DNA from: Verrucomicrobiota bacterium | Lineage (GTDB): Bacteria; Verrucomicrobiota; Verrucomicrobiia; Opitutales; Opitutaceae | Direction of reading: 5' to 3' | Assembly: GCA_014584295.1 (NCBI GenBank) | Contig: JACTNC010000058.1 | Coordinates: 148,669-212,668 of the forward strand | Length of the DNA: 64,000 nucleotides | Shown: positions 1-64,000 of the stretch, in pieces | Numbering within the stretch: the first letter of the stretch is position 1 | Layout: the number at the start of each line of letters is the position of its first letter | Notes under the pieces: model-generated | The model's database searches: none | Seen by the model: the letters and a program-made list of their open reading frames with translations, nothing else | What the model was told of the DNA's origin: nothing | Program-made: the position numbers and the translations under genes

Positions 1-32
1 TGCGGAATTCGGAGAAATGCACTTCTCTGCTG

Positions 33-2831
33 TCAGAGAGCAGCGAGCAGGCGTTCGATCTCTGCATATTTTGCCTTTTGATCGGCGAGCTGCTTGCGTG
101 CCCCTTCCAGGACTGCGGGCGGTGCCTTGCTCACGAATGCCTGGTTGGCGAGACGCGCCTCTGTGCCTGCGACATGTTTGCGAAGCTGATCGAGCTCCTT
201 GCCGAGACGGATCTTTTCAGCCGCGGCGTCGACTTTGATGCCGGTATCGAGGAAAAGCGTGCCAAGCGGTGTCACGATTGCCGGCAATGCCGGCTTGTCC
301 GTAGTCCGCGTTATCGCGACGGCACCCAGCAGGCGAATGAGCTTGCCCGAGGCTGCGGCTAGGTCCGCCCAATCTGCATCGCTCGCAAGCGCATGGAATG
401 TGACATCCCGCTTCTGCGCCACGGCCTGGTCCGCCTTCAACTGGCGCGCCAGCGTCGTAAGCTGTTTCAACTTCTCCACCCGGCCGCTCGCCGCTGCGTC
501 AACCACCAGCCCGTGCGCGGAAAGCGCAGCAGTCAACTGTCCCGCGGTCTGGATACGCGCGTCCTGAAGGAAACCGCCCTCGGCCCCGTAGCCGAGCAGG
601 TGCCAGAGTTCCTCGGTGATGAACGGTGCAAATGGCGCGAACATCAGGAGGAATTCGCGTATCACCAGATCCTGAATCGCGAGCACATGCGGCTGGGCCA
701 CCGGATCCTGGATCCGCGACTTCGCCACCTCCACGTACCAGTCACAAAAGTCGTTCCAGAAAAAGCCGTACAAACGCTGCGTTGCCCCGGCGAATTCGAA
801 GTCGGCAAAACCGCGCCCGACCGTGCTCATGGTCTCGAGCAGCGCCGACAGCAATGCATGGTCGTCATCGTCGAACTGCGCTGATTTCAGGCGCGACAGG
901 ATCGCCTCGAGCGAGCGGTTGTCTGCCATGGGGCCGCTCATCTGGCGAAAGCGACACGCATTCCAGAGCTTGTTGGCAAAATTCTTTCCGCCCTCGATGC
1001 GATCCTCGTCGAACTTCACATCCTGCCCCAATGGGGCGATCTGCAGGAGTCCGAAGCGCAGCCCATCCGCGCCGTACTTCGCAATCAGATCCAGCGGATC
1101 AGGCGAATTTCCAAGCGTCTTCGACATCTTCCGCCCCTGCTTGTCGCGAACGATACCGTTGAAATACACATGCCGAAACGGCACACGGCGCCGCAGTTCC
1201 TCGGGTGAAAGCGGTTCATCCTTCGCGCGCCCGCGACGTGATGCCTCCAGGGGCTTGTTCAGGTCCGACCCCGTAAACTCCAATCCGGCCATGATCATGC
1301 GGGCGACCCAGAAAAAGATGATGTCCGCGCCCGTTGCCAGCGTGGTCGTCGGATAGAATGCGGCGTAGTCTGCCGCCTTCATTTCCCGCTCATTCGGCCA
1401 TCCCAGCGTCGCAAACGGCCACAGCCACGAGGACGCCCAGGTATCAAGCACGTCCTCTTCCTGATCCCAGTTTGCCGGATCGGCAGGTCCTTCCAGCGAC
1501 ACATGCACCTTCGTCGGATCCGCGAGGTCCGCCTCTGAAAGCCTCTCGCGGTCGATTCCCTTCCGGTACCAGACCGGAATGCGATGTCCCCACCACAGTT
1601 GGCGGCTGATGCACCAATCCTGAATGTTGTCGAGCCAGTTGAGGTAGACCTTGCTCCAGCGCTCCGGATGAAACTGTATCAGGCCGTCCCTTACAACCTG
1701 CTTCGCCTCCTCGACGCGGGGATAGCGCAGCCACCATTGCTGGGTGAGACGGGGCTCGATCGGAACTCCGGCGCGCTGCGAGTAGCCGACATTGTTCTCG
1801 TAAGGTTTCTCCTCAAGCAGCGAACCCCGCTCGCGAAGGAGCTCCGTGGCCTTCTTGCGGGCCGCGAATCGATCCAAACCCGCCAGCTCCGGCCCTGCCT
1901 CGGCGTTCATTGAGCCATCGGGATTGAGGGCGTCGATCACCGGCAGGCGGTGACGCTGCCCGATTTCAAAGTCCACCTTGTCATGCGCAGGGGTCACCTT
2001 CAGCACGCCCGCCGCGAATGCGGGATCAACCGCGGCGTCCGCCACGATCGGGAGCGCCACCCGCTCGCCGAGGGGACGCCAGACCTTCTTTCCAACAAGT
2101 GCCTTGTACCTCTCGTCGTCAGGATGAACCGCCAGCGCAACATCCGCCGGGATCGTCTCGGGTCGGGTCGTCTCAACGACGAGATGCGTGATCTCGCCCT
2201 CCGGCTCGACCAGATCGTATTTGAGCTTGGTGATGAAACCCTTCGTCGGACGCATCTCCACTTCCTCGTCCGAGAGCGCCGTGAGCGACACCGGGCACCA
2301 GTTGACCATGCGTTTGCCGCGATAAATGTTGCCCTTGTTGAAGAGGTGCACGAACGCTGTCAGCACCGCGCGGCTGTAGCCGGGGTCCATCGTGAAATGC
2401 GTGCGATCCCAATCGCAGGAGCAACCAAGCTGCCGCAACTGCTTGAGGATCATGTCGCCCTTTTCCTCCCGCCACGACCATACCCGTTCAAGAAACGCCT
2501 CGCGGCCAAGATCCCGCCGCCCCTTGCCCTCGCTCTTCTTCAGGTGCTTTTCAACCATCGTCTGCGTGGCGATGCCCGCATGGTCCGTCCCCGGAATCCA
2601 GCAGGCGGCCTTCCCCTCAAGCCGGGCACGCCGGATCAGCGCGTCCTGAAGCGTATTGTTGAGCACATGCCCCATGTGCAGGATGCCTGTGACATTCGGC
2701 GGCGGAATGACGATCGTGTAGGTCTCCTGCCCGGGTTCCGCCTTGCCCGCAAAGCACCGGGCGGCCTGCCAGGCGGCGTACCACTTCTTTTCAACCTCAT
2801 GCGGTTCGTAGCTCTTGGTGATCTCGGGCAT
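33..2831 (-). CDS. valS: valine--tRNA ligase (class I aminoacyl-tRNA synthetase)
   Basis: Long ORF 33..2978. HIGH-type motif PPPNVTGILHMGH and KMSKS motif KMSKTLGN. The conserved N-terminus MPEITKSYEPHEVEKKWY begins at an internal ATG (cat at 2829-2831); the 49 upstream codons look like read-through. Confidence 0.95.
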   Translation of the reverse strand: MPEITKSYEPHEVEKKWYAAWQAARCFAGKAEPGQETYTIVIPPPNVTGILHMGHVLNNTLQDALIRRARLEGKAACWIPGTDHAGIATQTMVEKHLKKSEGKGRRDLGREAFLERVWSWREEKGDMILKQLRQLGCSCDWDRTHFTMDPGYSRAVLTAFVHLFNKGNIYRGKRMVNWCPVSLTALSDEEVEMRPTKGFITKLKYDLVEPEGEITHLVVETTRPETIPADVALAVHPDDERYKALVGKKVWRPLGERVALPIVADAAVDPAFAAGVLKVTPAHDKVDFEIGQRHRLPVIDALNPDGSMNAEAGPELAGLDRFAARKKATELLRERGSLLEEKPYENNVGYSQRAGVPIEPRLTQQWWLRYPRVEEAKQVVRDGLIQFHPERWSKVYLNWLDNIQDWCISRQLWWGHRIPVWYRKGIDRERLSEADLADPTKVHVSLEGPADPANWDQEEDVLDTWASSWLWPFATLGWPNEREMKAADYAAFYPTTTLATGADIIFFWVARMIMAGLEFTGSDLNKPLEASRRGRAKDEPLSPEELRRRVPFRHVYFNGIVRDKQGRKMSKTLGNSPDPLDLIAKYGADGLRFGLLQIAPLGQDVKFDEDRIEGGKNFANKLWNACRFRQMSGPMADNRSLEAILSRLKSAQFDDDDHALLSALLETMSTVGRGFADFEFAGATQRLYGFFWNDFCDWYVEVAKSRIQDPVAQPHVLAIQDLVIREFLLMFAPFAPFITEELWHLLGYGAEGGFLQDARIQTAGQLTAALSAHGLVVDAAASGRVEKLKQLTTLARQLKADQAVAQKRDVTFHALASDADWADLAAASGKLIRLLGAVAITRTTDKPALPAIVTPLGTLFLDTGIKVDAAAEKIRLGKELDQLRKHVAGTEARLANQAFVSKAPPAVLEGARKQLADQKAKYAEIERLLAAL

Positions 2832-3143
2832 AGCTTTTAAGTTGAACCAAAAATCCAACCGCCGCCCGCAACCTGAGGCAAGCAGTCCTTCAAACGCCAA
2901 ATCCATCGAGGTCGTTCCCGGAAAACGCGCATCCGATGCCACAGCGGCTTTGCATTTGAATCGCGAATTCCAGTTCATCCCAGACTGAAAATGCGAATCG
3001 GGCCCCCTGGTTGGTCACTGATCATCAATTTTTTGCACTAGCCGGGTGCGCTCGAGCCTATCGATGCGCAACAAAGAATTCGCGCCTGACGGGCTTTGCT
3101 GCGTTGTTCTGAACTTCCTCTCTCCACTCCACGCCGCCACCCG

Positions 3144-5975
3144 ATGATCGGTCGCATCCAGAAGCACGCACGCGAACGCCTCAATTTCACAGGCGAGGTC
3201 CCTGCCGCCCAGCGGCTCGCCGCCTGCAAGACCTTCCTGCGTCTCGAAAGCGCGATGATCCGCATGCATCACGACGCCGGTGCCAACGGACTCGAAACCG
3301 CGCACGCGCGGGCCGCCATGGTCGACATCCTGCTCGGGCACCTGTTCGACTACGCGATGGGCACCTACGTGATGAAGCACGGCGAGGCGCCCTCCCCTGT
3401 CGCCCTGATCGCCCTCGGCGGATACGGGCGGAATGAGCTCAGTCCGCTGAGCGACATCGATGTCCTGTTCCTGTTTCCCTCGAAGGTAAAGGCCGGCACA
3501 ATCAAGCCGCTCCAGGAACACCTCAGCAATGAGATCCTCTACATCCTGTGGGACTGCGGCTTGAAAGTCGGCCACGCCACACGAACCGTCGATGAGACTT
3601 TTGCCGAGGCCCGCGCTGACATTCAGACAAAGACGGCGCTACTGGAGGCGCGCCTGGTCGCCGGCTCAGCGGCGCTCTTCGAGTCTTTCTCTTCGGCCTA
3701 CCGCGCTTTTTACACGGAGGAAAACCCACGTGGCTACATCGCCGCACGCCTCGCCGACCAAGTGGCGCGTCGGGCAAAATATGGTGACACCGTTTTCCTG
3801 CAGGAGCCCGATATCAAGAACGGTGTGGGCGGGCTGCGCGACTACCAAAACACGCTCTGGATGGCGCGGGTGAAGCTCGGCATCACGTCGCTCGACGAAC
3901 TCGCCACGCAAGCCTACCTGCGACCGAATGATGTCCGCGATTTTCAACGCGCGTACACGTTCCTGCATCGCGTCCGCAATGAACTGCATTTCCAGAGCAA
4001 GCGACCGACTGACGTACTGGCACTTGATGTCCAGCCGAAGATCGCACTCGGCCTCGGCTACACGAACCGCGACCTGCTTGGGCGGGTTGAACAGTTCATG
4101 CGCGACTACTACCGGTCAGCGCAGACGATCTATCGCATCTCCCGCCTGATCGAAAGCAGGCTCGCACTGACCCTGGAAACTCCGAACGGCGCTCTCATGT
4201 CCTTTCGCGAGGCGATCCGCGCCAAGCGATTCGAGAAAACCAAGCGCATCGACGGCTTCATTCTTCGCGGTGGCGAACTCGCGGCGGAATCCCCCGAGGT
4301 CTTCAAGGCCGATCCGGCACGCATCATCCGCGTGTTCCGCCACTGCCAGCAACTGAATGCCAAGCCCGATTTCGCGCTGCAGGGATTGATTCGCGACGCA
4401 CTTCCGCTGTTGACGCGCCATGTCCAGCAGTCACGCGACGCAAACATCTCGTTCCGCTCGATTCTCCAACAGTCCGGGGCCGTGTATCCCACCCTCTCGC
4501 TGATGCATGAGCTGGGTGTGCTCGGGCGCTTCATTCCCGAATTCGATGCGCTGACGTGTCTCGTCCAGCACGAGTTCTATCACCGCTACACCGCGGACAT
4601 CCACACGCTGCACGCGATCCGCGAACTCGATTTCATTTTTACGGATGCGGAGCCCGTAAGCCTCAAGTACCGGACCACCCTCCACGAAACTCCGGAGCCC
4701 ACGCTGCTTTATCTCATCCTGTTGCTTCACGACATCGGCAAGGCCCGAGGCATAAAGGGACACGCCGAAAGCGGTGTGGCCATCGCCGCGCCGCTGCTTG
4801 ATCGCATGGAAATCGACGCGACAAGCCGCGAGTTTGTGGTCTTCGTGATCAAGAATCACCTCGTGATGACGCGCTTCTGGCAAAAACGCGACGTCGATGA
4901 TCCGAGCACTGCAGCCGCGTTTGCGGAGGTCGTGGGCGACGCCGACCGGCTCCGTTACCTCTACGTCCACACGTTCTGCGATGCGCGCGGGACAGCGGCA
5001 GGACTCTGGAACGGCTACAAGGACACACTCCACACGGCGCTCTACCGCGCCACGCTTGAGCGACTGCTCCACGGCGAGGAGCTTGCCACGCGCAACTCGC
5101 AGCGACTCGAGGCCACCTTTCAGGAACTCGTCAAAAGAAACATCCCAGGGATCAGCCAAGACGAGATCTCCGCGCATTTTCACCTGCTGCCCGAGCGGTA
5201 TTTCATGCACACGGAGACAAGCAAGGTCGCGCTTCACATCCAGATGGTGAACCGCCTGCTTCATTCCATCGCCGACGTCGAATCCACCGGCACCCTCCGA
5301 CCGGTGATCGACTGGAAGGACGATCTCAATCGATCCTTCACGGTCGTCAATGTGGTGACCTGGGACCGTGCCGGGCTCTTCTACAAACTCGCGGGCGCAT
5401 TCAGTGTCGCCGGCCTTTCGATTCTTGGCGCGAAGGTCATTTCACGAAGCGACAACATTGCAATCGATACATTCTTCGTAGTGGAGCCCGGGCGCGGCGT
5501 TGTGCAGAACGCCGGCGCCCAGGAGATATTTGCCCAGACGGTCGAAGCGGCTCTTGTGAGGGACAAGGATCTCCTGCCCGACATCGAGGCGCAGGCGCGG
5601 AAGCTGGCGGCGACCACGCGTTATCTCTCCAGCGCCAAGAAGGGAAATGATGCAATGCAGAACTCGTTTCCCCCCATTGCTGAGGTGTACCACGAGGCAT
5701 CCATGCAGCGCACCATCGTGGAAATCCAGGCACGCGACGAGATCGGCCTCCTCTTCCGCCTCGGGAAAGCCATCAGCGACCACGGATTTGACATCACGTT
5801 TGCGCGCGTCGGCACGGAGCAGGGCGTGGCCATCGATACGTTCTACATCGAAAACGCCGATCACAGTCCGGCCACCGATCCCGTGCGGCTTGCTTCCCTG
5901 CAGGAAGCGCTTGCCCTGGTCATCGCGCCCCGCGTGGTGGAGACGAGCGCAACGCCCGCGCTTCAATCCCGGTAA
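3144..5975 (+). CDS. glnD: [protein-PII] uridylyltransferase / uridylyl-removing enzyme
   Basis: ORF 3096..5975 opens with TTG; the ATG at 3144 gives MIGRIQKH. Nucleotidyltransferase motif GGYGRNELSPLSDIDVLFLF, HD motif LLLHDIGK, and two ACT-like C-terminal repeats. This is the GlnD architecture. Confidence 0.9.
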   Translation: MIGRIQKHARERLNFTGEVPAAQRLAACKTFLRLESAMIRMHHDAGANGLETAHARAAMVDILLGHLFDYAMGTYVMKHGEAPSPVALIALGGYGRNELSPLSDIDVLFLFPSKVKAGTIKPLQEHLSNEILYILWDCGLKVGHATRTVDETFAEARADIQTKTALLEARLVAGSAALFESFSSAYRAFYTEENPRGYIAARLADQVARRAKYGDTVFLQEPDIKNGVGGLRDYQNTLWMARVKLGITSLDELATQAYLRPNDVRDFQRAYTFLHRVRNELHFQSKRPTDVLALDVQPKIALGLGYTNRDLLGRVEQFMRDYYRSAQTIYRISRLIESRLALTLETPNGALMSFREAIRAKRFEKTKRIDGFILRGGELAAESPEVFKADPARIIRVFRHCQQLNAKPDFALQGLIRDALPLLTRHVQQSRDANISFRSILQQSGAVYPTLSLMHELGVLGRFIPEFDALTCLVQHEFYHRYTADIHTLHAIRELDFIFTDAEPVSLKYRTTLHETPEPTLLYLILLLHDIGKARGIKGHAESGVAIAAPLLDRMEIDATSREFVVFVIKNHLVMTRFWQKRDVDDPSTAAAFAEVVGDADRLRYLYVHTFCDARGTAAGLWNGYKDTLHTALYRATLERLLHGEELATRNSQRLEATFQELVKRNIPGISQDEISAHFHLLPERYFMHTETSKVALHIQMVNRLLHSIADVESTGTLRPVIDWKDDLNRSFTVVNVVTWDRAGLFYKLAGAFSVAGLSILGAKVISRSDNIAIDTFFVVEPGRGVVQNAGAQEIFAQTVEAALVRDKDLLPDIEAQARKLAATTRYLSSAKKGNDAMQNSFPPIAEVYHEASMQRTIVEIQARDEIGLLFRLGKAISDHGFDITFARVGTEQGVAIDTFYIENADHSPATDPVRLASLQEALALVIAPRVVETSATPALQSR

Positions 5976-7408
5976 TTCAGCGCGGGTGCGCGATCGCCAA
6001 GCAGCGGCTCGTACCTGAAATCCTCGCCGCGCCGACGGATCAGCTCCGCCTTTGCCTCGGCAACGATCCTCGGATCGGAAAACAGATCCAGCGCCGTCAA
6101 TGCCAGCGCCTTTGACGCCATGAGGCGCCCCTTGACGCAAATCGTGGTGGCACCGCAGGCGGCAGCCTGCCAGCTATGCGCGGGGGTGCCGGGGACCCAT
6201 GTGGCCGTGCGCACGCCAACCGTCGGCACGGCATAACTCACATCACCCACATCGGTCGACCCGCCCCCCATCCCGTTGGGATTTATCCTAAGGGGCTGCA
6301 CGGTCCGGGCCAGTTCGACTGCCGCCGCGCGGCCGCCGATGAAGGTCTTGCCCAGTTCGGCAGCGAAGCGCTTCTCCGATTCGTCGTAGCTGAAACCGCC
6401 TATCCGCTCGAGATTTGCCTGTGCCACCTTCGCGAGCGCCTCGTTTGGCAGCAGATCATGCACGCCACCGGTGATCTCCCACTCCACACTCGTCCCTGTT
6501 CCCATTGCCGCACCCTTGGCAGCCTGGGTGACACGTTCGAACACCTCCCTGACGATGCGCCGGTCCTGATGGCGGACGTAGTAGTAGGACTCCGCGAAAG
6601 CCGGAACCACATTCGGCGCCTCGCCGCCACGTGTAATGACATAGTGAATACGCACATCCTGGGGCACGTGCTCGCGCATCATGTTGACCATGTAGTCCAT
6701 TGATTCCACCCCATCGAGCGCGGATCTGCCACGATCGGGAGCGGAGGAGGCGTGGGCTGCGACGCCCGTGAAACGAAACTTTGCAGAGATGTTCGCCTTG
6801 CTCGGACCGGTGATGGCGCTGTTGCCATCGGAGGGATGCCAGTGAAGCACCGCATCGACATCGTTGAAGAGGCCCGCACGCACCAGGTAAACCTTGCCGG
6901 ACCCACCCTCTTCCGCGGGGCAGCCGTAAACGCGCAGCGTTCCCTTCCGGCCGGTGGCCTTCAGCCATGCCGCAGTCGCTGCCGCCGCCTCGATCGATCC
7001 GGCACCGAAGGCGTGGTGACCGCAGGCGTGGGCTGCGGTCGAGCCGGGACGAGCCTTCTTCTCCGGCACACCTTCCTGGGAGATTCCGGGAAGAGCGTCG
7101 TATTCGGCGAGAATGCCGATCACCGGTTTGCCGGATCCGAAGGACGCCACAAACGCCGTCGGCATGCCCGCCACCCCCGCCTCCACCTTGAACCCGTCGG
7201 CCCTGAGTCGCTCCTGCAGCAGAGCCGAACTCCGCGTCTCCTTGAAGCCAACCTCCGCGAGATCCCAGATCTTGTTCATGATCTCGGTATAGGGCGCCTG
7301 GTCCCGATCAATGCGGGCGATAACCGCATCCTTGGAGGTCTGCGCCGACACCAGCAGCGCGGAGGCCAGATAGAAACCGGACAAGAGCAATCGACTACCC
7401 GTTCTCAT
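5963..7408 (-). CDS. secreted M20-family amidohydrolase/peptidase (AbgB-like)
   Basis: 481-aa ORF with ATG at 7406-7408. Signal-like N-terminus MRTGSRLLLSGFYLASALLVSAQ and an M20D-type motif AHACGHHAFG. Its 3' end overlaps the glnD 3' end convergently by 13 nt. Confidence 0.75.
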   Translation of the reverse strand: MRTGSRLLLSGFYLASALLVSAQTSKDAVIARIDRDQAPYTEIMNKIWDLAEVGFKETRSSALLQERLRADGFKVEAGVAGMPTAFVASFGSGKPVIGILAEYDALPGISQEGVPEKKARPGSTAAHACGHHAFGAGSIEAAAATAAWLKATGRKGTLRVYGCPAEEGGSGKVYLVRAGLFNDVDAVLHWHPSDGNSAITGPSKANISAKFRFTGVAAHASSAPDRGRSALDGVESMDYMVNMMREHVPQDVRIHYVITRGGEAPNVVPAFAESYYYVRHQDRRIVREVFERVTQAAKGAAMGTGTSVEWEITGGVHDLLPNEALAKVAQANLERIGGFSYDESEKRFAAELGKTFIGGRAAAVELARTVQPLRINPNGMGGGSTDVGDVSYAVPTVGVRTATWVPGTPAHSWQAAACGATTICVKGRLMASKALALTALDLFSDPRIVAEAKAELIRRRGEDFRYEPLLGDRAPALNYRD

Positions 7409-7517
7409 GATCGCCTATCGCCACAGAAAGCTCCGAAAATCTCAAGCATGCGTTCCACTGAAAGCGACTGGCCATACAGCATGTCCCCCCGATGCGATTC
7501 CGGCGCGGCAGTCGCCT

Positions 7518-8417
7518 TCAAGCCGGGCGCACGCGCCTCGATCCGCGGAGGCGGGCGCGCAGCCGCGAGATCCGCTTCCAGGCACCAAAGGCTAGGCGGT
7601 ATTTCCACTCCACCCAGCGTGAACCTTTGGGATTAAAATGCTTCAGGTAGACGTCGCGATTGGCGTCAAAGATGGCCTCGGACATGCGGTCAAAGTCCTT
7701 TCCCACGCTGAGCCCCTTCAGGTGCACAATCGAGTGACGCCCATCATAAACGATCCGATAACCTGCCTTGCGAACGCGGATACAGAGATCCAGGTCGTCG
7801 CCATACATGAAAAACGACTCATCGAACCCGCCGATCTTTTCGAGCACCTCGCGACGCCCCATCATGAACGCGCCATTGATCGCCGCCACGTCGTACGTGC
7901 CCTCCTTCGGAAGATAGGTCAGGTTGTAGCCCGCGAATAGCTTCCTGTCCGGAAACGCCGCCGCCAGTCCGGTAGCCCTGCAAAATCCATCCCACATCGT
8001 GGGAATCGACCGGCGACAAGCGAGGTCCATCGACCCATCCGCCAGTTCAAGACGCGGGGAAATGAGCCCGATATCCCGTTCGAGCCGGATACGCTCCACG
8101 CAGTGTTCCAAGGCTTGAGCGTTACAAACCGTGTCCGGATTCAAATATAGCAGACATTCGCCACGAACCCTGGAGGCGCCGAGATTGTTTGCCCGGCCAA
8201 AACCCAGATTCTCACCCGGATTAATGTAGGTCATGCTGGGATGCTCGCTTCGCATCCAGGCACCCGTCCCATCGGCGTCGAGAGAATTGTCGACCACCAC
8301 CACCTCGATCGCGCGATCATGCAGTGTCGACGGAATGGAACCGAGGCAGCCAGGAAGCTCATTGCGCGATTTATAAGCGACAATGACGATGCCCAGAATG
8401 GAAGACGTTTCCGCCAT
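7518..8417 (-). CDS. family-2 glycosyltransferase
   Basis: GT-A N-terminus ILGIVIVAYKSRNEL..VVVVDNSLD and a YGDDLDLC motif typical of GT2. The ORF-track start is GTG at 8423; an ATG lies at 8415-8417. Confidence 0.75.
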   Translation of the reverse strand: MAETSSILGIVIVAYKSRNELPGCLGSIPSTLHDRAIEVVVVDNSLDADGTGAWMRSEHPSMTYINPGENLGFGRANNLGASRVRGECLLYLNPDTVCNAQALEHCVERIRLERDIGLISPRLELADGSMDLACRRSIPTMWDGFCRATGLAAAFPDRKLFAGYNLTYLPKEGTYDVAAINGAFMMGRREVLEKIGGFDESFFMYGDDLDLCIRVRKAGYRIVYDGRHSIVHLKGLSVGKDFDRMSEAIFDANRDVYLKHFNPKGSRWVEWKYRLAFGAWKRISRLRARLRGSRRVRPA

Positions 8418-8476
8418 GCACACTCAGTCTTGTGACGTTCCCCCGCTCGCGCAACCCTTGGTGCGGGCGACAGGCT

Positions 8477-9592
8477 TCAGTTTGAGTTCAACAACTCCAG
8501 TATCCTCTCATACCTCTGTTCCCATGTGTTTGCCCGAGCCAGAGCAATCCGGGCAGCGCGGGCACTTTCGTTGTCCAAGCGGACTTGATTCTCAATGGCG
8601 GGAACCCAGTCCTCGGTGGTGCCGGGGAAAGCAATTACATCCTGGAATTCTGAAATCAATTCCGGAAGCCGCGCCGCCACCACCGGCCGACCTGTGGCCA
8701 GGCATTCGTAGGTCTTTGCTGGCATCACGGCTTCCGTGTAGCGATTGATCGCGTACGGGAGCAAAATGACATCTGCCCGGCTGACTTCGTGCCGCAGGTT
8801 GGCGTGCGGCACTTGGCCGACAAGCGTCACATTCGCGGGAAACACATGCGGCGTCTTGACTGGACCTACCAGGCGCAGGCGCCATCCCGGGCGCAGCCGG
8901 GCTATGGTTTCAATCAATTCAAAATCGAGATGTTGCCGGTGCAGGTGCCCGTAGTAGAGCAAGACCAGGTCTTCCAAACCATGAAGCGGTCGCATCGGCA
9001 CCAGAAAACGCTCGACCAGTGCCCCATGCGGCAACCGCACACAACGTTTGGCTTGTGATTGCTTCCGCTCCAGGAGCGTTCGACTCGGCACAAGCGTGAG
9101 ATCCGCCCGAAGGAGAATCTGCTGTTCGTCTTTCGGCAGAAATTTGGGGATCCCGCTGACCGCCAGCCAATCGTCAGTGCAGTCGTAAATCAATTTCTTA
9201 TGAGGCACCCGATCAATCAACTGGAGAGCCGTGCGAGCCGCAGAATAGTTGACGATCAAATCGACGCCCTCGCGCAAGCGCGCTTCATGCTGAAGCCATC
9301 GTTCCAATCGCAAGGCGTTCAATCGGCATAGGGAGGTGTAGGCAGCCGGCAGCACGGGGGGACGCACCACGCGCATGCCGCTGGGAGCTGGATCACCTGG
9401 CACAGGCCCACTGCGGAAACGACGCAGCTTGTCCCATACGCACGCCAAGTCACGCAATCGGGGTCGGCGGGTACCGGGGATCTCGCAGAAAACGACATCG
9501 TAGTCCCGTGCAAACAGCGATGCCAGCGTCTGATGCCGTTGCCAGACAAAATCCCAGCGGATGTTGGATATGAAGAGTGCGGTGGGACGCAT
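8477..9592 (-). CDS. glycosyltransferase (GT-B/GT1-GT4-like)
   Basis: 371-aa ORF with ATG at 9590-9592. The C-terminal half resembles a GT-B nucleotide-sugar binding region (..ECLATGRPVVAARLPEL..). Family assigned by eye only. Confidence 0.5.
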   Translation of the reverse strand: MRPTALFISNIRWDFVWQRHQTLASLFARDYDVVFCEIPGTRRPRLRDLACVWDKLRRFRSGPVPGDPAPSGMRVVRPPVLPAAYTSLCRLNALRLERWLQHEARLREGVDLIVNYSAARTALQLIDRVPHKKLIYDCTDDWLAVSGIPKFLPKDEQQILLRADLTLVPSRTLLERKQSQAKRCVRLPHGALVERFLVPMRPLHGLEDLVLLYYGHLHRQHLDFELIETIARLRPGWRLRLVGPVKTPHVFPANVTLVGQVPHANLRHEVSRADVILLPYAINRYTEAVMPAKTYECLATGRPVVAARLPELISEFQDVIAFPGTTEDWVPAIENQVRLDNESARAARIALARANTWEQRYERILELLNSN

Positions 9593-9606
9593 GACTCGGG
9601 CAGCCT

Positions 9607-10392
9607 CTATCCCTGCCGATAGAGCCTGCGCATGGAAACGAATCCATGCCGACGAATCCTATCCAGATAAACCCCAATATTGTCGCGCCTGAATCGGAGC
9701 AATGCCCCTGCAGATCCGGTCGCGCCTACCCAGGGTCGAAGTGCCCGCGCCTTCTCCTCGCCGCCAATCGCTTCATCCTTTGAAAGCTGCCCCGAATGCA
9801 ACCGGAATCCAGCTACCACCTTGGGCACAAACTTGAACTTCGCCCCGATTGCCAGTGCCCGGCTGAAAAAATCCAAATCACCCGCCAACCGGAAACTCTC
9901 ATCCAATCCGCCAAGACGTTCGAACAAGCGCATGCGGAACCACGTACCGGGTTGCGCCAAAGGTACAATGCCACGGGCCAACAAAGCCCGAATATCCTGA
10001 CAGCACCGCGCAACCGGTATTTCGCCCAGTGGATCTCCCTTGGCGTCCATCATCCTCACACGACCATATACAACATCACAATCCGACATTCCCTCGAACT
10101 CCAACAATGCATCCAACGCTCCAGGCATCAGAAAGATATCATCATCATTTAGCCAAGTCACCACCTCGGCGTCACGAAACCGCCTAATAGCGGCGTTCAA
10201 TACCCCATACAAACCTCTACCCTCATCCGCAATCACACGTAGAGCCGGCCATGAAGACAGTAATGTTTCCCTGACCCTCACAGGGCAGGTCACAACAATT
10301 ACCACACGCCTATTGAGATTCTCAATCGAAGCGATTGTTTCATGCAACCACGCGCTCTCGCCCCTGGTCGGAATAATCACAATCCTATTCAA
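9607..10392 (-). CDS. family-2 glycosyltransferase
   Basis: N-terminus NRIVIIPTRGES and DxD-type LNDDDIF. The start codon in the track is TTG (caa at 10390-10392), so the exact start is uncertain. Confidence 0.65.
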   Translation of the reverse strand: MNRIVIIPTRGESAWLHETIASIENLNRRVVIVVTCPVRVRETLLSSWPALRVIADEGRGLYGVLNAAIRRFRDAEVVTWLNDDDIFLMPGALDALLEFEGMSDCDVVYGRVRMMDAKGDPLGEIPVARCCQDIRALLARGIVPLAQPGTWFRMRLFERLGGLDESFRLAGDLDFFSRALAIGAKFKFVPKVVAGFRLHSGQLSKDEAIGGEEKARALRPWVGATGSAGALLRFRRDNIGVYLDRIRRHGFVSMRRLYRQG

Positions 10393-10639
10393 GTCCTATT
10401 GCATCCTCCCGCACCGATACTGGATAAGTTCAGTGCCTTGCTATTCGCGGTTATTGACAGTTCAATCAAGCGTGATAAGAGTCCATATTGGAACGAACAT
10501 CTCGCACGCACACCATCGATTCCTTGATACTCAAGTTCATTAGAAAGCACATCCAATGCATTTAACATTACCTCACTCATTAGATACTAGAATCAAACAG
10601 CGCAAACCCTAAAACTTCCCCCATTTCTCAAAAACCCAA

Positions 10640-11668
10640 TCAGTGCTCTCTTGATTTCCCCTCGTCCATTGAATACCGGGTCAATCGCCCACGCGCCAGC
10701 AACCAGTATGGCAACAGTCGTTTCATTACCTCTCTTCTTATCCTAGCAAATCTCGATCCTCCCCTAACATCAAACCTAGGAAATCCAACCTGAGAAGCAA
10801 TGTCAAACCTCCTCTTCAGCATCCAGCTATTGTAGACATAGGCATCCATGTAAGGCTTATATATGAGATCCAGCATGGCTACCGAAAGTTTGACTCCATA
10901 ACTATTAATCCCCAGATCGAACCAACTAGGAATCACCTCCCGAAATCCTTGAAAATGATAACATAGAAGTGGAACCTCATCTACAAGAATTCTAATTCCA
11001 TCTCGTCTGATGGACACATCTTCCACATTCCACGGCGCCAGATTGACTCCGCGATGCGAAACTATGGCGACACTCCCAAATTGTCTGGGCATTGCATCTA
11101 AGTAGCCCTGGTCAGCGTAATTCCCTCCCTCGACACGGTCATAGCACCATTCCAGACAGCGTTCCTTCCACCACTCAACGCAATCCAGACCTACCTGGCT
11201 CCTTCGAAACGACACCCAACCAACGTTGTAGATCCCACACTTTTCAAGATGCCTTAACCTTCCAGGAAAACGGTGCGGAACGATTGCGATATCAGCAGCA
11301 GCCTGCGCCTCAAAAACAAGAGACGCCGCTCCAAAAAAATAGAGGTCCGAATCGACGTAGGCAATTGCATCTGCCTCAACAAAGAGATCGAAGCAATGAC
11401 AAATCAAGACGGGCGTAGCAGTAAAATACCTTTCTACCCTAGATCTTCCCTCACAACTTGAGGCATATTCCGGATGGCATGAAAGGAACTCATCCAAAGC
11501 AATTCCGCACAGTTCATCGCCCTCTAATGATCTTACAACAAGCAACGTTGCCTCGTCGAAACATAGAACAGCCAATCTGAATGGCTCTTTCTGATCTATC
11601 AGAGATTGTCTAAGGCATAAGAGCCGAGCGACATAGCCCTGATCACAATATGTGCAGAAGTAATGCAT
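10640..11668 (-). CDS. putative nucleotide-diphospho-sugar transferase (GT8-like)
   Basis: 342-aa ORF with an ATG start. N-terminus MHYFCTYCDQGY and DxD motif YVDSDLYFF. Lies in the AT-richer island. Confidence 0.45.
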   Translation of the reverse strand: MHYFCTYCDQGYVARLLCLRQSLIDQKEPFRLAVLCFDEATLLVVRSLEGDELCGIALDEFLSCHPEYASSCEGRSRVERYFTATPVLICHCFDLFVEADAIAYVDSDLYFFGAASLVFEAQAAADIAIVPHRFPGRLRHLEKCGIYNVGWVSFRRSQVGLDCVEWWKERCLEWCYDRVEGGNYADQGYLDAMPRQFGSVAIVSHRGVNLAPWNVEDVSIRRDGIRILVDEVPLLCYHFQGFREVIPSWFDLGINSYGVKLSVAMLDLIYKPYMDAYVYNSWMLKRRFDIASQVGFPRFDVRGGSRFARIRREVMKRLLPYWLLARGRLTRYSMDEGKSREH

Positions 11669-11706
11669 GTCACATTATAGAGAATCTCTGATGGTTCATG
11701 TGTCGT

Positions 11707-12501
11707 CTACCGCCTGCGAAAGAGCATCCCACTGTATTGCACCACGTCCGGATCAATCCGATCGAAACCCTGCCATTCGTTGACCAGATCGAATCGCTCC
11801 TTTATAACATCAAGCAGGTGCTGCCGACTCATTAGCCAGCACGGGTAGCTTCCTCCACCAAGCATAGCCGGTGTATGTTGGACGGTGATACGTTCGCATC
11901 CATCCAGAGACAATGGAATTCGGTCTATGATGATATACTCTACCACACTGTTCATCGCCATGGACAATACGATATAGGGATCTTCCAAATATTGTAAGAC
12001 TCCCGAGAACAAGATGGCGTTGCAATCCCCACTGTCGAGGGCTACTTCCAACTCACCATGGAATTGAAGCGTCCCTGATGAGAATTCCTCGCCGGCCTTT
12101 ACGAAGTGAGCTTGTTCGACAATCCGCCAGCGTTTCACTCCCATACTTCCAAGTATCTCTTGGTGCTGCCGCCAGGTACTTCCAAGGCCACCTCCAAAAT
12201 CGACCACTCCAAAAGGGATACCACTCCAGGTCGCCACCTTCTGAAAGGCGGCCATCAACGGAGTATGTACCTCCAACTCTTGAAATGCATGACCATCACG
12301 TTCCCATAATGCCCGACCCTGCAAGACCTCTCGCGTCGCCTGCACAGCGCGGTCGAGTACTGCAAGATCATCATAACCCACCGAACTAGCCGCCGCCTCC
12401 TCCCAAGACTGGAAAGTTCCCCGGAACCATCTCCTCTGGAATCTCATGCGAAGCTTGCGTCGGAGGCTTGATGGAATGAGCACTTTCAAAAGGCTGCGCA
12501 T
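11707..12501 (-). CDS. SAM-dependent methyltransferase (TIGR04325/LIC12133-like, polysaccharide-cluster type)
   Basis: N-terminal FRGTFQSWEEAAASSVGYDD and SAM motif-I-like VVDFGGGLG. The ORF-track start is TTG at 12534; ATG at 12499-12501 gives MRSLLKV. Confidence 0.55.
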   Translation of the reverse strand: MRSLLKVLIPSSLRRKLRMRFQRRWFRGTFQSWEEAAASSVGYDDLAVLDRAVQATREVLQGRALWERDGHAFQELEVHTPLMAAFQKVATWSGIPFGVVDFGGGLGSTWRQHQEILGSMGVKRWRIVEQAHFVKAGEEFSSGTLQFHGELEVALDSGDCNAILFSGVLQYLEDPYIVLSMAMNSVVEYIIIDRIPLSLDGCERITVQHTPAMLGGGSYPCWLMSRQHLLDVIKERFDLVNEWQGFDRIDPDVVQYSGMLFRRR

Positions 12502-12514
12502 GTATTGCAGGAGC

Positions 12515-12805
12515 TTAATAAACAGAACAGCCAATGCTTCTATTCTCTAGTACCAAATCCCATACAAACTGCCTGTATCGGCAAGCCAGGCAACTGTACA
12601 TGGGAATCCAAGTTTGTTGGCATCGTCGCCTACAAAACATTGCAGCCCGTGGGACTTCTATAATCCGCGATCGGCGTAAGCAGGACTTTCCTGCTTGGAC
12701 GACCAATATTTCAGCCGCGGTCGCTCCGCAATTCTCTCCAACCCTCATCAATTCAGCCTCAAGACTAAGGAAATTGCACCCACGGAATAAATGACGTATA
12801 TTCAT
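12515..12805 (-). CDS. hypothetical small Cys/Arg-rich protein (96 aa)
   Basis: This ORF exactly fills the 300-nt gap between two genes. Its ATG (12803-12805) overlaps the upstream gene's TGA (12802-12804) as ATGA, and it ends 13 nt before the next ATG. No recognisable motif. Confidence 0.3.
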   Translation of the reverse strand: MNIRHLFRGCNFLSLEAELMRVGENCGATAAEILVVQAGKSCLRRSRIIEVPRAAMFCRRRCQQTWIPMYSCLACRYRQFVWDLVLENRSIGCSVY

Positions 12806-14433
12806 GCGGGATGTGGCACTGAATCGATAGATCCACAGTTCTCACGATTATGTCTAACAATAGCCTCATTATACTCCCTTAGAAACTTTTGTCGGAGGCA
12901 ATCGGTTTCGAGGCTCAGCAGAATTGTATTCAATTCCGTTGCTGTTGTCACTAGCGGAAAACCGATCCGGACATAATCACCAAAGTATGGAGCATGCTTT
13001 GAAACGTTGACGCCCGCAATCAATTTTCCCCTACGAGCCGCAACCAAGAGCATCTGGGAGTGCTCACCCAGAACCATATCCGCCCAAGCTATGTCTTCTT
13101 CAACCGTCGACGAAACAAGAGATAGATTTCCCATCCGGGAGAAACTAGAACCATCCGCTTGCGCCCCTTGCGACACGATAAGGTTTGCTAACCCCGTGTC
13201 CGCGATGCAATCGATGGCACGCTTTATCGAGATCAACCCTTGATGTTGCGGATGCAGCCACAATGGATGTGGCCGATAACAAATTGTGATATCGGGCCTT
13301 TGCCTGGCTACGCTCATCAGCAGCGCTAGTGTAAGATCCTCGTCGGATCGATTCTTTAGTGCCGTCCAATCTCCTGCCCCGCTTGATATATACAGTATCC
13401 GACGCAGACCACCCCTTCCATCCGAAATATCGATTGTTGGCAGTTTCCATTCTTGAAAGCCACTCCAAACCACACTCTTCAAGCCATGATTACTAAAGAT
13501 GCCCTGCGAGAATCTATCCCATACATAATATCGCGCGACGCGAGGTCTATAAAGAAGATATCGGCTTGGGTAGTAACTCGGCAAGAAACTATCCTGCAAA
13601 TTTACATACTCCAATCCACGAGCGACGGCAAATTTCGCGATCCGCGGATTGTGCGCATGGCTGGCAGCAGCCACGCAGGTAACAGCTCGATCTAACAGCC
13701 GCCATGGCCAATTCACAAGCCGCAGGAGCAACCTCCAGATATATAAATCCCAATTCATCTTTAGCAAGACGCGGAATTGAAATGAAATCCAGCAACGGGT
13801 AGTCCAGCCTACGACCTCCAATCTAACCTTCTTCCAATCAAGAAACTGGCTCACCCGCTCAGGGCGCCCGACCAGTAACCACCTCTCCCCATCACAAAGC
13901 AAATAGTGCAACGGGATCGGCTCACGGATTTTTTCACGCAACCACTGGAGCAAATTCCTCTTCGGTGCTACTGCACTTGGTGTCCTATCAATCAAACCTA
14001 TGCTGCACCATACTTCAGCGACAATCCCGAGATCATTACAAAAGACAGCCCCTCCTTGCACATCAAATTGCGCACCAAGCCGCCTTGCGGCCGTTTCATT
14101 CTTAAGCCGAGTCAGCAAAGAGTAGTACTCTGCCACCTGTTCGCTCTTATATTTCAGCTCAAACCCAAGAATTCTATCCGCCTCTTCATCACAGGACTCC
14201 ATATCCCGCTCATCCATCAAATCATGAAAGGTCCTAAAATGGCATGCACCTGGCCCACAAAGTTCTACCCGGAGCCTTTCACACGGAAACATGTGTTGCG
14301 ATGTCAGGATGCAAATATCCTCTCCACGTCGCAGGTTCAACTCAACCTCAAGAGACGACCAATCGACACTGATCGAAAATATATATAGCCATACTCGAGG
14401 ACGAGCCTCCCGACTTTCCTTCTCAAAGGGCAT
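12802..14433 (-). CDS. large polysaccharide-biosynthesis protein; C-terminal half possibly TagB/TagF- or KpsS-like glycerophosphotransferase, N-terminal half unassigned
   Basis: The long ORF is clearly coding-sized. ATG at 14431-14433 (the track start is GTG at 14454). The C-terminal region RILYISSGAGDW...ICYRPHPLW loosely recalls the ILYAPT...HP pattern of CDP-glycerol glycerophosphotransferases. It sits directly downstream of a TagD-like gene. Confidence 0.4.
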   Translation of the reverse strand: MPFEKESREARPRVWLYIFSISVDWSSLEVELNLRRGEDICILTSQHMFPCERLRVELCGPGACHFRTFHDLMDERDMESCDEEADRILGFELKYKSEQVAEYYSLLTRLKNETAARRLGAQFDVQGGAVFCNDLGIVAEVWCSIGLIDRTPSAVAPKRNLLQWLREKIREPIPLHYLLCDGERWLLVGRPERVSQFLDWKKVRLEVVGWTTRCWISFQFRVLLKMNWDLYIWRLLLRLVNWPWRLLDRAVTCVAAASHAHNPRIAKFAVARGLEYVNLQDSFLPSYYPSRYLLYRPRVARYYVWDRFSQGIFSNHGLKSVVWSGFQEWKLPTIDISDGRGGLRRILYISSGAGDWTALKNRSDEDLTLALLMSVARQRPDITICYRPHPLWLHPQHQGLISIKRAIDCIADTGLANLIVSQGAQADGSSFSRMGNLSLVSSTVEEDIAWADMVLGEHSQMLLVAARRGKLIAGVNVSKHAPYFGDYVRIGFPLVTTATELNTILLSLETDCLRQKFLREYNEAIVRHNRENCGSIDSVPHPA

Positions 14434-14833
14434 CTCTTGCGTCCAACCCTTCACGAATCATTGATGAACTGATACCATCAGTATAGTCGAAGTATATAAC
14501 TTCACAGGTAACCGTCGGATAGCGTCCACGCCAGTCCGAACCCACCACGATCGCATCGATACCAAATTCATCAACTACACGCTGTTTATTCTTATCAACT
14601 TGCGCTACTACTTTATCCACACACCGAAGTTCCGAAATTATCTCCATTCGATGCTCTAGGCTCATAAAGGGTTCGCGACCTTTAACTTGTCTGATCAGTT
14701 CATCCGTTGAGACGCCAACAATAAGCGTTCCGGCAATCTTGCGAGCCCGTCGAAGAATATTTAAATGGCCAAAGTGGAAGGGATCAAACGCTCCAGTTGT
14801 ATAAACCGTACGATAGCGATGTAACATATTCAT
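14423..14833 (-). CDS. tagD: glycerol-3-phosphate cytidylyltransferase-like (cytidylyltransferase family)
   Basis: HxGH nucleotidyltransferase motif in TTGAFDPFHFGHLNILRRA, and about 136 aa, the usual TagD size. ATG at 14831-14833 overlaps the wzx TGA (14830-14832) as ATGA. Confidence 0.8.
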   Translation of the reverse strand: MNMLHRYRTVYTTGAFDPFHFGHLNILRRARKIAGTLIVGVSTDELIRQVKGREPFMSLEHRMEIISELRCVDKVVAQVDKNKQRVVDEFGIDAIVVGSDWRGRYPTVTCEVIYFDYTDGISSSMIREGLDARDAL

Positions 14834-16140
14834 GATAGCCCTACCCTCCACAGCGCGAATGCCCGGAGCTTTAGGCCAAGCTGTGGTCTTACACGAGAAT
14901 CCATCAGATCATAAAGAATATTGGCGGCAAAGTGGCCAGAGGCTGCACCGATCGCAGCACCGCTAATGCCCAGGCGGGGGATAAGAAGTGTGTTGAGCAG
15001 CAGATTTGTTGCAAGACCTAGGATCGCCTTACGCATAACACCTATGGTATGCTCTTCTGCAACATACCATTTTCCGGCTGCAATGCCAATAGTGAGGAAA
15101 ACTCCGCCCATCAAGTGTATCCGCAATGGGGTCGTAGCACGCAGATAGTCTTCTCCGAAGAGCTGGTTCACTAGGAGGGGTGCGGCTATCCACAATATAC
15201 CTGCTAACAATACAGCGGACCACAGCATGTAGGCATAGAACCTGGTCAGACGCTGTCGATATGTTTCCGCTCCAAGCGCGCGACCTTGCAATATCCAAGG
15301 ATTTAGTACCGTACCAAGAAACATTGGGACAAAATACCATGCCTCCGCCAGGCGAATTGCGGCCGAATATACGCCAACTGACTCTTCGTCCGTAAATACT
15401 CTTAGCATTACTTGATCAAGCCTCATGCAACCAGCAATAGCCGCCGCCGAAACAACCATCGGCCAACTCTTTGAAATCAATGCACATGCTCGACGCGCAC
15501 AAAAGCGCCAGCGTATGCGCCGGAGATTTCTTCGAGCATAAAATATGGCCAGAAACAGCGCCCAAAGTGCCATCTCAAGCAAGACGGCTCCAGCAAAGTA
15601 TTCTAACGATGCACCCTGGGCGATTAGCAGAACCCGCATACTGGAAGCAATCGTTAGCGAAATAATGCCTGCGAGTACTGTCCAGGCATTCTGCGATTGA
15701 GACTGGAAGTACAGGTCAAAAACATTGGCGCACTGCAGAATGAGATCAAATCCGAGAAGCGCAATCATCCAAAGTTCTCTCCCATTGCCAAATTTAAGCC
15801 ACCAGACAGTTAGCAATGTAAAATATAATACGCTCCCAGCCACCAACCTCAGCCAGAACACGGTTCCTAGCGTCTCACCGACATCTTCCCGAGATTCGAT
15901 AATCTCTCGCACAACCAATCCATCGAGTCCAACTGCGGCAAACGGTCCTATAATCGCTGTCAGCGACATCATATAGTTCAGCTCGCCAAACGCTTCGGGA
16001 GCAAGATGGCGAGCCATCCAAACACTGACGGTCAAACCCACAGTCAATCTAAAGAATCGTCCAGCCAACAACCATCCAAAATTTCTAACATATGATACTG
16101 GCATGAAATGATATAGTGATGATGACGCATGGTACGGCAT
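14830..16140 (-). CDS. wzx: polysaccharide flippase (Wzx/MOP family)
   Basis: Multi-helix hydrophobic protein throughout, with a MOP/Wzx-like N-terminus VRNFGWLLAGRFFRL. Candidate starts are ATG 16140 and ATG 16104 (the track start is GTG at 16161). Confidence 0.7.
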   Translation of the reverse strand: MPYHASSSLYHFMPVSYVRNFGWLLAGRFFRLTVGLTVSVWMARHLAPEAFGELNYMMSLTAIIGPFAAVGLDGLVVREIIESREDVGETLGTVFWLRLVAGSVLYFTLLTVWWLKFGNGRELWMIALLGFDLILQCANVFDLYFQSQSQNAWTVLAGIISLTIASSMRVLLIAQGASLEYFAGAVLLEMALWALFLAIFYARRNLRRIRWRFCARRACALISKSWPMVVSAAAIAGCMRLDQVMLRVFTDEESVGVYSAAIRLAEAWYFVPMFLGTVLNPWILQGRALGAETYRQRLTRFYAYMLWSAVLLAGILWIAAPLLVNQLFGEDYLRATTPLRIHLMGGVFLTIGIAAGKWYVAEEHTIGVMRKAILGLATNLLLNTLLIPRLGISGAAIGAASGHFAANILYDLMDSRVRPQLGLKLRAFALWRVGLS

Positions 16141-16209
16141 GTGGCTATTATACCTGCCCACAATGATGCGTTGGATTTTCGCTCGAAATCATTTCCCAAA
16201 TTGGCTTTA

Positions 16210-17085
16210 TTATCCCTCCAGCAGCCGCAGCACTGACTTTGGTGACTGGTTGGCTTGGGACAGCATCGCGGTGCCGGTCTCGTTGAGGAGCTTGAGCTTG
16301 GTCATCTGGGTGGTCTCGCTGGCGACGTCGACATCGCGGATCCGCGACAGCGCCGCGCCGAGGTTCTCGCCTTCAACCGCCAGGGTCTGCCCGAGGATTT
16401 CCAGGCGACTCTGAACGGCACCGACCTTGGCCCGTTCGGCGGAAATCGCGTCGAGCGCACTTTCCAGCGCCGCAACGGCATTCGGATCCTGGACAGAAAG
16501 CAGGAAATTGCCGGAGGCATCCTGCGTGATCACGGACGCTACGGCGCCTGTCCGCAGATTGTTTGGCGCAACATTGACCACTTCATCGGAATTGGCGCCG
16601 ACATCAAGGCTCATCCCTCCATCCGCCCCAAACAATTGCCGGCCATTGAACACGCCAATCGGATCACTGACATCCGTCGTGCCGCCGATCTGTGCAGTCG
16701 TGCCACCAACGGTGTCGCGCACCTGTTGAAGCAGCGTCTTAAACTCTTCCTGATACAACGCGATATCACCCGCACTTTGAATCGGGTCGCGCGCACGCGT
16801 CGCCAATTCGGAGAGTCGCGTCAGGGCAGACCCCATTTTCGCCAGCATGCCATCCGCCGTCTGCACGTGGGAAATGGCATTCTGGACATTCGTGGCCGCC
16901 GCACCAATCCGCCGGGTCTGCGACTCAAATCTTGCGGTCACACCGACACCCACCGGGTCATCGGATGGACGGAGGATCCGGTTTCCTGAACCGAGCCGGG
17001 AAATCGACCTGCCCAGGAATTCCTGGGTGCGGCCGAGGCCTTCTGCGAGGGCATACGAGGTGACGCTGAACGAAGAACTGCTCAT
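16210..17085 (-). CDS. fliC: flagellin
   Basis: Flagellin N-domain RLGSGNRILRPSDDPVGVGVTARF and C-domain ..TQMTKLKLLNETGTAMLSQANQSPKSVLRLL. ATG at 17083-17085. Short (291 aa) flagellin. Confidence 0.9.
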   Translation of the reverse strand: MSSSSFSVTSYALAEGLGRTQEFLGRSISRLGSGNRILRPSDDPVGVGVTARFESQTRRIGAAATNVQNAISHVQTADGMLAKMGSALTRLSELATRARDPIQSAGDIALYQEEFKTLLQQVRDTVGGTTAQIGGTTDVSDPIGVFNGRQLFGADGGMSLDVGANSDEVVNVAPNNLRTGAVASVITQDASGNFLLSVQDPNAVAALESALDAISAERAKVGAVQSRLEILGQTLAVEGENLGAALSRIRDVDVASETTQMTKLKLLNETGTAMLSQANQSPKSVLRLLEG

Positions 17086-17161
17086 CGATGGATGGAAAAA
17101 TCAGGGTTGTTGAAAGTCGTGGGTGCGGACAGGAGGTCGCGCATCGGATTCGCGCACCAAC

Positions 17162-17422
17162 TCAGCCGGCAGCGGGTGGTTTCGGAGCAACAGGCGGCAG
17201 TTTGGGCAGCGTCAGCTTCGGCAACGATGCCGTGCTGGAGGCAACTGCCGCAGCCTGGTTGGACGCTGCAATGTCCGTCAGGACTTCCTTGCGGAAGATC
17301 GGGACCTCGCGGGGGGCGGCGATGCCGATCTTCACGGTGTCGCCGTCGATCCGGGTGATGCGGATCTCAATGTTGCCACCGATGACGATGGCTTCGTTCA
17401 CTCGACGTGTCAGGACTAGCAT
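17162..17422 (-). CDS. csrA: carbon storage regulator / flagellin translational repressor CsrA
   Basis: [47 protein letters not shown] is a canonical CsrA core. ATG at 17420-17422. Carries a Pro/Ala-rich C-terminal tail (..[20 protein letters not shown]). Confidence 0.9.
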
Positions 17423-17438
17423 GGGTGAACGGAGTTTG

Positions 17439-17867
17439 TCAGTTGGTGACCAAGGGGTGGCGTGCGCTGTAGCGGCCGTGATTCGCAATCACAACCTGCT
17501 TCGCAACTCCAGTCCGGCGATTGACGACGACTGGCCCGACGAGATTCACCGTCGCGGTGGGCGGGACGGAACGACTCACCGTGACGATGTTCAGGATGAG
17601 TGCATCCGCCGCATCGCTGATGCCCAGGAAGGACGCATCTTCGTCAAACAGCTCGATTTCGTAGTCCGCCACGATTCCGGCGGGCTCGATCACCACAAAA
17701 TCAACCGGCTCCCCTCCCAGCAGCCGCATCCAGCGGAACGGCAATTGCTCCGGATTGTAGAGCAATTCGAAACCTGTGTGGTCGGGAAATCCCACCAGCC
17801 CCTCCGGCAGCCGGACTTGCTGGGGTGGTGATTCAGGAAGCACGGGGGCTTCTGTGCTGACTTTCAT
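17439..17867 (-). CDS. fliW: flagellar assembly factor FliW
   Basis: [17 protein letters not shown]...PFRWMRLL...FVVIEP matches the FliW family pattern. Sits 16 nt upstream of csrA, as in fliW-csrA-flagellin modules. Confidence 0.85.
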
Positions 17868-18056
17868 GGTTTGGGAAGAGAAACGAAATCAGGGATTTGG
17901 TCGAGCGGGAGAATGCACGAATCAAAAACAAAGTCTATCGAAGGCATTGGCAGTTCAACGGATGAAACACTACGTCGTAACGTCTGGGAATCGGGTTGGT
18001 TGATTGGAAGAATTGAATTGTGGCAGAGAAGACAGTCCTGCACTCAGCCGCATGAC

Positions 18057-18953
18057 TTAGCGTAGGTAATCCAGCAGCGACATCTGGAGGATCCTCGTCG
18101 CTGAAGAGAGGGCAGCTTCATACGCATTGGTGGTCTGCCCGAGCCGAACCACCGTCTCAGGGATGTCGGCATCGACCTCGCCTGAAACCAAGTTTTCCAG
18201 ATTGTCCAACCGCGCCTTCTGCTGCGCCTGACTGATTTCAATTCGAAGCTCGACGGCGCCATGGCTGCTGAGGGCATTCACCAGCATATCCTCAGTCTGC
18301 TCAAGCGCGGGCCGCGTAGCGGTCACCGCAGCCGTGTTGCCACTCGCGAGCGCGTCGCGGAGCGTCACAAGGCGGTTGATCATGTCGCGCACACCGAGAT
18401 TGGTGGCCGAATCCGTTCCAGGGGCAATGGCCGTGGATTCCGAAAGCGGCACCGAGACCTGCGATGAATTCCCCGCATAGGTCACGGCTGTGATCTGGCC
18501 GGCGACATTGCGCGTCGCGGTAAACGGCTCGGTATCCAGCGCGGTGCCGGCAAAAAGATAGTCGCCCCCAAACCGCGAATTACCCGTCTGGAGGGTCTGT
18601 TCAATCAACTGGTCGACTTCCGCCGCATAGGCGCGCAAGGCATCGGGACTCGCCGTGCCCGTGCCCAACGTGGCGATTTCCCCGGCGCGGTCGGAAATGG
18701 TTTTCAGGCTCTTCAGTCCGGCAAACGATGCCTGCGAAATCTCCAGCGCCTTGCTCGCGTTCTTGGTGAACTGTGTCAATTGCCCGCGTTCATGCTCCAT
18801 GTTGAGCACACGCCCCACAGCCGCAGGATCATCACTCGGAAGGAAGATCCGTTGATTCGTGGCCAACTGGTTTTGCAGTTGCGACTGCCTGGAAGCCAGC
18901 TTCTGGATCTGAACAATGACCGCCTCGGCGGAACTGTTGGTCGGGACGCGCAT
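18057..18953 (-). CDS. flgL: flagellar hook-associated protein 3 (hook-filament junction)
   Basis: Flagellin-like N-terminus MRVPTNSS...LPSDDPAA. Located after flgK. Confidence 0.8.
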   Translation of the reverse strand: MRVPTNSSAEAVIVQIQKLASRQSQLQNQLATNQRIFLPSDDPAAVGRVLNMEHERGQLTQFTKNASKALEISQASFAGLKSLKTISDRAGEIATLGTGTASPDALRAYAAEVDQLIEQTLQTGNSRFGGDYLFAGTALDTEPFTATRNVAGQITAVTYAGNSSQVSVPLSESTAIAPGTDSATNLGVRDMINRLVTLRDALASGNTAAVTATRPALEQTEDMLVNALSSHGAVELRIEISQAQQKARLDNLENLVSGEVDADIPETVVRLGQTTNAYEAALSSATRILQMSLLDYLR

Positions 18954-18986
18954 GGGATGAAAGAGGAGATTCGGTCAGGGGGAGGC

Positions 18987-20411
18987 TCAGGTGAGGCCGG
19001 TGCGATTGATCAGGGTGTCGAGGAGATCGTCGATCACGGTGATCACACGCGACGACGCCTGGTAGGAACGTTGGTACTTCAGCAGATCCGCCATCTCCTC
19101 GTCCATCGAAACGCCGCTGACGGCATCGCGCTGGCCGCGCACCATCGTTTCAACATTCTGCTGATCGAGAAGCCTGGAGTTGGTGCTTGAAAGCTGCTGA
19201 CCAAGGCTTGTGACCGATCGCGCATAAAACTGGGTGAATGTCCCATCGATCGAGTCGCCACCCGAGACGGAGAAGGATTGACCGGCAAGGGCTGCCACGG
19301 CCGTCGCGATCGTGTTGTCCCCGGCGGCACCGCCATCCGATGCCTTGAGCGTCACGGCTGTCACTCCGGACGCCACTGCCATGCTTCCCGCGGTCGTGCC
19401 GCTCGCGAGAAAGAAGTCACCCGTTGAATTTGTCGGGTTGTAGGCCGCGTTGACAGAGGTGACGAGTTGGTTCGCCAGGGCGTCGATTTGGTCGCGCAGA
19501 TCCTGCACGGCGACGTCACGCACATCCCGCGCGCCCATGATTGATCCTCCGGTAAGAGCCACCGCTGTTGGCGTTGCACCCGCGGTGAGTGTCGATCCCG
19601 AAAAGGCGACCGTGCCGTAAACAACGGCCCGGTTGACCAATTGAATTTCTCCGCCCACGCCATCACTGGTGTACACCTCGATCTGGCCAGGTGAGTTCGT
19701 CGAGGGGCGCGTCTCAAAGGACATCTTGCCCGCGAGTTCCTCAAGAAGCGCCTGGCGCTTGTCCCGAAGATCCACTGCTGCATTGGGGTGGTTGATTTCC
19801 AAGCTGCCGATTTCTCCATTCAACTGGGCAATCGAGGCCAGGATCCTGTTCACCGATGCGACATCCTCGTTGATCTGGCTTGTGAGGTCGCCCTGAAGCT
19901 GCGCCAGCCGCTCATCCGTCACATTGAACCGATCGGCAAGGATGCCTGCTTTTTGGACGAGCGTCTGCCGTTCACCCATGTCCGTGGGGCTCGCTGCGAA
20001 GCTCTGGAAGGCATTGAAGAAGTCGGTGAGCGATTCGGAAATGCCGTAGCCACCACTTGAAGAATTGATCGAAGCGGAGTCCTGGGCGCGATTGATCGTT
20101 TGTCCAAGAGCCGCCTGGGCCCTCTCGTAGCCGGACTGCTGCGCCTTGAGCAGGGCCGTATTGGAGACCTCGCGCACCGTCTGCTGATCAAGCAGGCTGT
20201 CACGAAGATGCTCGAGGTAGCGGGCCTCCATGCCGAGAGACTGCGGACCCATCGGTGTCATCACGGTCCCACGGTCCCCCATGACGACGCGCTGGCGCGC
20301 ATAGGTGGGGTTGTTGGCATTGGCGAGATTCCGACCCGCGGTATCGATCGCGCGCGAGTGGGCATTGAGGGCTTTGACGCTGACCGACAGGCTGCCAAGG
20401 AGTCCGGACAT
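18987..20411 (-). CDS. flgK: flagellar hook-associated protein 1
   Basis: N-terminus LNAHSRAIDTAGRNLANANNPTYARQ and C-terminus MDEEMADLLKYQRSYQASSRVITVIDDLLDTLIN. Confidence 0.9.
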   Translation of the reverse strand: MSGLLGSLSVSVKALNAHSRAIDTAGRNLANANNPTYARQRVVMGDRGTVMTPMGPQSLGMEARYLEHLRDSLLDQQTVREVSNTALLKAQQSGYERAQAALGQTINRAQDSASINSSSGGYGISESLTDFFNAFQSFAASPTDMGERQTLVQKAGILADRFNVTDERLAQLQGDLTSQINEDVASVNRILASIAQLNGEIGSLEINHPNAAVDLRDKRQALLEELAGKMSFETRPSTNSPGQIEVYTSDGVGGEIQLVNRAVVYGTVAFSGSTLTAGATPTAVALTGGSIMGARDVRDVAVQDLRDQIDALANQLVTSVNAAYNPTNSTGDFFLASGTTAGSMAVASGVTAVTLKASDGGAAGDNTIATAVAALAGQSFSVSGGDSIDGTFTQFYARSVTSLGQQLSSTNSRLLDQQNVETMVRGQRDAVSGVSMDEEMADLLKYQRSYQASSRVITVIDDLLDTLINRTGLT

Positions 20412-20485
20412 GGGAAGGATGGAAAAATAGTTAGCTCGTCGTGCGCACGAATCCGCTGGTGAGGATCAACCCGGTTTCAGCGGAT

Positions 20486-20977
20486 CTAGCCGGCGGCCTG
20501 CCATGCGGCATCGCCGGTCGATACGCTGACTTCTCCGCGCGGGGAGTAGGTTTTGACGAAGGTGGCAGGCCGCAACGCCGAAAGCATCTGCTGCCGCATC
20601 TCGACAGCGCGACCGAGCAGCAACTGATTCTGACGCGCTCCGCGGCGGACCCGGTGGATCAGGTGATTGATTTCATCGGCAAGGGCATCCAGCATCGGTT
20701 GGACCTCGGCCGGGAAGAGGGGAAGCAGTTCGCGGAGCGGTGTGTCCGCGGGATAACCGCAGCTTTCAGCAATCTCGCGCACAGCCATTTCGCGCTTGAG
20801 ACGTTGCTCCGCGGTGGAGCGCGCCTGCGTTTCGATGGTGCCTGCGAGTTCAAGAACGGCGTCGGGATTACGACGAAGCAACTGGGCCTGCTGCTCCTCG
20901 AAAAGAGCCAGCAGTCCGCCATACCCCTGCAGTTCATTCCGCAGGTGCTCCGCGATGGGTAGCCATGAGTGGGTCAT
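20486..20977 (-). CDS. flgN: FlgN-like flagellar export chaperone
   Basis: 163-aa helical protein with LLALFEEQQAQLLRRNPDAVLEL, resembling the FlgN family. Sits immediately upstream of flgK. Confidence 0.55.
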   Translation of the reverse strand: MTHSWLPIAEHLRNELQGYGGLLALFEEQQAQLLRRNPDAVLELAGTIETQARSTAEQRLKREMAVREIAESCGYPADTPLRELLPLFPAEVQPMLDALADEINHLIHRVRRGARQNQLLLGRAVEMRQQMLSALRPATFVKTYSPRGEVSVSTGDAAWQAAG

Positions 20978-20989
20978 AGAGAAGAAGGT

Positions 20990-21406
20990 TTAGAAATTGG
21001 ATTCCGAGGAGGCAGCACGCGCAGCAGGTGCCTCGGATTGAGGTGATACCTCCACAGTGGGCGTACCGCGTGGAGTGAGTTGACGCGTCAGCATTTTCGA
21101 GAGACCGAGTCCACCGCCCTTGCTGAGCGAATCCGCCAGCACATCGGTGAGCATGTAGCCATAGACCCCGCCGCCGCCAGCACCCGCGCCTCCGAGCCCG
21201 CCGCTCATGAGGGGTTCAATCGTGGGGGCGAGCAATTGACGCAGGATGATCGCCTCAAACTGCGAGGCGGCACGTTTGATTTCAGACGGAGATGCCGCAC
21301 CGGAAGCTTTGGCTTTGGCGGCAATATCGGGAGACACTGCTTTCGCTGCATCAAGAGCCTTGTTCCAGATGCCGGAGGTCGTTGAAGGGACCGCTGAAAC
21401 GTTCAT
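20990..21406 (-). CDS. rod-binding protein (FlgJ N-terminal-domain-only, no muramidase domain)
   Basis: Rod-binding motif ASQFEAIILRQLLAP and a Gly-rich middle region. Canonical position after flgI. Confidence 0.65.
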   Translation of the reverse strand: MNVSAVPSTTSGIWNKALDAAKAVSPDIAAKAKASGAASPSEIKRAASQFEAIILRQLLAPTIEPLMSGGLGGAGAGGGGVYGYMLTDVLADSLSKGGGLGLSKMLTRQLTPRGTPTVEVSPQSEAPAARAASSESNF

Positions 21407-21428
21407 GGTGGAAGGGGCTTCGAAGTGG

Positions 21429-22604
21429 TCAGTTGATCACGAGTTCGGCCTGCAAAGCGCCCGACCGCTTGAGGGTTTGAAAAATCGCCATCATCTCGCG
21501 CGTGGAAACTCCCAGGGCATTCAGCGCGGAAGCGAGCCGCTCGATTGACGGCGCCTCGTTCACCACACTGAAACTCCCCTTGTGTTCCTCCACATCCGTC
21601 TGCGTGCTCGGCACAACCGTCGTCTGTCCGGAGTTGTTGAACGAGTTTGGCTGGGAAACACCGACATTGGACGCGACGGTGATCGTCAGGGATCCAAGGC
21701 TGATTGCGACCTGCGAGAGGCGCACCGTGGAAGTCGCCACAATCGTGCCGGTGCGCTCGTTGATTACGACACGCGCCAGGGTGTCGGGAATCACTTCAAT
21801 CTGCCCGAGATCCGCCAGAAAAGCGACTTCACGTCCGCGGTAGGATTCAGGCAACTGGACAGTCACGCTCGCCGCATCGGCCGCGGAGGCGGCGCCACGG
21901 AAGACATCATTGATCGCATCGGCCATCCGCGCCGCGGAGGTAAAATCGGGATTGTGCAGCTGCAGCGATATGGATCCGTCCGTGACAAACTTTGCGGGGA
22001 TTTCACGCTCAACGATTGCTCCGTTGCTGATGAGGCCGACCGTGGGATGATTCTTTTGGACGGTTGCGCCACCCGCACCTCCTGTCCCGCCGAGGAAGCC
22101 CCCAACGGCCACCGCACCCTGGGCGACGGCGTAGACACGTCCGTCCGCACCGAGCAGCGGTGTCTGCAGAAGCACGCCGCCCTGAAGCGTCTTGGCGTCG
22201 CCCATCGAGGCAACAGTGACGTCGATGCGCGATCCATTCTTCAGGAACGCTCCGATGTCAGCGGTCACCATGACTGCGGCAACGTTCTTTGCCTTGATTT
22301 GATTGGAATCGACCGTGATCCCAAAACGCTGCAGCGAATTGCCCACCGCTTTGAGTGTGCCCTGGGAATTGGAATCACCGTCTCCCGCGAGACCCACCAC
22401 CAGGCCGTAGCCGACCAGTTGGTTCTCACGGCCGCCGCCCACGAGCGTCAGGTCCTTGACGCGCGAGGCGCTCAGCGGCGCTGCTGCCAAAAAGAACATC
22501 AGTATCGTCAGACCGCCAAACGGCACTCCAACCCTGGAGGGGCACGCTTCGTCGTGCCCTGCCTTGCGTGATCCGGTATCCCGCGAAAAGATTCTGCGGG
22601 CCAT
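21429..22604 (-). CDS. flgI: flagellar P-ring protein
   Basis: RVKDLTLVGGGRENQLVGYGLVVGLAGDGD and the C-terminus ..MMAIFQTLKRSGALQAELVI are typical FlgI. The start is uncertain (ATGs at 22697, 22613 and 22604; GTG at 22526) because a 114-bp repeat lies in frame in the 5' region. Confidence 0.9.
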   Translation of the reverse strand: MARRIFSRDTGSRKAGHDEACPSRVGVPFGGLTILMFFLAAAPLSASRVKDLTLVGGGRENQLVGYGLVVGLAGDGDSNSQGTLKAVGNSLQRFGITVDSNQIKAKNVAAVMVTADIGAFLKNGSRIDVTVASMGDAKTLQGGVLLQTPLLGADGRVYAVAQGAVAVGGFLGGTGGAGGATVQKNHPTVGLISNGAIVEREIPAKFVTDGSISLQLHNPDFTSAARMADAINDVFRGAASAADAASVTVQLPESYRGREVAFLADLGQIEVIPDTLARVVINERTGTIVATSTVRLSQVAISLGSLTITVASNVGVSQPNSFNNSGQTTVVPSTQTDVEEHKGSFSVVNEAPSIERLASALNALGVSTREMMAIFQTLKRSGALQAELVIN

Positions 22605-22649
22605 TTTGATCATCGGACACCAGAAGGGCACGACGAAGCGTGCCCCTCC
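22536..22649. repeat. REPIN-like doublet A (two inverted 24-nt units, 66-nt spacer)
   Basis: GGAGGGGCACGCTTCGTCGTGCCC (22536-22559) and its exact reverse complement GGGCACGACGAAGCGTGCCCCTCC (22626-22649). Each unit is itself a hairpin (GGGCACG / CGTGCCC). Confidence 0.85.
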
Positions 22650-22707
22650 AAAGGTATGCGCAAGATGACGGAATAACGGGAAAGTCAGGAGCGACATGGA
22701 AATGGTC

Positions 22708-23325
22708 TCAATAGGGACGGAGTTTCTCGTAGAGCTTTGCCAGCCAGCCCTTTTTCTGCGCGTCGGTCAGGCTCCCCTCGTTGATGAACTCCACCTTGGC
22801 ATCGGCGATGTTGCTGGAAAATACGGTGTTCCCGCTGGAGACGTCATCCGCGCGAATGACGCCATGAAGAACCACGTGCTGGGTCTCCCCGGCTGACACA
22901 ACCCTCCGCACGCCCTGGATGACAAGGTTTCCATTCGGAAGGACATCGGTCACCATGACCGCAGCCCGCGCATTGAGGCTCTGAGTGTTATTCACTTCAC
23001 CACCTCCATTGAAGTCGTTTGATCCGCCCAGTTTGATCGCCGGAAGCGCTCCCTTGTGCGTGCCGAAACGGCTGATGCCAGCTGGGAACAGGAATTGCTC
23101 GACACCCGCATCCACATTCGCCGCGGAGTTCGTCTTCTTGCTCTGCGAAGACTGCGTGGCAGCAGATTCCTGAACAATGACGGTGAGAATATCACCCACG
23201 CGGGAGGCCTTGCGGTCCGAGTACATCGACCGCTCCCCGCTGCCGGGAGCCGTCCAGAGTGAGTCGGCCGAGGCCGTCAGAGCGATGACGGAGAAGAGAC
23301 CGAGGTGAATGAGTAAACGTGGCAT
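22708..23325 (-). CDS. flgH: flagellar L-ring protein
   Basis: SLWT...SMYSDRKASRVGDILTVIVQE and ..NGNLVIQG..V.. are FlgH family patterns. Has a signal/lipoprotein-like N-terminus. Confidence 0.9.
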   Translation of the reverse strand: MPRLLIHLGLFSVIALTASADSLWTAPGSGERSMYSDRKASRVGDILTVIVQESAATQSSQSKKTNSAANVDAGVEQFLFPAGISRFGTHKGALPAIKLGGSNDFNGGGEVNNTQSLNARAAVMVTDVLPNGNLVIQGVRRVVSAGETQHVVLHGVIRADDVSSGNTVFSSNIADAKVEFINEGSLTDAQKKGWLAKLYEKLRPY

Positions 23326-23334
23326 GGGAAGATC

Positions 23335-24087
23335 CTAAAAGTTCACCTGGGCACGATTCTCACCGACAACCAAGGCGGCGAATTCGCGTCGCGATTCGAT
23401 ATTACGGACACGGACGGTCTCGCCCTTTCCGCCATCCTGCATGGCAAGCGCCTTCATATTGATCTGCAGGAATCCGTCGAGCGCACTCACATCGATCACC
23501 TGGCCCTTGCGCACCAGGGCACGCCGGGAGAGGTCGCGCCAGGTCAGCAACCGGCCTGCCGGGACGGGGCGCAGATAGGACCAGTCGGTGGAGTTGATGA
23601 ACGACGCAGGGATGGCATCGCGCTCACGCAATGCATCAATGCGGCGGACATCGCACACGGCTGGATCAAAGAAATCGCCGCGATCGGCGGGAGTCTGGGC
23701 GACCCAGGCATCGCGCCAAAGCTGTGCGCGGCAGAGCACGGATTCCTCGCGCGGCAGTTGCGATCCCTCCGTGACACGCACACGAAGCAGCAGGGTTGAT
23801 GAAAGGGCTGCTGGAAATTCGATCAATCTGGCCGTCACGCCAGCATTCGCGTCGCCAGGCTTGGTCGTTACGGGCTGCCAGGGCCGGGCAAGTTCAAGCT
23901 GAAGCTCGCCCTCGGCGTTGAAGTGAGTTGTGAGCTCTTGCGCAAGCGAAGTCAGTAGTCCTGTGCGAAGCTCGGCGATCGGATCGGCGACGTTTTCGCT
24001 CTGCACCTGCGCACACGCGTCACTCGAAGCGAGTACCACACCAGCGGTCAGCAGAATGCAGCGGAAAAAGTGAGCGGGGAGTATCAT
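23335..24087 (-). CDS. flgA: flagellar P-ring assembly chaperone FlgA
   Basis: C-terminal SAF/FlgA pattern VRKGQVIDV...INMKALAMQDGGKGETVRVRN. ATG at 24085-24087 gives a signal peptide MILPAHFFRCILLTAGVVLASSDACA. The longer ORF runs into a repeat unit. Confidence 0.7.
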   Translation of the reverse strand: MILPAHFFRCILLTAGVVLASSDACAQVQSENVADPIAELRTGLLTSLAQELTTHFNAEGELQLELARPWQPVTTKPGDANAGVTARLIEFPAALSSTLLLRVRVTEGSQLPREESVLCRAQLWRDAWVAQTPADRGDFFDPAVCDVRRIDALRERDAIPASFINSTDWSYLRPVPAGRLLTWRDLSRRALVRKGQVIDVSALDGFLQINMKALAMQDGGKGETVRVRNIESRREFAALVVGENRAQVNF

Positions 24088-24121
24088 GAAATTTCGTGGG
24101 GAAGTGAGGGTGCCAACTGCA

Positions 24122-24144
24122 GTCACGACGAAGCGTGCCCCTCC
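24122..24144. repeat. solo REP-like unit
   Basis: GTCACGACGAAGCGTGCCCCTCC, between flgG and flgA. Confidence 0.8.
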
Positions 24145-24196
24145 ATTGTGCTGGGCAGGTTGTCTGGAACTCTACTTGCAGAGTGACTCATGATCA

Positions 24197-24979
24197 TCAG
24201 CGCTTCATCTGGGCGACGCTCTGGAGCATCTCGTCCGAGGTTTGGATGGACTTGCTGTTGATCTCGTAGGCGCGCTGGGCAACGATGAGGTTCACCATCT
24301 CCTCGACGATGTTGACGTTCGACATCTCGATGTACCCCTGAAGCACGTGGCCGAATCCCTGCTCGCCCGGCTGCCCCGTCTCAGGCGTACCACTCGCGCT
24401 TGTCTCCTCGAACAGATTGCCTCCGAGGCTGCGCAGCCCTGAGGGATTCGCGAACCGCGTCAGGGTGACGCGAAATGTCTGGCTCCCGGTGGCGCTTTGC
24501 ACGGTCACTTCGCCGCTCTCCGAAATGTTCACGGAAGTCGCGCCCGGAGGAATCGGCTGGAAGCCGCTGAGGATCGGCAGACCATCGTTGTTCGTAACCT
24601 GACCTGTGGGGGAGAGCTTGAATGATCCATCGCGGGTGTAGGCGATGGTCCCATCGGGACGCTGTACCTCGAAAAATCCATCGCCCTGGATCGCGACATC
24701 CAGTTTTTCACCGGTCGCGTTCACCTGTCCCTGCGTGAAGACCTTGGCCGTGGCTGCGACGCGTGAGCCGTTGCCGACCTCGACTCCTGTCGGCACAAGA
24801 TTGCCGCCGCCGGTCTCGGTGCCGACTCCTCGCGGGCGCTGGTAGAGCAGGTCCTGAAACTCGATCTTGCTGCGCTTGAAGCCGGGGGTGTTCACGTTCG
24901 CGAGGTTGTTCGCGATCGTATTGAGGTTGAGCTGCTGGGCCTCCATGCCGGTGGCGGCGCTGTAGAGTGAGAGGTTCAT
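24197..24979 (-). CDS. flgG: flagellar distal rod protein
   Basis: MNLSLYSAATGMEAQQLNLNTIANNLANVNTPGFK and the C-terminus GYIEMSNVNIVEEMVNLIVAQRAYEINSK. Confidence 0.9.
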   Translation of the reverse strand: MNLSLYSAATGMEAQQLNLNTIANNLANVNTPGFKRSKIEFQDLLYQRPRGVGTETGGGNLVPTGVEVGNGSRVAATAKVFTQGQVNATGEKLDVAIQGDGFFEVQRPDGTIAYTRDGSFKLSPTGQVTNNDGLPILSGFQPIPPGATSVNISESGEVTVQSATGSQTFRVTLTRFANPSGLRSLGGNLFEETSASGTPETGQPGEQGFGHVLQGYIEMSNVNIVEEMVNLIVAQRAYEINSKSIQTSDEMLQSVAQMKR

Positions 24980-25038
24980 GACGGATGTTCAGTTCGGGTG
25001 CAGGAGGTTGTCCTTGAAATCTGGATATGCGGGTAGAA

Positions 25039-25782
25039 TCAGCCGAGGTTCTGAAGGGTCTTGGCCATGGCATCGTCGCGGGCCTGAATCAGCTTCTGGT
25101 TGGCCTCATAGGCGCGGGCGATATTGACAAGGTCCACCATCTCCCGGAGCGGCGCAGTGTTGGCCCCCTCGAGGTAGCCTTGAAGAATCTCGGGGTGCTC
25201 CACCGGCTGCGAAGCCTGACCGCCGCTGAGAAAGACACCGGCCGACATCGGACGAAGCTGTTGGTTGTCGGCAAATTTCACTACGCTCAGGCGGCCGAGT
25301 TGTGTGTTGTTCTGTACAATGGAGCCATCGGCGTTGATCACGACCGGGCCACCGCCAGGCAGCAATTGAATGGGGGTACCCGCATCGCTCAGGATCGGGA
25401 CATCCTGTGACGTGACCAGCGTGCGATCCGGGCGGATTCGAAGCTCGCCAGCACGCGTGTAGCCGCGCTGCCCATCCTCAAGCTGGACTTCGAAGAAACC
25501 TTCGCTCTGCAGGGCAACATCCAGTTCGCGCCGCGTCGGCTGTGTTTCGCCCATTGCAAAATTGATCCCATACGCCGCACGCGGGAAGTACATCGGCATC
25601 CCGCGATTGTCCCCGACCTTCCCATCCGACCTCGCAAGTTCACCCGCAGATACCGTTGAGAAATTGACCGTGCGCTTTTTGTACCCGGAGACTTGGTTCG
25701 ATGTGATGTTCTGGGTAACAGCGTCCTGCCAGCGTTCGAGGGCAGAAAGGGACGCCGCGCTTTGGTACATGCCTACATTCAT
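25039..25782 (-). CDS. flgF: flagellar proximal rod protein
   Basis: ATG at 25780-25782 gives MNVGMYQSAASLSALERW. C-terminus GYLEGANTAPLREMVDLVNIARAYEANQK. The track start (25791) is a GTG three codons upstream. Confidence 0.85.
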   Translation of the reverse strand: MNVGMYQSAASLSALERWQDAVTQNITSNQVSGYKKRTVNFSTVSAGELARSDGKVGDNRGMPMYFPRAAYGINFAMGETQPTRRELDVALQSEGFFEVQLEDGQRGYTRAGELRIRPDRTLVTSQDVPILSDAGTPIQLLPGGGPVVINADGSIVQNNTQLGRLSVVKFADNQQLRPMSAGVFLSGGQASQPVEHPEILQGYLEGANTAPLREMVDLVNIARAYEANQKLIQARDDAMAKTLQNLG

Positions 25783-25797
25783 GGGTGGCACCCAGTA

Positions 25798-25813
25798 AGC
25801 AGCAGGAGTGCCA
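25798..25813 (-). promoter_or_regulatory. sigma54-type promoter upstream of flgF
   Basis: The minus strand reads TGGCACTCCTGCTGCT. The -12 C (25799) is 17 nt from the flgF ATG (25782). Confidence 0.6.
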
Positions 25814-25887
25814 GAACCGTAACTTATTGCATGGCCGATTTTTGTAAAACATTCCTAGTATATCAAGGATCGGGAAATGCTGGGAAG

Positions 25888-25902
25888 CGGCAGGTTTTGC
25901 CG
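25888..25902. promoter_or_regulatory. palindromic upstream element, flgF
   Basis: CGGCAGGTTTTGCCG. Its centre is 83 bp upstream of the -24 GG of the flgF promoter. Confidence 0.55.
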
Positions 25903-25964
25903 GGGGCAACCCAATGGCAGGCGACATGCGCGGATTGGCACATAGTATCAATCTTCTCTCACCG

Positions 25965-26130
25965 GGAGGGGCACGCTTCGTCGTGACCTGTATTGGATCG
26001 ACGCGTAGGGGGTGCTTCGAGCTCCGACTTTGATTGCAGCGGACCAATCGATCTCGAATCGGATTTCGATCCTTGGGACCTGGAACGTGCCGCTACTTTT
26101 CGATCCGGGCACGACGAAGCGTGCCCCTCC
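25965..26130. repeat. 166-bp MITE/REPIN-like element B
   Basis: Terminal inverted units at 25965-25988 and 26107-26130. The structured interior (..GACCAATCGATCTCGAATCGGATTTCGATCC..GGGACCTGGAACGTGCC..) is shared with element C. Confidence 0.85.
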
Positions 26131-26198
26131 AGGTCGCGATCAGAACCAACCACCCATCCTCAAACCCGGGTATACTTCGATCCCGTCCTGCCAATCGG

Positions 26199-26453
26199 TC
26201 AGCCTGCGGCTGGATAGAGGCACTCCACTTCGATCTTTTCACCGCAGGTGCACGTGATGAGCAGGCGCACCACCTTGTCCCCTTGCTTGATGCACTCGAT
26301 ATTGGGACCGTGCTTGTGGTCGGACCCGGATGACTTCAAGCCGGGCTGCGAGGCGAGAGAAGGTATTCCGGCAAGGCCGGTATCGGTTCCCTCTACAGTT
26401 GGGCGAAGCGCGGGCGTGCCGCTCGAAGGTCTTCCGCTGAGAAAGGGTTTCAT
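26199..26453 (-). CDS. hypothetical 84-aa protein translationally coupled to motB
   Basis: ATG at 26451-26453 overlaps the motB TGA (26450-26452) as ATGA. Cys-containing C-terminus IECIKQGDKVVRLLITCTCGEKIEVEC. No family recognised. Confidence 0.45.
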   Translation of the reverse strand: MKPFLSGRPSSGTPALRPTVEGTDTGLAGIPSLASQPGLKSSGSDHKHGPNIECIKQGDKVVRLLITCTCGEKIEVECLYPAAG

Positions 26454-27232
26454 GGAGTGAGAGTCGCTACGGGCTGCGCTTGCGGGCGGTTTTCACGTTT
26501 CAACACGGAAAGGCTGATCGTGACACGCTGGTTTGTTTCAGATTCCGGCGGCTCCAGAGGCATCGGCCGGGTGTCTGAAAACCCGGTTACCCGCGCTATC
26601 AATCCCGGGTCAACCGCGTAATAGGTCAGGCTGCGCCGCGCGGCGTTTGCCCGGTCCGCCGACAGTTCCCACGCCGTGTAATCCGGCTTCTTGAGTTCGA
26701 GCCCCTTGCGCGTGTGCCCTTCAATCACCACGGAAAATTTGTGCCGGTCGATCATCCACGCGAGGTTCTGCATGATGAACCGGCCCCACTCCGTGAACTC
26801 GGCGGTATTCTCGACGAAGAGCGGTTTGCGCGCACGATCGAAAAGCGAGATGCGCAGCCCGTCACTTGTCACCTGGATGTCAATGGGCTTGTCCTTCAAA
26901 TCCTGATCCATGTGGAGCAGCCGATAGAAGTCCTTGGCGAGTGAGTTGAGAAACTGGAGATCGACCGTGCGCGGGTCTGTCTGAGGTTCGCCACCCTTGG
27001 TGGCATCATCCGTTTTCCCCGAACTCGATTCGGACTTTGTCGCTGTCTTGCCGTCGAGATTGAGGACACCTGCGCTCGCAGTGAGCGGCGACTTGAACGG
27101 CTGCTGGAAATAGCGGGAGGTGGCCACAAGCACCTCCTTGTCCTGGGAGCAGATCCACAGCACCATAAACAAGGCCATCATCGCGGTGACGAAGTCCGCA
27201 TAGGCCACTTTCCATGCACCTCCTTTTGCCAT
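26450..27232 (-). CDS. motB: flagellar motor stator protein MotB (OmpA-like)
   Basis: N-terminus GAWKVAYADFVTAMMALFMVLW (plug/TM with conserved Asp) and an OmpA-like C-terminus VIEGHTR...SADRANAARRSL. Confidence 0.85.
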   Translation of the reverse strand: MAKGGAWKVAYADFVTAMMALFMVLWICSQDKEVLVATSRYFQQPFKSPLTASAGVLNLDGKTATKSESSSGKTDDATKGGEPQTDPRTVDLQFLNSLAKDFYRLLHMDQDLKDKPIDIQVTSDGLRISLFDRARKPLFVENTAEFTEWGRFIMQNLAWMIDRHKFSVVIEGHTRKGLELKKPDYTAWELSADRANAARRSLTYYAVDPGLIARVTGFSDTRPMPLEPPESETNQRVTISLSVLKRENRPQAQPVATLTP

Positions 27233-27258
27233 GATCGTATGGGTGATAGGCCTGCCAA

Positions 27259-28122
27259 CTACCGGCCTGCAGGCATTCCCTTGAGTGTGGTTTCCATTTC
27301 CTCGCCGCCAGGCTGGACAGAGCTGTCAAGCGAACGCCGGGCGATCTCGACCGCGGTGAGCGGCGCCAGCCCCTTCGCAAAACTTGAGACGGCCACAAGA
27401 ATGCAGCGCAGGTACTGACCGTCGCTCTGATTCATGAACCGGATGCGGTTCGAGAGCGGCAGCACAAAACCATATGCCACAAAAATTCCTAACAGCGTGC
27501 CAGTGAGCGCAGCGGCAACCTTTTCACCCACGGCCTCGGGTCCGTCGGCAATCGCGCTCATCGTGTTGATGATGCCCAGCACCGCTGCGACAATTCCGAT
27601 CGCGGGGAGGGAGTCGCCGACCATCTGGAGTACGTGCACAGGATGATCGCTCTCCTCGGCCTTGGCGTTCATTTCCGCCGACATGAGCTCCTCGAGCTGG
27701 TCGGGTTTGATCTTACCGTCGATCACCGGCTTGATTCCATTGACCAGAAATTCCATGCGCTCCTTGTTTGCGGTGATGGAGGGATACTTTTTGAATATCG
27801 CACTTTGTGACGGATTCATCACGTGCTCCTCCAATGCAATGAGGCCGTTCCGGCGGCCAACCATGAAGATCTCGTAAAGCATCTTCAGAAGATCGAAGTA
27901 CTCCGTCTTGCCCACACCCTTACCGAAGGCGGCAAGTTTGATCTTGTGGATCATCTCCTTGATGACATTGGCCGGACTCGCAATCACAAGCACACCCATG
28001 CCAACCCCGAGAATCACAACGAACTCCGATACATGCAGCAGCACCAGCGGATTGCCGCCCGCAAGCATGAAACCGCCCAGTGTCGAGGCGACAACGATGA
28101 AACTGCCGATTAAAATGAGCAT
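27259..28122 (-). CDS. motA: flagellar motor stator protein MotA
   Basis: Four-TM MotA/TolQ/ExbB pattern, with C-terminal LPAIGIVAAVLGIINTM...ALTGTLLGIFVAYG. ATG at 28120-28122. Confidence 0.9.
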   Translation of the reverse strand: MLILIGSFIVVASTLGGFMLAGGNPLVLLHVSEFVVILGVGMGVLVIASPANVIKEMIHKIKLAAFGKGVGKTEYFDLLKMLYEIFMVGRRNGLIALEEHVMNPSQSAIFKKYPSITANKERMEFLVNGIKPVIDGKIKPDQLEELMSAEMNAKAEESDHPVHVLQMVGDSLPAIGIVAAVLGIINTMSAIADGPEAVGEKVAAALTGTLLGIFVAYGFVLPLSNRIRFMNQSDGQYLRCILVAVSSFAKGLAPLTAVEIARRSLDSSVQPGGEEMETTLKGMPAGR

Positions 28123-28136
28123 GTATCTGGGTGAGG

Positions 28137-28164
28137 TTAACGGCCCGATGGGGAGGACTCTTTA
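28137..28164 (-). promoter_or_regulatory. sigma28 (FliA)-type promoter upstream of motA
   Basis: The minus strand reads TAAA-GAGTCCTCCCCATCGG-GCCGTTAA (TAAA-N16-GCCGTTAA against the consensus TAAA-N15-GCCGATAA). The -10 ends 14 nt before the motA ATG (28122). Confidence 0.6.
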
Positions 28165-28373
28165 GTGAGGCATGGGAATCACCCCTCGAAACGCGGATTT
28201 CGTTCCCTCGGAAGAAGGCAAAAAAAGTCCTCAAGTTTTCGGAGTATCGTTCCCAAACACCCCAGGACATTCCCCAACTCCGGCAAGCCCCGCAACCAAG
28301 GCTACCGCATCAATCGCAGACCAAAGGCCATGCAGGCGCCTTCCTTCCGCGGGATCCCATCGGATCCACGCGC

Positions 28374-29162
28374 TCACCTGTCGCGCACGCGCTTCAGATA
28401 TGCACGCAGCCCGAGGACGGTCTGCGCGTGAATCTGGCAGATTCTCGATTCCGTGAGATTGAACACCGCGGCAATTTCAGCGAGGCGCATGTTCTGGTGA
28501 TAGTACATCGCGATGATCTTCTTCGGAATCTCTGGAAGCTCGGCAATCCGCTGCGCCATGAGCTGCATCAACTCCTCCTTCTCCATGCGATCACGGACCG
28601 AGACATCGCTCTCGTCGGCAATCAGCTCATGAAGCGATGTGCCATCACTGTCCTCGTTCTCAGTCGTCTGATCAATCGCCACAAAGCACACCGGACGGGC
28701 CTCCTCCATCCACTTGGCATATTCCTTCGGAGTGAGTCCCAGATGCTCGCGAACCTCCTCCTCACTCGCGGCGCGTCCGAGCTTCTGCTCAAGTTCGTTG
28801 ATGGACTCCTTGAGTTTCTTTGCCTTCGCGCGTGCGCGTCGCGGACACCAGTCAAGCCGGCGAAGCTCATCCAGCACGGCGCCACGGATGCGTGTGCTGG
28901 CATAGCCGGCAAAAGTGTGACCCTGCTCGGGGTCATACTTGCGGACCGCGGCGATGAGCCCGGTGACACCGACGCTGTAGAGGTCGTCGACATCGACATG
29001 AGCGGGCAGGTTGATCTTGATGCGGTCGACGACGTTTCGAACGAGTGGGAGGTAACGTTCGATCAGGTCTTTTTCGTCAATGGAACCCGTGGAGGATTGA
29101 TAGGCCCGCCAGGCATTGGCGGCGGCTGCGGGTTGGGCATAGGCGAGTGCGGCGTGTTTCAT
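28374..29162 (-). CDS. fliA: flagellar sigma factor sigma28
   Basis: Sigma70-family regions 2-4: YLPLVRNVV.., DLYSVGVTGLIAAVRKYDPEQGHTFAGYASTRIRGAVLDELR, and region 4 HTH MRLAEIAAVFNLTESRICQIH. About 260 aa, as for FliA. Confidence 0.9.
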   Translation of the reverse strand: MKHAALAYAQPAAAANAWRAYQSSTGSIDEKDLIERYLPLVRNVVDRIKINLPAHVDVDDLYSVGVTGLIAAVRKYDPEQGHTFAGYASTRIRGAVLDELRRLDWCPRRARAKAKKLKESINELEQKLGRAASEEEVREHLGLTPKEYAKWMEEARPVCFVAIDQTTENEDSDGTSLHELIADESDVSVRDRMEKEELMQLMAQRIAELPEIPKKIIAMYYHQNMRLAEIAAVFNLTESRICQIHAQTVLGLRAYLKRVRDR

Positions 29163-29213
29163 TGGGGGCTGGATTTCAGGATGTGGATTGAGTGTGGAAA
29201 TTGAATGGACTCA

Positions 29214-29489
29214 TCAGCGCGTCTTCGCGGGCGCGGCCGCTGCGACGGGCACTGCCTTTTCCGCTGCTTGGGCCTCTGCCTCGGCGCTTGCGGCAATGCG
29301 GTTCAATGCGATGGCCTCGCCAAAAACCTTGATCACGACCGACCAGAACCAGCGGAAGAGCAGGGCGCCCGCCAGACAGCCGATTGCGGCATCGCGAAGG
29401 ACGAGATCAGGGGCGCGATCGGCAAGGAATCCCGCGGCGGCGGTGAGGGAGAATCCGGCGAACCCGCCGGTGAGAAAAATGAATTTCAT
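29214..29489 (-). CDS. hypothetical small membrane protein (91 aa) at the position usually occupied by flhG
   Basis: ATG start. Two hydrophobic helices (FIFLTGGFAGFSLTAAAGFL; IGCLAGALLFRWFWSVVI) and an Ala/Glu-rich tail. Lies 12 nt after flhF. Confidence 0.5.
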   Translation of the reverse strand: MKFIFLTGGFAGFSLTAAAGFLADRAPDLVLRDAAIGCLAGALLFRWFWSVVIKVFGEAIALNRIAASAEAEAQAAEKAVPVAAAAPAKTR

Positions 29490-29501
29490 GATGTGCGTGA
29501 A

Positions 29502-30623
29502 TCAGGATCCGGGTAGTGTCTTGCGAAGGACGGCATTGATCGCGTCCGTCTCGATATCGCCCGTCAGGCTCGGCCCGGTTGCGAGAAACAGGGGCGTCAC
29601 GTCGCCATCGACGAGGAAGTCGAGGAGTCTTCCCCAATGCCCAAGTTCGTCGAGATGCGTGAAGACGAGATGCGTCGCACCCGCGGAGCGGCCCGCATTG
29701 TACGCAGCGCGCAGGCTGGCGAGATCGTGCAGCGCGTTCAGGACGAGCACTCTTCCATCGATGCGTTCGGTATCCAGAAAGCGAACGATGCTGGCATTGG
29801 CCGCGGCTTGCAGCGAAAGAGCCGGAAGATCCACGAGAACGAAGTCCTCTGCCGAGGCATCCTCGATCCTACGCACGCCGGGTTCTCCTGGTATGTAGTG
29901 TTCCAGCGTCAGGCCGACCGCCTCACAAAAAACTGAAAGTCCTTCGGTCAGATTGGGTCGGTCAAACTCTGCCTTGATCACCCTGCCCTTGCGTCCACGA
30001 ACGAAAACGGACTGGGAAAGCCATTTGGAAAGCGCGGTGGTTCGACCCGAGCCCGCAGTGCCCATGAAGGCCGCGCGCAACGGGAACGCACGTGCTGCCC
30101 TCGAAGCGGATCCCGATCGCAACGCCTGCCCAAAGTCGGCAAGTGCACGATAGAGCGGAGCATCCGCACCAAGACTCGGCAGGGTCTGGAATCGCGAGAC
30201 AAGCGCCTCGGAGAAGCCAGAGCGCCTAAGCAGATCCGGGAGCCGCGGAGCGGATTCCGCCACACGCGCCGGCGTCTCGGAATTCAATCGCTCACGAACG
30301 GGTTGTTCGTGAGCACCACGCTCCGCCGTCGCTCCAGCTTCAAGCGTCCCCGGAACCGGTGCATTCTCGACGGAGCGTCCGGAAATCGCGACCGTCTCCT
30401 CGGCTTCTCCGGAATCGAGCTGTGCAATCACCTCCAGGCGCGGACGCCCAAAAAGGCCGGAGAGCCCCTGACCCGGAAGCTGCCGCACGGAAAGAACCTT
30501 TGCTTTCTCTCCCAGTTGCGTGCGAATCGCCTGAACCGCCTCTTCCGCAGACCGCACGACGAGCTTGTAGATCGCATTGGCCGGGGAACGATTTTCAGCG
30601 GTGGCGAAAGCGGAGGGGGACAT
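29502..30623 (-). CDS. flhF: flagellar biosynthesis protein FlhF (SRP-type GTPase fold, degenerate motifs)
   Basis: N-terminus YKLVVRSAEEAVQAIRTQLGEKAKVLSV and a C-terminal NG-like domain, located after flhA. The G boxes read GTAGSGRTT, VLVDLPALS and FTHLDEL instead of GxxGxGKT, DTAG and TKLDE. Confidence 0.75.
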   Translation of the reverse strand: MSPSAFATAENRSPANAIYKLVVRSAEEAVQAIRTQLGEKAKVLSVRQLPGQGLSGLFGRPRLEVIAQLDSGEAEETVAISGRSVENAPVPGTLEAGATAERGAHEQPVRERLNSETPARVAESAPRLPDLLRRSGFSEALVSRFQTLPSLGADAPLYRALADFGQALRSGSASRAARAFPLRAAFMGTAGSGRTTALSKWLSQSVFVRGRKGRVIKAEFDRPNLTEGLSVFCEAVGLTLEHYIPGEPGVRRIEDASAEDFVLVDLPALSLQAAANASIVRFLDTERIDGRVLVLNALHDLASLRAAYNAGRSAGATHLVFTHLDELGHWGRLLDFLVDGDVTPLFLATGPSLTGDIETDAINAVLRKTLPGS

Positions 30624-30637
30624 TCGGCATCGCCTGA

Positions 30638-30653
30638 TGCTAGGCTCGTGCCA
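30638..30653 (-). promoter_or_regulatory. sigma54-type promoter upstream of flhF
   Basis: The minus strand reads TGGCACGAGCCTAGCA. The -12 C (30639) is 16 nt from the flhF ATG (30623). Confidence 0.6.
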
Positions 30654-30759
30654 ACGAAATCATGTGTATCGTATAATACTGTTTATTCGTGAGTTAAACA
30701 ATTTTATCTAGGGCTCATTACCTAGATACGCCGGTCTGAGATGGCACCTGATTGTCCAG

Positions 30760-30774
30760 CGGCAGAAATTGCCG
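30760..30774. promoter_or_regulatory. palindromic upstream element, flhF
   Basis: CGGCAGAAATTGCCG. Its centre is 115 bp upstream of the -24 GG of the flhF promoter. Confidence 0.55.
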
Positions 30775-30925
30775 GAAAACATTGCCTGATACCCATTATC
30801 GGCCGAATCCGCAGCGGACTTCACTCCAATCCTATGAAGGTCCATCTGCAGATTGGAGTATGGACGCAGATTTCAGAGACAATCCACTCAGTCCGAGCAG
30901 GGTGGATCACGATCCTCCGTCACCG

Positions 30926-31092
30926 GGAGGGGCCCGCTTCGTCGTGACCGGATTGGTATCGAAATGTGGCTGGAGCTTCCAGCTCCCGATCTTGATCCGA
31001 GCAGACCAATCGATCTCAAATCGGATTTCGATCCACGGGACCTGGAAGGTCCCGCTACCAGCCAAACCGGTCACGACGATGCGTGACCCTCC
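30926..31092. repeat. 167-bp MITE/REPIN-like element C
   Basis: Terminal units at 30926-30949 (GGAGGGGCCCGCTTCGTCGTGACC) and 31069-31092. The interior has hairpins GGAGCTTCCAGCTCC and GGGACCTGGAAGGTCCC and aligns with element B. Confidence 0.85.
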
Positions 31093-31130
31093 AATGACAC
31101 GAGCAGATTCAAGCGCGAGAGACCAAATCC

Positions 31131-33344
31131 CTACGCTGCGCGAAGTGCAGGTGCTGCTGCCTCAAGCCGAGCGACGAGGTGCGGAGGAATCGTCACGATC
31201 GCCGTGTTCTCAATCTCCGTGCTCGGCGGCAGTTCCTGAAATGCCAGAACAACAAGTCTCGGGAATGACGGTTCAAAGAAGCGTTTCAACGCAAGTCTGA
31301 GCTCGGTGCTCACAACAAGAACCGGAGTCAGGTTCTGCTGCGTGAACTCCGCCACACGTGCGTTCACCTCGGTCAGCAGATGTCGGCCAAGCATCGGATC
31401 CAGGGCAAGGCCCACTTCACTCGGCGTGCGATGGATGCGTGCAATCAGCACCTGCTCGAGTCGCGGATCAAACGTCGCTGCCTTGAGCAAGCCCGGGCGG
31501 TATTCCAGCTCAGGCACAAAATAGAGCCCAAGGCGGCGGCGTGCGAGTTCGCTGAGATCGTCCGGGTTCTTCGTGACGCTCGCGAAATCGCCGATGCACT
31601 CGAGGATGAGCGGCAGATTGAGAATCGAGAGATTTTCCCGCAGTAGGTTCTGCAGCACGCGCTGGATGATTCCGAGATTGACGAGGTCCGGCAGCAGCTC
31701 CGAAACCAGCGCGGGGTGCGATTCCTTGAGATGATCGATCAGCGTCTGCACGTCCTGCCGGCCTAGGAGGAGATGGGCGACACTCTTCAGCGTTTCCGAC
31801 ACATGCGTGATCATCACCGACGACGGATCCACGACGGTATAGCCGTTGAGCTCTGCCGTCTTTCGCTCGGTCTCGTCGATCCACACGGCCTCAAGGCCGA
31901 ACACCGGCTCGCGCGTGGGCAGGCCGCGAAGCGCAACCGTGCTGTTGGAAACATTCATGGCCATGCTGCGGCCGGGTTGAACCTGCCCCTTGGCCACCGT
32001 CTTCCCACGCAGGAGGAAGCGGTACTCATTTGCCTCGAGTTCGAGGTTGTCGCGCACCGATACGGGCGGAACAAGTATGCCCTTTTCGCGCGCGAGTGTC
32101 TTGCGCACGCCGGTTACGCGCGACAGGAGATCCCCTCCCTGCTTGGCATCGGCCAGCGGAAGCAAGCCGTATCCAATCTCGATCGCAAACACATCGAGGT
32201 CCACAAGCTTACGAAGATCCTCGGAAATCGCGCCTTTGCCGGAGGACGAAGCGCCTTCCTTTCCACCGGCGGCCGACTTGCCGGACCCAGCGGCTTTGGC
32301 CGTCACCGCGGCAATCTCCGCCGAGGCCTCGTCGACACGCTGCTGCTGCTTGAGAATGCGGGCAATGTATCCTCCGACAAGCGCCAGGCTCAGGAACGGC
32401 AGTGCGGGCATGCCAGGCATCAGGCCAAACACTCCCAGCATCGCCGCCGAAATTCCGATGGCGCGGGGATACCGGACCAGTTGTCCCCCGATCTGCTGTC
32501 CGAGGTTTCCAGTGCCTGCCGCACGCGTTACCAAAATGCCCGCGCCAACCGAAACGATGAGCGCCGGAATCTGCGAAACCAGGCCGTCACCGATCGACAA
32601 CAGCGTGAATTTCGTCGCGGCCTCCGAAAGCGTCATGTCCATCTGCAGCACGCCAATCGCGAAACCGCCGATGACGTTGACGAGCGTGATAAGGATGCCA
32701 GCAATTGCGTCGCCTCGAACAAACTTGGAGGCACCATCCATCGCACCGTAGAAATCAGCTTCCTTCTGGACCTTTTGGCGTCGGGCGGTGGCGGTGGCCT
32801 CGTCAATGATGCCCGCGTTGAGTTCGGCATCGATCGCCATTTGCTTGCCGGGCAGGGCGTCCAGCGTAAAACGCGCGCTCACCTCCGCTATGCGGCCAGC
32901 ACCCTTCGTGATGACCACGAAATTGATGACGACGAGAATGAGGAAAACCACAAAACCTACGATGTAGTTGCCCTGGATGACAAAGTGACCAAACGACTCG
33001 ATCACATGGCCCGCCTCGCCCTTGGTGAGAATCAGCCGCGTCGAGCAGATGTTGAGCGCGAGGCGGAAGAGCGTTAGCGCAAGCAGCAGGGTGGGAAATC
33101 CGGCAAATTCGGGCGGATCCTTCACGTAGATCACGATCAGCAGCATCAGCAGCGAAACCCCCATCTGGAGCGCGAGCATGACATCCAGCGCCAGTGCCGG
33201 CAGCGGCACCAGGAGCATGAGCACCGTCATGAAAAGCGCTCCCGTAAAGATCAGGTCGGCGCGCTTGAGCAGATCGACACGCGCCCCCTTCGCGGGCAGT
33301 GACTGAGGAACGACAGAGGGATCGGTTGCAGCAGCGGAAGCCAT
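31131..33344 (-). CDS. flhA: flagellar type III export gate protein FlhA
   Basis: 737 aa. FHIPEP-type region FVRGDAIAGILITLVNVIGGF and a typical cytoplasmic domain. Confidence 0.95.
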   Translation of the reverse strand: MASAAATDPSVVPQSLPAKGARVDLLKRADLIFTGALFMTVLMLLVPLPALALDVMLALQMGVSLLMLLIVIYVKDPPEFAGFPTLLLALTLFRLALNICSTRLILTKGEAGHVIESFGHFVIQGNYIVGFVVFLILVVINFVVITKGAGRIAEVSARFTLDALPGKQMAIDAELNAGIIDEATATARRQKVQKEADFYGAMDGASKFVRGDAIAGILITLVNVIGGFAIGVLQMDMTLSEAATKFTLLSIGDGLVSQIPALIVSVGAGILVTRAAGTGNLGQQIGGQLVRYPRAIGISAAMLGVFGLMPGMPALPFLSLALVGGYIARILKQQQRVDEASAEIAAVTAKAAGSGKSAAGGKEGASSSGKGAISEDLRKLVDLDVFAIEIGYGLLPLADAKQGGDLLSRVTGVRKTLAREKGILVPPVSVRDNLELEANEYRFLLRGKTVAKGQVQPGRSMAMNVSNSTVALRGLPTREPVFGLEAVWIDETERKTAELNGYTVVDPSSVMITHVSETLKSVAHLLLGRQDVQTLIDHLKESHPALVSELLPDLVNLGIIQRVLQNLLRENLSILNLPLILECIGDFASVTKNPDDLSELARRRLGLYFVPELEYRPGLLKAATFDPRLEQVLIARIHRTPSEVGLALDPMLGRHLLTEVNARVAEFTQQNLTPVLVVSTELRLALKRFFEPSFPRLVVLAFQELPPSTEIENTAIVTIPPHLVARLEAAAPALRAA

Positions 33345-33380
33345 GGGAAATTCGACGAGTGAGAAATTCAGCGATCAGAT

Positions 33381-34505
33381 TCAGGCGACGCCTCGCAGCG
33401 CCTGACTTTCAGCAGCGGTTCGGCGCATCTTCAGTTCGTGGAAGTACAGGCGGTGGGTCTTGTACACGAACGCAAGGATGCCTGCGACCGCCTGATAGAG
33501 CTCGTTGGGAATCGGCTGCCCCACGATCCCCATGCTGAAGAGCATACGCGCCACCGGCCGGTTTTCGACCATGGGCACCCCGTGTTCGGCCGCGAGAGCC
33601 TTGATGCGCATCGCAAACCGGTTGTCGCCCTTCGCGAGCACAATGGGAGCATTGTCCTTGCCGCGCTCATACTTCAGCGCGACCGCATAGTGGGTGGGAT
33701 TCGTGACCACGACGTCCGCCGTCGCGACGGCGCTGAGCATCTGTTTCTGCATCAGGCGTCGTCCCATGCGACGCATGGCACTCTTGGTGTTTGCGTCGCC
33801 TTCCGACTGCTTGTGCTCATCCTTCACCTCTTGCCGCGTCATGCGCATCTCCTTGAAGGTCTTGAATCGCTCGTATGAATAGCTGAGTGCAGCGATGATA
33901 CCTAGGGCAACGAGCAGTTTGCCGAAGAACTCAACGGTGGCTCGATGTAAGAAGCCCCCGAGGTAGGCGCTTTCGACGGGAGCGCTGAACAACGGATCCG
34001 CGAGCAGGTTCTTAGCTGCCATCCAGAGGACGAAGCCAATGCCCAGCATCTTCAGAAAATCGATCAGGCCATGCACCGCCGTGGTTTTTGAAAACAGGCG
34101 CTGAAGCCCCTGCACCACATCAAGCCGCTCCATCTTGAAGCCAAGAGCCTTGGGCGAAATCCGAAAACCGGTCTGGAAACCACCGGCGAGCAAGGTGGCC
34201 GTTGTCGTTGCCAGCAACACGGGCAGGAGCACGCGTGCAATGACGAGCCCGACTTCGTCCATCTGCCCGGGGAGCGTCGCGATTTCCAAACGCGCCGCGC
34301 CAAGGTCCCGCCAGAACAAGGTCGCGAGTGCTGCGACCTCATGCATGCCACCGGAAAGGCTCATCGAAAAAATCCCCAATGCCGCGGCCAGCATCGCAAC
34401 GACCTGAAGCTCGGGCGTCTTGGCGAACTGGCCGCGATCCATCGCGTCCGCTTTCCGCTTGTCTGTCGGCAGCTCGGTTTTTGAGTCGTCGTCGTGTTCA
34501 GCCAT
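33381..34505 (-). CDS. flhB: flagellar export switch protein FlhB
   Basis: N-terminus MAEHDDDSKTELPTDKRKADAMDRGQFAK and an NPTH autocleavage motif in VVVTNPTHYAVAL. Confidence 0.95.
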   Translation of the reverse strand: MAEHDDDSKTELPTDKRKADAMDRGQFAKTPELQVVAMLAAALGIFSMSLSGGMHEVAALATLFWRDLGAARLEIATLPGQMDEVGLVIARVLLPVLLATTTATLLAGGFQTGFRISPKALGFKMERLDVVQGLQRLFSKTTAVHGLIDFLKMLGIGFVLWMAAKNLLADPLFSAPVESAYLGGFLHRATVEFFGKLLVALGIIAALSYSYERFKTFKEMRMTRQEVKDEHKQSEGDANTKSAMRRMGRRLMQKQMLSAVATADVVVTNPTHYAVALKYERGKDNAPIVLAKGDNRFAMRIKALAAEHGVPMVENRPVARMLFSMGIVGQPIPNELYQAVAGILAFVYKTHRLYFHELKMRRTAAESQALRGVA

Positions 34506-34522
34506 GGCCTCCCGTCGGGGAA

Positions 34523-34538
34523 TGCAAGGACAGTGCCA
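34523..34538 (-). promoter_or_regulatory. sigma54-type promoter upstream of flhB
   Basis: The minus strand reads TGGCACTGTCCTTGCA (perfect consensus). The -12 C (34524) is 19 nt from the flhB ATG (34505). Confidence 0.7.
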
Positions 34539-34611
34539 CGATGCACGGGTGTTATGTGTCTATTATGCTATCAACATCTTACGAGATTCTCATCGGATAC
34601 AAAACGGCACC

Positions 34612-34626
34612 CGGCAAAATCTGCAG
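34612..34626. promoter_or_regulatory. palindromic upstream element, flhB
   Basis: CGGCAAAATCTGCAG (one arm mismatch). Its centre is 82 bp upstream of the -24 GG of the flhB promoter. Confidence 0.45.
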
Positions 34627-34658
34627 TATCCGCTATCGGGCGTTCAGGAAATGCAGCC

Positions 34659-34752
34659 GGAGCTTCCAGCTCCCGCTCTCGTCCCCGTCAGACCGGCCGA
34701 TTTCAAACCGAATTTCGATCGTCGCACAGCCAATTGACATTGTTCCCAACCT
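34659..34752. repeat. partial copy of the B/C-type element interior
   Basis: Starts with GGAGCTTCCAGCTCCCG, identical to element C, followed by a diverged ..CCGATTTCAAACCGAATTTCGATCG.. Lacks a left terminal unit. Confidence 0.5.
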
Positions 34753-35009
34753 GGACGGGCAAGCATCGTCGTGCCCGGGATCGCTCCGCGCATTCCAACG
34801 CCAGCAAATTCGCCAATTCATCGGAATCGTGTTCTCTTGTAACAATGCCCCGGAGTAAAATCCTGGACACATCCCAGACCAAACCGGGCACGACGAAGCG
34901 TGCCCCTCCAAATTCACAGGAAGATCAATCTTCTCCTCAGCAAGTGCGCAGATTCCCAATCCATCTGATCCGCAGATTTCGCGGACGGACGCAGATTCTG
35001 GCATCGATC
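34753..35009. repeat. left about 257-bp direct repeat (second-type REPIN of 157 bp plus about 100-bp tail) flanking the TA cassette
   Basis: Units at 34753-34776 (degenerate GGACGGGCAAGCATCGTCGTGCCC) and 34886-34909. The tail AAATTCACAGGAAGATCAATCTTCTCCTCAGCA..GGCATCGATC is nearly identical to 36297-36395. Confidence 0.8.
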
Positions 35010-35024
35010 AGAGTCAAACTGTGG

Positions 35025-35191
35025 TCATGTCTTACGCTTTAACCGAGTCAGCAAATCCTCGTCTGCATCGCTCAGCAATCGGCGCCTCACCACTTCGGCT
35101 TGCTTGCTGACACGTGTCCGCGAGGTCATGTCCAACGCTTTGGCAATGCCCCCAGTTGCTCATAGGAAACTGTGCTTGCTCTCTTCATCAT
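35025..35191 (-). pseudogene. frameshifted small helix-turn-helix ORF (about 55 aa if repaired)
   Basis: The minus strand reads ATGATGAAGAGAGCAAGCACAGTTTCCTATGAGCAACTGGGGG.. (MMKRASTVSYEQLG). After a G5 run (C5 on the plus strand, 35149-35153) it continues in another frame as IAKALDMTSRTRVSKQAEVVRRRLLSDADEDLLTRLKRKT*. The 167-nt span needs +1 nt to be in frame. Confidence 0.3.
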
Positions 35192-35242
35192 CAAGTCAAT
35201 CGATAAGACCTGACGCTACGGATGGCCCTCCAATCCCGCGCT

Positions 35243-35668
35243 TTATTCGATCCTATCCAAAACCAGCCGAAAACGGCGCGAACCATGGCGCCGGTAAGTC
35301 CGGAAGCCACGCTCATCCAGCGTCAGAATTTTATCCAGGCCGGTTTCCTCAGCAAGCAACACCAATGTGGCATCGGCAAAGTCCATCGGCGTGTCTGTAT
35401 ATTTACCCATCAGTCGGGCGGCCGCGCGAAGTTGCTCCGGGGCAAAGCAATCCCGAATGACAATCTGGGCGTCATCGAGAAACTCCACCAATACCTCTGC
35501 GCCCCTCGCCTGCCCGCCGATGAAATGCATGGCTTCGGTCACCACAGCTCCCGTGGTCAGCAAGGTTCCGGAAAATGCGGACAAGACCCTGGCACAACGT
35601 TCATGCTGAGGGTCGCCCCGGTTAAGGGCCGCCACCAAGGGGCCGGTATCGAGCAACCAAGAAGTCAC
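35243..35668 (-). CDS. vapC: PIN-domain toxin (VapC-like)
   Basis: PIN acidic residues in WLLDTGPL, VVTEAMHF, MDFADATL and ILTLDERGF. GTG at 35666-35668 overlaps the antitoxin TGA (35665-35667) as GTGA. An alternative ATG at 35704 would overlap by 40 nt. Confidence 0.75.
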   Translation of the reverse strand: MTSWLLDTGPLVAALNRGDPQHERCARVLSAFSGTLLTTGAVVTEAMHFIGGQARGAEVLVEFLDDAQIVIRDCFAPEQLRAAARLMGKYTDTPMDFADATLVLLAEETGLDKILTLDERGFRTYRRHGSRRFRLVLDRIE

Positions 35669-35925
35669 GACCGGGTGTTCATCCGCAGCAGGTGCTCCCG
35701 CCATGGATCCTTGCCTTGGGGCACCGGTGAAAAATCAAGGCGACCCAAGTGGCGTCCGGCCCGCTCGCCCACTGTACCCGGTCGCAGCAGCTGCCCGGCA
35801 ATCAACTCACGCACCAGTTCGGATTCGGTCCGTCCCGAGGCGGCTGCACGCGCACGCAACGCCTTCCGATGGGCTGCCGGCAAACGAATGGTGAGTGTTT
35901 CGGACATGTCGGAAACGTTATCCAT
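35665..35925 (-). CDS. vapB: ribbon-helix-helix (CopG/RHH) antitoxin (VapB-like)
   Basis: RHH pattern ETLTIRLPAAHRKALRARAAASGRTESELVRELI. Candidate ATG starts at 35925 or 35907; the track ORF extends to 36051. Confidence 0.65.
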   Translation of the reverse strand: MDNVSDMSETLTIRLPAAHRKALRARAAASGRTESELVRELIAGQLLRPGTVGERAGRHLGRLDFSPVPQGKDPWREHLLRMNTRS

Positions 35926-36134
35926 CGTAAGACACTCCGCAAGACATAATGGTTCTCGCAACAGCTCCCGGGGTATTTGCCCAAGACATGCCCTGCCAAG
36001 AGAAGTCCGATCGATCTCTCCTTCGCGTCTTCTCGGCTTCGCGTGAGTCATTCACGCTCATGCTTGGCGATGGCAAGATGGGTTCACATGAAGTCACGAA
36101 GACACGAAGGGCTGATGAAATACCGGACAGCTGA

Positions 36135-36395
36135 GGAGGGGCACGCTTCGTCGTGACCGGGATCGCTCAGCGTACTTCAACGCCAGCAAATTCGCCCATT
36201 CATCGACCTCGTGTTCCCTTGTGACAATGCCCCTGCCCTGAATAGGATCCTGGCCGCATCCCAAACCGATCTGGGCACGACGACGCGTGCCCCTCCAAAT
36301 TCACAGGAAGATCAATCTTCTCCTCAGCAGGTGCGCAGATTCCCAATCCATCTGATCCGCAGATTTCGGGACGGACGCAGATTCCGGCATCGATC
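36135..36395. repeat. right about 261-bp direct repeat (second-type REPIN plus tail)
   Basis: Units at 36135-36158 and 36273-36296. By eye, the tail differs from the left copy at only a few positions. The interior GGGATCGCTCAGCG..CAACGCCAGCAAATTCGCC.. aligns with the left copy. Confidence 0.8.
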
Positions 36396-36544
36396 CGCCT
36401 GGAGCCAATCTGCGTAAATCGGAGCCATCTGCGGATTTTATCTTCCGAGATGCTTTGCATTCTTCTATCTGGGCACAACGAAAGGGATCCGTACTGGGCT
36501 CAAGAAACATCGTAAGGCTTACAAGTCGGCGTTGGTCGAAATTG

Positions 36545-36605
36545 GGAGCTGGAAGCTCCCGCTACGCTCTGACGCCAAGCCGGGCACGACGAAGCGTGCC
36601 CCTCC
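36545..36605. repeat. partial element (inner hairpin plus one terminal unit)
   Basis: GGAGCTGGAAGCTCCC (36545-36560), then GGGCACGACGAAGCGTGCCCCTCC (36582-36605). Confidence 0.7.
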
Positions 36606-36723
36606 AAGGTTTGTTGTGTTGTTTTGGGCAAAACGATGCGCGATCCACCAGGGTACCAAGGCACCTCGTACTTCGCCAGAGCTTCCACGACGAAGCGCTT
36701 TTCGCCGTGGTGGACGATTCTGG

Positions 36724-37473
36724 TCAATGTGGCAGGATTTCCAGGATCCTGAATGGCATGGCATCGAACTCGGTCCAGAGGTATCGCGCAATCAATCCTC
36801 CTGCTCCGGCCAGCAGGCTGAATCCGGCAAGCGTACGGAGCGGGTAGCTGAGGACAAAGACACCCATCTTCGGCACCGCGCGGCCGAGAACGGAGAACGC
36901 GAGGTTGACGAGGAAATTCAACGCGATGAAGGGCGCCGCGATGCGAAATCCGAGGCTGATGACATGGCCCGTTTGCACGATGAGCGAAAGCGTTGTGCCG
37001 TCGCTGAACCCTGGGGCCCCTGCAGGCGCGAGATCGAAACTTCGCATGAACGCAGTGAGCACCGTCAGGTGCGCGCCGAAGAGGAAGAACAGCACGCCCG
37101 CAAACATCGAAAGAAACGCCGGCAGCGGCTCCTGCGCCGGCTGGGGCACATCGAATCCGGGCGCCGCCATGAGTCCGATTTCATTCGCAATCAGCCGGCC
37201 CGCCAGTTCCACCGCGGCGAACGCCAGTCGCCCAATGAAACCAAATACGAGCCCGAGGATCACCTCCCCCCCGGCGGCGAAGATCAGTCCACCAATGCCG
37301 GACGGGAACGGGCTTCCGCGAACAATCCCATAAAGAATCGATGCCAGGCACGCCGCCATTGCCACCCGCAGCATGACGGGAAGCGGGCGACCCGCCAGGG
37401 TTGGAAACAGCAGGACGACCCCGAGGCTTCGGAGGAAAACCATCAACCAGGCAAATACCAGGTCGATCGGCAT
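36724..37473 (-). CDS. fliR: flagellar export apparatus protein FliR
   Basis: Polytopic membrane protein in the fliPQR position. ATG at 37471-37473 gives MPIDLVFAWLMVFLRSLGVVLLFP (the track start is TTG at 37515). Confidence 0.9.
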   Translation of the reverse strand: MPIDLVFAWLMVFLRSLGVVLLFPTLAGRPLPVMLRVAMAACLASILYGIVRGSPFPSGIGGLIFAAGGEVILGLVFGFIGRLAFAAVELAGRLIANEIGLMAAPGFDVPQPAQEPLPAFLSMFAGVLFFLFGAHLTVLTAFMRSFDLAPAGAPGFSDGTTLSLIVQTGHVISLGFRIAAPFIALNFLVNLAFSVLGRAVPKMGVFVLSYPLRTLAGFSLLAGAGGLIARYLWTEFDAMPFRILEILPH

Positions 37474-37495
37474 GGACGAACTCCTCCGGTTGTTG

Positions 37496-37765
37496 TCAGC
37501 TTCCGAGCGTGGCAATCCGCGTGATCATCGTTGTCGCGAATTCCGAGACCGACCGAAGCAGCCAGGGCGCAAGCAGGATCAGCAGACCGGCCAGCGCGAG
37601 GAGCTTCGGCGCGAAGGTCAGCGTCTGCTCCTGAATGCTTGTCACCGACTGAAACAGGCTCATCGCAAATCCGATGATCAGCATCACTCCAAGAAACGGG
37701 GCGACAGTGTAGATCGCGAACGTAATCACGTTCTTGAAGATATCGATGGCAAGTTCCGGGTTCAC
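37496..37765 (-). CDS. fliQ: flagellar export apparatus protein FliQ
   Basis: A GTG at 37763-37765 gives an 89-aa product (canonical FliQ length) starting VNPELAIDIFKNV..; it also has the ..SIQEQTLTFAPKLLA.. pattern. There is no internal ATG, and the longer track ORF overlaps fliP. Confidence 0.85.
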   Translation of the reverse strand: MNPELAIDIFKNVITFAIYTVAPFLGVMLIIGFAMSLFQSVTSIQEQTLTFAPKLLALAGLLILLAPWLLRSVSEFATTMITRIATLGS

Positions 37766-37800
37766 GATGGGAAGGATGAAAAGTTTGGAGATTGGGAACG

Positions 37801-38703
37801 TCAGGTATGGAAGCTGTCCACGAGGCTCTTCACCACGAGGTGCCATCCATCCACGAGGACGAACAGCAACAGCTTGAACGGCAGCGATACGATTGCTGGC
37901 GGCATCATCATCATGCCAAGCGCCATGAGCACCGAGGACACGAGGAAGTCCACGACAAGAAAGGGCAGAAAAAGCATGAAGCCCATCTGGAAGGCGGTCT
38001 GGAGTTCGCTGATGACAAAAGCAGGAATCACCACACGCATCGGCAACTGATCGACGCGCGTCGGAGGGAATCGTCCGAGCTGCAGAAAGAACTCGAGATC
38101 ACGCGTGCGCGTCTGCTTGAGCATAAAGTCGCGGAGCGGAACCGTCGCCTTCTCAAACGCAGCCCCCGAGGCCGCCTGCCCTGCGAGATAAGGCTGCAAG
38201 GCCTCATTGTTGATGCGCTCGAAGACGGGTCCCATCAGAAAAAACGTCAGGAAAAGCGACAACCCAACCACGATCTGATTCGAAGGCGCTGAGGCCACGC
38301 CTAGCGCCGTGCGCACAAAACCCAGCACAATCACGATACGCGTAAAACTTGTCATCAGGATAACCAGCGACGGCGCAAGCGTGAGAAGGGTCATTACGAC
38401 CACGAGTTGGATTGCGACACCGACGTCACCCGGTTTGCCGGTTCCCTCGAGTCCGATGTTCAACCGGAGCGGACTCGACCCTGTGCCCGAGTTCGGCGGC
38501 GGCAGCGCGATCGACGCTCCCGACTGTGCCTGCACGGAAGGAACGGCACCGGCGGTGGACGTGCCACCAGCAGCAGGTGCCGGTTCAACAACCGGCGTCT
38601 GAGCGGACAGCGGGGCAATCGCCAGCATCAGCGCGAGCAGGCCCGCGAAGAGTGTGAACTTGAAACCTCCAGACATGAGGCAAACGGCGGGCGCGTTCTT
38701 CAC
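37801..38703 (-). CDS. fliP: flagellar export apparatus protein FliP
   Basis: Signal peptide plus FliP patterns SLVILMTSFTRIVIVLGFVRTALG and MLFLPFLVVDFLVSSVLMALGMMM. GTG at 38701-38703 overlaps the fliO TGA as GTGA. An alternative ATG lies at 38676. Confidence 0.9.
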   Translation of the reverse strand: MKNAPAVCLMSGGFKFTLFAGLLALMLAIAPLSAQTPVVEPAPAAGGTSTAGAVPSVQAQSGASIALPPPNSGTGSSPLRLNIGLEGTGKPGDVGVAIQLVVVMTLLTLAPSLVILMTSFTRIVIVLGFVRTALGVASAPSNQIVVGLSLFLTFFLMGPVFERINNEALQPYLAGQAASGAAFEKATVPLRDFMLKQTRTRDLEFFLQLGRFPPTRVDQLPMRVVIPAFVISELQTAFQMGFMLFLPFLVVDFLVSSVLMALGMMMMPPAIVSLPFKLLLFVLVDGWHLVVKSLVDSFHT

Positions 38704-39158
38704 GAGGATTTCTGGGAGGACTTCAGAGGGGCGAGCATCTGAATCTGTCCTGGGGTGACGCCGATCAGGAACTTGCTGCCTTCATAGTCGGCCACGACAA
38801 GGTACTGTCGGTTTCCGAGCGAACGCGTTTCCTCAATCTGGATTTTTCGATCACCCTTCGCGCTGCCAAGCGGCCCGGCGGCGCGGCGTTTGACCAGAAA
38901 CCATGCGCCTGCGCTTCCCAGCAGCAGAGCTGCAATCAGCACGCCCCAGGAACGGCCGCTTCGACGGTCAGCAGGAGGCGGCGTGGCCGGATCCGCCGAC
39001 GAACCTTGTGGAAATATCACCGTCTCAGGTGCACGGGCAGGGACCGGAGCATCCGGTGCCTCAGCCCTCATCAGCTGCGCCGTCTCCAAAACGGCGCAGC
39101 CGACTACCACTATCAGCCAGCGGGTGACGCTGGTAAAGGGATGGGAGGAAAACCTCAT
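38700..39158 (-). CDS. fliO: flagellar biosynthesis protein FliO
   Basis: Single-TM protein (GVLIAALLLGSAGAWFLV) with a FliO C-terminal pattern IQIEETRSLGNRQYLVVADYEGSKFLIGVTPGQIQML. Upstream of fliP. Confidence 0.65.
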   Translation of the reverse strand: MRFSSHPFTSVTRWLIVVVGCAVLETAQLMRAEAPDAPVPARAPETVIFPQGSSADPATPPPADRRSGRSWGVLIAALLLGSAGAWFLVKRRAAGPLGSAKGDRKIQIEETRSLGNRQYLVVADYEGSKFLIGVTPGQIQMLAPLKSSQKSS

Positions 39159-39173
39159 GCGCTCCCTCCCCTA

Positions 39174-39189
39174 AGCGAGATGCGTGCCA
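39174..39189 (-). promoter_or_regulatory. sigma54-type promoter upstream of fliO
   Basis: The minus strand reads TGGCACGCATCTCGCT (GG-N10-GC spacing kept). The -12 C (39175) is 17 nt from the fliO ATG (39158). Confidence 0.55.
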
Positions 39190-39296
39190 GTGCTATCTTT
39201 GTAGTCATACTTGGTTGACGTTCAAAATGTTACGATATTCTATCACTCACCGTGAGCATGCCCCTCCCTACCCCGGGCAGCGCCCCCAAGGGATTG

Positions 39297-39311
39297 CGGC
39301 AGGATTTGCCG
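39297..39311. promoter_or_regulatory. palindromic upstream element, fliO
   Basis: CGGCAGGATTTGCCG. Its centre is 116 bp upstream of the -24 GG of the fliO promoter. Confidence 0.55.
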
Positions 39312-39324
39312 AGAGGGAGTTGGC

Positions 39325-39645
39325 CTACAGCGCAGCGGCTGCCCAAGCGGGCAATTCCAAGGGGCGTCCCTCAACCAGATTCTTCAGGAGAGCCTGGGCC
39401 CACGCCCGGCTGCAGGTGCACTCCACGACGCGCAGGATCCGCTTTGATCCATCGACCTCGATCAAATAGCTCCCCACGATGATCGTGATGGGTGTACTCT
39501 CGCCATGGAGAAGGCAGACACCCTCGATGGACCTCACCTTTGAGTTGATTCGCAGCTCGGTCAGCTCGCCGTACGGAGCAAGAATCGAGTTCAGGTACAC
39601 CTTCACCCCACGACTCGCCAGGGCATCTTTCGCTTCTGATAACAT
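39325..39645 (-). CDS. hypothetical 106-aa protein between fliN and fliO
   Basis: ATG at 39643-39645 (the track ORF starts at TTG 39696). Same strand as the flagellar genes. No recognisable motif (MLSEAKDALASRGVKVYLNSILAPYGELTELRINSK...). Confidence 0.4.
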   Translation of the reverse strand: MLSEAKDALASRGVKVYLNSILAPYGELTELRINSKVRSIEGVCLLHGESTPITIIVGSYLIEVDGSKRILRVVECTCSRAWAQALLKNLVEGRPLELPAWAAAAL

Positions 39646-39816
39646 GTTTGAGCGTCGATCGACTTTCACAGAAGCCGCAGCATCTTCGCGACGCAAGTGC
39701 GCGGACGCATTGTTCCAGGCCTACGATCAATCCCAATCGCGGCCCGTCTCAAAGCCGCCAAAATCGCGGCGCTCCTTTTTTGAGCGGCTCGGAAAACGAC
39801 GATAAAGATCAGCGAC

Positions 39817-40083
39817 CTATCTTCCGCCTACGAGCTCCGTGATCTTGATGCCAAAGCTGTCCTCCACCACGACGACCTCACCGTACGCCACGAGCTTGTC
39901 GTTGACGAAGAGTCCCACCGGATCACTGGCCTGCTGGTTCAACTGGATGACGGTACCAGGGGCGAGTTCGAGCACCTCGCGCATGGGGAGGTGGCAGGAG
40001 CCGAGTTGGACGGTGACCTTGACTTTGACGTCGAGCACGACGTCGAGTGTTTTATCTTCCATGGTGCTTGGAATCGGGAGCAT
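39817..40083 (-). CDS. fliN: flagellar motor switch protein FliN (SpoA domain only)
   Basis: SpoA/FliN pattern VKVTVQLGSCHLPMREVLELAPGTVIQLNQQASDPVGLFVNDKLVAYGEVVVVEDSFGIKITE. Candidate starts at ATG 40083 or 40062. Confidence 0.85.
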   Translation of the reverse strand: MLPIPSTMEDKTLDVVLDVKVKVTVQLGSCHLPMREVLELAPGTVIQLNQQASDPVGLFVNDKLVAYGEVVVVEDSFGIKITELVGGR

Positions 40084-41101
40084 GCTCCGGCGAAATTTTC
40101 TGGGTGAGCTTCACGACAACCGTTTCACCGTCGAGTCCGACAGTGCCGGCAAATTTGGGTGAGCCGTTGAGCTTGACGGTCGTGCGATCGACAATGTCCG
40201 GTGGCAGTTCGATGATGTCGCCCACCCGCAGCTCAGTGACCTCCCGGAGGGAAAGCTCAAAGGCATCCCACTCCGCCCGGACCGGGAGCGAAATGTGTTC
40301 ATAGACCGGTTTCCATTCGGCCTTCTGCGCCTTGACGGAAGGAGTTCCCTCCTTCTGGCGACCTGCCTGCAGGCTCCTCACCAAGGGTTCAATTGTGAAA
40401 TAGGGGATGCCGAACTGTATCTGCTCGGAGCACTCTCCGAAGGTGGCCTCCATCGTGAGCGCCAGCACGACTGCATCCTTTGTGGAAGTCTGAAGGAAGC
40501 GGCCGTTGCTCTCATGTCCGATGACCGTAGGATGGAGCTCTTTCGCGTCCTTCCACTGGGAGCACCACTCCTCGAGGATCATGATGATGATGTCCTCCAG
40601 CAATGTGACCTCAATCTCTGTGAGAAACCGTTCTATCGATGCAGACTTCCCGGTGCCACCCAGCATCCGGTCGACTAGTGCGAGCGCCAGGCGCGGATTG
40701 ACATCGAGAATGCCGATTCCCGGCAAGGGGTCGGTCTTGAAAAGGCAGATGTGCGTCGGACTCGGCAGGGTTTCCGTGAACTTTCCGTAGGAAACGGTCG
40801 TAAGTTTTGCCATCTTCAGTCCCAACTCCATTCGCAAAAATAGAGACAGCCTGGCTGAGAGATAGCGGATGAAATCCTCGTGCAGCAGACGAAGGCGCCG
40901 CATATCCGCTTCTGCCAGGAAAACCGGATTTCGGAAATCATAGGTTTCAATCTTTGGAAGGTCCGCCGACTGAAGTCGCCTTCCGTCGGCGCGAAACACG
41001 ACCGGCTTCGGAGCCTCGGTCGATGCCGCCAGCAGACGGTCGATGTCACCTTGATCCAGGACCTCAGGCACGGGATTGCTTGTTTCGTCCGCCATAGACA
41101 T
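40052..41101 (-). CDS. fliM: flagellar motor switch protein FliM
   Basis: N-terminal LDQGDIDRLL (CheY-P binding-type LSQxEIDxLL motif), the middle FliM domain and a C-terminal SpoA-like domain. Confidence 0.9.
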   Translation of the reverse strand: MSMADETSNPVPEVLDQGDIDRLLAASTEAPKPVVFRADGRRLQSADLPKIETYDFRNPVFLAEADMRRLRLLHEDFIRYLSARLSLFLRMELGLKMAKLTTVSYGKFTETLPSPTHICLFKTDPLPGIGILDVNPRLALALVDRMLGGTGKSASIERFLTEIEVTLLEDIIIMILEEWCSQWKDAKELHPTVIGHESNGRFLQTSTKDAVVLALTMEATFGECSEQIQFGIPYFTIEPLVRSLQAGRQKEGTPSVKAQKAEWKPVYEHISLPVRAEWDAFELSLREVTELRVGDIIELPPDIVDRTTVKLNGSPKFAGTVGLDGETVVVKLTQKISPEHAPDSKHHGR

Positions 41102-41109
41102 TCAGCAGT

Positions 41110-41709
41110 TCACTGCACCACGAAGTCGGAAAAGTAGATTTGCTCCGCGACCTTCTTTCCGAGCGCCTGATTGAATGCGCCCATGAGCTTCTCACGGATG
41201 ATGTTCTTGGATCCGGGCTCTTCAAGGTCGGTGAGCGTGAGGGCCGACAGGACGTTCAGGGCAACATCCACCATCTTCGGCTTGTTGGATTCAAACTGGG
41301 ATCGAAGCCCTGCATCTGAACCGGAGACCATGAACGTTGCCTTGAGATAGCGCGTACCCATCGTGCCGGCCAGGTTCACAACAACATTTTCGAAGGTGTA
41401 GCTGTTTCCCTCACCGGGCGCGCCTTCCTGCTTCTTGCCATGCCCACCCGATTCCTTTTCCGGCTTGCCGTGAGCGGGCGCGCTGGCATGTGAGTCGGCA
41501 GCCGCATCTGAAGGGGAGAGAGAGGACAGCTCGTGCTTCAATTGCGGAATGATCACGAATTTCGCAACAGCCCACGACGCCACCGGCGCCAGAACAATGA
41601 CGGCAATGATGGGAACCAGTCTGGCAAGCATGCCGGGTGATTTCTTGTCAGGCGATTCGGCGTCACCCGCGGGTGCGGCGGCAGGAGGAGCTTCAGTCTT
41701 GGCGGCCAT
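41110..41709 (-). CDS. fliL: flagellar basal-body-associated protein FliL
   Basis: Single N-terminal TM and FliL pattern YTFENVVVNLAGTMGTRYLKATFMV...IYFSDFVVQ. Confidence 0.8.
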   Translation of the reverse strand: MAAKTEAPPAAAPAGDAESPDKKSPGMLARLVPIIAVIVLAPVASWAVAKFVIIPQLKHELSSLSPSDAAADSHASAPAHGKPEKESGGHGKKQEGAPGEGNSYTFENVVVNLAGTMGTRYLKATFMVSGSDAGLRSQFESNKPKMVDVALNVLSALTLTDLEEPGSKNIIREKLMGAFNQALGKKVAEQIYFSDFVVQ

Positions 41710-41800
41710 GTGGCGGAGAGGTTGAGTTCGATCAGGACGTGTGATTCAGCGCGGACCCGGGAAAACTGGCTCGGATCCGGGCGAGAACCATGAATTCAAA

Positions 41801-42673
41801 TCAGCGCTTCAGATTGACGATGTCTTCGAGTACGGAGTCCGACACGGTCACGAGGCGGGAACTCGCCTGGAACGAACGCTGGGTCGTGATCATGTTCGCG
41901 AACTCCTCGGTGAGGTCGACATTCGACAGTTCCAGTGCGCCCGACTCGATGCTTCCCAGTCCGTTGGAACTGGGCGTATTGTTTGCCGCTGTCATTGTGG
42001 CACCCCCGATGGGGCCTGCCGTAACCATGCCCGAGAAAAGGTTGTCGGCCTCCCTGACCAGCGATGAAGGATCCGCGAAATTCTGGAGGAGAACCTGGTT
42101 CGTAGTTACGGACGTGCCGTCGGCGTAGAATTCGATGAGATTGCCCGTCCGGTCGATTGAGATCTCCTTCCGCTGGGGATCGGTCGGCGCCAGGGTGGCA
42201 AGGCGGATCGGTCCAAGCGTCGCGGGCGGGGTGCCAGCAACTCCGCCCGTCAGACCGAGGACCCGGTAGCCCAGGGAAGTGACCAGATAGCCCGAATCGT
42301 CAATGCGGAATGCGCCCGCCCGCGTGACATATTCCTGGCCGTCCACGGGATTCTGAACGCGGAAATAGCCATTGCCGGAAATTCCCAGATCGGTGGCGAC
42401 GCCGGTCGTGTTGAGTGAACCCTGGGAGTAGCGTGTCACCACTGATGAAAGCTTGACGCCCGAGCCTATCTGGAGGGCGGACTGGTTGGATGTCGTTGCG
42501 GTCGAGGGCGCGGGGCCGCGCAACGTGTCACTGAAGCTGTCGGCATAAACTGCGCGCGAGCTCTTGTAGCCGACTGTGTTGACGTTGGCGATGTTGTTGC
42601 CGATGACCTCGAGGCCCTTGGTGAAAGTTCTCATGGCGCTGACGCCTGAGGTGAGTGTACCGATGAGTGACAT
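41801..42673 (-). CDS. flgE: flagellar hook protein (short form)
   Basis: N-terminus SGVSAMRTFTKGLEVIGNNIANVNTVGYK and C-terminus LELSNVDLTEEFANMITTQRSFQASSRLVTVSDSVLEDIVNL. Follows flgD. Only 290 aa. Confidence 0.8.
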   Translation of the reverse strand: MSLIGTLTSGVSAMRTFTKGLEVIGNNIANVNTVGYKSSRAVYADSFSDTLRGPAPSTATTSNQSALQIGSGVKLSSVVTRYSQGSLNTTGVATDLGISGNGYFRVQNPVDGQEYVTRAGAFRIDDSGYLVTSLGYRVLGLTGGVAGTPPATLGPIRLATLAPTDPQRKEISIDRTGNLIEFYADGTSVTTNQVLLQNFADPSSLVREADNLFSGMVTAGPIGGATMTAANNTPSSNGLGSIESGALELSNVDLTEEFANMITTQRSFQASSRLVTVSDSVLEDIVNLKR

Positions 42674-42729
42674 GATGAATGGAGTGAAGTCTGACGTTTA
42701 GGATTACAGGGAGGTTTTCTTTGGAAAAA

Positions 42730-43197
42730 TCAGGGTGTCGGAACAGGGTCTTCGGAGGAATCCGGCACGATCGTGGGCTCGACGGGTGCTGCCTCGACGC
42801 GAACGACACTCGCGTAGGGGTAGAGCACATCATCGATGACCAAACGCGGCGTGCTCGTCGTGTTGTCGACGGCGGAAACGATGCCGGTGACTGGAAAATT
42901 GTCGGAGTCAAGGACGGTGACCTGTCGGCCGATAAGGCCACCCGCCGAACTCAGCTCGCTCGATGCGCGCAGTGAGGCAAACTCCCGGTTCAGTTGAGTG
43001 GTCTGCTCGAGGCTCGTAAACTGGGCCATCTGGGCGATGAAGGCGGTATCCTCCATCGGTTTCATCGGATCCTGGTGTGCCAGTTGGACTGTGATGAGCT
43101 TCAGGAAGTCCTCCTGTCCCAGCGTTTGTTTGGGAGTCCTGGCCTGTACCTGTTCAGCAAAATTGCTGGAGATCGCGGATTGAGATTCTATCTGCAT
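42730..43197 (-). CDS. flgD: flagellar hook capping/assembly protein FlgD
   Basis: LGQEDFLKLITVQLAHQDPMKPMEDTAFIAQMAQFTSLEQ is the canonical FlgD N-domain. Confidence 0.85.
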   Translation of the reverse strand: MQIESQSAISSNFAEQVQARTPKQTLGQEDFLKLITVQLAHQDPMKPMEDTAFIAQMAQFTSLEQTTQLNREFASLRASSELSSAGGLIGRQVTVLDSDNFPVTGIVSAVDNTTSTPRLVIDDVLYPYASVVRVEAAPVEPTIVPDSSEDPVPTP

Positions 43198-43211
43198 GGT
43201 GGGATGGTATG

Positions 43212-45092
43212 TCAGGCGAAGGCTTGGAGCCGGGATGAGTTTTCGGACGCCTGAGTAGTCTGCGAAGGTGCGACAGGTGCTCCGACTGAGGAGATGCCGC
43301 GGCGGCTGCGCCGAATCACATCAGGGTTGCCGCGTTGGGCCTGCTGAGAGGATTGCCGGGAGGAGTCTCCTCCCATCGAGTAGCCCTGTGCGAAGGCTCC
43401 CTGCTCACTGTTTGACGACGTGTTCGAACTTGAGAACACAGGTTCGGCAAACCGGTAGGGTTTCTGATCGGAAAGGGAGAAGACGTGTTTTTCCCACGCC
43501 GTGCTCAGCGCATTGCGCAGTTCCGGCGAATCGGCATGAAACGTCGCGCGAATTTCGCCATCGCGATAGGACACGCTTACGGCAACACCGACATCATCGA
43601 GCTTCAGCTTGAGATTCACGCCAGAGCGCTCGGTTGCCCACAACACATCCGCGGCATCGGTGATCTGGCGGATCGCTTCCACAGCAGCAACCGCTCCTTT
43701 GCTGTTTGGTACCGCTGCCTCCGAGGCTGCTCGACCCAGAGACCCTTGTTCGGCGGAATGACCGACACCCGATGCGATAGGCTCGCCCTGCAGCGCAGCA
43801 TAACGGGGATGACGGCTATCATGAGGCATGGGAGTCACGAGGGCTGCAGTTTCAGTGCCAACCCGAGAACCGTGATCCATAAGTGACTCATCTAACGAAT
43901 CTAATGATTCCTTTTTATTGATGCCCGTGCTGAGGTTGGCGTCTGTTTTCCGCGTCGATTGGATCTGTGCCGCGCTGCCGGCATATTTTTCCGACGTGAC
44001 CGTTGAGACCCGAATTCCGGCGGCCAGGGAACGGTCCCCAACGACCGCGGCAGGCAGAATTTTGCCGGGTAGGTCTTCGCCTGATTTCAGGGTGTTCCCC
44101 TCAGGAAGTGGGCTTTCGCCCGCGATGTCGGGCTTACCGCCTGAAGCACCTGACAAGGATTTCGAAAGGACATCCGCTGGGTTGGTTTCAGAACTGGCTG
44201 AGGCGGGAATCGTGGAATTTTCGGTGGTTGCAAAGTTGCCCGCGCCCTCACTGCCGGCAAGAAGGGTCATACGAGTTGCAGACATTTGCGGCGCGGGGGC
44301 GGCAACCGAGTCGGCACTAGAGAAGGAGTTCGTTGGAAACGACCCGACGCCTAGACTCCTCCCTAAATGCAGTGCTGAGAGAGATTCGATGCGGTCAACT
44401 ATTCCGGCTCCGGTCGTTTGCGGCATTTCACCCGGCAATTCCGAGTCAGAAAAACTGAGCCATCGCGAACCGAGCGCCTGGCTTGCGAGCACAGGCGAAG
44501 TTTTCATCTCCGACAATAAACGGGGCTCTTTTGCCCGCGCGTCGCACAACGTTAAGTTTAAAGCTGAAGCTGCGTTCGTCTCTTCGGGTTCAACAGGAAA
44601 ATTGGCGGGATTTGCAGTCGCGACCATACTTTTCACCAACGCAAGCGGGGCAGAGACCGTCAGTGAGCCGTCATCCTTTAGCCGCGAATCGGACACGCTT
44701 TGGCCGTCCTCGCCATCAGTTTCTTCGACGCTCTCGTTGTCGTCTGAAACGACTTCGTCCGACACCGCATCCGTGACCGAACCATCGGCATCATCCGGTA
44801 CAGCCTCGGCAGGAGCAATTCCGGGCGTCAGCCCGCATGTCTTTGCCATTGCCAGGTGCATGGGAATGGGTGTGCCTACCGGGGTCATCGCCAAGCCCGC
44901 TACGACAGCCGCATCGATTGCCGGGCTGCCCACCGGTTTGTCGTTACCGACATCAGCGGTTTTCTCAAAAATGTCCGCAAAGGCGCCTGCACAGGCGTCA
45001 CCCTCCATCACATCATCAGGCAGACCCGAATCGGATGCAGGGGAATTCTTAGTTGTCGGTTCGAAGGGAAGGACGGAAGTGGATGGTGACAT
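43212..45092 (-). CDS. fliK: flagellar hook-length control protein FliK
   Basis: Long low-complexity Ser/Ala/Pro-rich protein with a C-terminal Flg_hook-like segment VNLKLKLDDVGVAVSVSYRDGEIRATFHADSPELRNAL. Upstream of flgD. Confidence 0.7.
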   Translation of the reverse strand: MSPSTSVLPFEPTTKNSPASDSGLPDDVMEGDACAGAFADIFEKTADVGNDKPVGSPAIDAAVVAGLAMTPVGTPIPMHLAMAKTCGLTPGIAPAEAVPDDADGSVTDAVSDEVVSDDNESVEETDGEDGQSVSDSRLKDDGSLTVSAPLALVKSMVATANPANFPVEPEETNAASALNLTLCDARAKEPRLLSEMKTSPVLASQALGSRWLSFSDSELPGEMPQTTGAGIVDRIESLSALHLGRSLGVGSFPTNSFSSADSVAAPAPQMSATRMTLLAGSEGAGNFATTENSTIPASASSETNPADVLSKSLSGASGGKPDIAGESPLPEGNTLKSGEDLPGKILPAAVVGDRSLAAGIRVSTVTSEKYAGSAAQIQSTRKTDANLSTGINKKESLDSLDESLMDHGSRVGTETAALVTPMPHDSRHPRYAALQGEPIASGVGHSAEQGSLGRAASEAAVPNSKGAVAAVEAIRQITDAADVLWATERSGVNLKLKLDDVGVAVSVSYRDGEIRATFHADSPELRNALSTAWEKHVFSLSDQKPYRFAEPVFSSSNTSSNSEQGAFAQGYSMGGDSSRQSSQQAQRGNPDVIRRSRRGISSVGAPVAPSQTTQASENSSRLQAFA

Positions 45093-45161
45093 GGGGGCGA
45101 TCCATCCATGGCCGCAAAACGCACCGTCCTTGGCGCGCCAGAGTTGAAATGAAAGGGAGAG

Positions 45162-45782
45162 TTACGGGGATGTGCTTGCTGTCGTTGTCGAACGCGCGGC
45201 CTTCAGGAGCCGAATACGTTCCGAAAGATGGGCGGCCCGCTTGATGAGCGCGGGATCACCCGACTTGCCCATCTCCTCGAAGAGGGCACTGACTTCATCG
45301 GTCTTCATCAGCGAGAGCACCTTGACGACGGTCAGCTCGTCCATCTCGCGAAGGATGGCCACGGCTGTCTTCGGGGAAAGGTTGCGGTAGGTTGCGGCGA
45401 GCGTCTTGAGATTCTTCGCCTCGTCGGCCTGCACCTCGATCATCTTTGTCGCGATCTCGCTTCGCAGCGCCTCGATCTGCTTTCGGGTCTTTTCAAGTTC
45501 CTGCTGCTCGGACCTGAGGCGCGATTCCCGCGCGGCAATGCCCTCCTCACGCTGCTTCAGCACGGCCTTCTGCTCCTTCAGTTCCTTGGCGAGGGATTCC
45601 ACTTCAATCGTCCAGAAATCCCACGGAGGTTCCGGGCGCGCGGGCTTGCTCTCCGAAGCAAAGGATTCGGCGATCTGCCGCACCAGCGGTTTCGCGGTGG
45701 TCCATATCACCGCGGTGCTGGTGCCTACTCCCAGAATCAGACCGAGGACGACGATGACGATGGGATTTGATAGAAGTTTCAT
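45162..45782 (-). CDS. flagellar-operon protein with MgtE-N-like domain (YlxF/FlbB-like)
   Basis: N-terminal TM, a coiled coil, and a C-terminal AILREMDELTVVKVLSLMKTDEVSALFEEM (MgtE intracellular N-domain-like). ATG at 45780-45782 overlaps the fliJ TGA as ATGA. Same position as ylxF in Bacillus fla/che. Confidence 0.55.
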   Translation of the reverse strand: MKLLSNPIVIVVLGLILGVGTSTAVIWTTAKPLVRQIAESFASESKPARPEPPWDFWTIEVESLAKELKEQKAVLKQREEGIAARESRLRSEQQELEKTRKQIEALRSEIATKMIEVQADEAKNLKTLAATYRNLSPKTAVAILREMDELTVVKVLSLMKTDEVSALFEEMGKSGDPALIKRAAHLSERIRLLKAARSTTTASTSP

Positions 45783-46255
45783 GTCGGGCAAGTTTCGTTC
45801 CTGGCGAGCGCCCCCGCTTCACGGGCGGCCGCGGCACTCGTATGGTCGTCGAGAAATTTCTGCGCCTCTCGCTCGCAATCGCGGCGGTGTTCACCGAGAG
45901 CGGAGCTCCTTAGCTTTTCAATCAGGCGCACGTCGCGCCGCGTTTCCATCCACTCCTGCCGGCGCTGCTCACGCACCTGCTCCGCCCTGCCGACCGCATC
46001 ACGCGCTTCGGTTTCACGGGACACCAGATGCTGATGGGACCGAATGAACGCAGCTTGCTCGCCGGCATGAAATGCGAGTTGGCGCTCATCGAGCAGGACT
46101 TTTTCCATCGCGGTCTTTTCCGCCACAATACGCTCAACCTCACTCTCAGCCAAAATTACAGCGCGAACCGCCGAAATGAACGCATCCCGTGCACGGGCCT
46201 CGCGAGCCTCGCGCACGACGACCACTGACTTGAGGGGAAATTGAAAACGTTTCAT
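45779..46255 (-). CDS. fliJ: flagellar export chaperone/stalk protein FliJ
   Basis: 158-aa Arg/Glu-rich coiled-coil protein (MKRFQFPLKSVVVVRE..) directly after fliI. Confidence 0.65.
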   Translation of the reverse strand: MKRFQFPLKSVVVVREAREARARDAFISAVRAVILAESEVERIVAEKTAMEKVLLDERQLAFHAGEQAAFIRSHQHLVSRETEARDAVGRAEQVREQRRQEWMETRRDVRLIEKLRSSALGEHRRDCEREAQKFLDDHTSAAAAREAGALARNETCPT

Positions 46256-46266
46256 GGCGGTAACAT

Positions 46267-47589
46267 TCAGCCGACGATGCGTTTCAACTCTCCAAAGGTT
46301 GCTGCACGATCTGCCCGTTCATCGATTGCCTGTCGGAGGAACCCCCGCAGTGGCTCATGCAGGCTGACAGCCTGATCGAGCGCTGGGTTTGTGCCTTTTT
46401 GATAGGCGCCAATCGTGATCAGATCCTCGTTCTTGCGGTACAGGGCGAGATGCTCGCGCCCGCGACCGCTCGACGCAATTTCACCAGCGGAACAGATGTC
46501 GCGCGAGAGACGCGACACGCTCTCCAGCACGTCAATCGCGGGATAATGGCTGGCCTGTGCAAGGGAACGTGAAAGGACGATGTGTCCGTCGAGGATGCCT
46601 CGCACCGCATCGGCAACCGGTTCATTCATGTCATCGCCTTCAACAAGCACCGTGTAGAGCGCGGTGATCGTTCCGGTTTCTCCCGCACCCGCACGCTCAA
46701 GCAGACGAGGCAGAAGTGCAAAGACACTCGGTGTGTAGCCGCGCGTCGCCGGCGGCTCGCCAACTGCAAGGCCGATCTCGCGCTGGGCCATTGCAAAACG
46801 GGTCACGCTGTCCATCAACAGCAGCACATTCGCCCCGGCGTCGCGATAGGACTCGGCAACGGCCGTAGCGGTATAGGCCGCGCGCATACGGAGCGGAGCA
46901 GGAGTATCGCTCGTCGAGCAGACGATGACGGAGCGGGCGAGCCCTTCCTCACCCAGGTCCTTTTCAATGAATTCGCGCAATTCGCGGCCGCGTTCACCGA
47001 TCAGCCCCACCACGACGACATCGGCGTCGGCACCGCGGGCGATCATCGACAGCAGCGTGGACTTGCCCACTCCGGAGCCCGCAAAGAGCCCTACCCGCTG
47101 TCCGCGCCCGAGCGGCACAAAGGCATCGATCGCCCGGACGCCCGTGACAAACGGTTCATGAATGCGCCGACGCCGCAGGGGATGCGGAGGTTTCGACGCC
47201 GTGACATCACCCCGCTGCGTGCGGATCGGACCCATTCCGTCGATGGGGCGGCCGAGCGCATCCAGCACTCGACCCAGGAGCTGGGGTCCACGCGCCGGCA
47301 ACGGCGGGAAATCACAGGCCATCACTTCCGCACCCGCGTGCAACCCGGTCATTTCCCCGAGCGGCATCAACAGAACATGCTGGCCACGAAACCCGACGAC
47401 TTCGGCCAGGAAATCAAATTCACCACGATCGGAACGCAGTTTGCAGAGTTCCCCGAGACCGACGTTCGGTCCCTCACTCTCGACGATCAAGCCGGTGACA
47501 CTCGTGACGCGACCGAGCCGGCGCACGGCCGGCATGGCGCGCAACTGAACGCGGAGGTCGTCGAAGATCGGAGTGATGTCGGCAGCCAT
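46267..47589 (-). CDS. fliI: flagellum-specific ATPase FliI
   Basis: Walker A GLFAGSGVGKSTLL and Walker B VLLLMDSVTR; F1/T3SS ATPase fold. Confidence 0.95.
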   Translation of the reverse strand: MAADITPIFDDLRVQLRAMPAVRRLGRVTSVTGLIVESEGPNVGLGELCKLRSDRGEFDFLAEVVGFRGQHVLLMPLGEMTGLHAGAEVMACDFPPLPARGPQLLGRVLDALGRPIDGMGPIRTQRGDVTASKPPHPLRRRRIHEPFVTGVRAIDAFVPLGRGQRVGLFAGSGVGKSTLLSMIARGADADVVVVGLIGERGRELREFIEKDLGEEGLARSVIVCSTSDTPAPLRMRAAYTATAVAESYRDAGANVLLLMDSVTRFAMAQREIGLAVGEPPATRGYTPSVFALLPRLLERAGAGETGTITALYTVLVEGDDMNEPVADAVRGILDGHIVLSRSLAQASHYPAIDVLESVSRLSRDICSAGEIASSGRGREHLALYRKNEDLITIGAYQKGTNPALDQAVSLHEPLRGFLRQAIDERADRAATFGELKRIVG

Positions 47590-47599
47590 GATTCAGTGG

Positions 47600-48190
47600 T
47601 CAACCCGTGGCGAGGAACTCCCGACCAAGGGTATCGAGCTTGGATGCAAGCCGCGCATCCGTCAGACCGAAACGGCTGCGCACCTGGCAGTCTCCGGGGG
47701 CCAGCGACGGCGTAGCCGTTATCCGCAATCCCGGATAGCGGCTACTCCAGGCAGGGGAGATTTTTTCAAGGATAACGGCATCATGTGGGCTCACCAGGAG
47801 TTCGAGATTCTCTGTCTCTGGGTATAGCTGGCTGAGCGCCTCGGAGCAGATCTTTTCAATCGCCTCCGCAGGAGGTTCATAGCCCGCAAGCAGGCGTCGC
47901 ACAATTTCCATGACGAGATTAGGAAGGGCTGCGTGCACCTGTCGGACGATCGCGGCATCGGACTCGGCAAGTCTGCTGAATACGCCATCCTGAAGCGCTT
48001 GGACCTCGGCGCGAAATTCAACGAGTTGCTGACTCGCGAACGCCCGGGCAGAGTCCGCGCCCTCCTGAAAGCCGGCGACGCGGGCAGCGGCGACCTCGCT
48101 CTCGCTGAACTGCCGCGCAGACAACCCGGGAATCGTGGCCGATGCGAGCGGTCGATCGAAGGCGATGAGTTTGCGGAAAGGGATGGCCAT
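47600..48190 (-). CDS. fliH: flagellar assembly protein FliH
   Basis: 196-aa protein between fliG and fliI, with a FliH-like central/C-terminal region (..GFQEGADSARAF..). Confidence 0.75.
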   Translation of the reverse strand: MAIPFRKLIAFDRPLASATIPGLSARQFSESEVAAARVAGFQEGADSARAFASQQLVEFRAEVQALQDGVFSRLAESDAAIVRQVHAALPNLVMEIVRRLLAGYEPPAEAIEKICSEALSQLYPETENLELLVSPHDAVILEKISPAWSSRYPGLRITATPSLAPGDCQVRSRFGLTDARLASKLDTLGREFLATG

Positions 48191-48210
48191 GGTTGCAGGG
48201 GTGTGGTGTC

Positions 48211-49266
48211 TCAGGCGACGACTGCGGCCTCTGCTCCATCGAGGGAAATCGCACCCTCTTCCTCCAGCCGTCGAACGACCTGGATGATCGCTTCCTGCGC
48301 GATCTCCACGTCCTTCAGGCGCACGGCTCCGAGCATCGAAATCTCGTCGCGCAGGCTTTCCGCCGCGCGTTTCGAAATGGATCCATAGATCCTTTCCTTG
48401 AGCGACTCGCTCGCCGATTTCATCGAGGTCGCCAGATTCTGCGAATCGACTTCGCGCAGTACGCGCTGGAGATCCGCGGCCTGGAGGCGGCTGAGGTCCT
48501 CGAAGCTGAACATCTTTTTCCGGATCGCTGAACCGAGCGCACTGTTGCGCTCCTCGACACGGGCGAGCAGCCCTTTCGAAGTTTCCTTGTCGATGCTGTT
48601 GAGCAGGTCCGCCACCGCACGCACACCGCCGCTGCGGTGGAATGTGGGACGTGCCTTCGTATCAAAATGCTTTCCGAGGCTGCGCACGATCTTGCCAACG
48701 AGGTCAAGTGAAGTGCTGTCGATCGTGCCGAGGCGTTCGACCACCTCCTCACGAATCTCGGGGCTGAGCAACATGAAGATCTCCTTCGATTTTTCAGCAT
48801 TCAGGTACGAGAGCACAAAGGAGATGGTCTGCGGCTGCTCGTTCTTGATGAGGTTGAAAATCTGCCGACCTTCCATTTCAGCGATGTCCTGGATCACGTC
48901 CAGAGATGTGCCGCCAGGTGCGCAGCCCACGCGGCTTAGGATCGAGTTCGCCTTGTAGTCGCCCCGTACACGCTCGATGGCCTGGCGGGCATAATCAAGC
49001 CCACCGAGGGAGGACTCCATGCTCTCACCAATTATCGGCGCAAATTCGTCGAGCACCTGCCTGCGAAGGGCTTCTGGCACCATGGGAAACTGGCTCATCT
49101 CCCTGCAGACCTGCTCAATCTCGGCATCATCAAACATCTTCAGCACCTGCGCGGCAGAATCCGTGCCGACAACAATGAGGAACACCGCCAGCTTCTGAAT
49201 TCGGGTCAGCTTGCCGTAGTCGATTGCGGCGGGTGCGGATGATTCTGTCGCGGTGCTTGTTGCCAT
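48211..49266 (-). CDS. fliG: flagellar motor switch protein FliG
   Basis: LTRIQKLAVFLIVVG, the ..EVLREVDSQNLATSMK.. pattern and a C-terminal torque-helix region. Confidence 0.95.
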   Translation of the reverse strand: MATSTATESSAPAAIDYGKLTRIQKLAVFLIVVGTDSAAQVLKMFDDAEIEQVCREMSQFPMVPEALRRQVLDEFAPIIGESMESSLGGLDYARQAIERVRGDYKANSILSRVGCAPGGTSLDVIQDIAEMEGRQIFNLIKNEQPQTISFVLSYLNAEKSKEIFMLLSPEIREEVVERLGTIDSTSLDLVGKIVRSLGKHFDTKARPTFHRSGGVRAVADLLNSIDKETSKGLLARVEERNSALGSAIRKKMFSFEDLSRLQAADLQRVLREVDSQNLATSMKSASESLKERIYGSISKRAAESLRDEISMLGAVRLKDVEIAQEAIIQVVRRLEEEGAISLDGAEAAVVA

Positions 49267-49289
49267 GAGAAAAGCGTCCGATTTCGCGT

Positions 49290-50885
49290 CTAGGATTTCT
49301 TCACCGCAACCCAGTCACGCAGCGCAGTGCCAATGTTCGCGGGCTTCTGCTTGATGAGTTCGTTGAGCAGTTCAGGCGTCAGCGCGCCGCCACCCTGTAT
49401 CTGTCGCTGGGCATCGCGCGGATCCACGGTGAGCAATTCGACGGGGACGGATTCCGGCTTCTGGCGTCCCAGCATGCGCCAGAAGATCACGAGTACACCT
49501 ATTGCGACCGCAACGGCCACATACCGGCTGGCACCATCAATCCACCCCTGGACGCGCGTTGCCGATTCGATGCGCTCGATGCCGGCCGAAACGGTTTCCG
49601 ACTGGAAAGGAATTTCCTGCAGGGTCACGACGGAGTCGATCGACTGGCCGGCCGCGGGCTTCACCCCAAGGGCGTTGAGCACGATTTGACGGAGCGCCTG
49701 AAGCTCCTCTGGCGTGCGAGGCTGCGGGGTTGGTGCCGCGGATTCAGCACCCGGCGCGGCCGGAGCAGCAACCATGCGCTGAGCGACAAACACCGATGCG
49801 GTTATGTTCTTCAATGAACCCGGCTGGCGGGTGATGTTGGTCACGGACCGGTTGATCTCGTAAGTGGTTGTGCGATTCTTGCGATTGGACTCCGTCACGT
49901 TTGTCGGATGAGCCGCCTCGGCGGAAGGTATGCCCGGCTTGTCAGGCGTGTTCGCGGTGACACCAACCACGCCGACGTTGTGCCGTTCTGTGGAGTTGGA
50001 AATGTCATCAGTGGTTGTCTGCGTGCGCACCACCTGTCCGTCCGGGTCAAATTTCTCCTGCATCATGGTTGTGGATTCGGTATCGATCTCAGCCGACACT
50101 CGGACCACTGCGTTGCCGCTTCCGAGCACGGGGATCAGCATGCTCTCCACCTTTTTCGCCAGGTAGTCCTCGATCTGCTGGCGATAGCGCATCTGTGAGG
50201 AAGCGCTGCTGAGAAGCGGGTCCTGGCGCAAGTCCTCTGAAAGCACTCTGCCCTTCTGATCCACGACCGCCACCTGGTCTGGATTGAGTCCCTGGACTGC
50301 ATTGGCCACGAGGTGTCGTATGCTGTTCACCGCCTCCACTTCCAGTCGAGAGCCAGCAAGCTCCACAAAAACCGATGCGGTGGGCTTCACTCCCTGATCG
50401 GTCAGAAGCAGCCGGTTCTCCGGCTGCACGATCATGACACGCGCACTGCGTACGCCATCAAGCTGGCTGATGGTGCGTCCGAGTTCGCCCTGGAGAGCAC
50501 GCAAATAATTCGTGCGCTGTACAAAATCAGAAAGGCCGAACTGTCCCTTGTCGAAGATCTCGAATCCAACGCCATCACCGGTCGGCACTCCCTTGCCCGC
50601 GAGGTCCATGCGCAGGCGGTGCACCTGATCGGCGGGCACGTAGATCGTGCTGCCACCATTCGTCACCCGATGCGGGACGTTCTGGGACTGAAGCGTGCTC
50701 ACAATCTGGGCGGCGTCCTTTTCTGAAAGCCGTCCGTACAGGAGCTGGTAATCCGGCTGTCGCGACCAGATCACCAGGCCGATCAAGCCAGCGACGAGAG
50801 CTGCTGTGGCAATGGAGAGCGTGACGCGCTGATTGAGGCCAAGTTGTTTCCAGAGTCCGAGGAGGGAGGTGGCAAAGGATTTCAT
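49290..50885 (-). CDS. fliF: flagellar MS-ring protein FliF
   Basis: N-terminal TM, then YQLLYGRLSEKDAAQIVSTLQSQNVPHRV and LPxGxGVGFEIFD-type motifs, and a C-terminal TM. Confidence 0.95.
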   Translation of the reverse strand: MKSFATSLLGLWKQLGLNQRVTLSIATAALVAGLIGLVIWSRQPDYQLLYGRLSEKDAAQIVSTLQSQNVPHRVTNGGSTIYVPADQVHRLRMDLAGKGVPTGDGVGFEIFDKGQFGLSDFVQRTNYLRALQGELGRTISQLDGVRSARVMIVQPENRLLLTDQGVKPTASVFVELAGSRLEVEAVNSIRHLVANAVQGLNPDQVAVVDQKGRVLSEDLRQDPLLSSASSQMRYRQQIEDYLAKKVESMLIPVLGSGNAVVRVSAEIDTESTTMMQEKFDPDGQVVRTQTTTDDISNSTERHNVGVVGVTANTPDKPGIPSAEAAHPTNVTESNRKNRTTTYEINRSVTNITRQPGSLKNITASVFVAQRMVAAPAAPGAESAAPTPQPRTPEELQALRQIVLNALGVKPAAGQSIDSVVTLQEIPFQSETVSAGIERIESATRVQGWIDGASRYVAVAVAIGVLVIFWRMLGRQKPESVPVELLTVDPRDAQRQIQGGGALTPELLNELIKQKPANIGTALRDWVAVKKS

Positions 50886-50940
50886 GCGCCAGTCGCAGCG
50901 ATGGTTGGGAGAAGGATCAGGGTATGCGGCATGGGCTCAG

Positions 50941-51297
50941 CTATACAGGCATGCGCATCAGTTCCTGGTAGGAGTCGACCAGCTTGTTGCGCACCTCGAC
51001 CATCAATTGGAAGGCAACGCCGGCTTCCTGCATGGCGATGACACTCGTATGAAGCTGATCATTCTGACCCAGCAGAACCTGTCGCGTCAGCGCCTGCGCC
51101 TCGGCCTGCTTTCCGTCCACCGCTGCCACCATCTGCTCAAACACCGAACTGAAGCTCGCGGGTTTGGAGTCCGTCAACGGAATCGGTGTTCCGATCTTCG
51201 GCGCTGTCGGCGAAAACGGGCCTTCGACAGAGCTCGTGCCGGAAAGTCGCATGGGGAGGGATTGCTGAACACCGCCAATGGAACCAATGAGGGACAT
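50941..51297 (-). CDS. fliE: flagellar hook-basal body protein FliE
   Basis: C-terminus VIAMQEAGVAFQLMVEVRNKLVDSYQELMRM is typical of FliE. Confidence 0.85.
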   Translation of the reverse strand: MSLIGSIGGVQQSLPMRLSGTSSVEGPFSPTAPKIGTPIPLTDSKPASFSSVFEQMVAAVDGKQAEAQALTRQVLLGQNDQLHTSVIAMQEAGVAFQLMVEVRNKLVDSYQELMRMPV

Positions 51298-51330
51298 GAG
51301 AAATAGGAAGAGGGAAATGGGGTGCGGCGC

Positions 51331-51750
51331 CTATCGGCCGATTTCGAGTGCCTTCATGGCCATCTGCCGGGCGTTCTTCGCGACGGAGAGATTTGCCTCG
51401 TAGGCCCGCGTCGCCGTGATCAGATCAACCATTTCATAGGCAAGATTCACGTTGGGAAGCTGGACCATGCCGTCGGCGCCCGCATCGGGATGCTGAGGAT
51501 CGTAGACGCGCTGACCGGGTGACTTGTCGGTCGTGATTTCGCCGACCCTGACGGACTGAAGTGCCTCACCGGACATGCCCTGCTTGCGGAGGAGTTCGGT
51601 CTCAAACGACACCATTCTGCGCTGGTAGGGAGCTCCATCGGAGCCGCGCGTTGTCTGAGCATTTGCAATGTTCTGCGCAACCACGTCGAGGCGTGTGCGC
51701 TGCGCATTGAGGGCGCTGGAGGTTACATCAATTGCACCGATGAGATTCAT
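51331..51750 (-). CDS. flgC: flagellar proximal rod protein FlgC
   Basis: SALNAQRTRLDVVAQNIANAQTT and the C-terminus LPNVNLAYEMVDLITATRAYEANLSV. Confidence 0.9.
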   Translation of the reverse strand: MNLIGAIDVTSSALNAQRTRLDVVAQNIANAQTTRGSDGAPYQRRMVSFETELLRKQGMSGEALQSVRVGEITTDKSPGQRVYDPQHPDAGADGMVQLPNVNLAYEMVDLITATRAYEANLSVAKNARQMAMKALEIGR

Positions 51751-51806
51751 GTTTGGAGCGCAGAAAACGGTTCAGCAGGTCAAAATTTCCTGGGGTGGAA
51801 ACCTCA

Positions 51807-52187
51807 TCACACCGCACGTCCCGTGATCGCGAGGCGAAGCTGCTTTATGTTCTTGCTGATGAGATCCGTCAGAAATTCGTATTCGACCGTATTGCGGTTC
51901 ATTTCGAGAAGCTCCTTCTCCATTTCGACCGAGTTGCCATCGGGACGCACCGCGCGCGCCTTCGCATCTTCAGCGAGCACCGGTGTTACCCCTGAAAAGT
52001 CACTGCTTCCACCGGCCATGCGCGACTTGAGCTGTGCGGCAAAATCAGGCGAAAGGTCCAGCCGCCTGAAACCAGGCGTTTCCGCATTGGCGATGTTCGA
52101 CGCAATGGCGCTCTGTCTCAGGACCGACGCGTCTAGCAACTTGCGGGCGAGTTGGTAGTTGGCGGACTGAAAGATGGGATCGACCAT
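51807..52187 (-). CDS. flgB: flagellar proximal rod protein FlgB
   Basis: ATG at 52185-52187 gives MVDPIFQSANYQLARKLLDASVLRQSAIASNIANAETPGF, which aligns with FlgB N-termini. The 48 upstream codons of the track ORF cover the promoter. Confidence 0.85.
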   Translation of the reverse strand: MVDPIFQSANYQLARKLLDASVLRQSAIASNIANAETPGFRRLDLSPDFAAQLKSRMAGGSSDFSGVTPVLAEDAKARAVRPDGNSVEMEKELLEMNRNTVEYEFLTDLISKNIKQLRLAITGRAV

Positions 52188-52201
52188 GACCTCACCACCA
52201 T

Positions 52202-52217
52202 TGCAATGCCTGTGCCA
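52202..52217 (-). promoter_or_regulatory. sigma54-type promoter upstream of flgB
   Basis: The minus strand reads TGGCACAGGCATTGCA, a perfect TGGCAC-N5-TTGCA. The -12 C (52203) is 16 nt from the A of the flgB ATG (52187). Confidence 0.7.
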
Positions 52218-52325
52218 TGCCCATGATGAATGATTCAAGATCCTGTAAACCAGCAGGATAAAATCCATTGATCCTCCGCCAGCATCAATCTCCACCGTAC
52301 AAGCCGTGCCCTCGGCGACTTCCAA

Positions 52326-52340
52326 CGGCAAATATTGCCG
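52326..52340. promoter_or_regulatory. palindromic upstream element (candidate sigma54-activator binding site), flgB
   Basis: CGGCAAATATTGCCG. Its centre is 117 bp upstream of the -24 GG of the flgB promoter. Confidence 0.55.
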
Positions 52341-52406
52341 CCTTCAAAACCACCCCGGGTAAAATCCCTGATTTCCGGGGGGGAATCTTTATTGGAATTC
52401 GATCAC

Positions 52407-52414
52407 GCCGATAT
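52407..52414 (+). promoter_or_regulatory. sigma28-like -10 element upstream of cheR (no convincing -35)
   Basis: GCCGATAT on the plus strand, ending 14 nt before the cheR ATG (52429). The expected -35 position reads TTTA rather than TAAA. Confidence 0.3.
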
Positions 52415-52428
52415 GCGTTCAGATACGC

Positions 52429-53256
52429 ATGCTCGACCGCGACTATCAGTTTATCCGGGAATTGGTATACAGCCATAGCCGGATTCATCTTGGGCCGGCA
52501 AAACGGGAACTCGTGTCCGCGCGGCTCGGTCGACGTCTACGTGCCACCAACCTGACCTCCATTGGAGAATACTGCCGGTTTCTACAGTGCAAGAAGGGTG
52601 AGGAAGAAATCTCGCACCTGATCGATGCAATTTCGACGCATCACACGTCCTTTTTTCGCGAGCCCGCCCATTTCGATTTCCTCTCGAAGACAGCGGTCCC
52701 CGATATGATCGCGCGCCGGGAAGGCCAGTCGTGGCCAACCTTCAAGGTCTGGTGCGCGGCGTGTTCCACGGGAGAGGAGCCCTATTCCATCGCGATGACG
52801 CTGATGCGAGCCTTGGAGCCCGTCAGACCCGCGTGGCCTGTTCATATCGAGGCCACGGACATTTCCCATCGCGTCCTTCAGCGCGCTCGGATCGGTGTCT
52901 ACTCGAAGGAGGCACTGAAAGACCTGCCTGCGCCACTGGTGAGGCGCTGCTTCCAAAAGGGATTCGGCCCCCAGAACGGCAACTATCGCGTGAAGCAGTT
53001 TCTCCAGGATGCGGTCACGTTCCGTCAGATGAACCTCCTCGAGGGTTCACCTCCCTTCAGCGACCGCTACCATGTGATCTTCTGTCGGAACGTCATGATC
53101 TACTTTGACCGTCCGACGCGCCATGAACTCGTGCGGAGGCTCAGCTCCCTGCTCGTGCCGGGCGGCTACCTCATGGTGGGACACTCTGAGAGCCTCACCG
53201 GAATCCATCAGGGACTTGAGCGCGTGGAGTCTGCAACCTACCGGGCACCCCTCTAG
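52429..53256 (+). CDS. cheR: chemotaxis protein methyltransferase CheR
   Basis: CheR N-domain, then ETSFFRE-type THHTSFFREPAHF and SAM motif VWCAACSTGEEPYSIAM. Confidence 0.9.
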   Translation: MLDRDYQFIRELVYSHSRIHLGPAKRELVSARLGRRLRATNLTSIGEYCRFLQCKKGEEEISHLIDAISTHHTSFFREPAHFDFLSKTAVPDMIARREGQSWPTFKVWCAACSTGEEPYSIAMTLMRALEPVRPAWPVHIEATDISHRVLQRARIGVYSKEALKDLPAPLVRRCFQKGFGPQNGNYRVKQFLQDAVTFRQMNLLEGSPPFSDRYHVIFCRNVMIYFDRPTRHELVRRLSSLLVPGGYLMVGHSESLTGIHQGLERVESATYRAPL

Positions 53257-53269
53257 CCCAGCCAAGTCC

Positions 53270-54448
53270 ATGAACGCTCGCAGAATCCGCGTGTTGATTG
53301 TCGATGACTCCGCCGTCACCCGCCTGGCTGTCAACGACGCGCTTGCGGGAGATCCTGAGATCGAGGTTGTAGGAACCGCGATCGATCCCTATGTCGCGCG
53401 TGAAAAGATCGTCGCCCTTAAACCCGACGTTCTGACGCTGGATCTTGAAATGCCGCGAATGGACGGCCTCACCTTCCTTCGCATCCTGATGGCGGAACGA
53501 CCGATGCCCGTTGTAATCCTCAGTTCGCTCACGCCAACGGGATCGCAGCAGGCGCTGGAGGCTCTGCGACTTGGCGCGATCGATGTTCTTGGAAAACCCG
53601 ACTCCACGCAAGTGATGGCAGAGCTCGCTCCTCAGCTTCGTGCAAAGATCAAGATCGCAGCTTCTGCCCGACTGGCCTCGTTTGCCGCCAAGGCATCCCG
53701 CCGGACGCACTCATCCAGTATCGAAAATCCCGATTCATGTTCCGATGCGGGCGTCGGCTCGATCACGCCATCAATCAATCTCCATCCGGCAAACCTCGCG
53801 CGCTCCCATGATCCCCGCCGCCTCATCCTGCTTGGCGCCTCCACTGGAGGAACAGAGGCGTTGCGCGAGATCCTCACCCGGCTGCCGGAAGATTTTCCTC
53901 CGATTTTGATCGTGCAACATATTCCTCCCGTCTTTTCGAAGGCGTTCGCTGAACGGCTTGATGCTCAATGCCGGCTCGAGGTGCGTGAAGCCACCGATGG
54001 CGACCGACTCTCCCAGGGCGTCGCCCTGATCGCACCCGGCGACCGCCACATGCTCGTCGACTGGGAATCAGACGGCTACCGTGTGCGCGTGGTCGGCGGA
54101 CCTCAGGTCTGGTTCCAGCGTCCCGCTGTGGATCTCCTGTTTCGATCGGCCGCAACGACTGCAGGAGAGCACGCCATTGGGGGTGTGCTCACGGGAATGG
54201 GCAAGGATGGCGCAGAGGGCCTTCTGCGATTGCGCGAACACGGAGCCCTCACGTTCTCCCAGGACGAGGAAAGTTCCGCAGTCTACGGAATGCCGAAGGC
54301 CGCATGGGATCTCGGAGGATCGCAGCATCAGATCGCGCTTGCAGATATCGCGTCACATCTCGTTTCCCTCGTGAACTCGGAAGCGGCCGTGCAGGCATGC
54401 TCCCCGTTCAGCAGAACCTCACCCCTTCCCGCACATGCCTCTGGTTGA
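53270..54448 (+). CDS. cheB: chemotaxis response regulator protein-glutamate methylesterase CheB
   Basis: ATG at 53270 gives MNARRIRVLIVDDSAV (REC, phospho-Asp in VLTLDLEMPRMDG). Long linker. Esterase domain LLGASTGGTEAL...GMGKDGAEG. Confidence 0.9.
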   Translation: MNARRIRVLIVDDSAVTRLAVNDALAGDPEIEVVGTAIDPYVAREKIVALKPDVLTLDLEMPRMDGLTFLRILMAERPMPVVILSSLTPTGSQQALEALRLGAIDVLGKPDSTQVMAELAPQLRAKIKIAASARLASFAAKASRRTHSSSIENPDSCSDAGVGSITPSINLHPANLARSHDPRRLILLGASTGGTEALREILTRLPEDFPPILIVQHIPPVFSKAFAERLDAQCRLEVREATDGDRLSQGVALIAPGDRHMLVDWESDGYRVRVVGGPQVWFQRPAVDLLFRSAATTAGEHAIGGVLTGMGKDGAEGLLRLREHGALTFSQDEESSAVYGMPKAAWDLGGSQHQIALADIASHLVSLVNSEAAVQACSPFSRTSPLPAHASG

Positions 54449-56453
54449 ATCCCCTCTCCCCATCCTCGCGGACGCTCCATCTGCCGGACCCGCACTACCG
54501 GTGCGAAATCCCATGCCTTCGCCCTGGGCCTCAGAGTCACCACGCACGACTCCGCGCGGTCCACTGACGTGCGCGCAGTTTGTGATTGATGCTCAGGATC
54601 GAATCAAGGCCCGGCGAATCTCGCAGGAGGACTCCCATTTTGCCCGAGCATGCGAGGGAGCCTCCCTTCGCCAGTTGCTCGCTGAACTCTCCCCGTCTTG
54701 GGACCGCATTCTGCCGGCCTCACTCTTCGAGGCGGAGCATTCACTCTTTCTACCCGAACTGACACCCGGCATGCCCGGCGTGGGACTCGGTTTGCACCGT
54801 CTCCGTTTTGGCGAAGTCATGACCGTGACGCTCGCACCGGAGCTCGCACCGCCCGTCGAACTGAAAAAACTCGGCCTGGCAGACCTGTCCGCAGACCCCG
54901 CATCGTTTGCGCGACTCTTCCTCCGCCTGCGGACAATCGAGGCCAGGCTCGATCAAACGCTCACTCTCCTGCCAGGAGTCGTCTTTCATCAACGCTCGGA
55001 CTTCTCGTTTGCAAGCATCGGGCCTGGTTTTGAGGCCCTTCTTGGAATTTCACCCCAGCCACTCACGAAGAACGGGCAGCCGTTTCTTCGACTCATTCAC
55101 GAAGCCGACGAGCGCGCCTTCCACGCCGAACTTGAGCGAAACCGGATGAACGACCGTCCGTGTTCCCAGGTCTACCGGATCCTGAATCCCCAGTCGGGCG
55201 CCTATCTCTACCTCCTCGACATCCGCACGGCGGTGCGCACTTCCGGCGGACTCGTTCTCGGATACGAAGGCATCTGGCTCGACATCACACGGCAAAAGAT
55301 CGCCGAGCACCGACTCAGCAGCCGGGCATGGCGGGAATCGCTTTCGACGCTCACATCCGGCCTGCTTCAGGACTTCAGCAATGTGATGACCGGCATCTAT
55401 TCGCTGAGTGAACTGTACCACAATACGCTCCCGAACCGGCATCCGCTTCGGGATGGCCTGGGCCTGATCAAGGACAACGCCGGCCAGGCTCAGCGCCTCC
55501 TCCGGAAGATCCTCGATCTGAATCGAGAGGCTTCCGGCGAAAAGACGTACCTCAATCTCGGCCGCATCGTGCGCGAGCAGCTTGACCTGCTGAAGATCAT
55601 CCTGCCCCGCGGCACCCAACTTGCCGGTCCGCTCGAGGACGGGGAGTGGCCTGTGTTCATCGACGAGACGGCGTTCAGGCAGACGCTGGTGAATCTAGCT
55701 ATGAATGCCCGGGACGCACTGCGCGGTCCGGGTGAGATCCGGCTATCGCTCAATCCGGTGGTCGCCGGGCAGATCCCCGCGCCCGGCTCAAGACCGCCTT
55801 TGCCGCCGCAGCGTGCAACATCCGTGGAGCTGATCTTCTCAGACAATGGCACAGGCATCACGCCCGCCCACCTCGATCGCATCTTCGATCCTTTCTTCAC
55901 GACCAAGGATGCCTCACGCGGTGCCGGGCTCGGGCTCTATCACGCCCGTCTTTTTGCAGAGTCCTGCGGAGGTGCCATCGCGGCACGAAGCACGCCTGGA
56001 CGCGGCACCGAAATTGTCCTCGTTCTCCCGCTCGTCGATCTCGACCACTCCCAGCCGCCCATTCCCGGCGAGGCCGCAATACCGCGCACGATTCGCGGAT
56101 TGTACCTCGAACGTGACATGACCGATGAAGGCCCCATCGTGGAATCCCTGCGCTCACGCGAATGGTCCGTCCGCACGATCGCAACGTTTGAACATGCACG
56201 GCGCTACCTGCGCGAGGAGGGCTCACGCCTCGATTTTGTTTTTGTGCGTCAGGACGAACCGGATACGTCGCTGCGCGTATTCCTGGCGGAACTTCGGCGT
56301 GATCATCCCGGTCTCCGTCTGGCGTTGAACATCGCAAATTCCTCTGATGAACAGGCGGGGGCGCTGCGCGCGCAGGTTGACCTCTTCCTCCCGACCGGCA
56401 TCACTGAGTCCGATGCAGTCGACGCCCTCGCGAAGCTGCTTCGCCTTCCATGA
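54435..56453 (+). CDS. soluble PAS-containing histidine-kinase-like protein with Gln at the H-box and a degenerate receiver-like C-terminus
   Basis: PAS-like region, then a DHp helix LSTLTSGLLQDFSNVMTGI (canonical ..GGvAHDFNNLLtvI). N box LVNLAMNARDAL, G1 SDNGTGI, F FDPFFTTK, G2 GAGLGL. C-terminal REC-like fold with LDFVFVRQDEPD. Overlaps the cheB stop by 14 nt. Confidence 0.8.
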   Translation: MPLVESPLPILADAPSAGPALPVRNPMPSPWASESPRTTPRGPLTCAQFVIDAQDRIKARRISQEDSHFARACEGASLRQLLAELSPSWDRILPASLFEAEHSLFLPELTPGMPGVGLGLHRLRFGEVMTVTLAPELAPPVELKKLGLADLSADPASFARLFLRLRTIEARLDQTLTLLPGVVFHQRSDFSFASIGPGFEALLGISPQPLTKNGQPFLRLIHEADERAFHAELERNRMNDRPCSQVYRILNPQSGAYLYLLDIRTAVRTSGGLVLGYEGIWLDITRQKIAEHRLSSRAWRESLSTLTSGLLQDFSNVMTGIYSLSELYHNTLPNRHPLRDGLGLIKDNAGQAQRLLRKILDLNREASGEKTYLNLGRIVREQLDLLKIILPRGTQLAGPLEDGEWPVFIDETAFRQTLVNLAMNARDALRGPGEIRLSLNPVVAGQIPAPGSRPPLPPQRATSVELIFSDNGTGITPAHLDRIFDPFFTTKDASRGAGLGLYHARLFAESCGGAIAARSTPGRGTEIVLVLPLVDLDHSQPPIPGEAAIPRTIRGLYLERDMTDEGPIVESLRSREWSVRTIATFEHARRYLREEGSRLDFVFVRQDEPDTSLRVFLAELRRDHPGLRLALNIANSSDEQAGALRAQVDLFLPTGITESDAVDALAKLLRLP

Positions 56454-57724
56454 CGCCAGGATCCATACCGCCTGCCACCAACTCCATTCTCATCGTCGAC
56501 GATGAGCCGGTCGTGCTCGCCGCGCTAAGGGACACCCTCGAGCGCGAAAAGCACCATGTTGTCGCATGCGACAATCCGCTCAAGGCCTTGGAGGTTCTCC
56601 GCACGCGGCAATTTGCGGTCATTATTTCCGATCAACGCATGCCAGAGATGATGGGGCTGGATTTCCTGATCGAGTCGAAAAAGTTCAATCCGCTCGCCTC
56701 GCGCATCCTCATCACGGCCGTCCTTCTGCTGCCGACGATCATCGACGCCATCAACAAGGGCGAAATCTTTCGGTTTGTTGCGAAACCCTGGCTCCGTGAG
56801 GAACTGTCGGCAACCGTCAAGAATGCCATTTCGCGCTACCAGCTTGTCACCGAGAACGAACGGCTGAACACGGAGACCCGTCGCCTCAACGAACAGCTCA
56901 TCATCGCCAACGCCGCCCTTTCAAGCCAGGTACGAAATCTTGAGGAGCAGAAGGCCGCCCTGGCTGTCGCCAATCGCGGACTCTCCACAAGCTACGATCG
57001 CTCGCTCGAACTTTGCAGCCGAATCCTCAGCACCTACGATCCGTACCTCGCCGGGCGAACCAAGGCGATGGTCGAGATCGCGCAGAAGATGGCCGACACC
57101 GACCATTTCAACGAGAAGGAAAAGCATGTGCTGAAGGCAAGTGCGTGGCTGTGCGACCTCGGACTGATCGGCATCCCAAGGGACATGCTCCGCCTGTACC
57201 GCTCCCAGCCGGAAAAATTGAGCGACGCCGACAAGCTCACCATCAACAGCCATCCGGTTTACAGCCAGACGCTGGCATCCTACGTCGACAGCCAGCCGGA
57301 GGTCGGCGAGACGATTCGCGCCCATCATGAGCGTTTCGACGGCGGCGGGTATCCCGACCGCCTCTCGCGAGAATCCATTCCGTGGGCAGCGCGCTGCCTT
57401 GCTGTCGCCGTCTGGTTTGTCGAAACCGGCCTCCCCAAGGACCAGGCGATCGAAGCCGTGCTCGCAGAATCAGGAACCGCCTTGGATCCCGAGGCCGTGA
57501 GGTTGTTTCTGAAGGTCAGCCATCTGCTGCAACTGCCCCGCAAAGTCAGCGAAATCATGCTCGATGAACTGCAGCCCGGCATGGTCCTTGCCAATGGGCT
57601 GTACAGCCCTCACGGCCTGTTGTTGGTGGGTGAGGGACAGACCCTCAACGCTGGCACAATTTCAAAGATCCGAAACCATAACCTGATGACGCCCATAAGC
57701 CAGCGACTCCTGGTCTACAGTTGA
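56450..57724 (+). CDS. response regulator with HD-GYP domain (putative c-di-GMP phosphodiesterase)
   Basis: REC domain ILIVDDEPVV..AVIISDQRMPEMMG, a coiled-coil linker, and HD-GYP motifs ..HHERFDGGGYPDRL. The ATG overlaps the upstream TGA as ATGA (56450-56453). Confidence 0.9.
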   Translation: MTPGSIPPATNSILIVDDEPVVLAALRDTLEREKHHVVACDNPLKALEVLRTRQFAVIISDQRMPEMMGLDFLIESKKFNPLASRILITAVLLLPTIIDAINKGEIFRFVAKPWLREELSATVKNAISRYQLVTENERLNTETRRLNEQLIIANAALSSQVRNLEEQKAALAVANRGLSTSYDRSLELCSRILSTYDPYLAGRTKAMVEIAQKMADTDHFNEKEKHVLKASAWLCDLGLIGIPRDMLRLYRSQPEKLSDADKLTINSHPVYSQTLASYVDSQPEVGETIRAHHERFDGGGYPDRLSRESIPWAARCLAVAVWFVETGLPKDQAIEAVLAESGTALDPEAVRLFLKVSHLLQLPRKVSEIMLDELQPGMVLANGLYSPHGLLLVGEGQTLNAGTISKIRNHNLMTPISQRLLVYS

Positions 57725-57942
57725 TCTCAAAGAAACGGCGTATACGCCACGGATGCGCAAATTGCGCGCATTGCCCAGGCCAATCACCCGTCCCGGGTGC
57801 GGTGTATTCCTTGTGGATTACTCAAGTTTACCCCTAGGGAACCGAAGTTATCGAGATGGACGATTCCGTCCCTAATTTTCTCGTGGCCCCTGCCATTGCC
57901 TCGGGGCGAAATGACCCGAGGTGACGGGAGGGGAAAATATTC

Positions 57943-58464
57943 ATGTCCGGATCCCCCGTCATCCCTGCACTCTTTGCACAACGCGTCGTCATAGGCGTGG
58001 GCGATCTCGCGGTTTCCAATAATCCGCAAGTCACGCTGAGCACTTACGCGCTGGGTTCCTGTGTCGGTGTCATCGCCTATGATCCTGTCGTGAAGGCCGG
58101 CGGCATTCTGCACATCATGCTGCCTGACTCCCTCATCTCCCCCGACAAGGCCGCGAAACAGCCCGCGATGTTCGCCGACACCGGACTGCCAATCTTCTTC
58201 CGTTCGCTATCGGGCATGAAGGTCGAACGCAGCCGGATGAGGGTCTTCCTGGCGGGCGGAGCAAGCGTGCTCAATGGAACCGATCCCTTCAAGATCGGCG
58301 AACGCAATGCTGCTTCCGTCCGGAAGATCCTCGACGTCTATCAGATCGCAATCTGTGGCGAGGACATCGGAGGAAACGTGAATCGTACGGTTCACCTGGA
58401 ACTCGCGTCCGGCTCCCTCATCTTGAAAACGCCGGACCGGACCGAGCAATATTCCCTGGCGTAG
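57943..58464 (+). CDS. cheD: chemoreceptor glutamine deamidase CheD
   Basis: LGSCVGVIAYDPVVKAGGILHIMLP is the CheD catalytic Cys/His region. 173 aa. GGGAGGGG lies 8 nt upstream of the ATG. Confidence 0.85.
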   Translation: MSGSPVIPALFAQRVVIGVGDLAVSNNPQVTLSTYALGSCVGVIAYDPVVKAGGILHIMLPDSLISPDKAAKQPAMFADTGLPIFFRSLSGMKVERSRMRVFLAGGASVLNGTDPFKIGERNAASVRKILDVYQIAICGEDIGGNVNRTVHLELASGSLILKTPDRTEQYSLA

Positions 58465-58473
58465 GAAACAGCC

Positions 58474-60528
58474 ATGCCCGCCTCCGCATACATCCTCGTT
58501 TCACTGATCGTGATCGCTCTCTTGGCCGGTGCAGGCATGTGGCTGCGCGCGGCCCTCGCGCGACACTCCACGGCTGTTCGAAAAGCCGCCCTGCTTTCAA
58601 GTCAGCTCCAGTTCCAGAACTACCTCGACGATCTTCCCTGCGAATGCTGGGCAATCGACGAATCCGGCCGCTTCTGCCTCTTCAACCGGCTCGCAAGGAC
58701 CCGGCGCGGTGACGGATGCCTCGGAAAGACACCCGCGGAATGTGAGCATCTGCGTACCCCTGAAACGCATCCAATCTGGGAAACAGCAATTCATCGTGCC
58801 TTCGCCGGCGAACGTGTCACCTACCGATATGTCGCCCCGGAGACAGCCGGAACGCGCCACTACGAAGCAGTGATCACGCCAATGCGCTCCGGCGAGAAGA
58901 TCATCGGTGTCATCGGCCACCATGTCGACATCACCGCCGAAGTCGCTGCTGAAACCGCCCGATGCGCGGCGGAAAAAAATCTTGCCGTGCTGACTTCACA
59001 GTCACCGTCAGGATTCATCGACTGGGATGGGGATTTCCGAATACGCTCATGGAATCCGGCCGCCGAGGCGATCTTCGGCATTTCTGCTTCGGAAGCGATC
59101 GGTCAAAATGGCATCGATCTGCTGTTTCCTGTCAACGAACGCACCGCAGTGGAGGCTGCATGGCGCGAGGCTCAGCTCGACAGAAGCGCCCACCGCATAC
59201 ATCACACGCACAACCGGCGCGACGGCAGCCGCAGGATGTGCGAATGGGTCCACACCGCATCAGTCGATTCCAAGGGAGCGCTCACGGGCATGACCTCCTT
59301 CGTCGAGGATATCACGGTACGCGGCGATCTCGAGGCCCAGTTGAGAAACATCCAGCGACTCGATTCGATGGGACAGCTTGCCTGCGGTCTCGCCCAGGAG
59401 TTGAATCATCTTTTCACACCAGCGATCATCCATCTCGATCTTCTTGAAAACGCCCATCGCGAATTCCCCGGGCTCAGGGATCAGGTCAAGCCTGTGAGGG
59501 AAGCGGTCACGCAGGCCATCGCTCTCGGTCAGCGAATCCTCGCGCTGGGTCGCAACAGCGAATCCGAACCCACGGTCTGGCAGCCGCTCAACCCGCATGT
59601 GCGGGACACGGTCGAACTTCTTCGTCGCACGCTGGATTCCCGCCTTCGAGTCATCGTCCTGCTCTCTCCCGATCTCCCTCCGCTGCCCTTGCAGCCGGCC
59701 CTGATCACCCAGATCGTGATCAACCTGCTTTGCAATGCCCGCGACGCCTTGCTCGAAAGGCTCGGCCAGACTCCCTCTCGCGACTGGAAGCCCATCATAC
59801 GCGTCAGCACCTCGACCCTCATGGCGACGGATCGGAGCGCCATGTGTGGGCAATCGCAGGGACTGCCCCGCCTCTGTCAGTGTATTGAGATCAGCGATAC
59901 AGGCTCAGGCATGTCCGAGGAGGTACAGCAGCGGATCTTTGAACCCTTCTTCACCACAAAGGCACCTGGCCGCGGCACCGGTCTCGGACTGCCGATCACC
60001 CGCAAGGGTGTACAGGCTCTGGGAGGCTGGATCGAGTTTGAAAGCACGCCCGGTGAAGGCACGACATTCCGCGTGTATCTCCCGAGCCCCAGGCCCATGG
60101 CCGCACCCCAGTTGAATTCACCCGCACCTGCAACGGAGTCCGCGGGCCCAGGTCGACATATTCTGCTCGCCGAAGACGACGAGATGGTGGCAAGCGCATT
60201 GACGATCGGACTCCAACGCTCAGGGCATCGTGTGACCGCTGCGGCCGACGGCGCCGCCGCTCTCGCATTGATTCGCCTCGAACCCACCGGATACGACCTC
60301 GTCGTCACGGACCTGAACATGCCCAACCTCGGCGGCCGCGATCTGCTTGCCGCCCTTGCACGTGACGGCATAGCCGTGCCTGTCGTGGTGCTCAGCGGCT
60401 ACATCACCACCGCCATTCTCGAAGAACTCCGAAGCCTCGGTGCGGCCGAAGTCCTGCGCAAACCGATACGTGTCTGCGAACTTCTCACCGCCATCCGGCG
60501 CAACAGCACGCCTCTGGCCACGACGTGA
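58474..60528 (+). CDS. membrane-anchored PAS/PAS hybrid histidine-kinase-like protein with Gln at the H-box and a canonical C-terminal receiver
   Basis: N-terminal TM ILVSLIVIALLAGAGMWL and two PAS-like segments. DHp helix MGQLACGLAQELNHLFTPA. N box VINLLCNARDAL, G1 ISDTGSGM, F FEPFFTTK, G2 GTGLGL. REC domain ILLAEDDE..DLVVTDLNMPNLGG. Confidence 0.85.
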   Translation: MPASAYILVSLIVIALLAGAGMWLRAALARHSTAVRKAALLSSQLQFQNYLDDLPCECWAIDESGRFCLFNRLARTRRGDGCLGKTPAECEHLRTPETHPIWETAIHRAFAGERVTYRYVAPETAGTRHYEAVITPMRSGEKIIGVIGHHVDITAEVAAETARCAAEKNLAVLTSQSPSGFIDWDGDFRIRSWNPAAEAIFGISASEAIGQNGIDLLFPVNERTAVEAAWREAQLDRSAHRIHHTHNRRDGSRRMCEWVHTASVDSKGALTGMTSFVEDITVRGDLEAQLRNIQRLDSMGQLACGLAQELNHLFTPAIIHLDLLENAHREFPGLRDQVKPVREAVTQAIALGQRILALGRNSESEPTVWQPLNPHVRDTVELLRRTLDSRLRVIVLLSPDLPPLPLQPALITQIVINLLCNARDALLERLGQTPSRDWKPIIRVSTSTLMATDRSAMCGQSQGLPRLCQCIEISDTGSGMSEEVQQRIFEPFFTTKAPGRGTGLGLPITRKGVQALGGWIEFESTPGEGTTFRVYLPSPRPMAAPQLNSPAPATESAGPGRHILLAEDDEMVASALTIGLQRSGHRVTAAADGAAALALIRLEPTGYDLVVTDLNMPNLGGRDLLAALARDGIAVPVVVLSGYITTAILEELRSLGAAEVLRKPIRVCELLTAIRRNSTPLATT

Positions 60529-60682
60529 ACCGGACCTGCCAAAGGTGAATCGCTCCCTGAGGCTTGCCGTCTGGCGCGATGCCGACGTGTGCAACCTCTT
60601 GCGCCAGCGTTCGGGTGCGAACCATGGAATTGTGAGCGCCTGTCCGCAAGCATGAGGCATCGACCCTACGGCACCGGCATGC

Positions 60683-60717
60683 AAAAAAACCGGCCGGATG
60701 CGGACACCCGGCCGGTT
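60683..60717 (-). terminator. rho-independent terminator downstream of the cheA-HDOD unit
   Basis: 10-bp stem AACCGGCCGG/CCGGCCGGTT with a 10-nt loop. On the minus strand it is followed by T7 (A7 on the plus strand at 60683-60689). Lies about 130 nt after the HDOD stop. Confidence 0.7.
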
Positions 60718-60845
60718 AGCCACACAAACACACACTATGAAACAACCTGCAGGGATGATCCGGGTCCTGAACCGGAGTCCCGTGGGTTATCCCTTTGATC
60801 GACCAAAGCCCCCCGTACTTGAGCTGGGCTCTTCCGTTTCGAGCA

Positions 60846-61715
60846 TCAAAACTTGAGCATGCCGTGAAGCAGATTCTCACGGAGCAGCCTGCTTGAGCGT
60901 GCAAGCACATCAGGCAGCGCGGACTCCAGCACGGCTGCGCTGTATCCCCACTCGATCAGCAATCCCGAATGCAGCTCAAACAGGAACCCATCCTCGGCCA
61001 CACCCGCACCCAGTGAGGCCGCGAGGTACTTGGCCGCATGGACATTCACGAGCAGCGGCATCATCTCCGCAGGAGCCGAGTGTGTCGGAGGGTTGAAGGA
61101 GGCCACGGCGACCAGGCATTCCGGGAAGTTCCATTTTCTGAGGAGCGTTGATCCCACCTCGGCGTGGTTGAATCCGAGGATCGCCTTCTCCGAGGCCAGC
61201 CAGACACAGCGGTTCGCCTGCTGATGCGCACGGATCCGCGCGAAGTGATCACTGCACGAATACGCCACTGCCAGTTTGCCCACTTCGTGGACAAGTCCGG
61301 CAGTGTAGGCGGTGCGTGGCTCCACACCGCCGACTTTCTCCGCGAGACACTCCGCGGCGACCGCCGTCACAAGGGCCAAGCGGCAGAAGTCCCCCGCTTC
61401 CCAGCGATAACCATCCGTATCCAGGGTCATCCAACGGCCGGCGAGTGACAGCGCCGCCAGCCTGAAAATCTCCTTCAATCCCAATCGCTGGAGCGCCTCC
61501 TCCAGGCTCTCCACGCGATTGCTGCCCGCTGCAAAGTAGGCTGAATTCGCCAGCCGCAGCGTCGAACTCGCCAGGACGGGATCCAGGCGGATGACCTTCT
61601 CGAGCTCCTCGATGGATACATCCTCCTTTTCGATCACCTCAATGATGCGGGGAAGCAGCACCGGTGAACACGGCAGCCGGAGCGCCTTTTGACAGACTTC
61701 ATCAATGGTGATCAT
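60846..61715 (-). CDS. HDOD-domain signalling protein
   Basis: LPCSPVLLPRIIEVIEKEDVSIEELEKVIRLDPVLASSTLRLANSAYF is the HDOD signature region. Lies 23 nt downstream of cheA. Confidence 0.8.
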   Translation of the reverse strand: MITIDEVCQKALRLPCSPVLLPRIIEVIEKEDVSIEELEKVIRLDPVLASSTLRLANSAYFAAGSNRVESLEEALQRLGLKEIFRLAALSLAGRWMTLDTDGYRWEAGDFCRLALVTAVAAECLAEKVGGVEPRTAYTAGLVHEVGKLAVAYSCSDHFARIRAHQQANRCVWLASEKAILGFNHAEVGSTLLRKWNFPECLVAVASFNPPTHSAPAEMMPLLVNVHAAKYLAASLGAGVAEDGFLFELHSGLLIEWGYSAAVLESALPDVLARSSRLLRENLLHGMLKF

Positions 61716-61738
61716 GGGTATGTATTTGGGAAATTGAC

Positions 61739-63802
61739 TCAGGCAGCAATAAGAGCGTCCGGGTTCAGGATAAGCGCAACCTGTCCATCACCCAGGATTG
61801 CTCCCCCGGTGATTCCAGGCAGACGCGACATGTATCCTCCGAGGTCCTTGATCACCACTTCCTGCTTGCTGACCATTTCATCCACGAGCAACGCCATGAC
61901 CCGGTCCGAAGTTTTCACGAGGAGGAGGATGCCCTTCGTCGGATCCTCAATCGCCCCTGGTATTTGGAAGGTTCGGTGGAGCCGATGCACCGGAAGGATT
62001 CGTCCGCGATTGTCGAGCACCTCACCACGCCCCTGAACGGTCGAGATCACACCGGCATCCGGGCGGACCGCCATCTGCACATTTGCACTGGGAAGAATAA
62101 ACCGATCTGCGCCAACACGGACCACCACTCCGTCGATGATGGCCATGGTCAAGGGAAGCGTGATCCTGAAGGTCGTGCCCATTCCGGGTGAAGTCTCGAT
62201 TCTCACGGAACCGCGCAGGTTGATGATATTGCGACGGACAACGTCCATGCCTACACCGCGGCCCGAAAGCGATGTGACCGCCTCGGTAGTCGAGAACCCC
62301 GATGCAAAGATCAAATTGAGCTTCTCTTCGCGGGACAGCACCGCATTCGACGGGATGATGCCCTTTTCCACCGCCTTCGCAAAGACAACCTCTGGATCAA
62401 TACCCCTGCCGTCGTCGCTGAGATCGATCCGCACGTGTGAACCTTCCTGCGATGCCCTAAGAACAATCATTCCACTCTCCGGCTTGCCCGATGCAACGCG
62501 CTCTTCCGGCGATTCAATCCCATGATCCATGGCATTCCTGATCATGTGCACGAGCGGATCCGCCATATCCTCCACCACCGTCCGGTCGATCTCAATGTCC
62601 GCGCCAATGGCCTGAAACGAACACTTCCTGTTCCCCTGCCTCGTCAGATCCCGCACGAGGCGTCCCATTTTCTGGAACAACGGCCTGATGGGAACCATCC
62701 GAAGCGCCATCGCGTGATTCTGAAGCCCGCGGGTAATGCGGCTGAGCCGGGCAATCGTCTGCTGAAGATCCGGGCACTCTCCGATCATCGCGCGCGACGC
62801 CTCCACCACCTGCGTCTGCGCAATCACCAGTTCCCCCACCGCCTCCATCATTGTATCCAGCTTTTCAGTACTGATACGAATCGTGCGTGATGTGCCTTGA
62901 TCACCGTCGGCGCCGGTCACTTTATCAGCATTCCCCGGACGAGCGACCAAGTCCTTCTGGCACAAAACCGCATCCTCCTGGCGTCGCTCAGCGAGCTGCC
63001 TTACCGATGCGATCAGGTGTTCGACGGGAACAATCTCCTCAGGTGGATCACCCTTTTCGAGCGCGACTCCGACCTGCCTCACCAGGCGCTGCATGGCATC
63101 GCGACAATGGAGGATTGTCGTTATGATTTCCGGCGTAAGCATCAGCGAACCGGCTCTCGCGCTGTCGAGAAGCGACTCAACCTCGTGGGAAAGACCCTGC
63201 AGCGGAGCAAGGTGAAGAAAACCCGAAACACCCTTGAGGGTATGGAACGAACGGAACATCCGGTCGAGCGCCTCGCGGTTCCTCGGTTCCTCATCCAGCT
63301 TCAGCAAAGATGACTCAATCTGATGCAGGTGGTCGAGCGCCTCGGCGTGAAATTCCTCAAGAAGATCGCGATTCTCGGCGAGATCAAGGACGAGCAGGCG
63401 ATCCAAGGTCACGGGCTCTGCTCGGCTTTCTCCACCGAAACTCAGGCTTCCGGACTTCTCCCTGGTGCCGCGGGTCTGGCCGCCTCCCAGCACCGGAACC
63501 TCCGCGCCTGCGCGCACCGCCGCCATCGCACCCGGCAGCCATTCGATCAGGTTTCCCAGCGCGGTGAGCGATACCTCGTCGAACGGCCTCGCGCCATCGA
63601 TCAGGTGGTCCAATGTCGCACGCATCTGCAGAACCTGCTGCGCAACGGAAGGAACGGGACCGAGTACATCCGCGATTTCTGAAAGCAGGCTGTACGACGG
63701 GATCAATCCGTCATCGCGGCCCGGCCGCGCGAGCACGAATTCGCTCGCGAGGCGGTTGACCGCCTCGTCAACGGTTGCGTAGATGGAGGAAGAGAGCGAC
63801 AT
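61739..63802 (-). CDS. cheA: chemotaxis histidine kinase CheA
   Basis: Hpt motif FRSFHTLKGVSGFL, a dimerisation region, HATPase boxes (HMIRNAMDHG; DDGRGID; GRGVGMDVV) and a C-terminal CheW-like domain. Confidence 0.95.
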   Translation of the reverse strand: MSLSSSIYATVDEAVNRLASEFVLARPGRDDGLIPSYSLLSEIADVLGPVPSVAQQVLQMRATLDHLIDGARPFDEVSLTALGNLIEWLPGAMAAVRAGAEVPVLGGGQTRGTREKSGSLSFGGESRAEPVTLDRLLVLDLAENRDLLEEFHAEALDHLHQIESSLLKLDEEPRNREALDRMFRSFHTLKGVSGFLHLAPLQGLSHEVESLLDSARAGSLMLTPEIITTILHCRDAMQRLVRQVGVALEKGDPPEEIVPVEHLIASVRQLAERRQEDAVLCQKDLVARPGNADKVTGADGDQGTSRTIRISTEKLDTMMEAVGELVIAQTQVVEASRAMIGECPDLQQTIARLSRITRGLQNHAMALRMVPIRPLFQKMGRLVRDLTRQGNRKCSFQAIGADIEIDRTVVEDMADPLVHMIRNAMDHGIESPEERVASGKPESGMIVLRASQEGSHVRIDLSDDGRGIDPEVVFAKAVEKGIIPSNAVLSREEKLNLIFASGFSTTEAVTSLSGRGVGMDVVRRNIINLRGSVRIETSPGMGTTFRITLPLTMAIIDGVVVRVGADRFILPSANVQMAVRPDAGVISTVQGRGEVLDNRGRILPVHRLHRTFQIPGAIEDPTKGILLLVKTSDRVMALLVDEMVSKQEVVIKDLGGYMSRLPGITGGAILGDGQVALILNPDALIAA

Positions 63803-64000
63803 GGCCCGGCGAGGTGGCGGGAAGCCCCTTACCCATGATCGGATCCGAAACGGTCGAACCTAAGCGCTATCCTTGCACGCTTTCCGCTAAAGAAAGCCTC
63901 CCCGCGCGCCGAAACGATGGATTGGGCAATTCCGCCCAACCGACCCGATGCATTTCCCGTCCGGATGAGCACGCATTCTCCCATCACCCGCGCTCCTTCA

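Follow-up and report, generated by a model that had tools for sequence, protein, structure and literature searches.

Introduction

The closest described counterparts of the repeats treated here are the REP/REPIN-RAYT systems ('REPtrons') of E. coli, Pseudomonas and Stenotrophomonas (Nunvar 2010; Bertels & Rainey 2011, PMC3116915), together with the GTAG- and CGTC-tagged REP superfamilies, among which GTAG repeats of Opitutus terrae have been described (Di Nocera, De Gregorio & Rocco 2013, PMC3733652). In the survey of these superfamilies, the GTAG tag defines the RAYT-linked one and the Opitutaceae are already known as a REP-rich family, while a GGAG tag is not mentioned (0 occurrences; PMC3733652). 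So far, REP/RAYT systems have been reported mainly from Proteobacteria and with GTAG tags, whereas the family described here is GGAG-tagged, has its own RAYT and belongs to an uncultured clade of Opitutaceae.

As in REPtrons, the unit is a short tagged hairpin with roughly 100-200 intergenic copies, inverted doublets give rise to long hairpins, no target duplication is seen, the distribution is clade-restricted, which is consistent with vertical descent, and a small HUH/Y1 gene is bracketed by repeats, here in sister species. The differences lie in the tag, GGAG instead of GTAG, with a RAYT that reads 'FWDTEIR', in the interiors, which are long, lack symmetry and are composed of further repeat modules, and in the absence of RAYT from the assembly of the genome under study. 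With the GTAG and CGTC repeats the family shares an unpaired tetranucleotide tag followed by a stem-loop, clustering, occasional in-frame intragenic copies and the prevalence of one inverted-dimer form (with the tags outward in this case), but its GC-rich stem of 7 bp with a 6-nt loop departs from the CGTC families as described. The BIMEs of E. coli and the BOX elements of Streptococcus pneumoniae are likewise mosaics of units and further conserved motifs, the order of which varies, and differ in unit number per locus between strains, although their modules are not those found here. The Correia elements of Neisseria (CREE/NEMIS) are also similar in length (100-170 bp), in their ~25-nt inverted ends and in their position next to or inside operons; however, their insertion duplicates a TA target and no RAYT is known for them, in contrast to the present units, which show no duplication and are linked to a RAYT. 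Finally, Rickettsia palindromic elements (RPE) and the intragenic Opitutus REPs find a parallel in a doublet that lies in frame in flgI.

Repeat units in the flagellar cluster

The window, that is, the whole 64-kb stretch of DNA analysed, contains a 24-nt repeat, GGAGGGGCACGCTTCGTCGTGCCC, with 12 matches within 22536-36605 (up to 3 mismatches). None was obtained in 100 dinucleotide-preserving shuffles of the sequence, and no further unit was found elsewhere in the window, even at up to 4 mismatches. The copies are arranged as five inverted (+,-) doublets and two singletons (Table 1). A preliminary description of this DNA had reported the same 12 copies and their absence from the rest of the window, and the recount returned exactly 12 at the same coordinates; its gene placement (flgH/flgI, flgG/flgA, motB operon end/flgF, flhA/flhF and fliR-flhB, the last gap holding three unit sites) is also correct. 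The three interior types that it had distinguished are real on comparison of the doublet interiors: that of the 114-bp doublet is the sole copy in the genome, those of the 166- and 167-bp doublets are 80% alike, and those of the 157- and 162-bp doublets, also 80% alike, are each followed by a tail of ~100 nt, the two tails being 97% alike. Its view of a family confined to the flagellar cluster was, by contrast, an artefact of the window, given the 177 copies found genome-wide. The remark that no transposase is present in the window was nearly right, the exception being the remnant of a Y1 (IS200-like) gene, of which the left end, the last ~55 codons and the right end are left; a full copy of this ~330-aa gene lies at 146660-147628 of contig C41 of the same genome.

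Table 1. REP units and associated features between flgH and fliR (window coordinates)
Feature	Position	Units or strand	Context
114-bp REP doublet	22536-22649	22536-22559 (+), 22626-22649 (-)	flgH-flgI; interior 66 nt
Single REP unit	24121-24144	(-)	Between flgG stop and flgA start
166-bp REP doublet	25965-26130	(+,-)	motB-orf84 operon end to flgF promoter region
167-bp REP doublet	30926-31092	(+,-)	flhA-flhF; 166-bp element type
Unit-less 166/167-type interior module with GGAGCTTCCAGCTCC hairpin	34648-34720		Upstream of flhB
157-bp REP doublet	34753-34909	(+,-)	fliR-flhB region
Tail module (D2), ~100 nt	34910-35015		Joined to 157-bp doublet; 97% to 36297-36400
Internally deleted Y1 (IS200-like) gene remnant	35030-35230	(-)	
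vapBC-type toxin-antitoxin pair (RHH antitoxin + PIN toxin)	35243-35925	(-)	
162-bp REP doublet, second 157-type copy	36135-36296	(+,-)	
Second tail module	36297-36400		After 162-bp doublet
Single REP unit and adjoining GGGAGCTGGAAGCTCCC hairpin module (D10)	36544-36605	(-); unit 36582-36605	Just downstream of fliR

The flgH-flgI doublet amounts to 38 codons and is in frame in a long flgI ORF, in the portion that encodes the signal peptide, and the frame through it is open in four genome versions. A downstream GTG is an alternative possible start of flgI, so that translation of the doublet is only putative. Around flhB, the unit-less module belongs to a repeat family (D3) and is 78% identical to 30961-31033, while the first tail module is a dispersed repeat in its own right. 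The vapBC pair is flanked by two direct copies, of ~260 bp, of tail plus doublet, and it is missing from the orthologous junction in five related genomes (G009, G011, G004, G007 and G003).

Structure and genomic distribution of the unit

In the genome under study (G000; Opitutaceae, 4.07 Mb, 89% coding), 177 units are present at up to 4 mismatches, 44 of them exact, at ~100 sites, which sets aside the possibility, raised in the preliminary description, of a unit repeated nowhere else in the genome. Nearly all (168/177) are intergenic, with densities of 0.40 and 0.59 units per kb of spacer between co-directional and convergent genes, respectively, and of 0.08 between divergent ones. Hot spots are found at flagellar and polysaccharide loci, the flagellar cluster being a genuine one, and unit clusters set apart the polysaccharide gene blocks.

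Each unit consists of the unpaired tag and the 7-bp hairpin, with a predicted energy of -11.8 kcal/mol as RNA and -8.2 as DNA. Of the 177 units, 157 have GGAG as their tag and just one has GTAG. Although a G.A mismatch occurs in the stem of 64 units, four of the seven stem pairs show covariation (19 double-change cells vs 5.6 +/- 1.8 in shuffled data, 0/500), and the hairpin stem is under constraint, as seen from these compensatory changes. Direct view of the sequence at the units gave no U-tract for intrinsic termination.

Pairs are predominantly oriented (+,-), with 44 cases vs 5 of (-,+). The doublets measure 94-375 bp and have near-perfect 24-nt inverted ends around asymmetric interiors of 46-330 nt; since these interiors are only 72-90% alike between copies, nothing points to a very recent burst. 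Folding, proposed in the preliminary description, yields long hairpins, with unit-unit stems of 21-25 bp and RNA folds of -85.3 kcal/mol (z = -8.2) for the 166-bp and -81.4 kcal/mol (z = -6.7) for the 157-bp doublet. A direct flank repeat of at least 3 nt, as expected from target-site duplication, was found in 0 of 44 doublets, and conserved sequence often runs past the unit edge. Units also occur singly, unbiased in orientation relative to transcription (13 vs 13), and in head-to-tail arrays, while tail-to-tail dimers are found in other species. Moreover, six interior modules exist in 9-74 copies each, with 74-96% of the copies at most 400 nt from a unit, and together with the REP units they build BIME-like mosaics, in which tandem arrays are present.

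Occurrence in the clade and the RAYT gene

At up to 2 mismatches, 159 units are found in G000, 130 in G008, 176 in G009 and 115 in G010, which form the closest clade (FlhA of the last three is 99, 94 and 97% identical to that of G000, respectively). G011 and G004 have 7 and 10 copies, and no unit was found in eight further congeners or in 27 other genera. The family belongs to a single clade within the genus, providing a clean phyletic series of 0, ~10 and >100 copies.

A RAYT gene was identified in two of these genomes. That of G010 (contig C126) reaches 97 bits against NCBIfam NF047646 (REP_Tyr_transpos, cut-off 80) and has a unit on each side, 71 nt past the stop and 59 nt ahead of the start, with eight units within 3.4 kb; that of G009 (C3) reaches 89.5 bits against the same cut-off of 80, with a unit 70 nt away on the upstream side and one with 4 mismatches 47 nt away on the downstream side, the tags pointing outward. 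The locus is syntenic between both genomes, and a RAYT fragment, 70% identical, lies ~270 nt from a doublet in G004 (C321). The sole PDB relative of the RAYT of this clade is TnpA-REP of E. coli (4ER8), whose 'FWEHAIR' segment aligns to 'FWDTEIR', and the YIxxNPxxxG motif is present. RAYTs at least 50% identical occur in unit-bearing genomes only.

No RAYT of the clade is present in the G000 or G008 assemblies. The search for such a gene, to which the preliminary description had pointed, was successful in two sister genomes (with a remnant in G004) and unsuccessful in the assembly in which the units were noticed. In G000, the orthologues of the genes on either side of the RAYT each run into a contig break within a unit cluster (the end of C16 and the start of C29), and the syntenic locus falls exactly in the assembly gap. 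Judging from this synteny, G000 probably also has a RAYT, located in the gap; loss of the gene in the G000/G008 lineage may also be considered.

Polymorphism at orthologous sites

The strain comparison suggested in the preliminary description was carried out on congener junctions, which show presence/absence as well as structural polymorphism, with gain and loss of sites, differing numbers of units, exchanged interiors and, between near-identical strains, one in-place inversion. At flgG-flgA, G008 has two direct units an 84-nt module apart vs the single unit of G000, and no unit is present in G009 or G011. Also in G008, the motB operon/flgF site contains a different (156-type) interior, and the flhA-flhF element is split by an insert of ~900 bp carrying a DUF6883/DUF4926 gene pair, which sits between 45-nt direct repeats of a module.

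The flgH-flgI interior is inverted in G008 when compared with G000 or with a G008-like metagenome contig, the flanks of which are 96.5% identical to G008, while the polymorphisms of the outer units have not moved. The inversion is not recent, because identity over the flipped interior is no more than 72-79%, and no paralogue could have acted as donor, this interior being the sole copy in the genome. Among same-interior orthologous doublets, 1/5 is flipped. Over the orthologous sites, units are 92.5% identical vs 81.8% for the non-coding flanks, a difference that is inflated by the choice of sites.

Origin of the repeats and alternative explanations

There is good reason to regard the repeats as a clade-specific family of REP/REPIN/BIME type, GGAG-tagged and most likely mobilised by RAYT. 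This reading had been advanced in the preliminary description and is supported by the 177 copies, the site polymorphism and the unit-flanked RAYT of G010 and G009. The RAYT, an HUH/Y1 enzyme, would act in trans on the single-stranded hairpins of the units, reading tag and stem and cutting and rejoining without target duplication, and would in this way spread them. An inverted doublet, when single-stranded, would close into a REPIN-like stem of ~24 bp, and recombination between units could produce deletions, interior swaps and inversion. Once transcribed, the doublets are predicted to be stable stem-loops at flagellar operon junctions and possible RNase III/exonuclease barriers. RNase III cuts long double-stranded stems such as those offered by Correia-type transcripts, and effects on flagellar mRNA are plausible. 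The mRNA 3'-end stabilisation and the insulation suggested in the preliminary description would be candidate roles.

Alternatively, host selection could have kept the hairpin at operon boundaries as a cis element (a binding site for a protein or RNase, or a signal for transcript ends or insulation) that multiplied through local duplication and recombination only. This would fit the enrichment of units after genes and their depletion in divergent promoter spacers, their better conservation than the flanks, the stem covariation and their presence at flagellar operon junctions. It is nevertheless unlikely as the explanation of a family whose copy number rises from 0 to >100 within one genus, which has gained and lost sites from one close species to another, whose singletons show no preference for a direction of transcription, and whose units lack a termination U-tract and flank a RAYT. 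The preliminary description had named MITEs as another option; in such Correia/NEMIS-like elements the units would be terminal inverted repeats of deletion derivatives of a DDE-type IS, moved by cut-and-paste with target duplication. This origin is scarcely credible, despite the near-perfect inverted ends of doublets of 94-375 bp, their dispersed, intergenic location and the long Correia-like stems that their transcripts would form: none of 44 doublets had a target-site duplication (k>=3), conserved sequence extends beyond the units, and singletons, head-to-tail arrays and tail-to-tail dimers are unexpected for the terminal repeats of one element. Furthermore, no parent IS was present among the long-spaced pairs inspected, the sole one viewed in detail (on C18) being a split element with a 92-aa ORF and no transposase, and it is a RAYT, and no DDE gene, that lies between units in sister species. 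The cis-element reading, for its part, is compatible with the REP reading. REPs are often co-opted by the host.

The in-place inversion at flgH-flgI, with outer unit polymorphisms retained and a paralogue donor impossible, and the hot spots at flagellar and polysaccharide loci also call to mind invertons, in which a site-specific recombinase would flip the doublets for phase variation of flagellar or surface-polysaccharide genes. Such a role is very unlikely, since just one of the five comparable doublets is flipped and that event is not recent, a promoter switch would be pointless for the many elements located between convergent genes, and the four unit-rich genomes contain no serine recombinase; the tyrosine recombinases of G008 and G010 are only XerC/D-like plus one fragment each, none of them clade-specific. 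The 66-nt spacer is, in addition, short for recombinase synapsis. The vapBC pair between direct repeats, the DUF6883/DUF4926 pair of G008 and the unit clusters between polysaccharide gene blocks could be taken as small gene cassettes admitted at attC/CALIN-like landing pads, but hardly any probability attaches to this idea: integron integrase is absent, G008 and G010 having only the recombinases mentioned above, element repeats enclose just two small cassettes, and homologous recombination between dispersed repeats gives an identical pattern. The R/L boxes of attC are not hairpins individually, unlike these units.

A bolder extension of the REP reading is improbable as well. According to it, the doublets, rather than passive selfish DNA, would be active recombination modules which flip, swap interiors and capture toxin-antitoxin cassettes at flagellar and polysaccharide loci, the flagellar ring protein FlgI would acquire alternative N-termini through translation of an invertible doublet in its signal peptide, and GGAG together with 'FWDTEIR' would mark a third REP tag superfamily serving surface-structure variation.

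Implications for the study of REP families and for genome annotation

As far as flagellar biology is concerned, there is nothing out of the ordinary here, unless effects of inversion or at the RNA level turn out to be real. For the study of repeats, several kinds of turnover have been captured (gain and loss, collapse to single units, interior swaps, in-place inversion and cassette insertion), and the clade is a natural series in which the growth of REP populations and the reshaping of operon junctions can be followed. From a practical point of view, the units break MAG assemblies, as illustrated by the 31 of 177 that adjoin contig ends and by the RAYT locus lost in a gap, and they can mislead start-codon calls, for example those of flgI and flgA.

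The unit family in the flagellar gene cluster

The preliminary description had reported 12 copies of a 24-nt hairpin, GGAGGGGCACGCTTCGTCGTGCCC (hereafter the unit), a count that was reproduced when up to 3 mismatches were allowed: all of them lie at 22536-36605, with none elsewhere in the window and none in 100 shuffles of it. The copies occur singly or as doublets, that is, two inverted units and the interior between them. The three interior types of doublet that had been claimed proved real on sequence comparison, and the elements sit at flagellar gene junctions as had been stated. By Pfam matches, the gene order on the minus strand is flgK, flgN, a flgJ-like gene, flgI, flgH, flgA, flgG, flgF, motB, motA, fliA, flhF, flhA and flhB, then fliR, fliQ, fliP and fliO. 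The flagellar stretch contains 7 unit sites in 14 kb against 0.35 expected (P ~9e-8 per interval, ~3e-5 corrected for all intervals). In the FlhF-like protein (window 29502-30623) the SRP54 GTPase domain was matched weakly, at 24.2 bits.

Units of the family and their arrangement in the window
Feature	Position
Convergent (+,-) unit pair	22536-22649
Singleton unit	24121-24144
Convergent (+,-) unit pair	25965-26130
Convergent (+,-) unit pair	30926-31092
Convergent (+,-) unit pair	34753-34909
Convergent (+,-) unit pair	36135-36296
Singleton unit	36582-36605

Structure of the unit and of the doublets

The unit consists of a GGAG tag (157 of 177 copies) followed by GGGCACG, a 6-nt loop and CGTGCCC. 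Of the two main variants, one terminates in CCC with a perfect stem and the other in ACC with a G.A mismatch (64 copies); 11 copies carry the compensated stem GGTCACG/CGTGACC. Among 91 distinct variants from the source genome (G000) and its relatives, four of the seven stem pairs are changed on both sides, with 19 double-change cells compared with 5.6 +/- 1.8 in shuffles (0/500). A preference for ACC-CCC heterodimers was rejected, the counts being those of random pairing by our own estimate.

As single strands, the doublets close by a unit-unit stem of 21-25 bp (-62 to -85 kcal/mol), with folding z of -8.2 and -6.7. Their interiors are composed of other repeat modules, present in 9-74 copies each, 74-96% of which have a unit no more than 400 nt away. 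No target-site duplication was found at k >= 3 in any of 44 doublets. Head-to-tail unit arrays also occur, repeating every 155-157 or 93 nt; a CRISPR-like nature of the 93-nt arrays was ruled out, since the 'spacers' are also found at other loci. The search for a DDE-type parent IS covered one long-spaced pair closely (C18), which proved to be a split element.

Distribution in the genome and among relatives

The G000 assembly (4.07 Mb, 63 contigs, 59% G+C), in which the window corresponds to C5:148669-212668, holds 44 exact units and 177 with up to 4 mismatches, at about 100 sites. On gene calls from our own simple codon-usage caller (3167 genes, 89% coding, flagellar genes reproduced), 168 of the 177 units are intergenic, with 0.59 units per kb of spacer between convergent, 0.40 between co-directional and 0.08 between divergent genes. 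The sites comprise 47 singletons, 29 simple '+-' doublets and arrays such as '+--', '+---' and '+++'; pairs with the tags outward ('+-') outnumber '-+' pairs by 44 to 5, and singletons show no orientation bias relative to transcription (13 vs 13). As 31 units adjoin contig ends, the family breaks up the assembly. No Rfam family matched the unit, and a collection of viral contigs contained zero exact copies.

The other dense places in G000 are short contigs with polysaccharide biosynthesis genes (C33, C47, C11, C12, C45 and C39), which encode a Wzc-like protein, glycosyltransferases and a UDP-sugar dehydrogenase, as read by eye from the translations. Unit clusters reach their highest density here, with as many as 14 units within 13.9 kb; multi-unit mosaics alternate with blocks of 1-3 genes, and a similarly dense stretch is present in the related genome G009 (C1:299-342 kb).

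At up to 2 mismatches, 159 units were counted in G000, 130 in G008 (MAG KLAP136), 176 in G009, 115 in G010 (MAG Go_SlAct_bin_81), 10 in G004 and 7 in G011, all congeneric, and zero in eight further congeners and 27 other genera. The FlhA of G000 is matched at 99% identity in G008, 97% in G010, 94% in G009, 91% in G011 and 88% in G004, and at no more than 85% in the unit-free congeners. From these counts and identities, the family expanded within a single young clade. The form of the dimer varies: '+-' pairs with interiors of ~100-130 nt in G000, G008 and G010, tight dimers in both orientations with spacers of 15-16 nt in MAG SRP272421_co2_287, and '-+' dimers with a conserved 28-nt spacer in the flagellar region of G009. 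What is conserved is the unit, rather than a fixed element with ends.

A candidate transposase

A search with NCBIfam model NF047646 (cut-off 80 bits) found REP-associated tyrosine transposases (RAYTs) in G010 (C126, 97 bits) and G009 (C3, 89.5 bits). Units flank the 186-aa ORF of G010 (locus positions 1462-2022, minus strand): one lies 71 nt past the stop and an exact one 59 nt ahead of the start, and 8 units fall within 3.4 kb. The 165-aa ORF of G009 (1429-1926) is preceded at 70 nt by a unit and followed at 47 nt by another, which has 4 mismatches and compensated changes in the stem; since the tags of these flanking units point outward, the gene itself is the interior of a doublet. In G004, RAYT fragments (60-70% identical) lie on C321, ~270 nt from a doublet. 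The proteins carry the motifs PDHIH (HUH) and WNYIRGNPVRKGLV, and their sole relative in the PDB is E. coli TnpA-REP (4ER8), which has FWEHAIR where these RAYTs have FWDTEIR. RAYTs at least 50% identical are confined to the unit-bearing G010, G009, G011 and G004; in unit-free congeners, matches are at most 38% identical or absent.

No RAYT copy was found in the G000 and G008 assemblies. The gene that adjoins the RAYT in G009 as well as in G010 has a 93% identical orthologue in G000, which ends at C16:21663. A unit comes next, at 21856, and C16 itself ends at 22057, halfway through the doublet that stands immediately before the RAYT in G010. For the gene on the other side of the RAYT in G010, the G000 orthologue is found where C29 begins, after a unit at 154. 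The assembly retains no contig smaller than 2.8 kb, and a unique island of ~0.6 kb between repeats would be lost from it. Since the neighbours end at contig breaks amid units and such short islands would be dropped, G000 likely carries the RAYT as well.

The first enzyme search, with Pfam Y1_Tnp (PF01797), had missed the relevant RAYT and matched an IS200-like gene (C62), a Y1 domain within a 1606-aa protein and a ~330-aa Y1 family. The latter was a candidate mobiliser: its member at C41:146660 and the orthologues in G008 and G009 have units nearby, placed in G000 and G008 on either side of a two-gene block, and two deleted remnants lie beside units. It was ruled out on its many paralogues in unit-free genomes and the subsequent finding of the true RAYT, and may be an IS-like element landing beside REPs. 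Its members have an N-terminal Y1_Tnp domain and conserved gene ends (GGTCAGGTCTTAC ... GTAAGACxTGACC, with TTTGAC after each), and were located at window 35030-35230, C41:146605-147640 and positions 400-600 of the extracted locus L037; the remnants are internally deleted, that of L037 lying between direct repeats of unit plus flank.

The IS200-like gene is flanked by GTAG hairpins of its own, with just two copies genome-wide. This single-copy Y1 gene (G000 C62:125740-126640, 146 aa) stands between type I restriction-modification genes, according to the flanking translations, and between two ~110-nt direct repeats, each with a GTAG-tagged hairpin GTAGCCGGGGGT...ACCCCCGG; counterparts exist in G008, G009, G010 and G011. 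The 1606-aa open frame (G000 C5:129168-133988, ~15-20 kb upstream of the window) resembles by eye a large restriction-modification-type enzyme and includes in frame a RAYT-like Y1 domain (Pfam 41 bits, NF047646 69 bits; motifs RNLPHW..., PNHVHLL, FWQDESFDHIVRS and YIADNPAKA), an arrangement with an apparent orthologue in a 799-aa frame of G009 (C10:41001-41258). A second RAYT-like gene, at G000 C5:108834-109217 (NF047646 75 bits, slightly below the cut-off; motifs PNHYHAL and YVHHNPVHHG), has zero GGAG units within 1.5 kb.

Proposed mechanism and relation to known systems

TnpA-REP is reportedly an HUH/Y1 enzyme working on single-stranded REP hairpins, the tag being read by the protein (Messing et al. 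2012; Ton-Hoang et al. 2012). By analogy, RAYT action would explain the covariation of the hairpin, the invariant tag and the absent target duplication, and also the clustering of units beside units and the clade-wise expansion. Recombination between dispersed units would in turn account for collapse to singletons, swaps and flips of interiors, and gain of cassettes.

Transcribed doublets within operons (flgH/flgI, flhA/flhF) or at operon ends would be predicted to form stems of ~24 bp. Since no U-tract is present in the sequence at the doublets, they do not qualify as intrinsic terminators. The REPs of E. coli and the Correia elements of Neisseria have been shown to act as exonuclease barriers or RNase III substrates, and a similar role is possible for the doublet stems.

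The unit family behaves like a REP/REPIN/BIME system and shares all the structural features except the GTAG tag. Such a finding is unremarkable in principle and instructive in some details. Tagged REPs have been divided into GTAG and CGTC superfamilies, and Opitutus terrae was described as rich in GTAG repeats, the GGAG tag being nowhere mentioned (Di Nocera et al. 2013, PMC3733652). None of the papers searched links Opitutaceae with REPs, or RAYT with GGAG.

Turnover at flagellar junctions

At orthologous junctions, the elements differ between close relatives. G000 and G008 both have a doublet between flgH and flgI, where G009 has a single unit and G011, G004, G007 and G003 have none; between flgA and flgG there is one unit in G000, a unit, an 84-nt module and a further unit in G008, and none in G009. 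At the same position between flgF and orf84 the interior is of the 166-type in G000 and the 156-type in G008. In G008, the flhF-flhA element is split by ~900 bp with a DUF6883/DUF4926 gene pair, flanked by 45-nt direct repeats of a module (L110:9640-10560). The flhB-fliR spacer, 111-312 nt in G011, G004, G007 and G003, reaches 2.2 kb in G000, where it contains five units, a vapBC pair (PIN, RHH) and a Y1-gene remnant, the latter two enclosed by a pair of ~260-bp direct repeats, each made of tail plus doublet. The flagellar REP mosaics hold two different two-gene cassettes, vapBC (window 35243-35925) and DUF6883 with DUF4926 (G008), both flanked by direct repeats of element modules. At shared sites, units are 92.5% identical against 81.8% for the adjoining non-coding flanks, a comparison biased by the choice of sites for unit presence; for the empty-site comparison, few flanks of sister-genome units mapped in G000.

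The 66-nt interior of the flgH-flgI doublet, which occurs once in the G000 genome, is reversed in G008 at the identical site. Across the 1.9-kb flank, the metagenome contig WBZL01036433.1 shares 96.5% identity with G008, yet has the interior in the G000 orientation. Each unit retains the polymorphisms that distinguish it at positions 9 and 14, which places the exchange point within the innermost ~10 nt of the units or at the unit edge. The interiors compared are only 72-79% alike, so that either the flip is no recent event or the interior evolves rapidly. A dedicated serine or tyrosine invertase or IntI was considered, and none was clade-specific. As the four unit-rich genomes contain no serine recombinase, and the tyrosine recombinases of G008 and G010 are only XerC/D-like, plus a fragment, the flip is read as recombination or template switching between inverted units and not as a dedicated switch.

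This 114-bp doublet corresponds to exactly 38 codons and lies in frame in the region of the flgI signal peptide (window 22526-22697). Without the doublet, the flgI ORF reads MSLLTFPLFRHLAHTF-RVGVPFGGLTILMFFLAAAPLSA/SRVKDL and resembles the uninterrupted FlgI N-termini of G011, G004, G007 and G003. The frame is open in G000 and in the metagenome contig L136, and likewise with the flipped interior of G008 and with the single unit of G009; the candidate starts are ATG 22697, an internal ATG and GTG 22526.

Follow-up and report, generated by a model that had tools for sequence, protein, structure and literature searches.

Sigma-54 control of flagella is textbook knowledge in Proteobacteria and Campylobacterota, while long sigma-A/sigma-70 operons are known from Bacillus subtilis (fla/che) and Borrelia (flgB), in the order flgB-flgC-fliE-F-G-H-I-J-x-fliK-flgD-flgE-fliL-M-N-(x)-fliO-P-Q-R-flhB-flhA-flhF-...-sigma factor. 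A flagellar cluster from an Opitutaceae bacterium (Verrucomicrobiota) has this same order, and the Firmicute-like arrangement that a preliminary description had reported agrees with the generally known Bacillus fla/che order. The same description had assigned sigma-54-type promoters to the cluster. Computational work has already predicted, on statistical grounds, sigma-54 control of motility in Opitutia (PMC12316311). We analyzed a 64,000-nt stretch of DNA containing the cluster (hereafter, the window). The genes are arranged as flgBC-fliEFGHIJ-orf209-fliK-flgDE-fliLMN-orf106, fliOPQR, flhBA, flhF-orf91-fliA, motAB-orf84 and flgFGAHIJ-flgN-flgKL.

Five sigma-54-type 16-mers had been placed on the minus strand upstream of flgB, fliO, flhB, flhF and flgF. 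All five were found at these places with exact GG-N10-GC spacing, two of them as perfect matches to TGGCAC-N5-TTGCA, and Pfam searches confirmed that the gene directly downstream of each is the one that had been named. A sixth motif, located within the fliK open reading frame, had been missed (Table 1).

Table 1. Predicted regulatory elements and selected genes of the flagellar cluster (positions within the window)
Feature	Sequence	Position	Strand	Remarks
Flagellar gene cluster, Opitutaceae (Verrucomicrobiota)		18057..52187	(-)	Pfam, start-codon contexts
flgB enhancer-like palindrome	GGCAATATTTGCC	52327..52339	(-)	centre 117 nt upstream of -24 GG
flgB predicted sigma-54 promoter (-24/-12)	TGGCACAGGCATTGCA	52202..52217	(-)	16-mer ends 14 nt before flgB ATG (52187)
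fliK-like ORF, 626 aa		43212..45092	(-)	fast-evolving N-terminal part and C-terminal T3S4 domain
Second enhancer-like site for fliK-internal promoter	GGCAAAATTCTGCC	44053-44066	(-)	
fliK-internal promoter, enhancer-like site	GGAAAAATATGCC	43980..43992	(-)	centre 127 nt from GG; in coding DNA
Sixth predicted sigma-54 promoter	TGGCACTGAAACTGCA	43845..43860	(-)	within fliK ORF
fliO enhancer-like palindrome	GGCAAATCCTGCC	39298..39310	(-)	centre 116 nt from GG
fliO predicted sigma-54 promoter	TGGCACGCATCTCGCT	39174..39189	(-)	ends 15 nt before fliO ATG (39158)
flhB enhancer-like site	TGCAGATTTTGCC	34613..34625	(-)	8/9 core positions; centre 82 nt from GG
flhB predicted sigma-54 promoter	TGGCACTGTCCTTGCA	34523..34538	(-)	ends 17 nt before flhB ATG (34505)
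flhF enhancer-like palindrome	GGCAATTTCTGCC	30761..30773	(-)	centre 115 nt from GG
flhF predicted sigma-54 promoter	TGGCACGAGCCTAGCA	30638..30653	(-)	ends 14 nt before flhF ATG (30623); heads flhF-orf91-fliA
fliA (sigma-28)		28374..29162	(-)	last gene of flhF unit; Pfam sigma-70 regions 2-4; TIGR02479 FliA_WhiG 247 bits, above cut-off
motA sigma-28-type promoter	TAAAGAGTCCTCCCCATCGGGCCGTTA	28138..28164	(-)	ends 15 nt before motA ATG (28122)
flgF enhancer-like palindrome	GGCAAAACCTGCC	25889..25901	(-)	centre 83 nt from GG
flgF predicted sigma-54 promoter	TGGCACTCCTGCTGCT	25798..25813	(-)	ends 15 nt before flgF ATG (25782)

Within the window, TGGCAC-N7-GC occurred 11 times (3.5 expected), a number that none of 100 shuffles reached. 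The perfect TGGCAC-N5-TTGCA was present at only four sites in the genome, two of which are in the flagellar cluster. Genome-wide we detected 157 good sigma-54 sites; 15 of them were located 11-18 nt before an ATG opening a long ORF, compared with 5.2 expected, and six of these 15 fall in this 27-kb stretch. In relatives, the -24/-12 element was kept while the flanking DNA diverged, as seen in 117 non-identical promoter instances, although these are phylogenetically related and their counts overstate the independent support. GG, GC and the A of TGGCA were invariant among them and the spacer was unconserved; in a position profile of 112 instances, T, G, G, C and A had frequencies of 0.93-1.0 and T, G and C of 0.85-1.0. 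The flgB promoter was kept in 13 of 13 relatives covering the region and, among 70 Verrucomicrobiota loci, in about 60. Judged from these comparisons, the sigma-54 promoter motifs upstream of flgB, fliO, flhB, flhF and flgF are real and conserved.

A 13-bp palindrome, GGCAA-N3-YTGCC, was found upstream of every one of the six promoters and in 105 of the 117 promoter instances. Measured from the -24 GG, it was 60-140 bp further upstream and kept to one helical face: the distances cluster at about 61, 82, 95, 104.5, 116, 127 and 139 bp, i.e., in steps of ~11 bp (resultant 0.75 at period 11). At flgB the palindrome forms a conserved island amid diverged DNA, and genome-wide a good sigma-54 site and a perfect palindrome occurred together only in the flagellar cluster. 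The Caulobacter ftr consensus has GGCA...TGCC-like half-sites. Downstream of the palindrome, in fixed register, lies an AT-rich element with the core TAA-N5-TG and an A+T peak of 73%, which is probably a bend or HU/IHF-type site. The genome contains one HU/IHF-family gene, and the strict E. coli IHF consensus WATCAA-N4-TTR was present between enhancer and promoter in only six of 117 instances (0.7 expected). Thus, going downstream, the order of the module is palindrome, AT-rich element, TGGCAY-N5-TTGCW and a start codon 11-21 nt after the 16-mer.

The genome also encodes RpoN, whose presence the preliminary description had left to be checked (G000:C13:95868-97376, 502 aa; Sigma54_DBD 196.9 bits; RpoN box ARRTVAKYR), together with at least six clear Sigma54_activat proteins. 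Only one of these activators was linked to flagellar genes. It has REC, AAA+ (with GAFTGA) and HTH_8 domains, adjoins fliS and is paired with a sensor kinase. Among relatives that have flagellar FlhA, 22 of 23 had an ortholog (at least 55% identity), compared with 3 of 17 among those without; the exceptions were G038, which lacks it, and G001, G030 and G032, which have it but no close FlhA. Gene context and co-occurrence suggest that the fliS-linked kinase-activator pair is likely to control the flagellar sigma-54 promoters. All six promoters carry one enhancer type, which suggests a single activator and not two tiers like FlrA and FlrC in Vibrio. In the mechanism that we propose, this response regulator, whose gene adjoins that of a hybrid PAS sensor kinase at the fliD-fliS locus, would bind the palindrome, loop over the AT-rich element and remodel sigma-54 RNA polymerase, and the main flagellar cluster would be transcribed from the flgB, fliK-internal, fliO, flhB, flhF and flgF promoters.

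The flhF unit ends in fliA, and sigma-28 would then drive motAB and the flagellin genes. The gaps in flhF-orf91-fliA are 12 and 51 nt and fliA has no motif of its own, so sigma-54 control of fliA, as originally suggested, is a reasonable reading. FlhF scored below the NCBIfam cut-off, and orf91, a 91-aa ORF with no family match, stands where flhG would be. Besides fliA, the genome contains TAAA-N15-GCCGATAA-like elements typical of FliA promoters. The sigma-28-type site that had been noticed before motA reads TAAAG-N15-GCCGTTA and is conserved in about 10 relatives, and flaA also has such a site (TAAAG-N15-TCCGTTA). In addition, the flagellin genes carry CsrA-type AAGGA sites, and both fliW and csrA are located within the window. 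Taken as a whole, a scheme of six sigma-54 promoters, a common enhancer, near-leaderless mRNAs, one activator and a sigma-28 tier best explains the data, and we regard it as highly probable. It would provide a concrete regulon for a poorly studied phylum, comprising six promoters and a strictly phased enhancer motif, the candidate kinase and activator, and the sigma-28 tier.

The promoters differ in their distribution among relatives. Conservation of the flgF promoter extended beyond the genus to two other families of the order, and the flhB promoter was kept in 12 of 12 relatives of the family examined. Five congeneric relatives had the fliO promoter, which more distant ones lacked, and the flhF promoter was found within the genus only. 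This distribution suggests that the flgB and flgF promoters are ancestral, that the flhB promoter arose in the family and that those of flhF and fliO were gained recently, within the genus. Unlike the Bacillus and Borrelia operons, the colinear block is thus headed and interrupted by sigma-54 promoters that appear to have been gained stepwise, which points to the splitting of an ancestral colinear operon by promoter-plus-enhancer modules.

Whether this amounts to discrete operons is a separate matter. The promoters do stand at the heads of the units that the preliminary description had delimited; however, there are six rather than five, the sixth dividing the flgB..fliN unit within fliK, and the units may not be discrete, as terminator-like hairpins in the cluster were not above chance (24 vs 19.6 expected) and read-through is possible. 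In a manner resembling the single fla/che operon of Bacillus, read-through from flgB, and possibly from flgF, could account for most transcription, with real internal promoters topping up the downstream genes. In more distant relatives, which have the same gene order, flgB and flgF are the sole genes preceded by such promoters, in some cases joined by flhB, so the cluster works without the fliO and flhF promoters. G-rich Shine-Dalgarno-like strings between the -12 element and ATG at flgB, fliO and flhB could serve read-through transcripts; those before fliO and flhB would be usable only on such RNA. On the other hand, this genome has gaps of 166-2218 nt before the internal promoters, strong REPIN-like GC hairpins that could stop or process transcripts separate the end of each upstream gene from the enhancer that follows, and the fliR-flhB gap contains a toxin-antitoxin cassette. 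We therefore consider an unpartitioned cluster a serious but somewhat improbable alternative.

The distance between promoter and start codon is unusual. In Opitutales the 16-mer ended 11-21 nt before the start codon and never closer than 11 nt (mode 13-15), and the start codons were pinned by N-terminal protein conservation in relatives; for example, the FlhB N-terminus MAEHDDDSKTE is conserved from the ATG at 34505 on. The same motif occurs 20-27 nt upstream of flgB in other Verrucomicrobia and 40-41 nt upstream, with a Shine-Dalgarno sequence, in Armatimonadota. In C. jejuni, start sites have been mapped 8-13 nt downstream of the sigma-54 motif (PMC3847290). If the start site lies about 12 nt downstream of the GC, as the preliminary description had assumed, the spacing in Opitutales predicts leaders of about 0-10 nt, mostly 1-5 nt. 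No conserved Shine-Dalgarno sequence was found in relatives. Among internal genes of the cluster, a Shine-Dalgarno-type motif was present in 4 of 35, with only 17% G in the upstream 20 nt, and Verrucomicrobia have been classed as Shine-Dalgarno-scarce (PMC10783764). Leaderless or very short-leader mRNAs should therefore be expected from the fixed short distance and the lack of a Shine-Dalgarno sequence. Such near-leaderless mRNAs would be translated without this sequence, which the organism hardly uses anyway, and the promoter abutting the start codon suggests that sigma-54 transcription is coupled to Shine-Dalgarno-independent translation. It should be noted that in a few relatives flgB starts with GTG at 11-13 nt from the motif, which is awkward for strictly leaderless initiation.

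The unusual proximity of the motif to the ATG also allows the view that the TGGCA-N6-TTGC element is an operator or 5'-UTR element, and that the AT-rich block immediately upstream contains sigma-70-type promoters from which the genes are transcribed with normal leaders of 30-50 nt. This block has TTGATA-like hexamers 20-60 nt upstream of every motif, and a simple sigma-70 scan flagged two sites upstream of flgF. However, the block contains no conserved -35/-10 pair, and sigma-70-like matches in the region numbered 8 vs 5.8 expected. In addition, the 117 instances agree with the sigma-54 consensus at all defining positions, with GG and GC invariant and ten apart, the upstream palindrome keeps helical phase with the GG in the fashion of an enhancer, and the motif is at an ordinary 20-41 nt from flgB in other Verrucomicrobia and Armatimonadota. 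We regard an operator or leader element as very improbable. Functionless chance matches in GC-rich DNA can be practically dismissed: some TGGCAC-N7-GC matches in the window probably are of this kind (at 38552 in fliP and at 42222 in flgE, the -12 region is poor and a perfect palindrome is missing upstream) and the 16-mer count at two mismatches was not above shuffles, but the promoter motifs occur at orthologous positions across genera and families despite diverged flanks, with a fixed spacing to ATG and a common enhancer, and these comparative data already contradict chance.

Among characterized systems, the predicted circuit is a variant of a well-known flagellar switch-on; what is new is the sixth promoter, the common enhancer, the short spacing, the likely activator and the stepwise gain. 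The polar flagella of Vibrio cholerae and Pseudomonas aeruginosa depend on FlrA or FleQ, then FlrBC or FleSR, with sigma-54, and on FliA for late genes (PMC3930126, PMC7064773). As in these organisms, the predicted promoters assign to sigma-54 the flhF-...-fliA unit together with the genes for export apparatus, rings, rod and hook, and to sigma-28 the motor and flagellin genes, and a sensor kinase and NtrC-type activator are likewise encoded with flagellar genes. The Vibrio/Pseudomonas-like hierarchy proposed for this locus is supported as to the order of sigma factors and the presence of rpoN and GAFTGA activators. It does not seem to hold for the master and two-component tiers, as one enhancer type is present at all six promoters, and no FleQ/FlrA-type master was identified. 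Further differences are the absence of flhG between flhF and fliA, the colinear Bacillus/spirochaete-type gene order and promoters that abut start codons. In Caulobacter crescentus, class III/IV flagellar promoters use FlbD on ftr enhancers, an IHF site and sigma-54 (PMC3930126, PMC3096577), and a three-part layout likewise precedes the flagellar genes here: an enhancer-like site at a distance of about 100 bp, an AT-rich element that is probably a bend or IHF-type site, and the -24/-12 promoter motif. However, early (class II) genes in Caulobacter are CtrA/sigma-70 dependent and FliX controls FlbD, whereas in our cluster the early genes, too, have this sigma-54 architecture and the candidate activator has a kinase partner. 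Campylobacter jejuni and Helicobacter pylori have an FlgSR plus sigma-54 regulon (PMC3847290, PMC7064773) and resemble our system in a single two-component activator (here a candidate) with sigma-54 for rod and hook genes, and in sigma-28 and FliW/CsrA acting on flagellin (here as predicted). Their export-apparatus and ring genes are sigma-70 dependent and scattered, and leaders in these organisms have an ordinary length, whereas flhB, flhA, fliOPQR and fliF-G are here also behind predicted sigma-54 promoters.

The fliK-internal promoter ends 15 nt before an in-frame ATG (43829) that opens the 205-aa C-terminal (T3S4) part. It was present in 13 genomes, with the ATG 15 nt downstream (18 in one), and in all 13 the fliK frame was open for 358-660 codons upstream of it. 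The ORF itself had no match in Pfam (E up to 0.01) or NCBIfam (E up to 1), including the Flg_hook/FliK profiles, or in a PDB sequence search. Its position between fliJ/orf209 and flgD fits FliK, and in an AlphaFold model of the C-terminal part (residues 43-133 at pLDDT about 85) Foldseek detected FliK-C (2RRL, E 2.2e-4) and PscP (5CUK, TMt 0.61). A promoter and enhancer inside this frame would yield a second FliK product. It is possible that Opitutales flagellar sigma-54 promoters are built for mRNAs with little or no leader, which places the ATG at about +2 to +8, and that the one located with its enhancer in the linker-coding part of fliK allows full-length FliK plus an mRNA beginning with an in-frame Met codon, giving a ruler-less, T3S4-only isoform ahead of flgD-flgE; we rate this idea only slightly short of even. 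The predicted 205-aa product matches the T3S4 domains of FliK and PscP in fold and has no ruler or secretion part. T3S4-only proteins are known, e.g., Xanthomonas HpaC. Unlike HpaC, the product suggested by the promoter geometry would be an isoform nested in full-length fliK and not a separate gene. In relatives with 97% identical FlhA, the N-terminal part of fliK was only 35% identical and the C-terminal part 84%.

All five sigma-54-type 16-mers that had been read from the minus strand were recovered (Table), each with the GG-N10-GC spacing, and two of them are perfect copies of TGGCAC-N5-TTGCA. Gene names were confirmed by Pfam, and that of FliA by NCBIfam; an Rfam search of the window gave no match. 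TGGCAC-N7-GC occurred 11 times in the window compared with 3.5 expected, a count reached in none of 100 shuffles, and the perfect string was found only four times in the whole 4.07-Mb assembly, with two of these copies in the flagellar cluster. A position profile of 112 instances consisted of T-G-G-C-A-Y, an unconserved spacer and T-T-G-C-W, which is the sigma-54 signature alone. The observation of sigma-54 motifs is confirmed, and the interpretation placed on them in the preliminary description is supported with amendments.

Table. Promoter elements and other features discussed in the text (window coordinates)
Feature	Position	Strand	Basis, context or distribution
Sigma-54 16-mer, flgB	52202-52217	-	Motif match; 13/13 relatives covering that region, ~60/70 Verrucomicrobiota loci
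Sigma-54 promoter TGGCACTGAAACTGCA	43845-43860		Inside 626-aa ORF between orf209 and flgD
Sigma-54 16-mer, fliO	39174-39189	-	Motif match; part of genus only
Sigma-54 16-mer, flhB	34523-34538	-	Motif match; whole family
Sigma-54 16-mer, flhF	30638-30653	-	Motif match; part of genus only
Sigma-54 16-mer, flgF	25798-25813	-	Motif match; genus and two other families
REPIN-like repeats, GGGGCACG...CGTGCCCC hairpin	22533-22651, 24114-24146, 25951-26132, 30844-31094, 34648-34981, 36132-36607		
PIN-domain toxin and upstream small ORF	35243-36051	-	Pfam; repeat-flanked, in fliR-flhB gap
fliW and csrA	17161-17422 and 17439-17867	-	
Third flagellin-family gene, 291 aa	16210-17085	-	Directly after csrA

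The proposal of sigma-54 control depended on an rpoN gene in the genome and does not fail on this point, since a 502-aa rpoN ORF was found (source genome contig C13, 95868-97376) that scores 197 bits against Sigma54_DBD and contains an RpoN box. Clear sigma-54 activator genes, at least six in number, are present as well. One of them (C13:307178-308776) encodes REC, AAA+ (with GAFTGA) and HTH_8 domains, is directly preceded by a gene for a hybrid PAS histidine kinase, and sits with it in a second flagellar locus containing two flagellin genes, fliD, flaG and fliS. An orthologue of this activator (55% identity or more) occurred in 22 of 23 relatives with a close flagellar FlhA compared with 3 of 17 without; it was on the flhA contig in three relatives, in two of these within ~10 kb of flagellar genes. 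We predict with moderate confidence that this protein is the enhancer-binding protein of the system. No sigma-54 promoter or palindrome was detected upstream of the kinase-activator operon and the flagellin genes.

In alignments of upstream regions, each promoter was accompanied by one conservation island, the palindrome GGCAA-N3-YTGCC, which was present in 105 of 117 non-identical promoter instances and may resemble the Caulobacter ftr enhancer consensus. Distances between the palindrome centre and the -24 GG fell into classes near 61, 82, 95, 104.5, 116, 127 and 139 bp, with a period of ~11 (mean resultant 0.75), the face-of-helix behaviour that would be expected for the enhancer of a looping activator. 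When the whole genome was searched for good sigma-54 sites preceded at 50-140 bp by a perfect palindrome, such pairs were found in the flagellar cluster only. The sole extra weak match (C18:32381) was antisense to an apparent real gene, had no credible ORF and was discarded, as were TGGCAC-N7-GC matches in fliP (38552) and flgE (42222), which had a poor -12 region and no perfect upstream palindrome. Between palindrome and promoter, A+T content peaked at 73% (background about 40%), and a core, tTtTAa-N5-Tg, occupied a fixed register there (-46 to -34, counted from the T of TGGCA). Only 6 of 117 instances contained the strict E. coli IHF consensus (0.7 expected), and the assembly contains one HU/IHF-family gene; we infer that the AT-rich element could be a bend or an HU/IHF-type site. 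This HU/IHF-family gene (C13:92512-92781) is located ~3 kb upstream of rpoN.

The distance from motif end to ATG was 14-17 nt for every sigma-54 motif in the window, and the motA sigma-28 site was equally close (15 nt). Protein conservation started at the assigned ATGs (MVDPIFQ in FlgB, MAEHDDDSKTE in FlhB, MN[VI]G[ML]YQ in FlgF and MR in FliO), and upstream of these DNA conservation collapsed apart from the motif; the start codons are therefore secure. Over all instances the spacing was never below 11 nt, with a mode of 13-15 nt and a maximum of 21 nt in Opitutales; it was 20-27 nt in other Verrucomicrobia and 40-41 nt, with a Shine-Dalgarno sequence, in Armatimonadota. Transcription starting ~12 nt after the GC would give leaders of about 0-10 nt, mostly 1-5 nt. 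Mapped starts in C. jejuni lie 8-13 nt downstream of the sigma-54 motif (PMC3847290). The lower bound of 11 nt fits a rule that the ATG is not upstream of the start site. Shine-Dalgarno-like motifs were detected at 4 of 35 genes, three of the four strings belonging to sigma-54 promoter-proximal genes, between -12 and ATG, and internal genes of the cluster (18057-52187) had no such sequence; regions upstream of their starts were C/T-rich and G-poor (17% G in the upstream 20 nt). This agrees with a report that some Verrucomicrobia are Shine-Dalgarno-scarce (PMC10783764). Given the report and the internal genes, short leaders are plausible for this organism, and near-leaderless mRNAs are a plausible prediction. 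The 3' end of 16S rRNA is absent from the assembly.

A sixth sigma-54 promoter was detected within a 626-aa ORF. The C-terminal part of this ORF had no Pfam, NCBIfam or PDB sequence match; its structural model has a confident core, for which fold matches were obtained to 2RRL (C-terminal domain of FliK) and 5CUK (switch domain of PscP), and the ORF is therefore, on the model and through fold search alone, identified as FliK. The promoter is embedded in linker-coding DNA, with an in-frame ATG 15 nt beyond the end of its motif. Thirteen genomes from the family and one other family share this arrangement: all carry the motif, the AT-rich element and, upstream, an enhancer-like site; the ATG follows at 15 nt (at 18 nt in one of them), 188-216 aa are encoded downstream of it, and the frame is open for 358-660 codons upstream. 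Judged from the layout of the other five promoters, this one should launch an mRNA with the in-frame Met as first codon, which would encode a T3S4-only product, then flgD, flgE and onward. In L025, a more distantly related genome, the corresponding promoter is located between fliK and flgD. Between fliJ and fliK, orf209 (45162-45791, minus strand) had a sub-threshold match (E 8e-17, below cut-off) to FlbB (NF047368), a spirochaete periplasmic-flagellum collar protein.

We compared the flagellar clusters of 16 relatives, as well as 80 flgB loci taken from public genomes, and the motif was kept at the orthologous place whereas its flanks diverged. The uneven distribution of the promoters (Table) indicates that the cluster was split stepwise by promoter gain. 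The flgB promoter geometry of this genome recurs in Geminisphaera colitermitum TAV2 (L057) and in a Horticoccus strain (L049). Eight Opitutaceae flgB loci (L042, L058, L060, L066, L067, L072, L086 and L087) kept TGGCAC at the flgB position, with TGGTA or TGTTA in place of the expected TTGCT and loss of the -12 GC; a non-canonical -12 element or an altered control mode may apply there.

The cluster had been described as partitioned into discrete units; this partition is putative, since intrinsic-terminator-like sites at the unit ends were not above chance. Some relatives have fewer promoters and tight junctions, which shows read-through across the cluster to be a workable alternative. In this genome, REPIN-like GC hairpins, which could be transcript insulators or stabilisers, separate each upstream unit from the enhancer that follows it, and the fliR-flhB gap is 2.2 kb compared with about 180 to 1000 nt in relatives. 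Together with the PIN toxin cassette, these hairpins may insulate the units.

The predicted sigma-28-type site before motA was also found (TAAAG-N15-GCCGTTA), and about 10 relatives conserve it. On another contig, TAAAG-N15-TCCGTTA precedes the flagellin gene flaA, which has a leader of ~100 nt behind this site, and both C13 flagellin genes (C13:298349-300286) have AAGGAAG or AAGGAAA immediately before the ATG. These AAGGA sites and the flaA leader, along with fliW and csrA in the window, suggest that flagellin may be controlled by FliW-CsrA, as it is in Bacillus and Campylobacter. For the third flagellin-family gene, neither a sigma-28 nor a sigma-54 motif was found. FlhF (29214-30623, minus strand) matched the NCBIfam FlhF model below cut-off, and in the position of flhG there is a 91-aa ORF that matched no known family, although relatives conserve it (52-89% identity within the family).

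The suggested Vibrio/Pseudomonas-like hierarchy agrees with the predicted sigma-54-then-sigma-28 logic; unlike in those organisms, there is one enhancer type, and neither a master regulator nor flhG was identified. The gene order is that of the Bacillus fla/che operon. In contrast to Campylobacter, sigma-54 promoters here also precede the export and ring genes, and in contrast to Caulobacter, early genes share the sigma-54 architecture. In the familiar logic, sigma-54 and an activator drive structural genes and fliA, and sigma-28 drives motor and filament genes (PMC3930126, PMC7064773); sigma-54 control of Opitutia motility was already predicted from position matrices (PMC12316311). Three points are new: the phased enhancer, a geometry predicted to be near-leaderless that holds as a lineage rule, and the fliK-nested promoter. 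The functional steps of the system are predictions from sequence.

Elsewhere in the genome, sigma-54-like sites with short spacing had GC-rich, coding-like flanks and are probably due to chance. Two sites with AT-rich upstream DNA, each adjoining another activator gene, are probably non-flagellar sigma-54 targets: C46:20155 (minus strand), with a 237-aa ORF 34 nt downstream, and C55:5212 (minus strand), with a 671-aa ORF 14 nt downstream.

Follow-up and report, generated by a model that had tools for sequence, protein, structure and literature searches.

The window, a 64,000-nt stretch of DNA from a member of the Opitutaceae (Verrucomicrobiota), contains a flagellar gene cluster. The palindrome CGGCA-N5-TGCCG occurs in it four times, upstream of flgF (25888-25902), flhF (30760-30774), fliO (39297-39311) and flgB (52326-52340). 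The expected number of exact copies is 0.15, and none of 100 shuffles of the window reached four. Two additional copies have one mismatch each. The fifth is located upstream of flhB (34612-34626, CGGCAAAATCTGCAG) and the sixth inside a fliK-like ORF (43979-43993, CGGAAAAATATGCCG on the gene strand). The family consensus is CGGCAAAWWTTGCCG. Symmetric conservation extends to spacer positions outside the selection criteria (A 87%, A 67%, W, T 51%, T 72%). A sequence-only reading of this DNA had claimed a 15-bp palindrome repeated at five flagellar intergenic regions. This was borne out by the four exact copies and the flhB copy, and its gene names were confirmed with NCBIfam and Pfam. It had also spoken of all five sigma-54 promoters; the five named pairs of palindrome and promoter stand, but with the pair inside fliK the number is at least six.

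All six sites in the window are located 82-128 bp upstream of sigma-54 promoters, whose -24/-12 matches are on the minus strand. Distances run from the centre of the palindrome to the midpoint of the -24 GG. The flgB palindrome (CGGCAATATTTGCCG on the gene strand) lies in the divergent intergenic region between flgB and cheR, 117.5 bp upstream of the promoter at 52217-52203 (TGGCACAGGCATTGC). The flgB ATG is at 52187, and the predicted unit under this promoter is flgB-flgC-fliE-fliF-fliG-fliH-fliI-fliJ-orf209-fliK. For fliO-fliP-fliQ-fliR, the palindrome (CGGCAAATCCTGCCG on the gene strand) is 116.5 bp upstream of the promoter at 39189-39175 (TGGCACGCATCTCGC), which is followed by an ATG at 39158. 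The flhB-flhA site (CTGCAGATTTTGCCG on the gene strand) is 82.5 bp upstream of the promoter at 34538-34524 (TGGCACTGTCCTTGC; ATG at 34505). For flhF(-fliA) the distance between the palindrome (CGGCAATTTCTGCCG on the gene strand) and the promoter at 30653-30639 (TGGCACGAGCCTAGC) is 115.5 bp. For the flgF-flgG-flgA-flgH-flgI... operon it is 83.5 bp (palindrome CGGCAAAACCTGCCG on the gene strand; promoter at 25813-25799, TGGCACTCCTGCTGC). These values agree with the 117, 116, 82, 115 and 83 bp given earlier.

The sixth pair sits within the fliK-like ORF at 43212-45092. Its promoter at 43860-43846 on the minus strand (TGGCACTGAAACTGC) is 127.5 bp from the site. An in-frame ATG is found at 43829, 31 nt after the T of the promoter, and the FliK C-terminal region, flgD, flgE, fliL, fliM and fliN are located downstream. 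In two counts, a sigma-54-like site was present at this position in 19 of 20 and 30 of 30 related loci. The frame is open across the promoter in 40 of 45 loci, and 39 of 40 have the in-frame ATG at +31. The orthologous site in relatives reads xGGAAAAAWTTGCCG and is found at 115.5 or 127.5 bp.

Comparison with relatives indicated that the palindrome is tied to sigma-54 promoters. The comparative set was composed of the window and 160 related verrucomicrobial loci, 2.29 Mb in all. The zone 40-135 bp upstream of sigma-54-like sites makes up 2.4% of this DNA and holds 68 of the 84 exact palindromes (81%). The sequence-only reading had proposed a comparison of this kind as a check on the palindrome being an enhancer (upstream activating sequence, UAS), and this enrichment supports it, as do the location at operon heads and the phasing in the 160 related loci described below. 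The loci contain 141 pairs (flgB 42, flhB 30, fliK-internal 24, flgF 23, flhF 2, fliO 1, flgD 1, unassigned 18); in relatives the pairs head the flgB, flhB, flgF and fliK-internal units. The flgB sigma-54 promoter is conserved in 46 of 57 loci, and 40 of these 46 carry the orthologous site with at most one mismatch, at 114.5-118.5 or 104.5-106.5 bp. For flgF the promoter is conserved in 40 of 42 loci, with an orthologous site of at most one mismatch in 25 of the 40, at 58-62, 80-84, 94, 103-105 or 114-118 bp. The flhB-flhA promoter is conserved in 48 of 67 loci. The one-mismatch variant and the 82.5-bp distance seen at flhB in the window recur in the closest relatives, L001 and L003; in other relatives the site is at 113.5-117.5 bp. 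The fliO and flhF palindromes are common only to L001 and L003, and both restrictions count against the reading we prefer. No site with at most one mismatch was found before 10 operon-internal genes in the related loci; a few occur in front of flgC, fliG, fliM, flgD, flgE and flgG. Promoters generally have a single dyad; tandem sites are present in some relatives only. Taken as sequence evidence, the palindrome is a conserved candidate upstream site for a sigma-54 activator before the flagellar operons of this Opitutaceae genome.

The same data bear on whether the palindrome has a regulatory role at all. Its arms can pair, forming stems of 5-8 bp (-6 to -12 kcal/mol with flanks), and several sites come after the stop codon of an upstream gene on the same strand, as would be expected for an RNA or DNA hairpin acting as terminator or attenuator; a REP-like dispersed repeat is a related possibility. 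This explanation is disfavoured and highly improbable. No U tract follows the sites, none was called terminator-like, and fold z-scores are mostly unremarkable. The inner arms are invariant without covariation, and relatives conserve one-arm variants such as GGAAA...TGCCG. In addition, the site keeps a fixed position with respect to the promoter that follows it and not to the preceding stop codon. No gene on the same strand precedes the flgB copy, and the fliK copy is within a coding region.

Distances between site and promoter fall into discrete classes across the loci, at 58-63, 80-83, 92-94, 103-106, 113-118 and 124-127 bp; by the Rayleigh statistic, their periodicity peaks at ~11.2 bp. The class for one gene varies between lineages. 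The two classes ~33 bp apart described earlier thus generalise to a ladder of classes ~11 bp apart. Between the site and the promoter, an IHF-like TAA-N4-TTG element is found at a fixed offset: it occurs at -43 in 49 of 137 regions, whereas other offsets average 1.2. In the window, such AT-rich elements on the minus strand are located upstream of flgB (52248-52267, TGGATTTTATCCTGCTGGTT; core 4/6, offset -43), fliO (39220-39239, AATATCGTAACATTTTGAAC; core 6/6, offset -43), flhB (34569-34588) and flgF (25842-25861, ATACTAGGAATGTTTTACAA). The flhB element contains TAAGATGTTGATA, which in reverse matches the IHF consensus WATCAANNNNTTR perfectly. At flhF an AT-rich element is found at 30685-30704 on the minus strand (AAATTGTTTAACTCACGAAT), and the -75 to -5 interval has 30% GC, compared to roughly 60% in the genome. 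IHF may bend the DNA at these promoters. A UAS, an IHF bend site and a -24/-12 promoter are similarly combined in the NifA/nifH, NtrC/glnHp2 and XylR/Pu systems, in which the UAS is ~100-140 bp upstream and has a face-of-helix requirement. The activator site sequences differ from ours, which has a single dyad per promoter.

Pfam on all large ORFs and a tblastn probe validated against solved structures detected no sigma-54 activator gene in the window, which upholds the earlier statement that the window has no AAA+ activator gene. None was found in the 160 related loci, which counts against our reading. The regulator is therefore unlinked. With no activator gene nearby, and with a 15-bp perfect palindrome being typical for many dimeric helix-turn-helix regulators, the site might instead serve as operator for a conventional dimeric factor of non-AAA+ type, for example a repressor or anti-activator, independent of the sigma-54 activator. 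We consider this very unlikely. Sigma-54 promoters absolutely need an enhancer-binding protein (PMC4641369), and besides the IHF-like element no further conserved motif was seen from -150 to the promoter. The remote, helically phased placement 60-127 bp upstream suggests a looping activator, not a promoter-overlapping operator.

The enhancer site had been said to appear undefined, which does not hold. Its core is identical to that of CCCGGCA-N5-TGCCGGG, the ftr consensus published for Caulobacter crescentus FlbD, and it resembles GGCAxxxxTGCC, the DAP-chip motif of the Desulfovibrio vulgaris FlbD homologue DVU1063 (PMC3333781). DVU1063 is a sigma-54 flagellar regulator with a large flagellar regulon of ~12 operons (PMC3333781, PMC4641369) and shows an FlbD-type site outside the Alphaproteobacteria. 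Several of its sites are 40-70 bp downstream of the promoter (PMC4641369). The GGCA...TGCC palindrome is shared with our sites, but the DVU1063 spacer is printed with 4 nt instead of 5 nt (PMC3333781), which counts against the assignment.

The Caulobacter dyad is likewise located roughly 100 bp from sigma-54 flagellar promoters. At class III/IV promoters there, an IHF element also lies between the ftr enhancer and the promoter; IHF-type elements at Caulobacter flagellar promoters are reportedly the subject of work by Gober and Shapiro (1992) and Mullin and Newton (1989/1993). Several features differ, including the host phylum. The Caulobacter consensus has an outer CCC/GGG that the verrucomicrobial sites do not conserve, which counts against an FlbD-type regulator. 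Caulobacter reportedly uses downstream ftr elements too, whereas every site found here is upstream. Caulobacter flbD sits in the fliF operon; here it would be outside the flagellar cluster. In addition, activation by FlbD is confined to class III/IV genes in Caulobacter, and class II genes, among them flhBA, fliOPQR and fliF/fliG, are repressed by it (PMC4083442); here these are ftr-headed. Since the site precedes early genes, the regulatory logic differs from that of Caulobacter FlbD, a further point against our reading.

The site heads flhBA, fliOPQR, flhF and the flgB operon with its fliF, all of them early genes. Switching on such genes is the role of FleQ/FlrA-type master regulators, the single sigma-54 activator for export apparatus, MS ring and flhF genes in polar flagellates such as Pseudomonas and Vibrio. 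The palindrome could thus be a genuine sigma-54 enhancer bound by an FleQ/FlrA-type or FlrC/FleR/FlgR-type activator that is not an FlbD orthologue. The missing activator gene, and the histidine kinases and response regulators that flank the flagellar cluster, are compatible with this. Such an activator would have converged on, or retained, GGCA-N5-TGCC specificity. The FleQ/FlrA site is reported as GTCA-N6-TGAC/TGGC (PMC4641369), unrelated to our palindrome. In D. vulgaris, the FlrA/FleQ-like DVU2894, with the motif GTCA-N6-TGAC, stands above DVU1063 (PMC4641369); none of the six upstream regions in the window contains this motif. Among the published motifs found, only FlbD-family ones match (PMC3333781). 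We therefore regard an activator of another lineage as possible but rather unlikely.

We consider it probable that the palindrome is a UAS for a dimeric sigma-54 enhancer-binding protein of FlbD/DVU1063-type specificity, encoded elsewhere in the genome. Judged from sequence, this would extend the known FlbD ftr system to a new phylum, and would not be a new kind of element. The activator would bind on one helix face throughout, ~60-127 bp ahead of the -24 element and in steps of ~11 bp. The AT-rich IHF-like element ~35-45 bp upstream of -24 would bend the DNA, allowing the activator oligomer to contact the sigma-54 holoenzyme and open the promoter through ATP hydrolysis. The same site heads six predicted units: flgB-fliK, the fliK-internal unit leading into flgD-fliN, fliOPQR, flhBA, flhF(-fliA) and flgF-.... 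A single activator would therefore turn on the genes for export apparatus, MS/C-ring, rod and hook, probably along with sigma-28. The ftr-type enhancer of this Opitutaceae genome would thus head early as well as rod/hook operons.

On p1 of Azospirillum brasilense, an activator gene is located between fliN and flhA, unlike the regulator here. We take this gene to be flbD by synteny and likeness to the Caulobacter sequence. An ftr-like sequence, AGGCACATTTTGCCG, is present upstream of fliF. The two together lend weak independent support to the FlbD assignment.

Four exact matches to the palindrome CGGCA-N5-TGCCG are found in the 64-kb window, starting at 25888, 30760, 39297 and 52326. Dinucleotide-preserving shuffling gives an expectation of 0.15, and none of the 100 shuffles reached four. 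When up to one mismatch is allowed, the window contains 17 matches versus 5.5 expected. These include the copy upstream of flhB (34612-34626) and a copy at 43979-43993. The ten positions of the core, CGGCA/TGCCG, are perfect in four of the six sites located upstream of flagellar promoters and contain one mismatch in the other two. A sequence-only reading had listed five palindromes, upstream of flgB, fliO, flhB, flhF and flgF, as a candidate enhancer. All five were recovered, but the copy at 43979-43993 is missing from that list.

Five minus-strand matches to TGGCAC-N5-TTGC are located downstream of the five reported palindromes. The window has six sigma-54 promoters, at 52217, 43860, 39189, 34538, 30653 and 25813 on the minus strand. 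Each differs from TGGCAC-N5-TTGC at no more than one position. They fit the sigma-54 pattern of a GG and a GC doublet 10 bp apart, embedded in YTGGCACG-N4-TTGCW and preceding a gene start. The palindrome centre is 117.5, 116.5, 82.5, 115.5 and 83.5 bp from the -24 GG for flgB, fliO, flhB, flhF and flgF, respectively, in agreement with the distances first reported. The six sites together span 82.5-127.5 bp upstream of their promoters, and so are no farther away than the roughly 100-150 bp limit expected of ftr, the FlbD enhancer element of Caulobacter.

The gene names in the earlier reading were confirmed with NCBIfam and Pfam. The genes are arranged as flgB-flgC-fliE-fliF-fliG-fliH-fliI-fliJ-orf209-fliK, flgD-flgE-fliL-fliM-fliN, fliO-fliP-fliQ-fliR, flhB-flhA, the genes flhF, fliA, motA and motB, and flgF-flgG-flgA-flgH-flgI-flgJ-flgN-flgK-flgL followed by fliW and flagellin. 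Gene spacing suggests the extents of the operons, and also that fliA is probably transcribed from the flhF promoter. Between fliR and the flhB enhancer there is an insertion consisting of a PIN-domain (VapC-like) toxin gene (35243-35704, minus strand) and small ORFs (35665-36051 and 34633-35004). This insertion is absent from the relatives inspected.

The pairing of palindrome and promoter is conserved in related loci. An FlhA query identified 80 loci from Verrucomicrobiota genomes (54-85% identity, mostly Opitutaceae), and a FliF query identified 80 metagenome contigs (63-83% identity). The window genes were placed on all 160 loci by tblastn. For each gene, we counted the loci with a sigma-54-like site and those that additionally have an upstream palindrome with at most one mismatch. 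The sigma-54-like site is present at 46 of 57 loci for flgB, 48 of 67 for flhB and 40 of 42 for flgF, accompanied by the palindrome in 40, 29 and 25 loci, respectively. The C-terminal region of fliK has the sigma-54-like site in 19/20 and 30/30 loci and the palindrome in 8 and 16. Almost all of the loci without the palindrome there contain a conserved variant, xGGAAAAAWTTGCCG. In the related loci, no site with up to one mismatch is found upstream of ten operon-internal genes (fliE, fliF, fliH, fliI, fliJ, fliL, motA, motB, flgA and flgH). A few are found at six others, flgC as well as fliG, fliM, flgD, flgE and flgG, which have one or two each. The flgC sites are counted because the 450-bp search region extends to the flgB promoter. 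The site/promoter pairs of fliO and flhF are common only to the closest relatives, L001 and L003.

The window and the 160 loci contain 84 exact palindromes in 2.29 Mb. Sixty-eight (81%) fall within the zone 40-135 bp upstream of sigma-54-like sites with a score of 9/11 or higher, and this zone makes up 2.4% of the sequence. Most of the other 16 have GC-rich spacers, and these palindromes away from promoters are taken to be chance matches. We assigned 123 of the 141 site/promoter pairs in the loci to genes (flgB 42, flhB 30, fliK-internal 24, flgF 23, flhF 2, fliO 1 and flgD 1). Inspection of all 18 remaining pairs identified no new target or regulator gene; most are at positions equivalent to fliK or to flhF/fliA. 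The palindromes are a genuine feature of the window, and the enhancer role proposed for them in the earlier reading is well supported by this comparative sequence evidence. Some relatives have tandem palindromes upstream of a single promoter, with distances such as 83.5/58.5 bp and 94.5/58.5 bp (L001 12140/12165, L003 17671/17696 and L004 19028/19064; also L010, L012, L014 and L054). The window sites are single.

The logo of the site, derived from 137 non-identical regions, is CGGCAAAWWTTGCCG. The five spacer positions, which are outside the selection pattern, show a symmetric bias (A 87%, A 67%, A/T, T 51% and T 72%). The flanks are without information, and the outer CC/GG of the ftr consensus is not conserved in this logo. 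Distances from the site to the -24 GG fall into classes of 58-63, 80-83, 92-94, 103-106, 113-118 and 124-127 bp, and the gaps between them are nearly empty. A Rayleigh scan has its maximum at a period of ~11.2 bp. The distance class of one gene varies by lineage; for flgF it is 59, 81-83, 94, 104 or 115 bp. The spacing has therefore been altered in evolution only by whole helical turns.

An AT-rich element is located between the site and the promoter at a fixed offset. The -50 to -41 bin is 77% AT, compared to a background of ~60-65% GC. In 49 of the 137 regions, a TAA-N4-TTG core starts at offset -43 relative to the T of TGGCAC; other offsets average 1.2 regions. It corresponds to the IHF core YAANNNNTTGATW and marks a candidate IHF-like element. 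The flhB copy of this element in the window is TAAGATGTTGATA, with a perfect WATCAANNNNTTR. Across genomes, the site-promoter distance shifts in ~11-bp steps only and the IHF-like element stays in place. This natural 'indel experiment' makes the face-of-helix constraint of enhancer-dependent transcription unusually clear.

A terminator or hairpin role of the palindrome is unlikely. The stems are short and lack a U tract, and none was called terminator-like. The inner arm positions are invariant, with no covariation. The location of the site is tied to the promoter downstream of it. In addition, one of the copies faces a divergent gene, and another is within a coding region.

The window palindrome is the core of the Caulobacter ftr consensus CCCGGCA-N5-TGCCGGG. 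The C. crescentus FlbD site is given as CCCGGCAxxxxxTGCCGGG by Rajeev et al. 2011 (PMC3333781), who credit it to Wu, Benson and Newton 1995. The Desulfovibrio vulgaris FlbD homologue DVU1063 binds GGCAxxxxTGCC (PMC3333781), and its flagellar regulon consists of 12 operons (Kazakov et al., 2015, PMC4641369). The FleQ/FlrA-type motif is GTCA-N6-TGAC (PMC4641369). An enhancer of that type was rejected; the motif has four matches in the window versus 1.07 by chance, and none in the six promoter-upstream regions. Judged from sequence, the element is probably an FlbD/ftr-type UAS with an IHF-like element. This is a known kind and not a new element type. Its presence in Verrucomicrobiota and the wider set of target operons are new.

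A further comparison was made with Azospirillum brasilense Sp7 plasmid p1. It contains a sigma-54 activator gene (18376-19914) between fliN and flhA, which we take to be flbD from its position and its resemblance to the Caulobacter FlbD sequence. An ftr-like AGGCACATTTTGCCG (14495-14509) precedes fliF by ~170 bp and a weak sigma-54-like CGGCGCGGTTTTTGCA by 86.5 bp. The ftr-like site and the syntenic flbD lend weak support to the FlbD link.

An FlbD orthologue is an NtrC-family AAA+ activator with an atypical receiver domain and an FlbD-type helix-turn-helix. Its recognition helix presumably resembles ...GISIRTLRNKLK.... Pfam analysis found no sigma-54 AAA+ activator in any large ORF of the window. 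An NtrC-family AAA+ consensus, which recovers every PDB sigma-54 activator at ~1e-80, was used as a tblastn probe and found none in the window, in the 80 genome loci centred on flhA or in the 80 metagenome loci centred on fliF. A six-frame search for GAFTGA, covering the window and the flhA-centred loci, also gave no match. The Pfam and tblastn results bear out the earlier statement that the window has no AAA+ activator gene. Since these searches did not recover the protein, we still give some probability, albeit low, to an activator from a different lineage that shares this specificity. It is far less probable that the palindrome is bound by a non-AAA+ regulator, which would leave the sigma-54 promoters without any visible enhancer.

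Caulobacter FlbD activates class III/IV flagellar promoters and represses class II (PMC4083442). In the Caulobacter-type hierarchy that we compared, class III/IV comprises rod, hook and flagellin, and class II comprises fliF, flhA and fliQR. Unlike that circuit, in the window a sigma-54 promoter with the site heads flhB-flhA, fliOPQR and the flgB operon with fliF and fliG, and an ftr that overlaps a promoter other than sigma-54 was not observed. These early-gene targets weaken the case for the same circuit as in Caulobacter, but not for the same site type.

We tentatively propose, with somewhat less than even confidence, that in Opitutaceae and related Verrucomicrobiota a single FlbD-type activator would be the top switch for almost the entire flagellar structural regulon, including the early genes. 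The proposal also includes a conserved enhancer/IHF-like/sigma-54 module embedded in fliK, near-leaderless mRNAs and a cross-phylum FlbD-ftr code. Such a single top-level switch would be unlike the two-tier circuits of Caulobacter and Desulfovibrio. Conservation of the code across Alphaproteobacteria, Desulfobacterota and Verrucomicrobiota would imply an ancient activator-site pair. The FlbD/ftr recognition code defined in Caulobacter can be used to predict regulons in a distant phylum. The 15-bp site, the six promoters of this genome and the sites conserved across the family at flgB, flhB, flgF and inside fliK provide a testable regulon map for the phylum. In the literature searched, there is no account of flagellar gene control in Verrucomicrobiota, and FlbD or sigma-54 flagellar control is never linked with Verrucomicrobia.

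The sixth site (43979-43993) is located inside a 626-codon fliK-like ORF (43212-45092, minus strand). The C-terminal third of this ORF has a sub-threshold match to Flg_hook (FliK), with an E value of 0.015. The internal promoter is at 43860-43846, and an in-frame ATG follows at 43829 on the same minus strand. In 40 of 45 related loci, the open frame of the FliK C-terminal region extends without interruption to the gene before it, and the module is therefore intragenic. Of 40 loci, 39 have an ATG exactly 31 nt past the T of TGGCAC that shares the reading frame of the C-terminal region. This arrangement suggests that the module may produce a separate FliK C-terminal protein of ~205 aa, serve as an internal promoter for flgD-fliN, or both. 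A second palindrome-like CGGCAAAATTCTGCC with a 6-nt spacer (44061-44076, minus strand) is found ~210 bp upstream of the internal promoter.

The start codon is 28-33 nt past the T of TGGCAC in 95 of the 137 regions, with a mode of 31. The predicted 5' leaders are therefore ~2-7 nt, and the sigma-54 transcripts would be near-leaderless. Some of the ATGs are nonetheless preceded by purine-rich Shine-Dalgarno-like runs. Among the side results of the analysis, the intragenic fliK module and the very short leaders stand out as the most unusual.

Two sigma-28-like promoters are also found on the minus strand. TAAAGAGTCCTCCCCATCGGGCCGTTAA (28137-28164) is directly upstream of motA, and TGAAG-N16-GCCGATAA (30796-30823) precedes the flhF enhancer. 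Along with the position of fliA downstream of flhF, these promoters suggest a sigma-54 to sigma-28 cascade.

A low-GC island (10000-16000, 47-50% versus ~60%) adjoins the flagellin gene. It contains glycosyltransferases, a polysaccharide flippase-like gene and three ORFs without a Pfam match, and may be a horizontally acquired flagellin-glycosylation island. The csrA gene (~17163-17420, minus strand) is located between fliW (17439-17867) and flagellin (16210-17085). Bacillus and Campylobacter are known to have this arrangement, the FliW-CsrA-flagellin partner switch.
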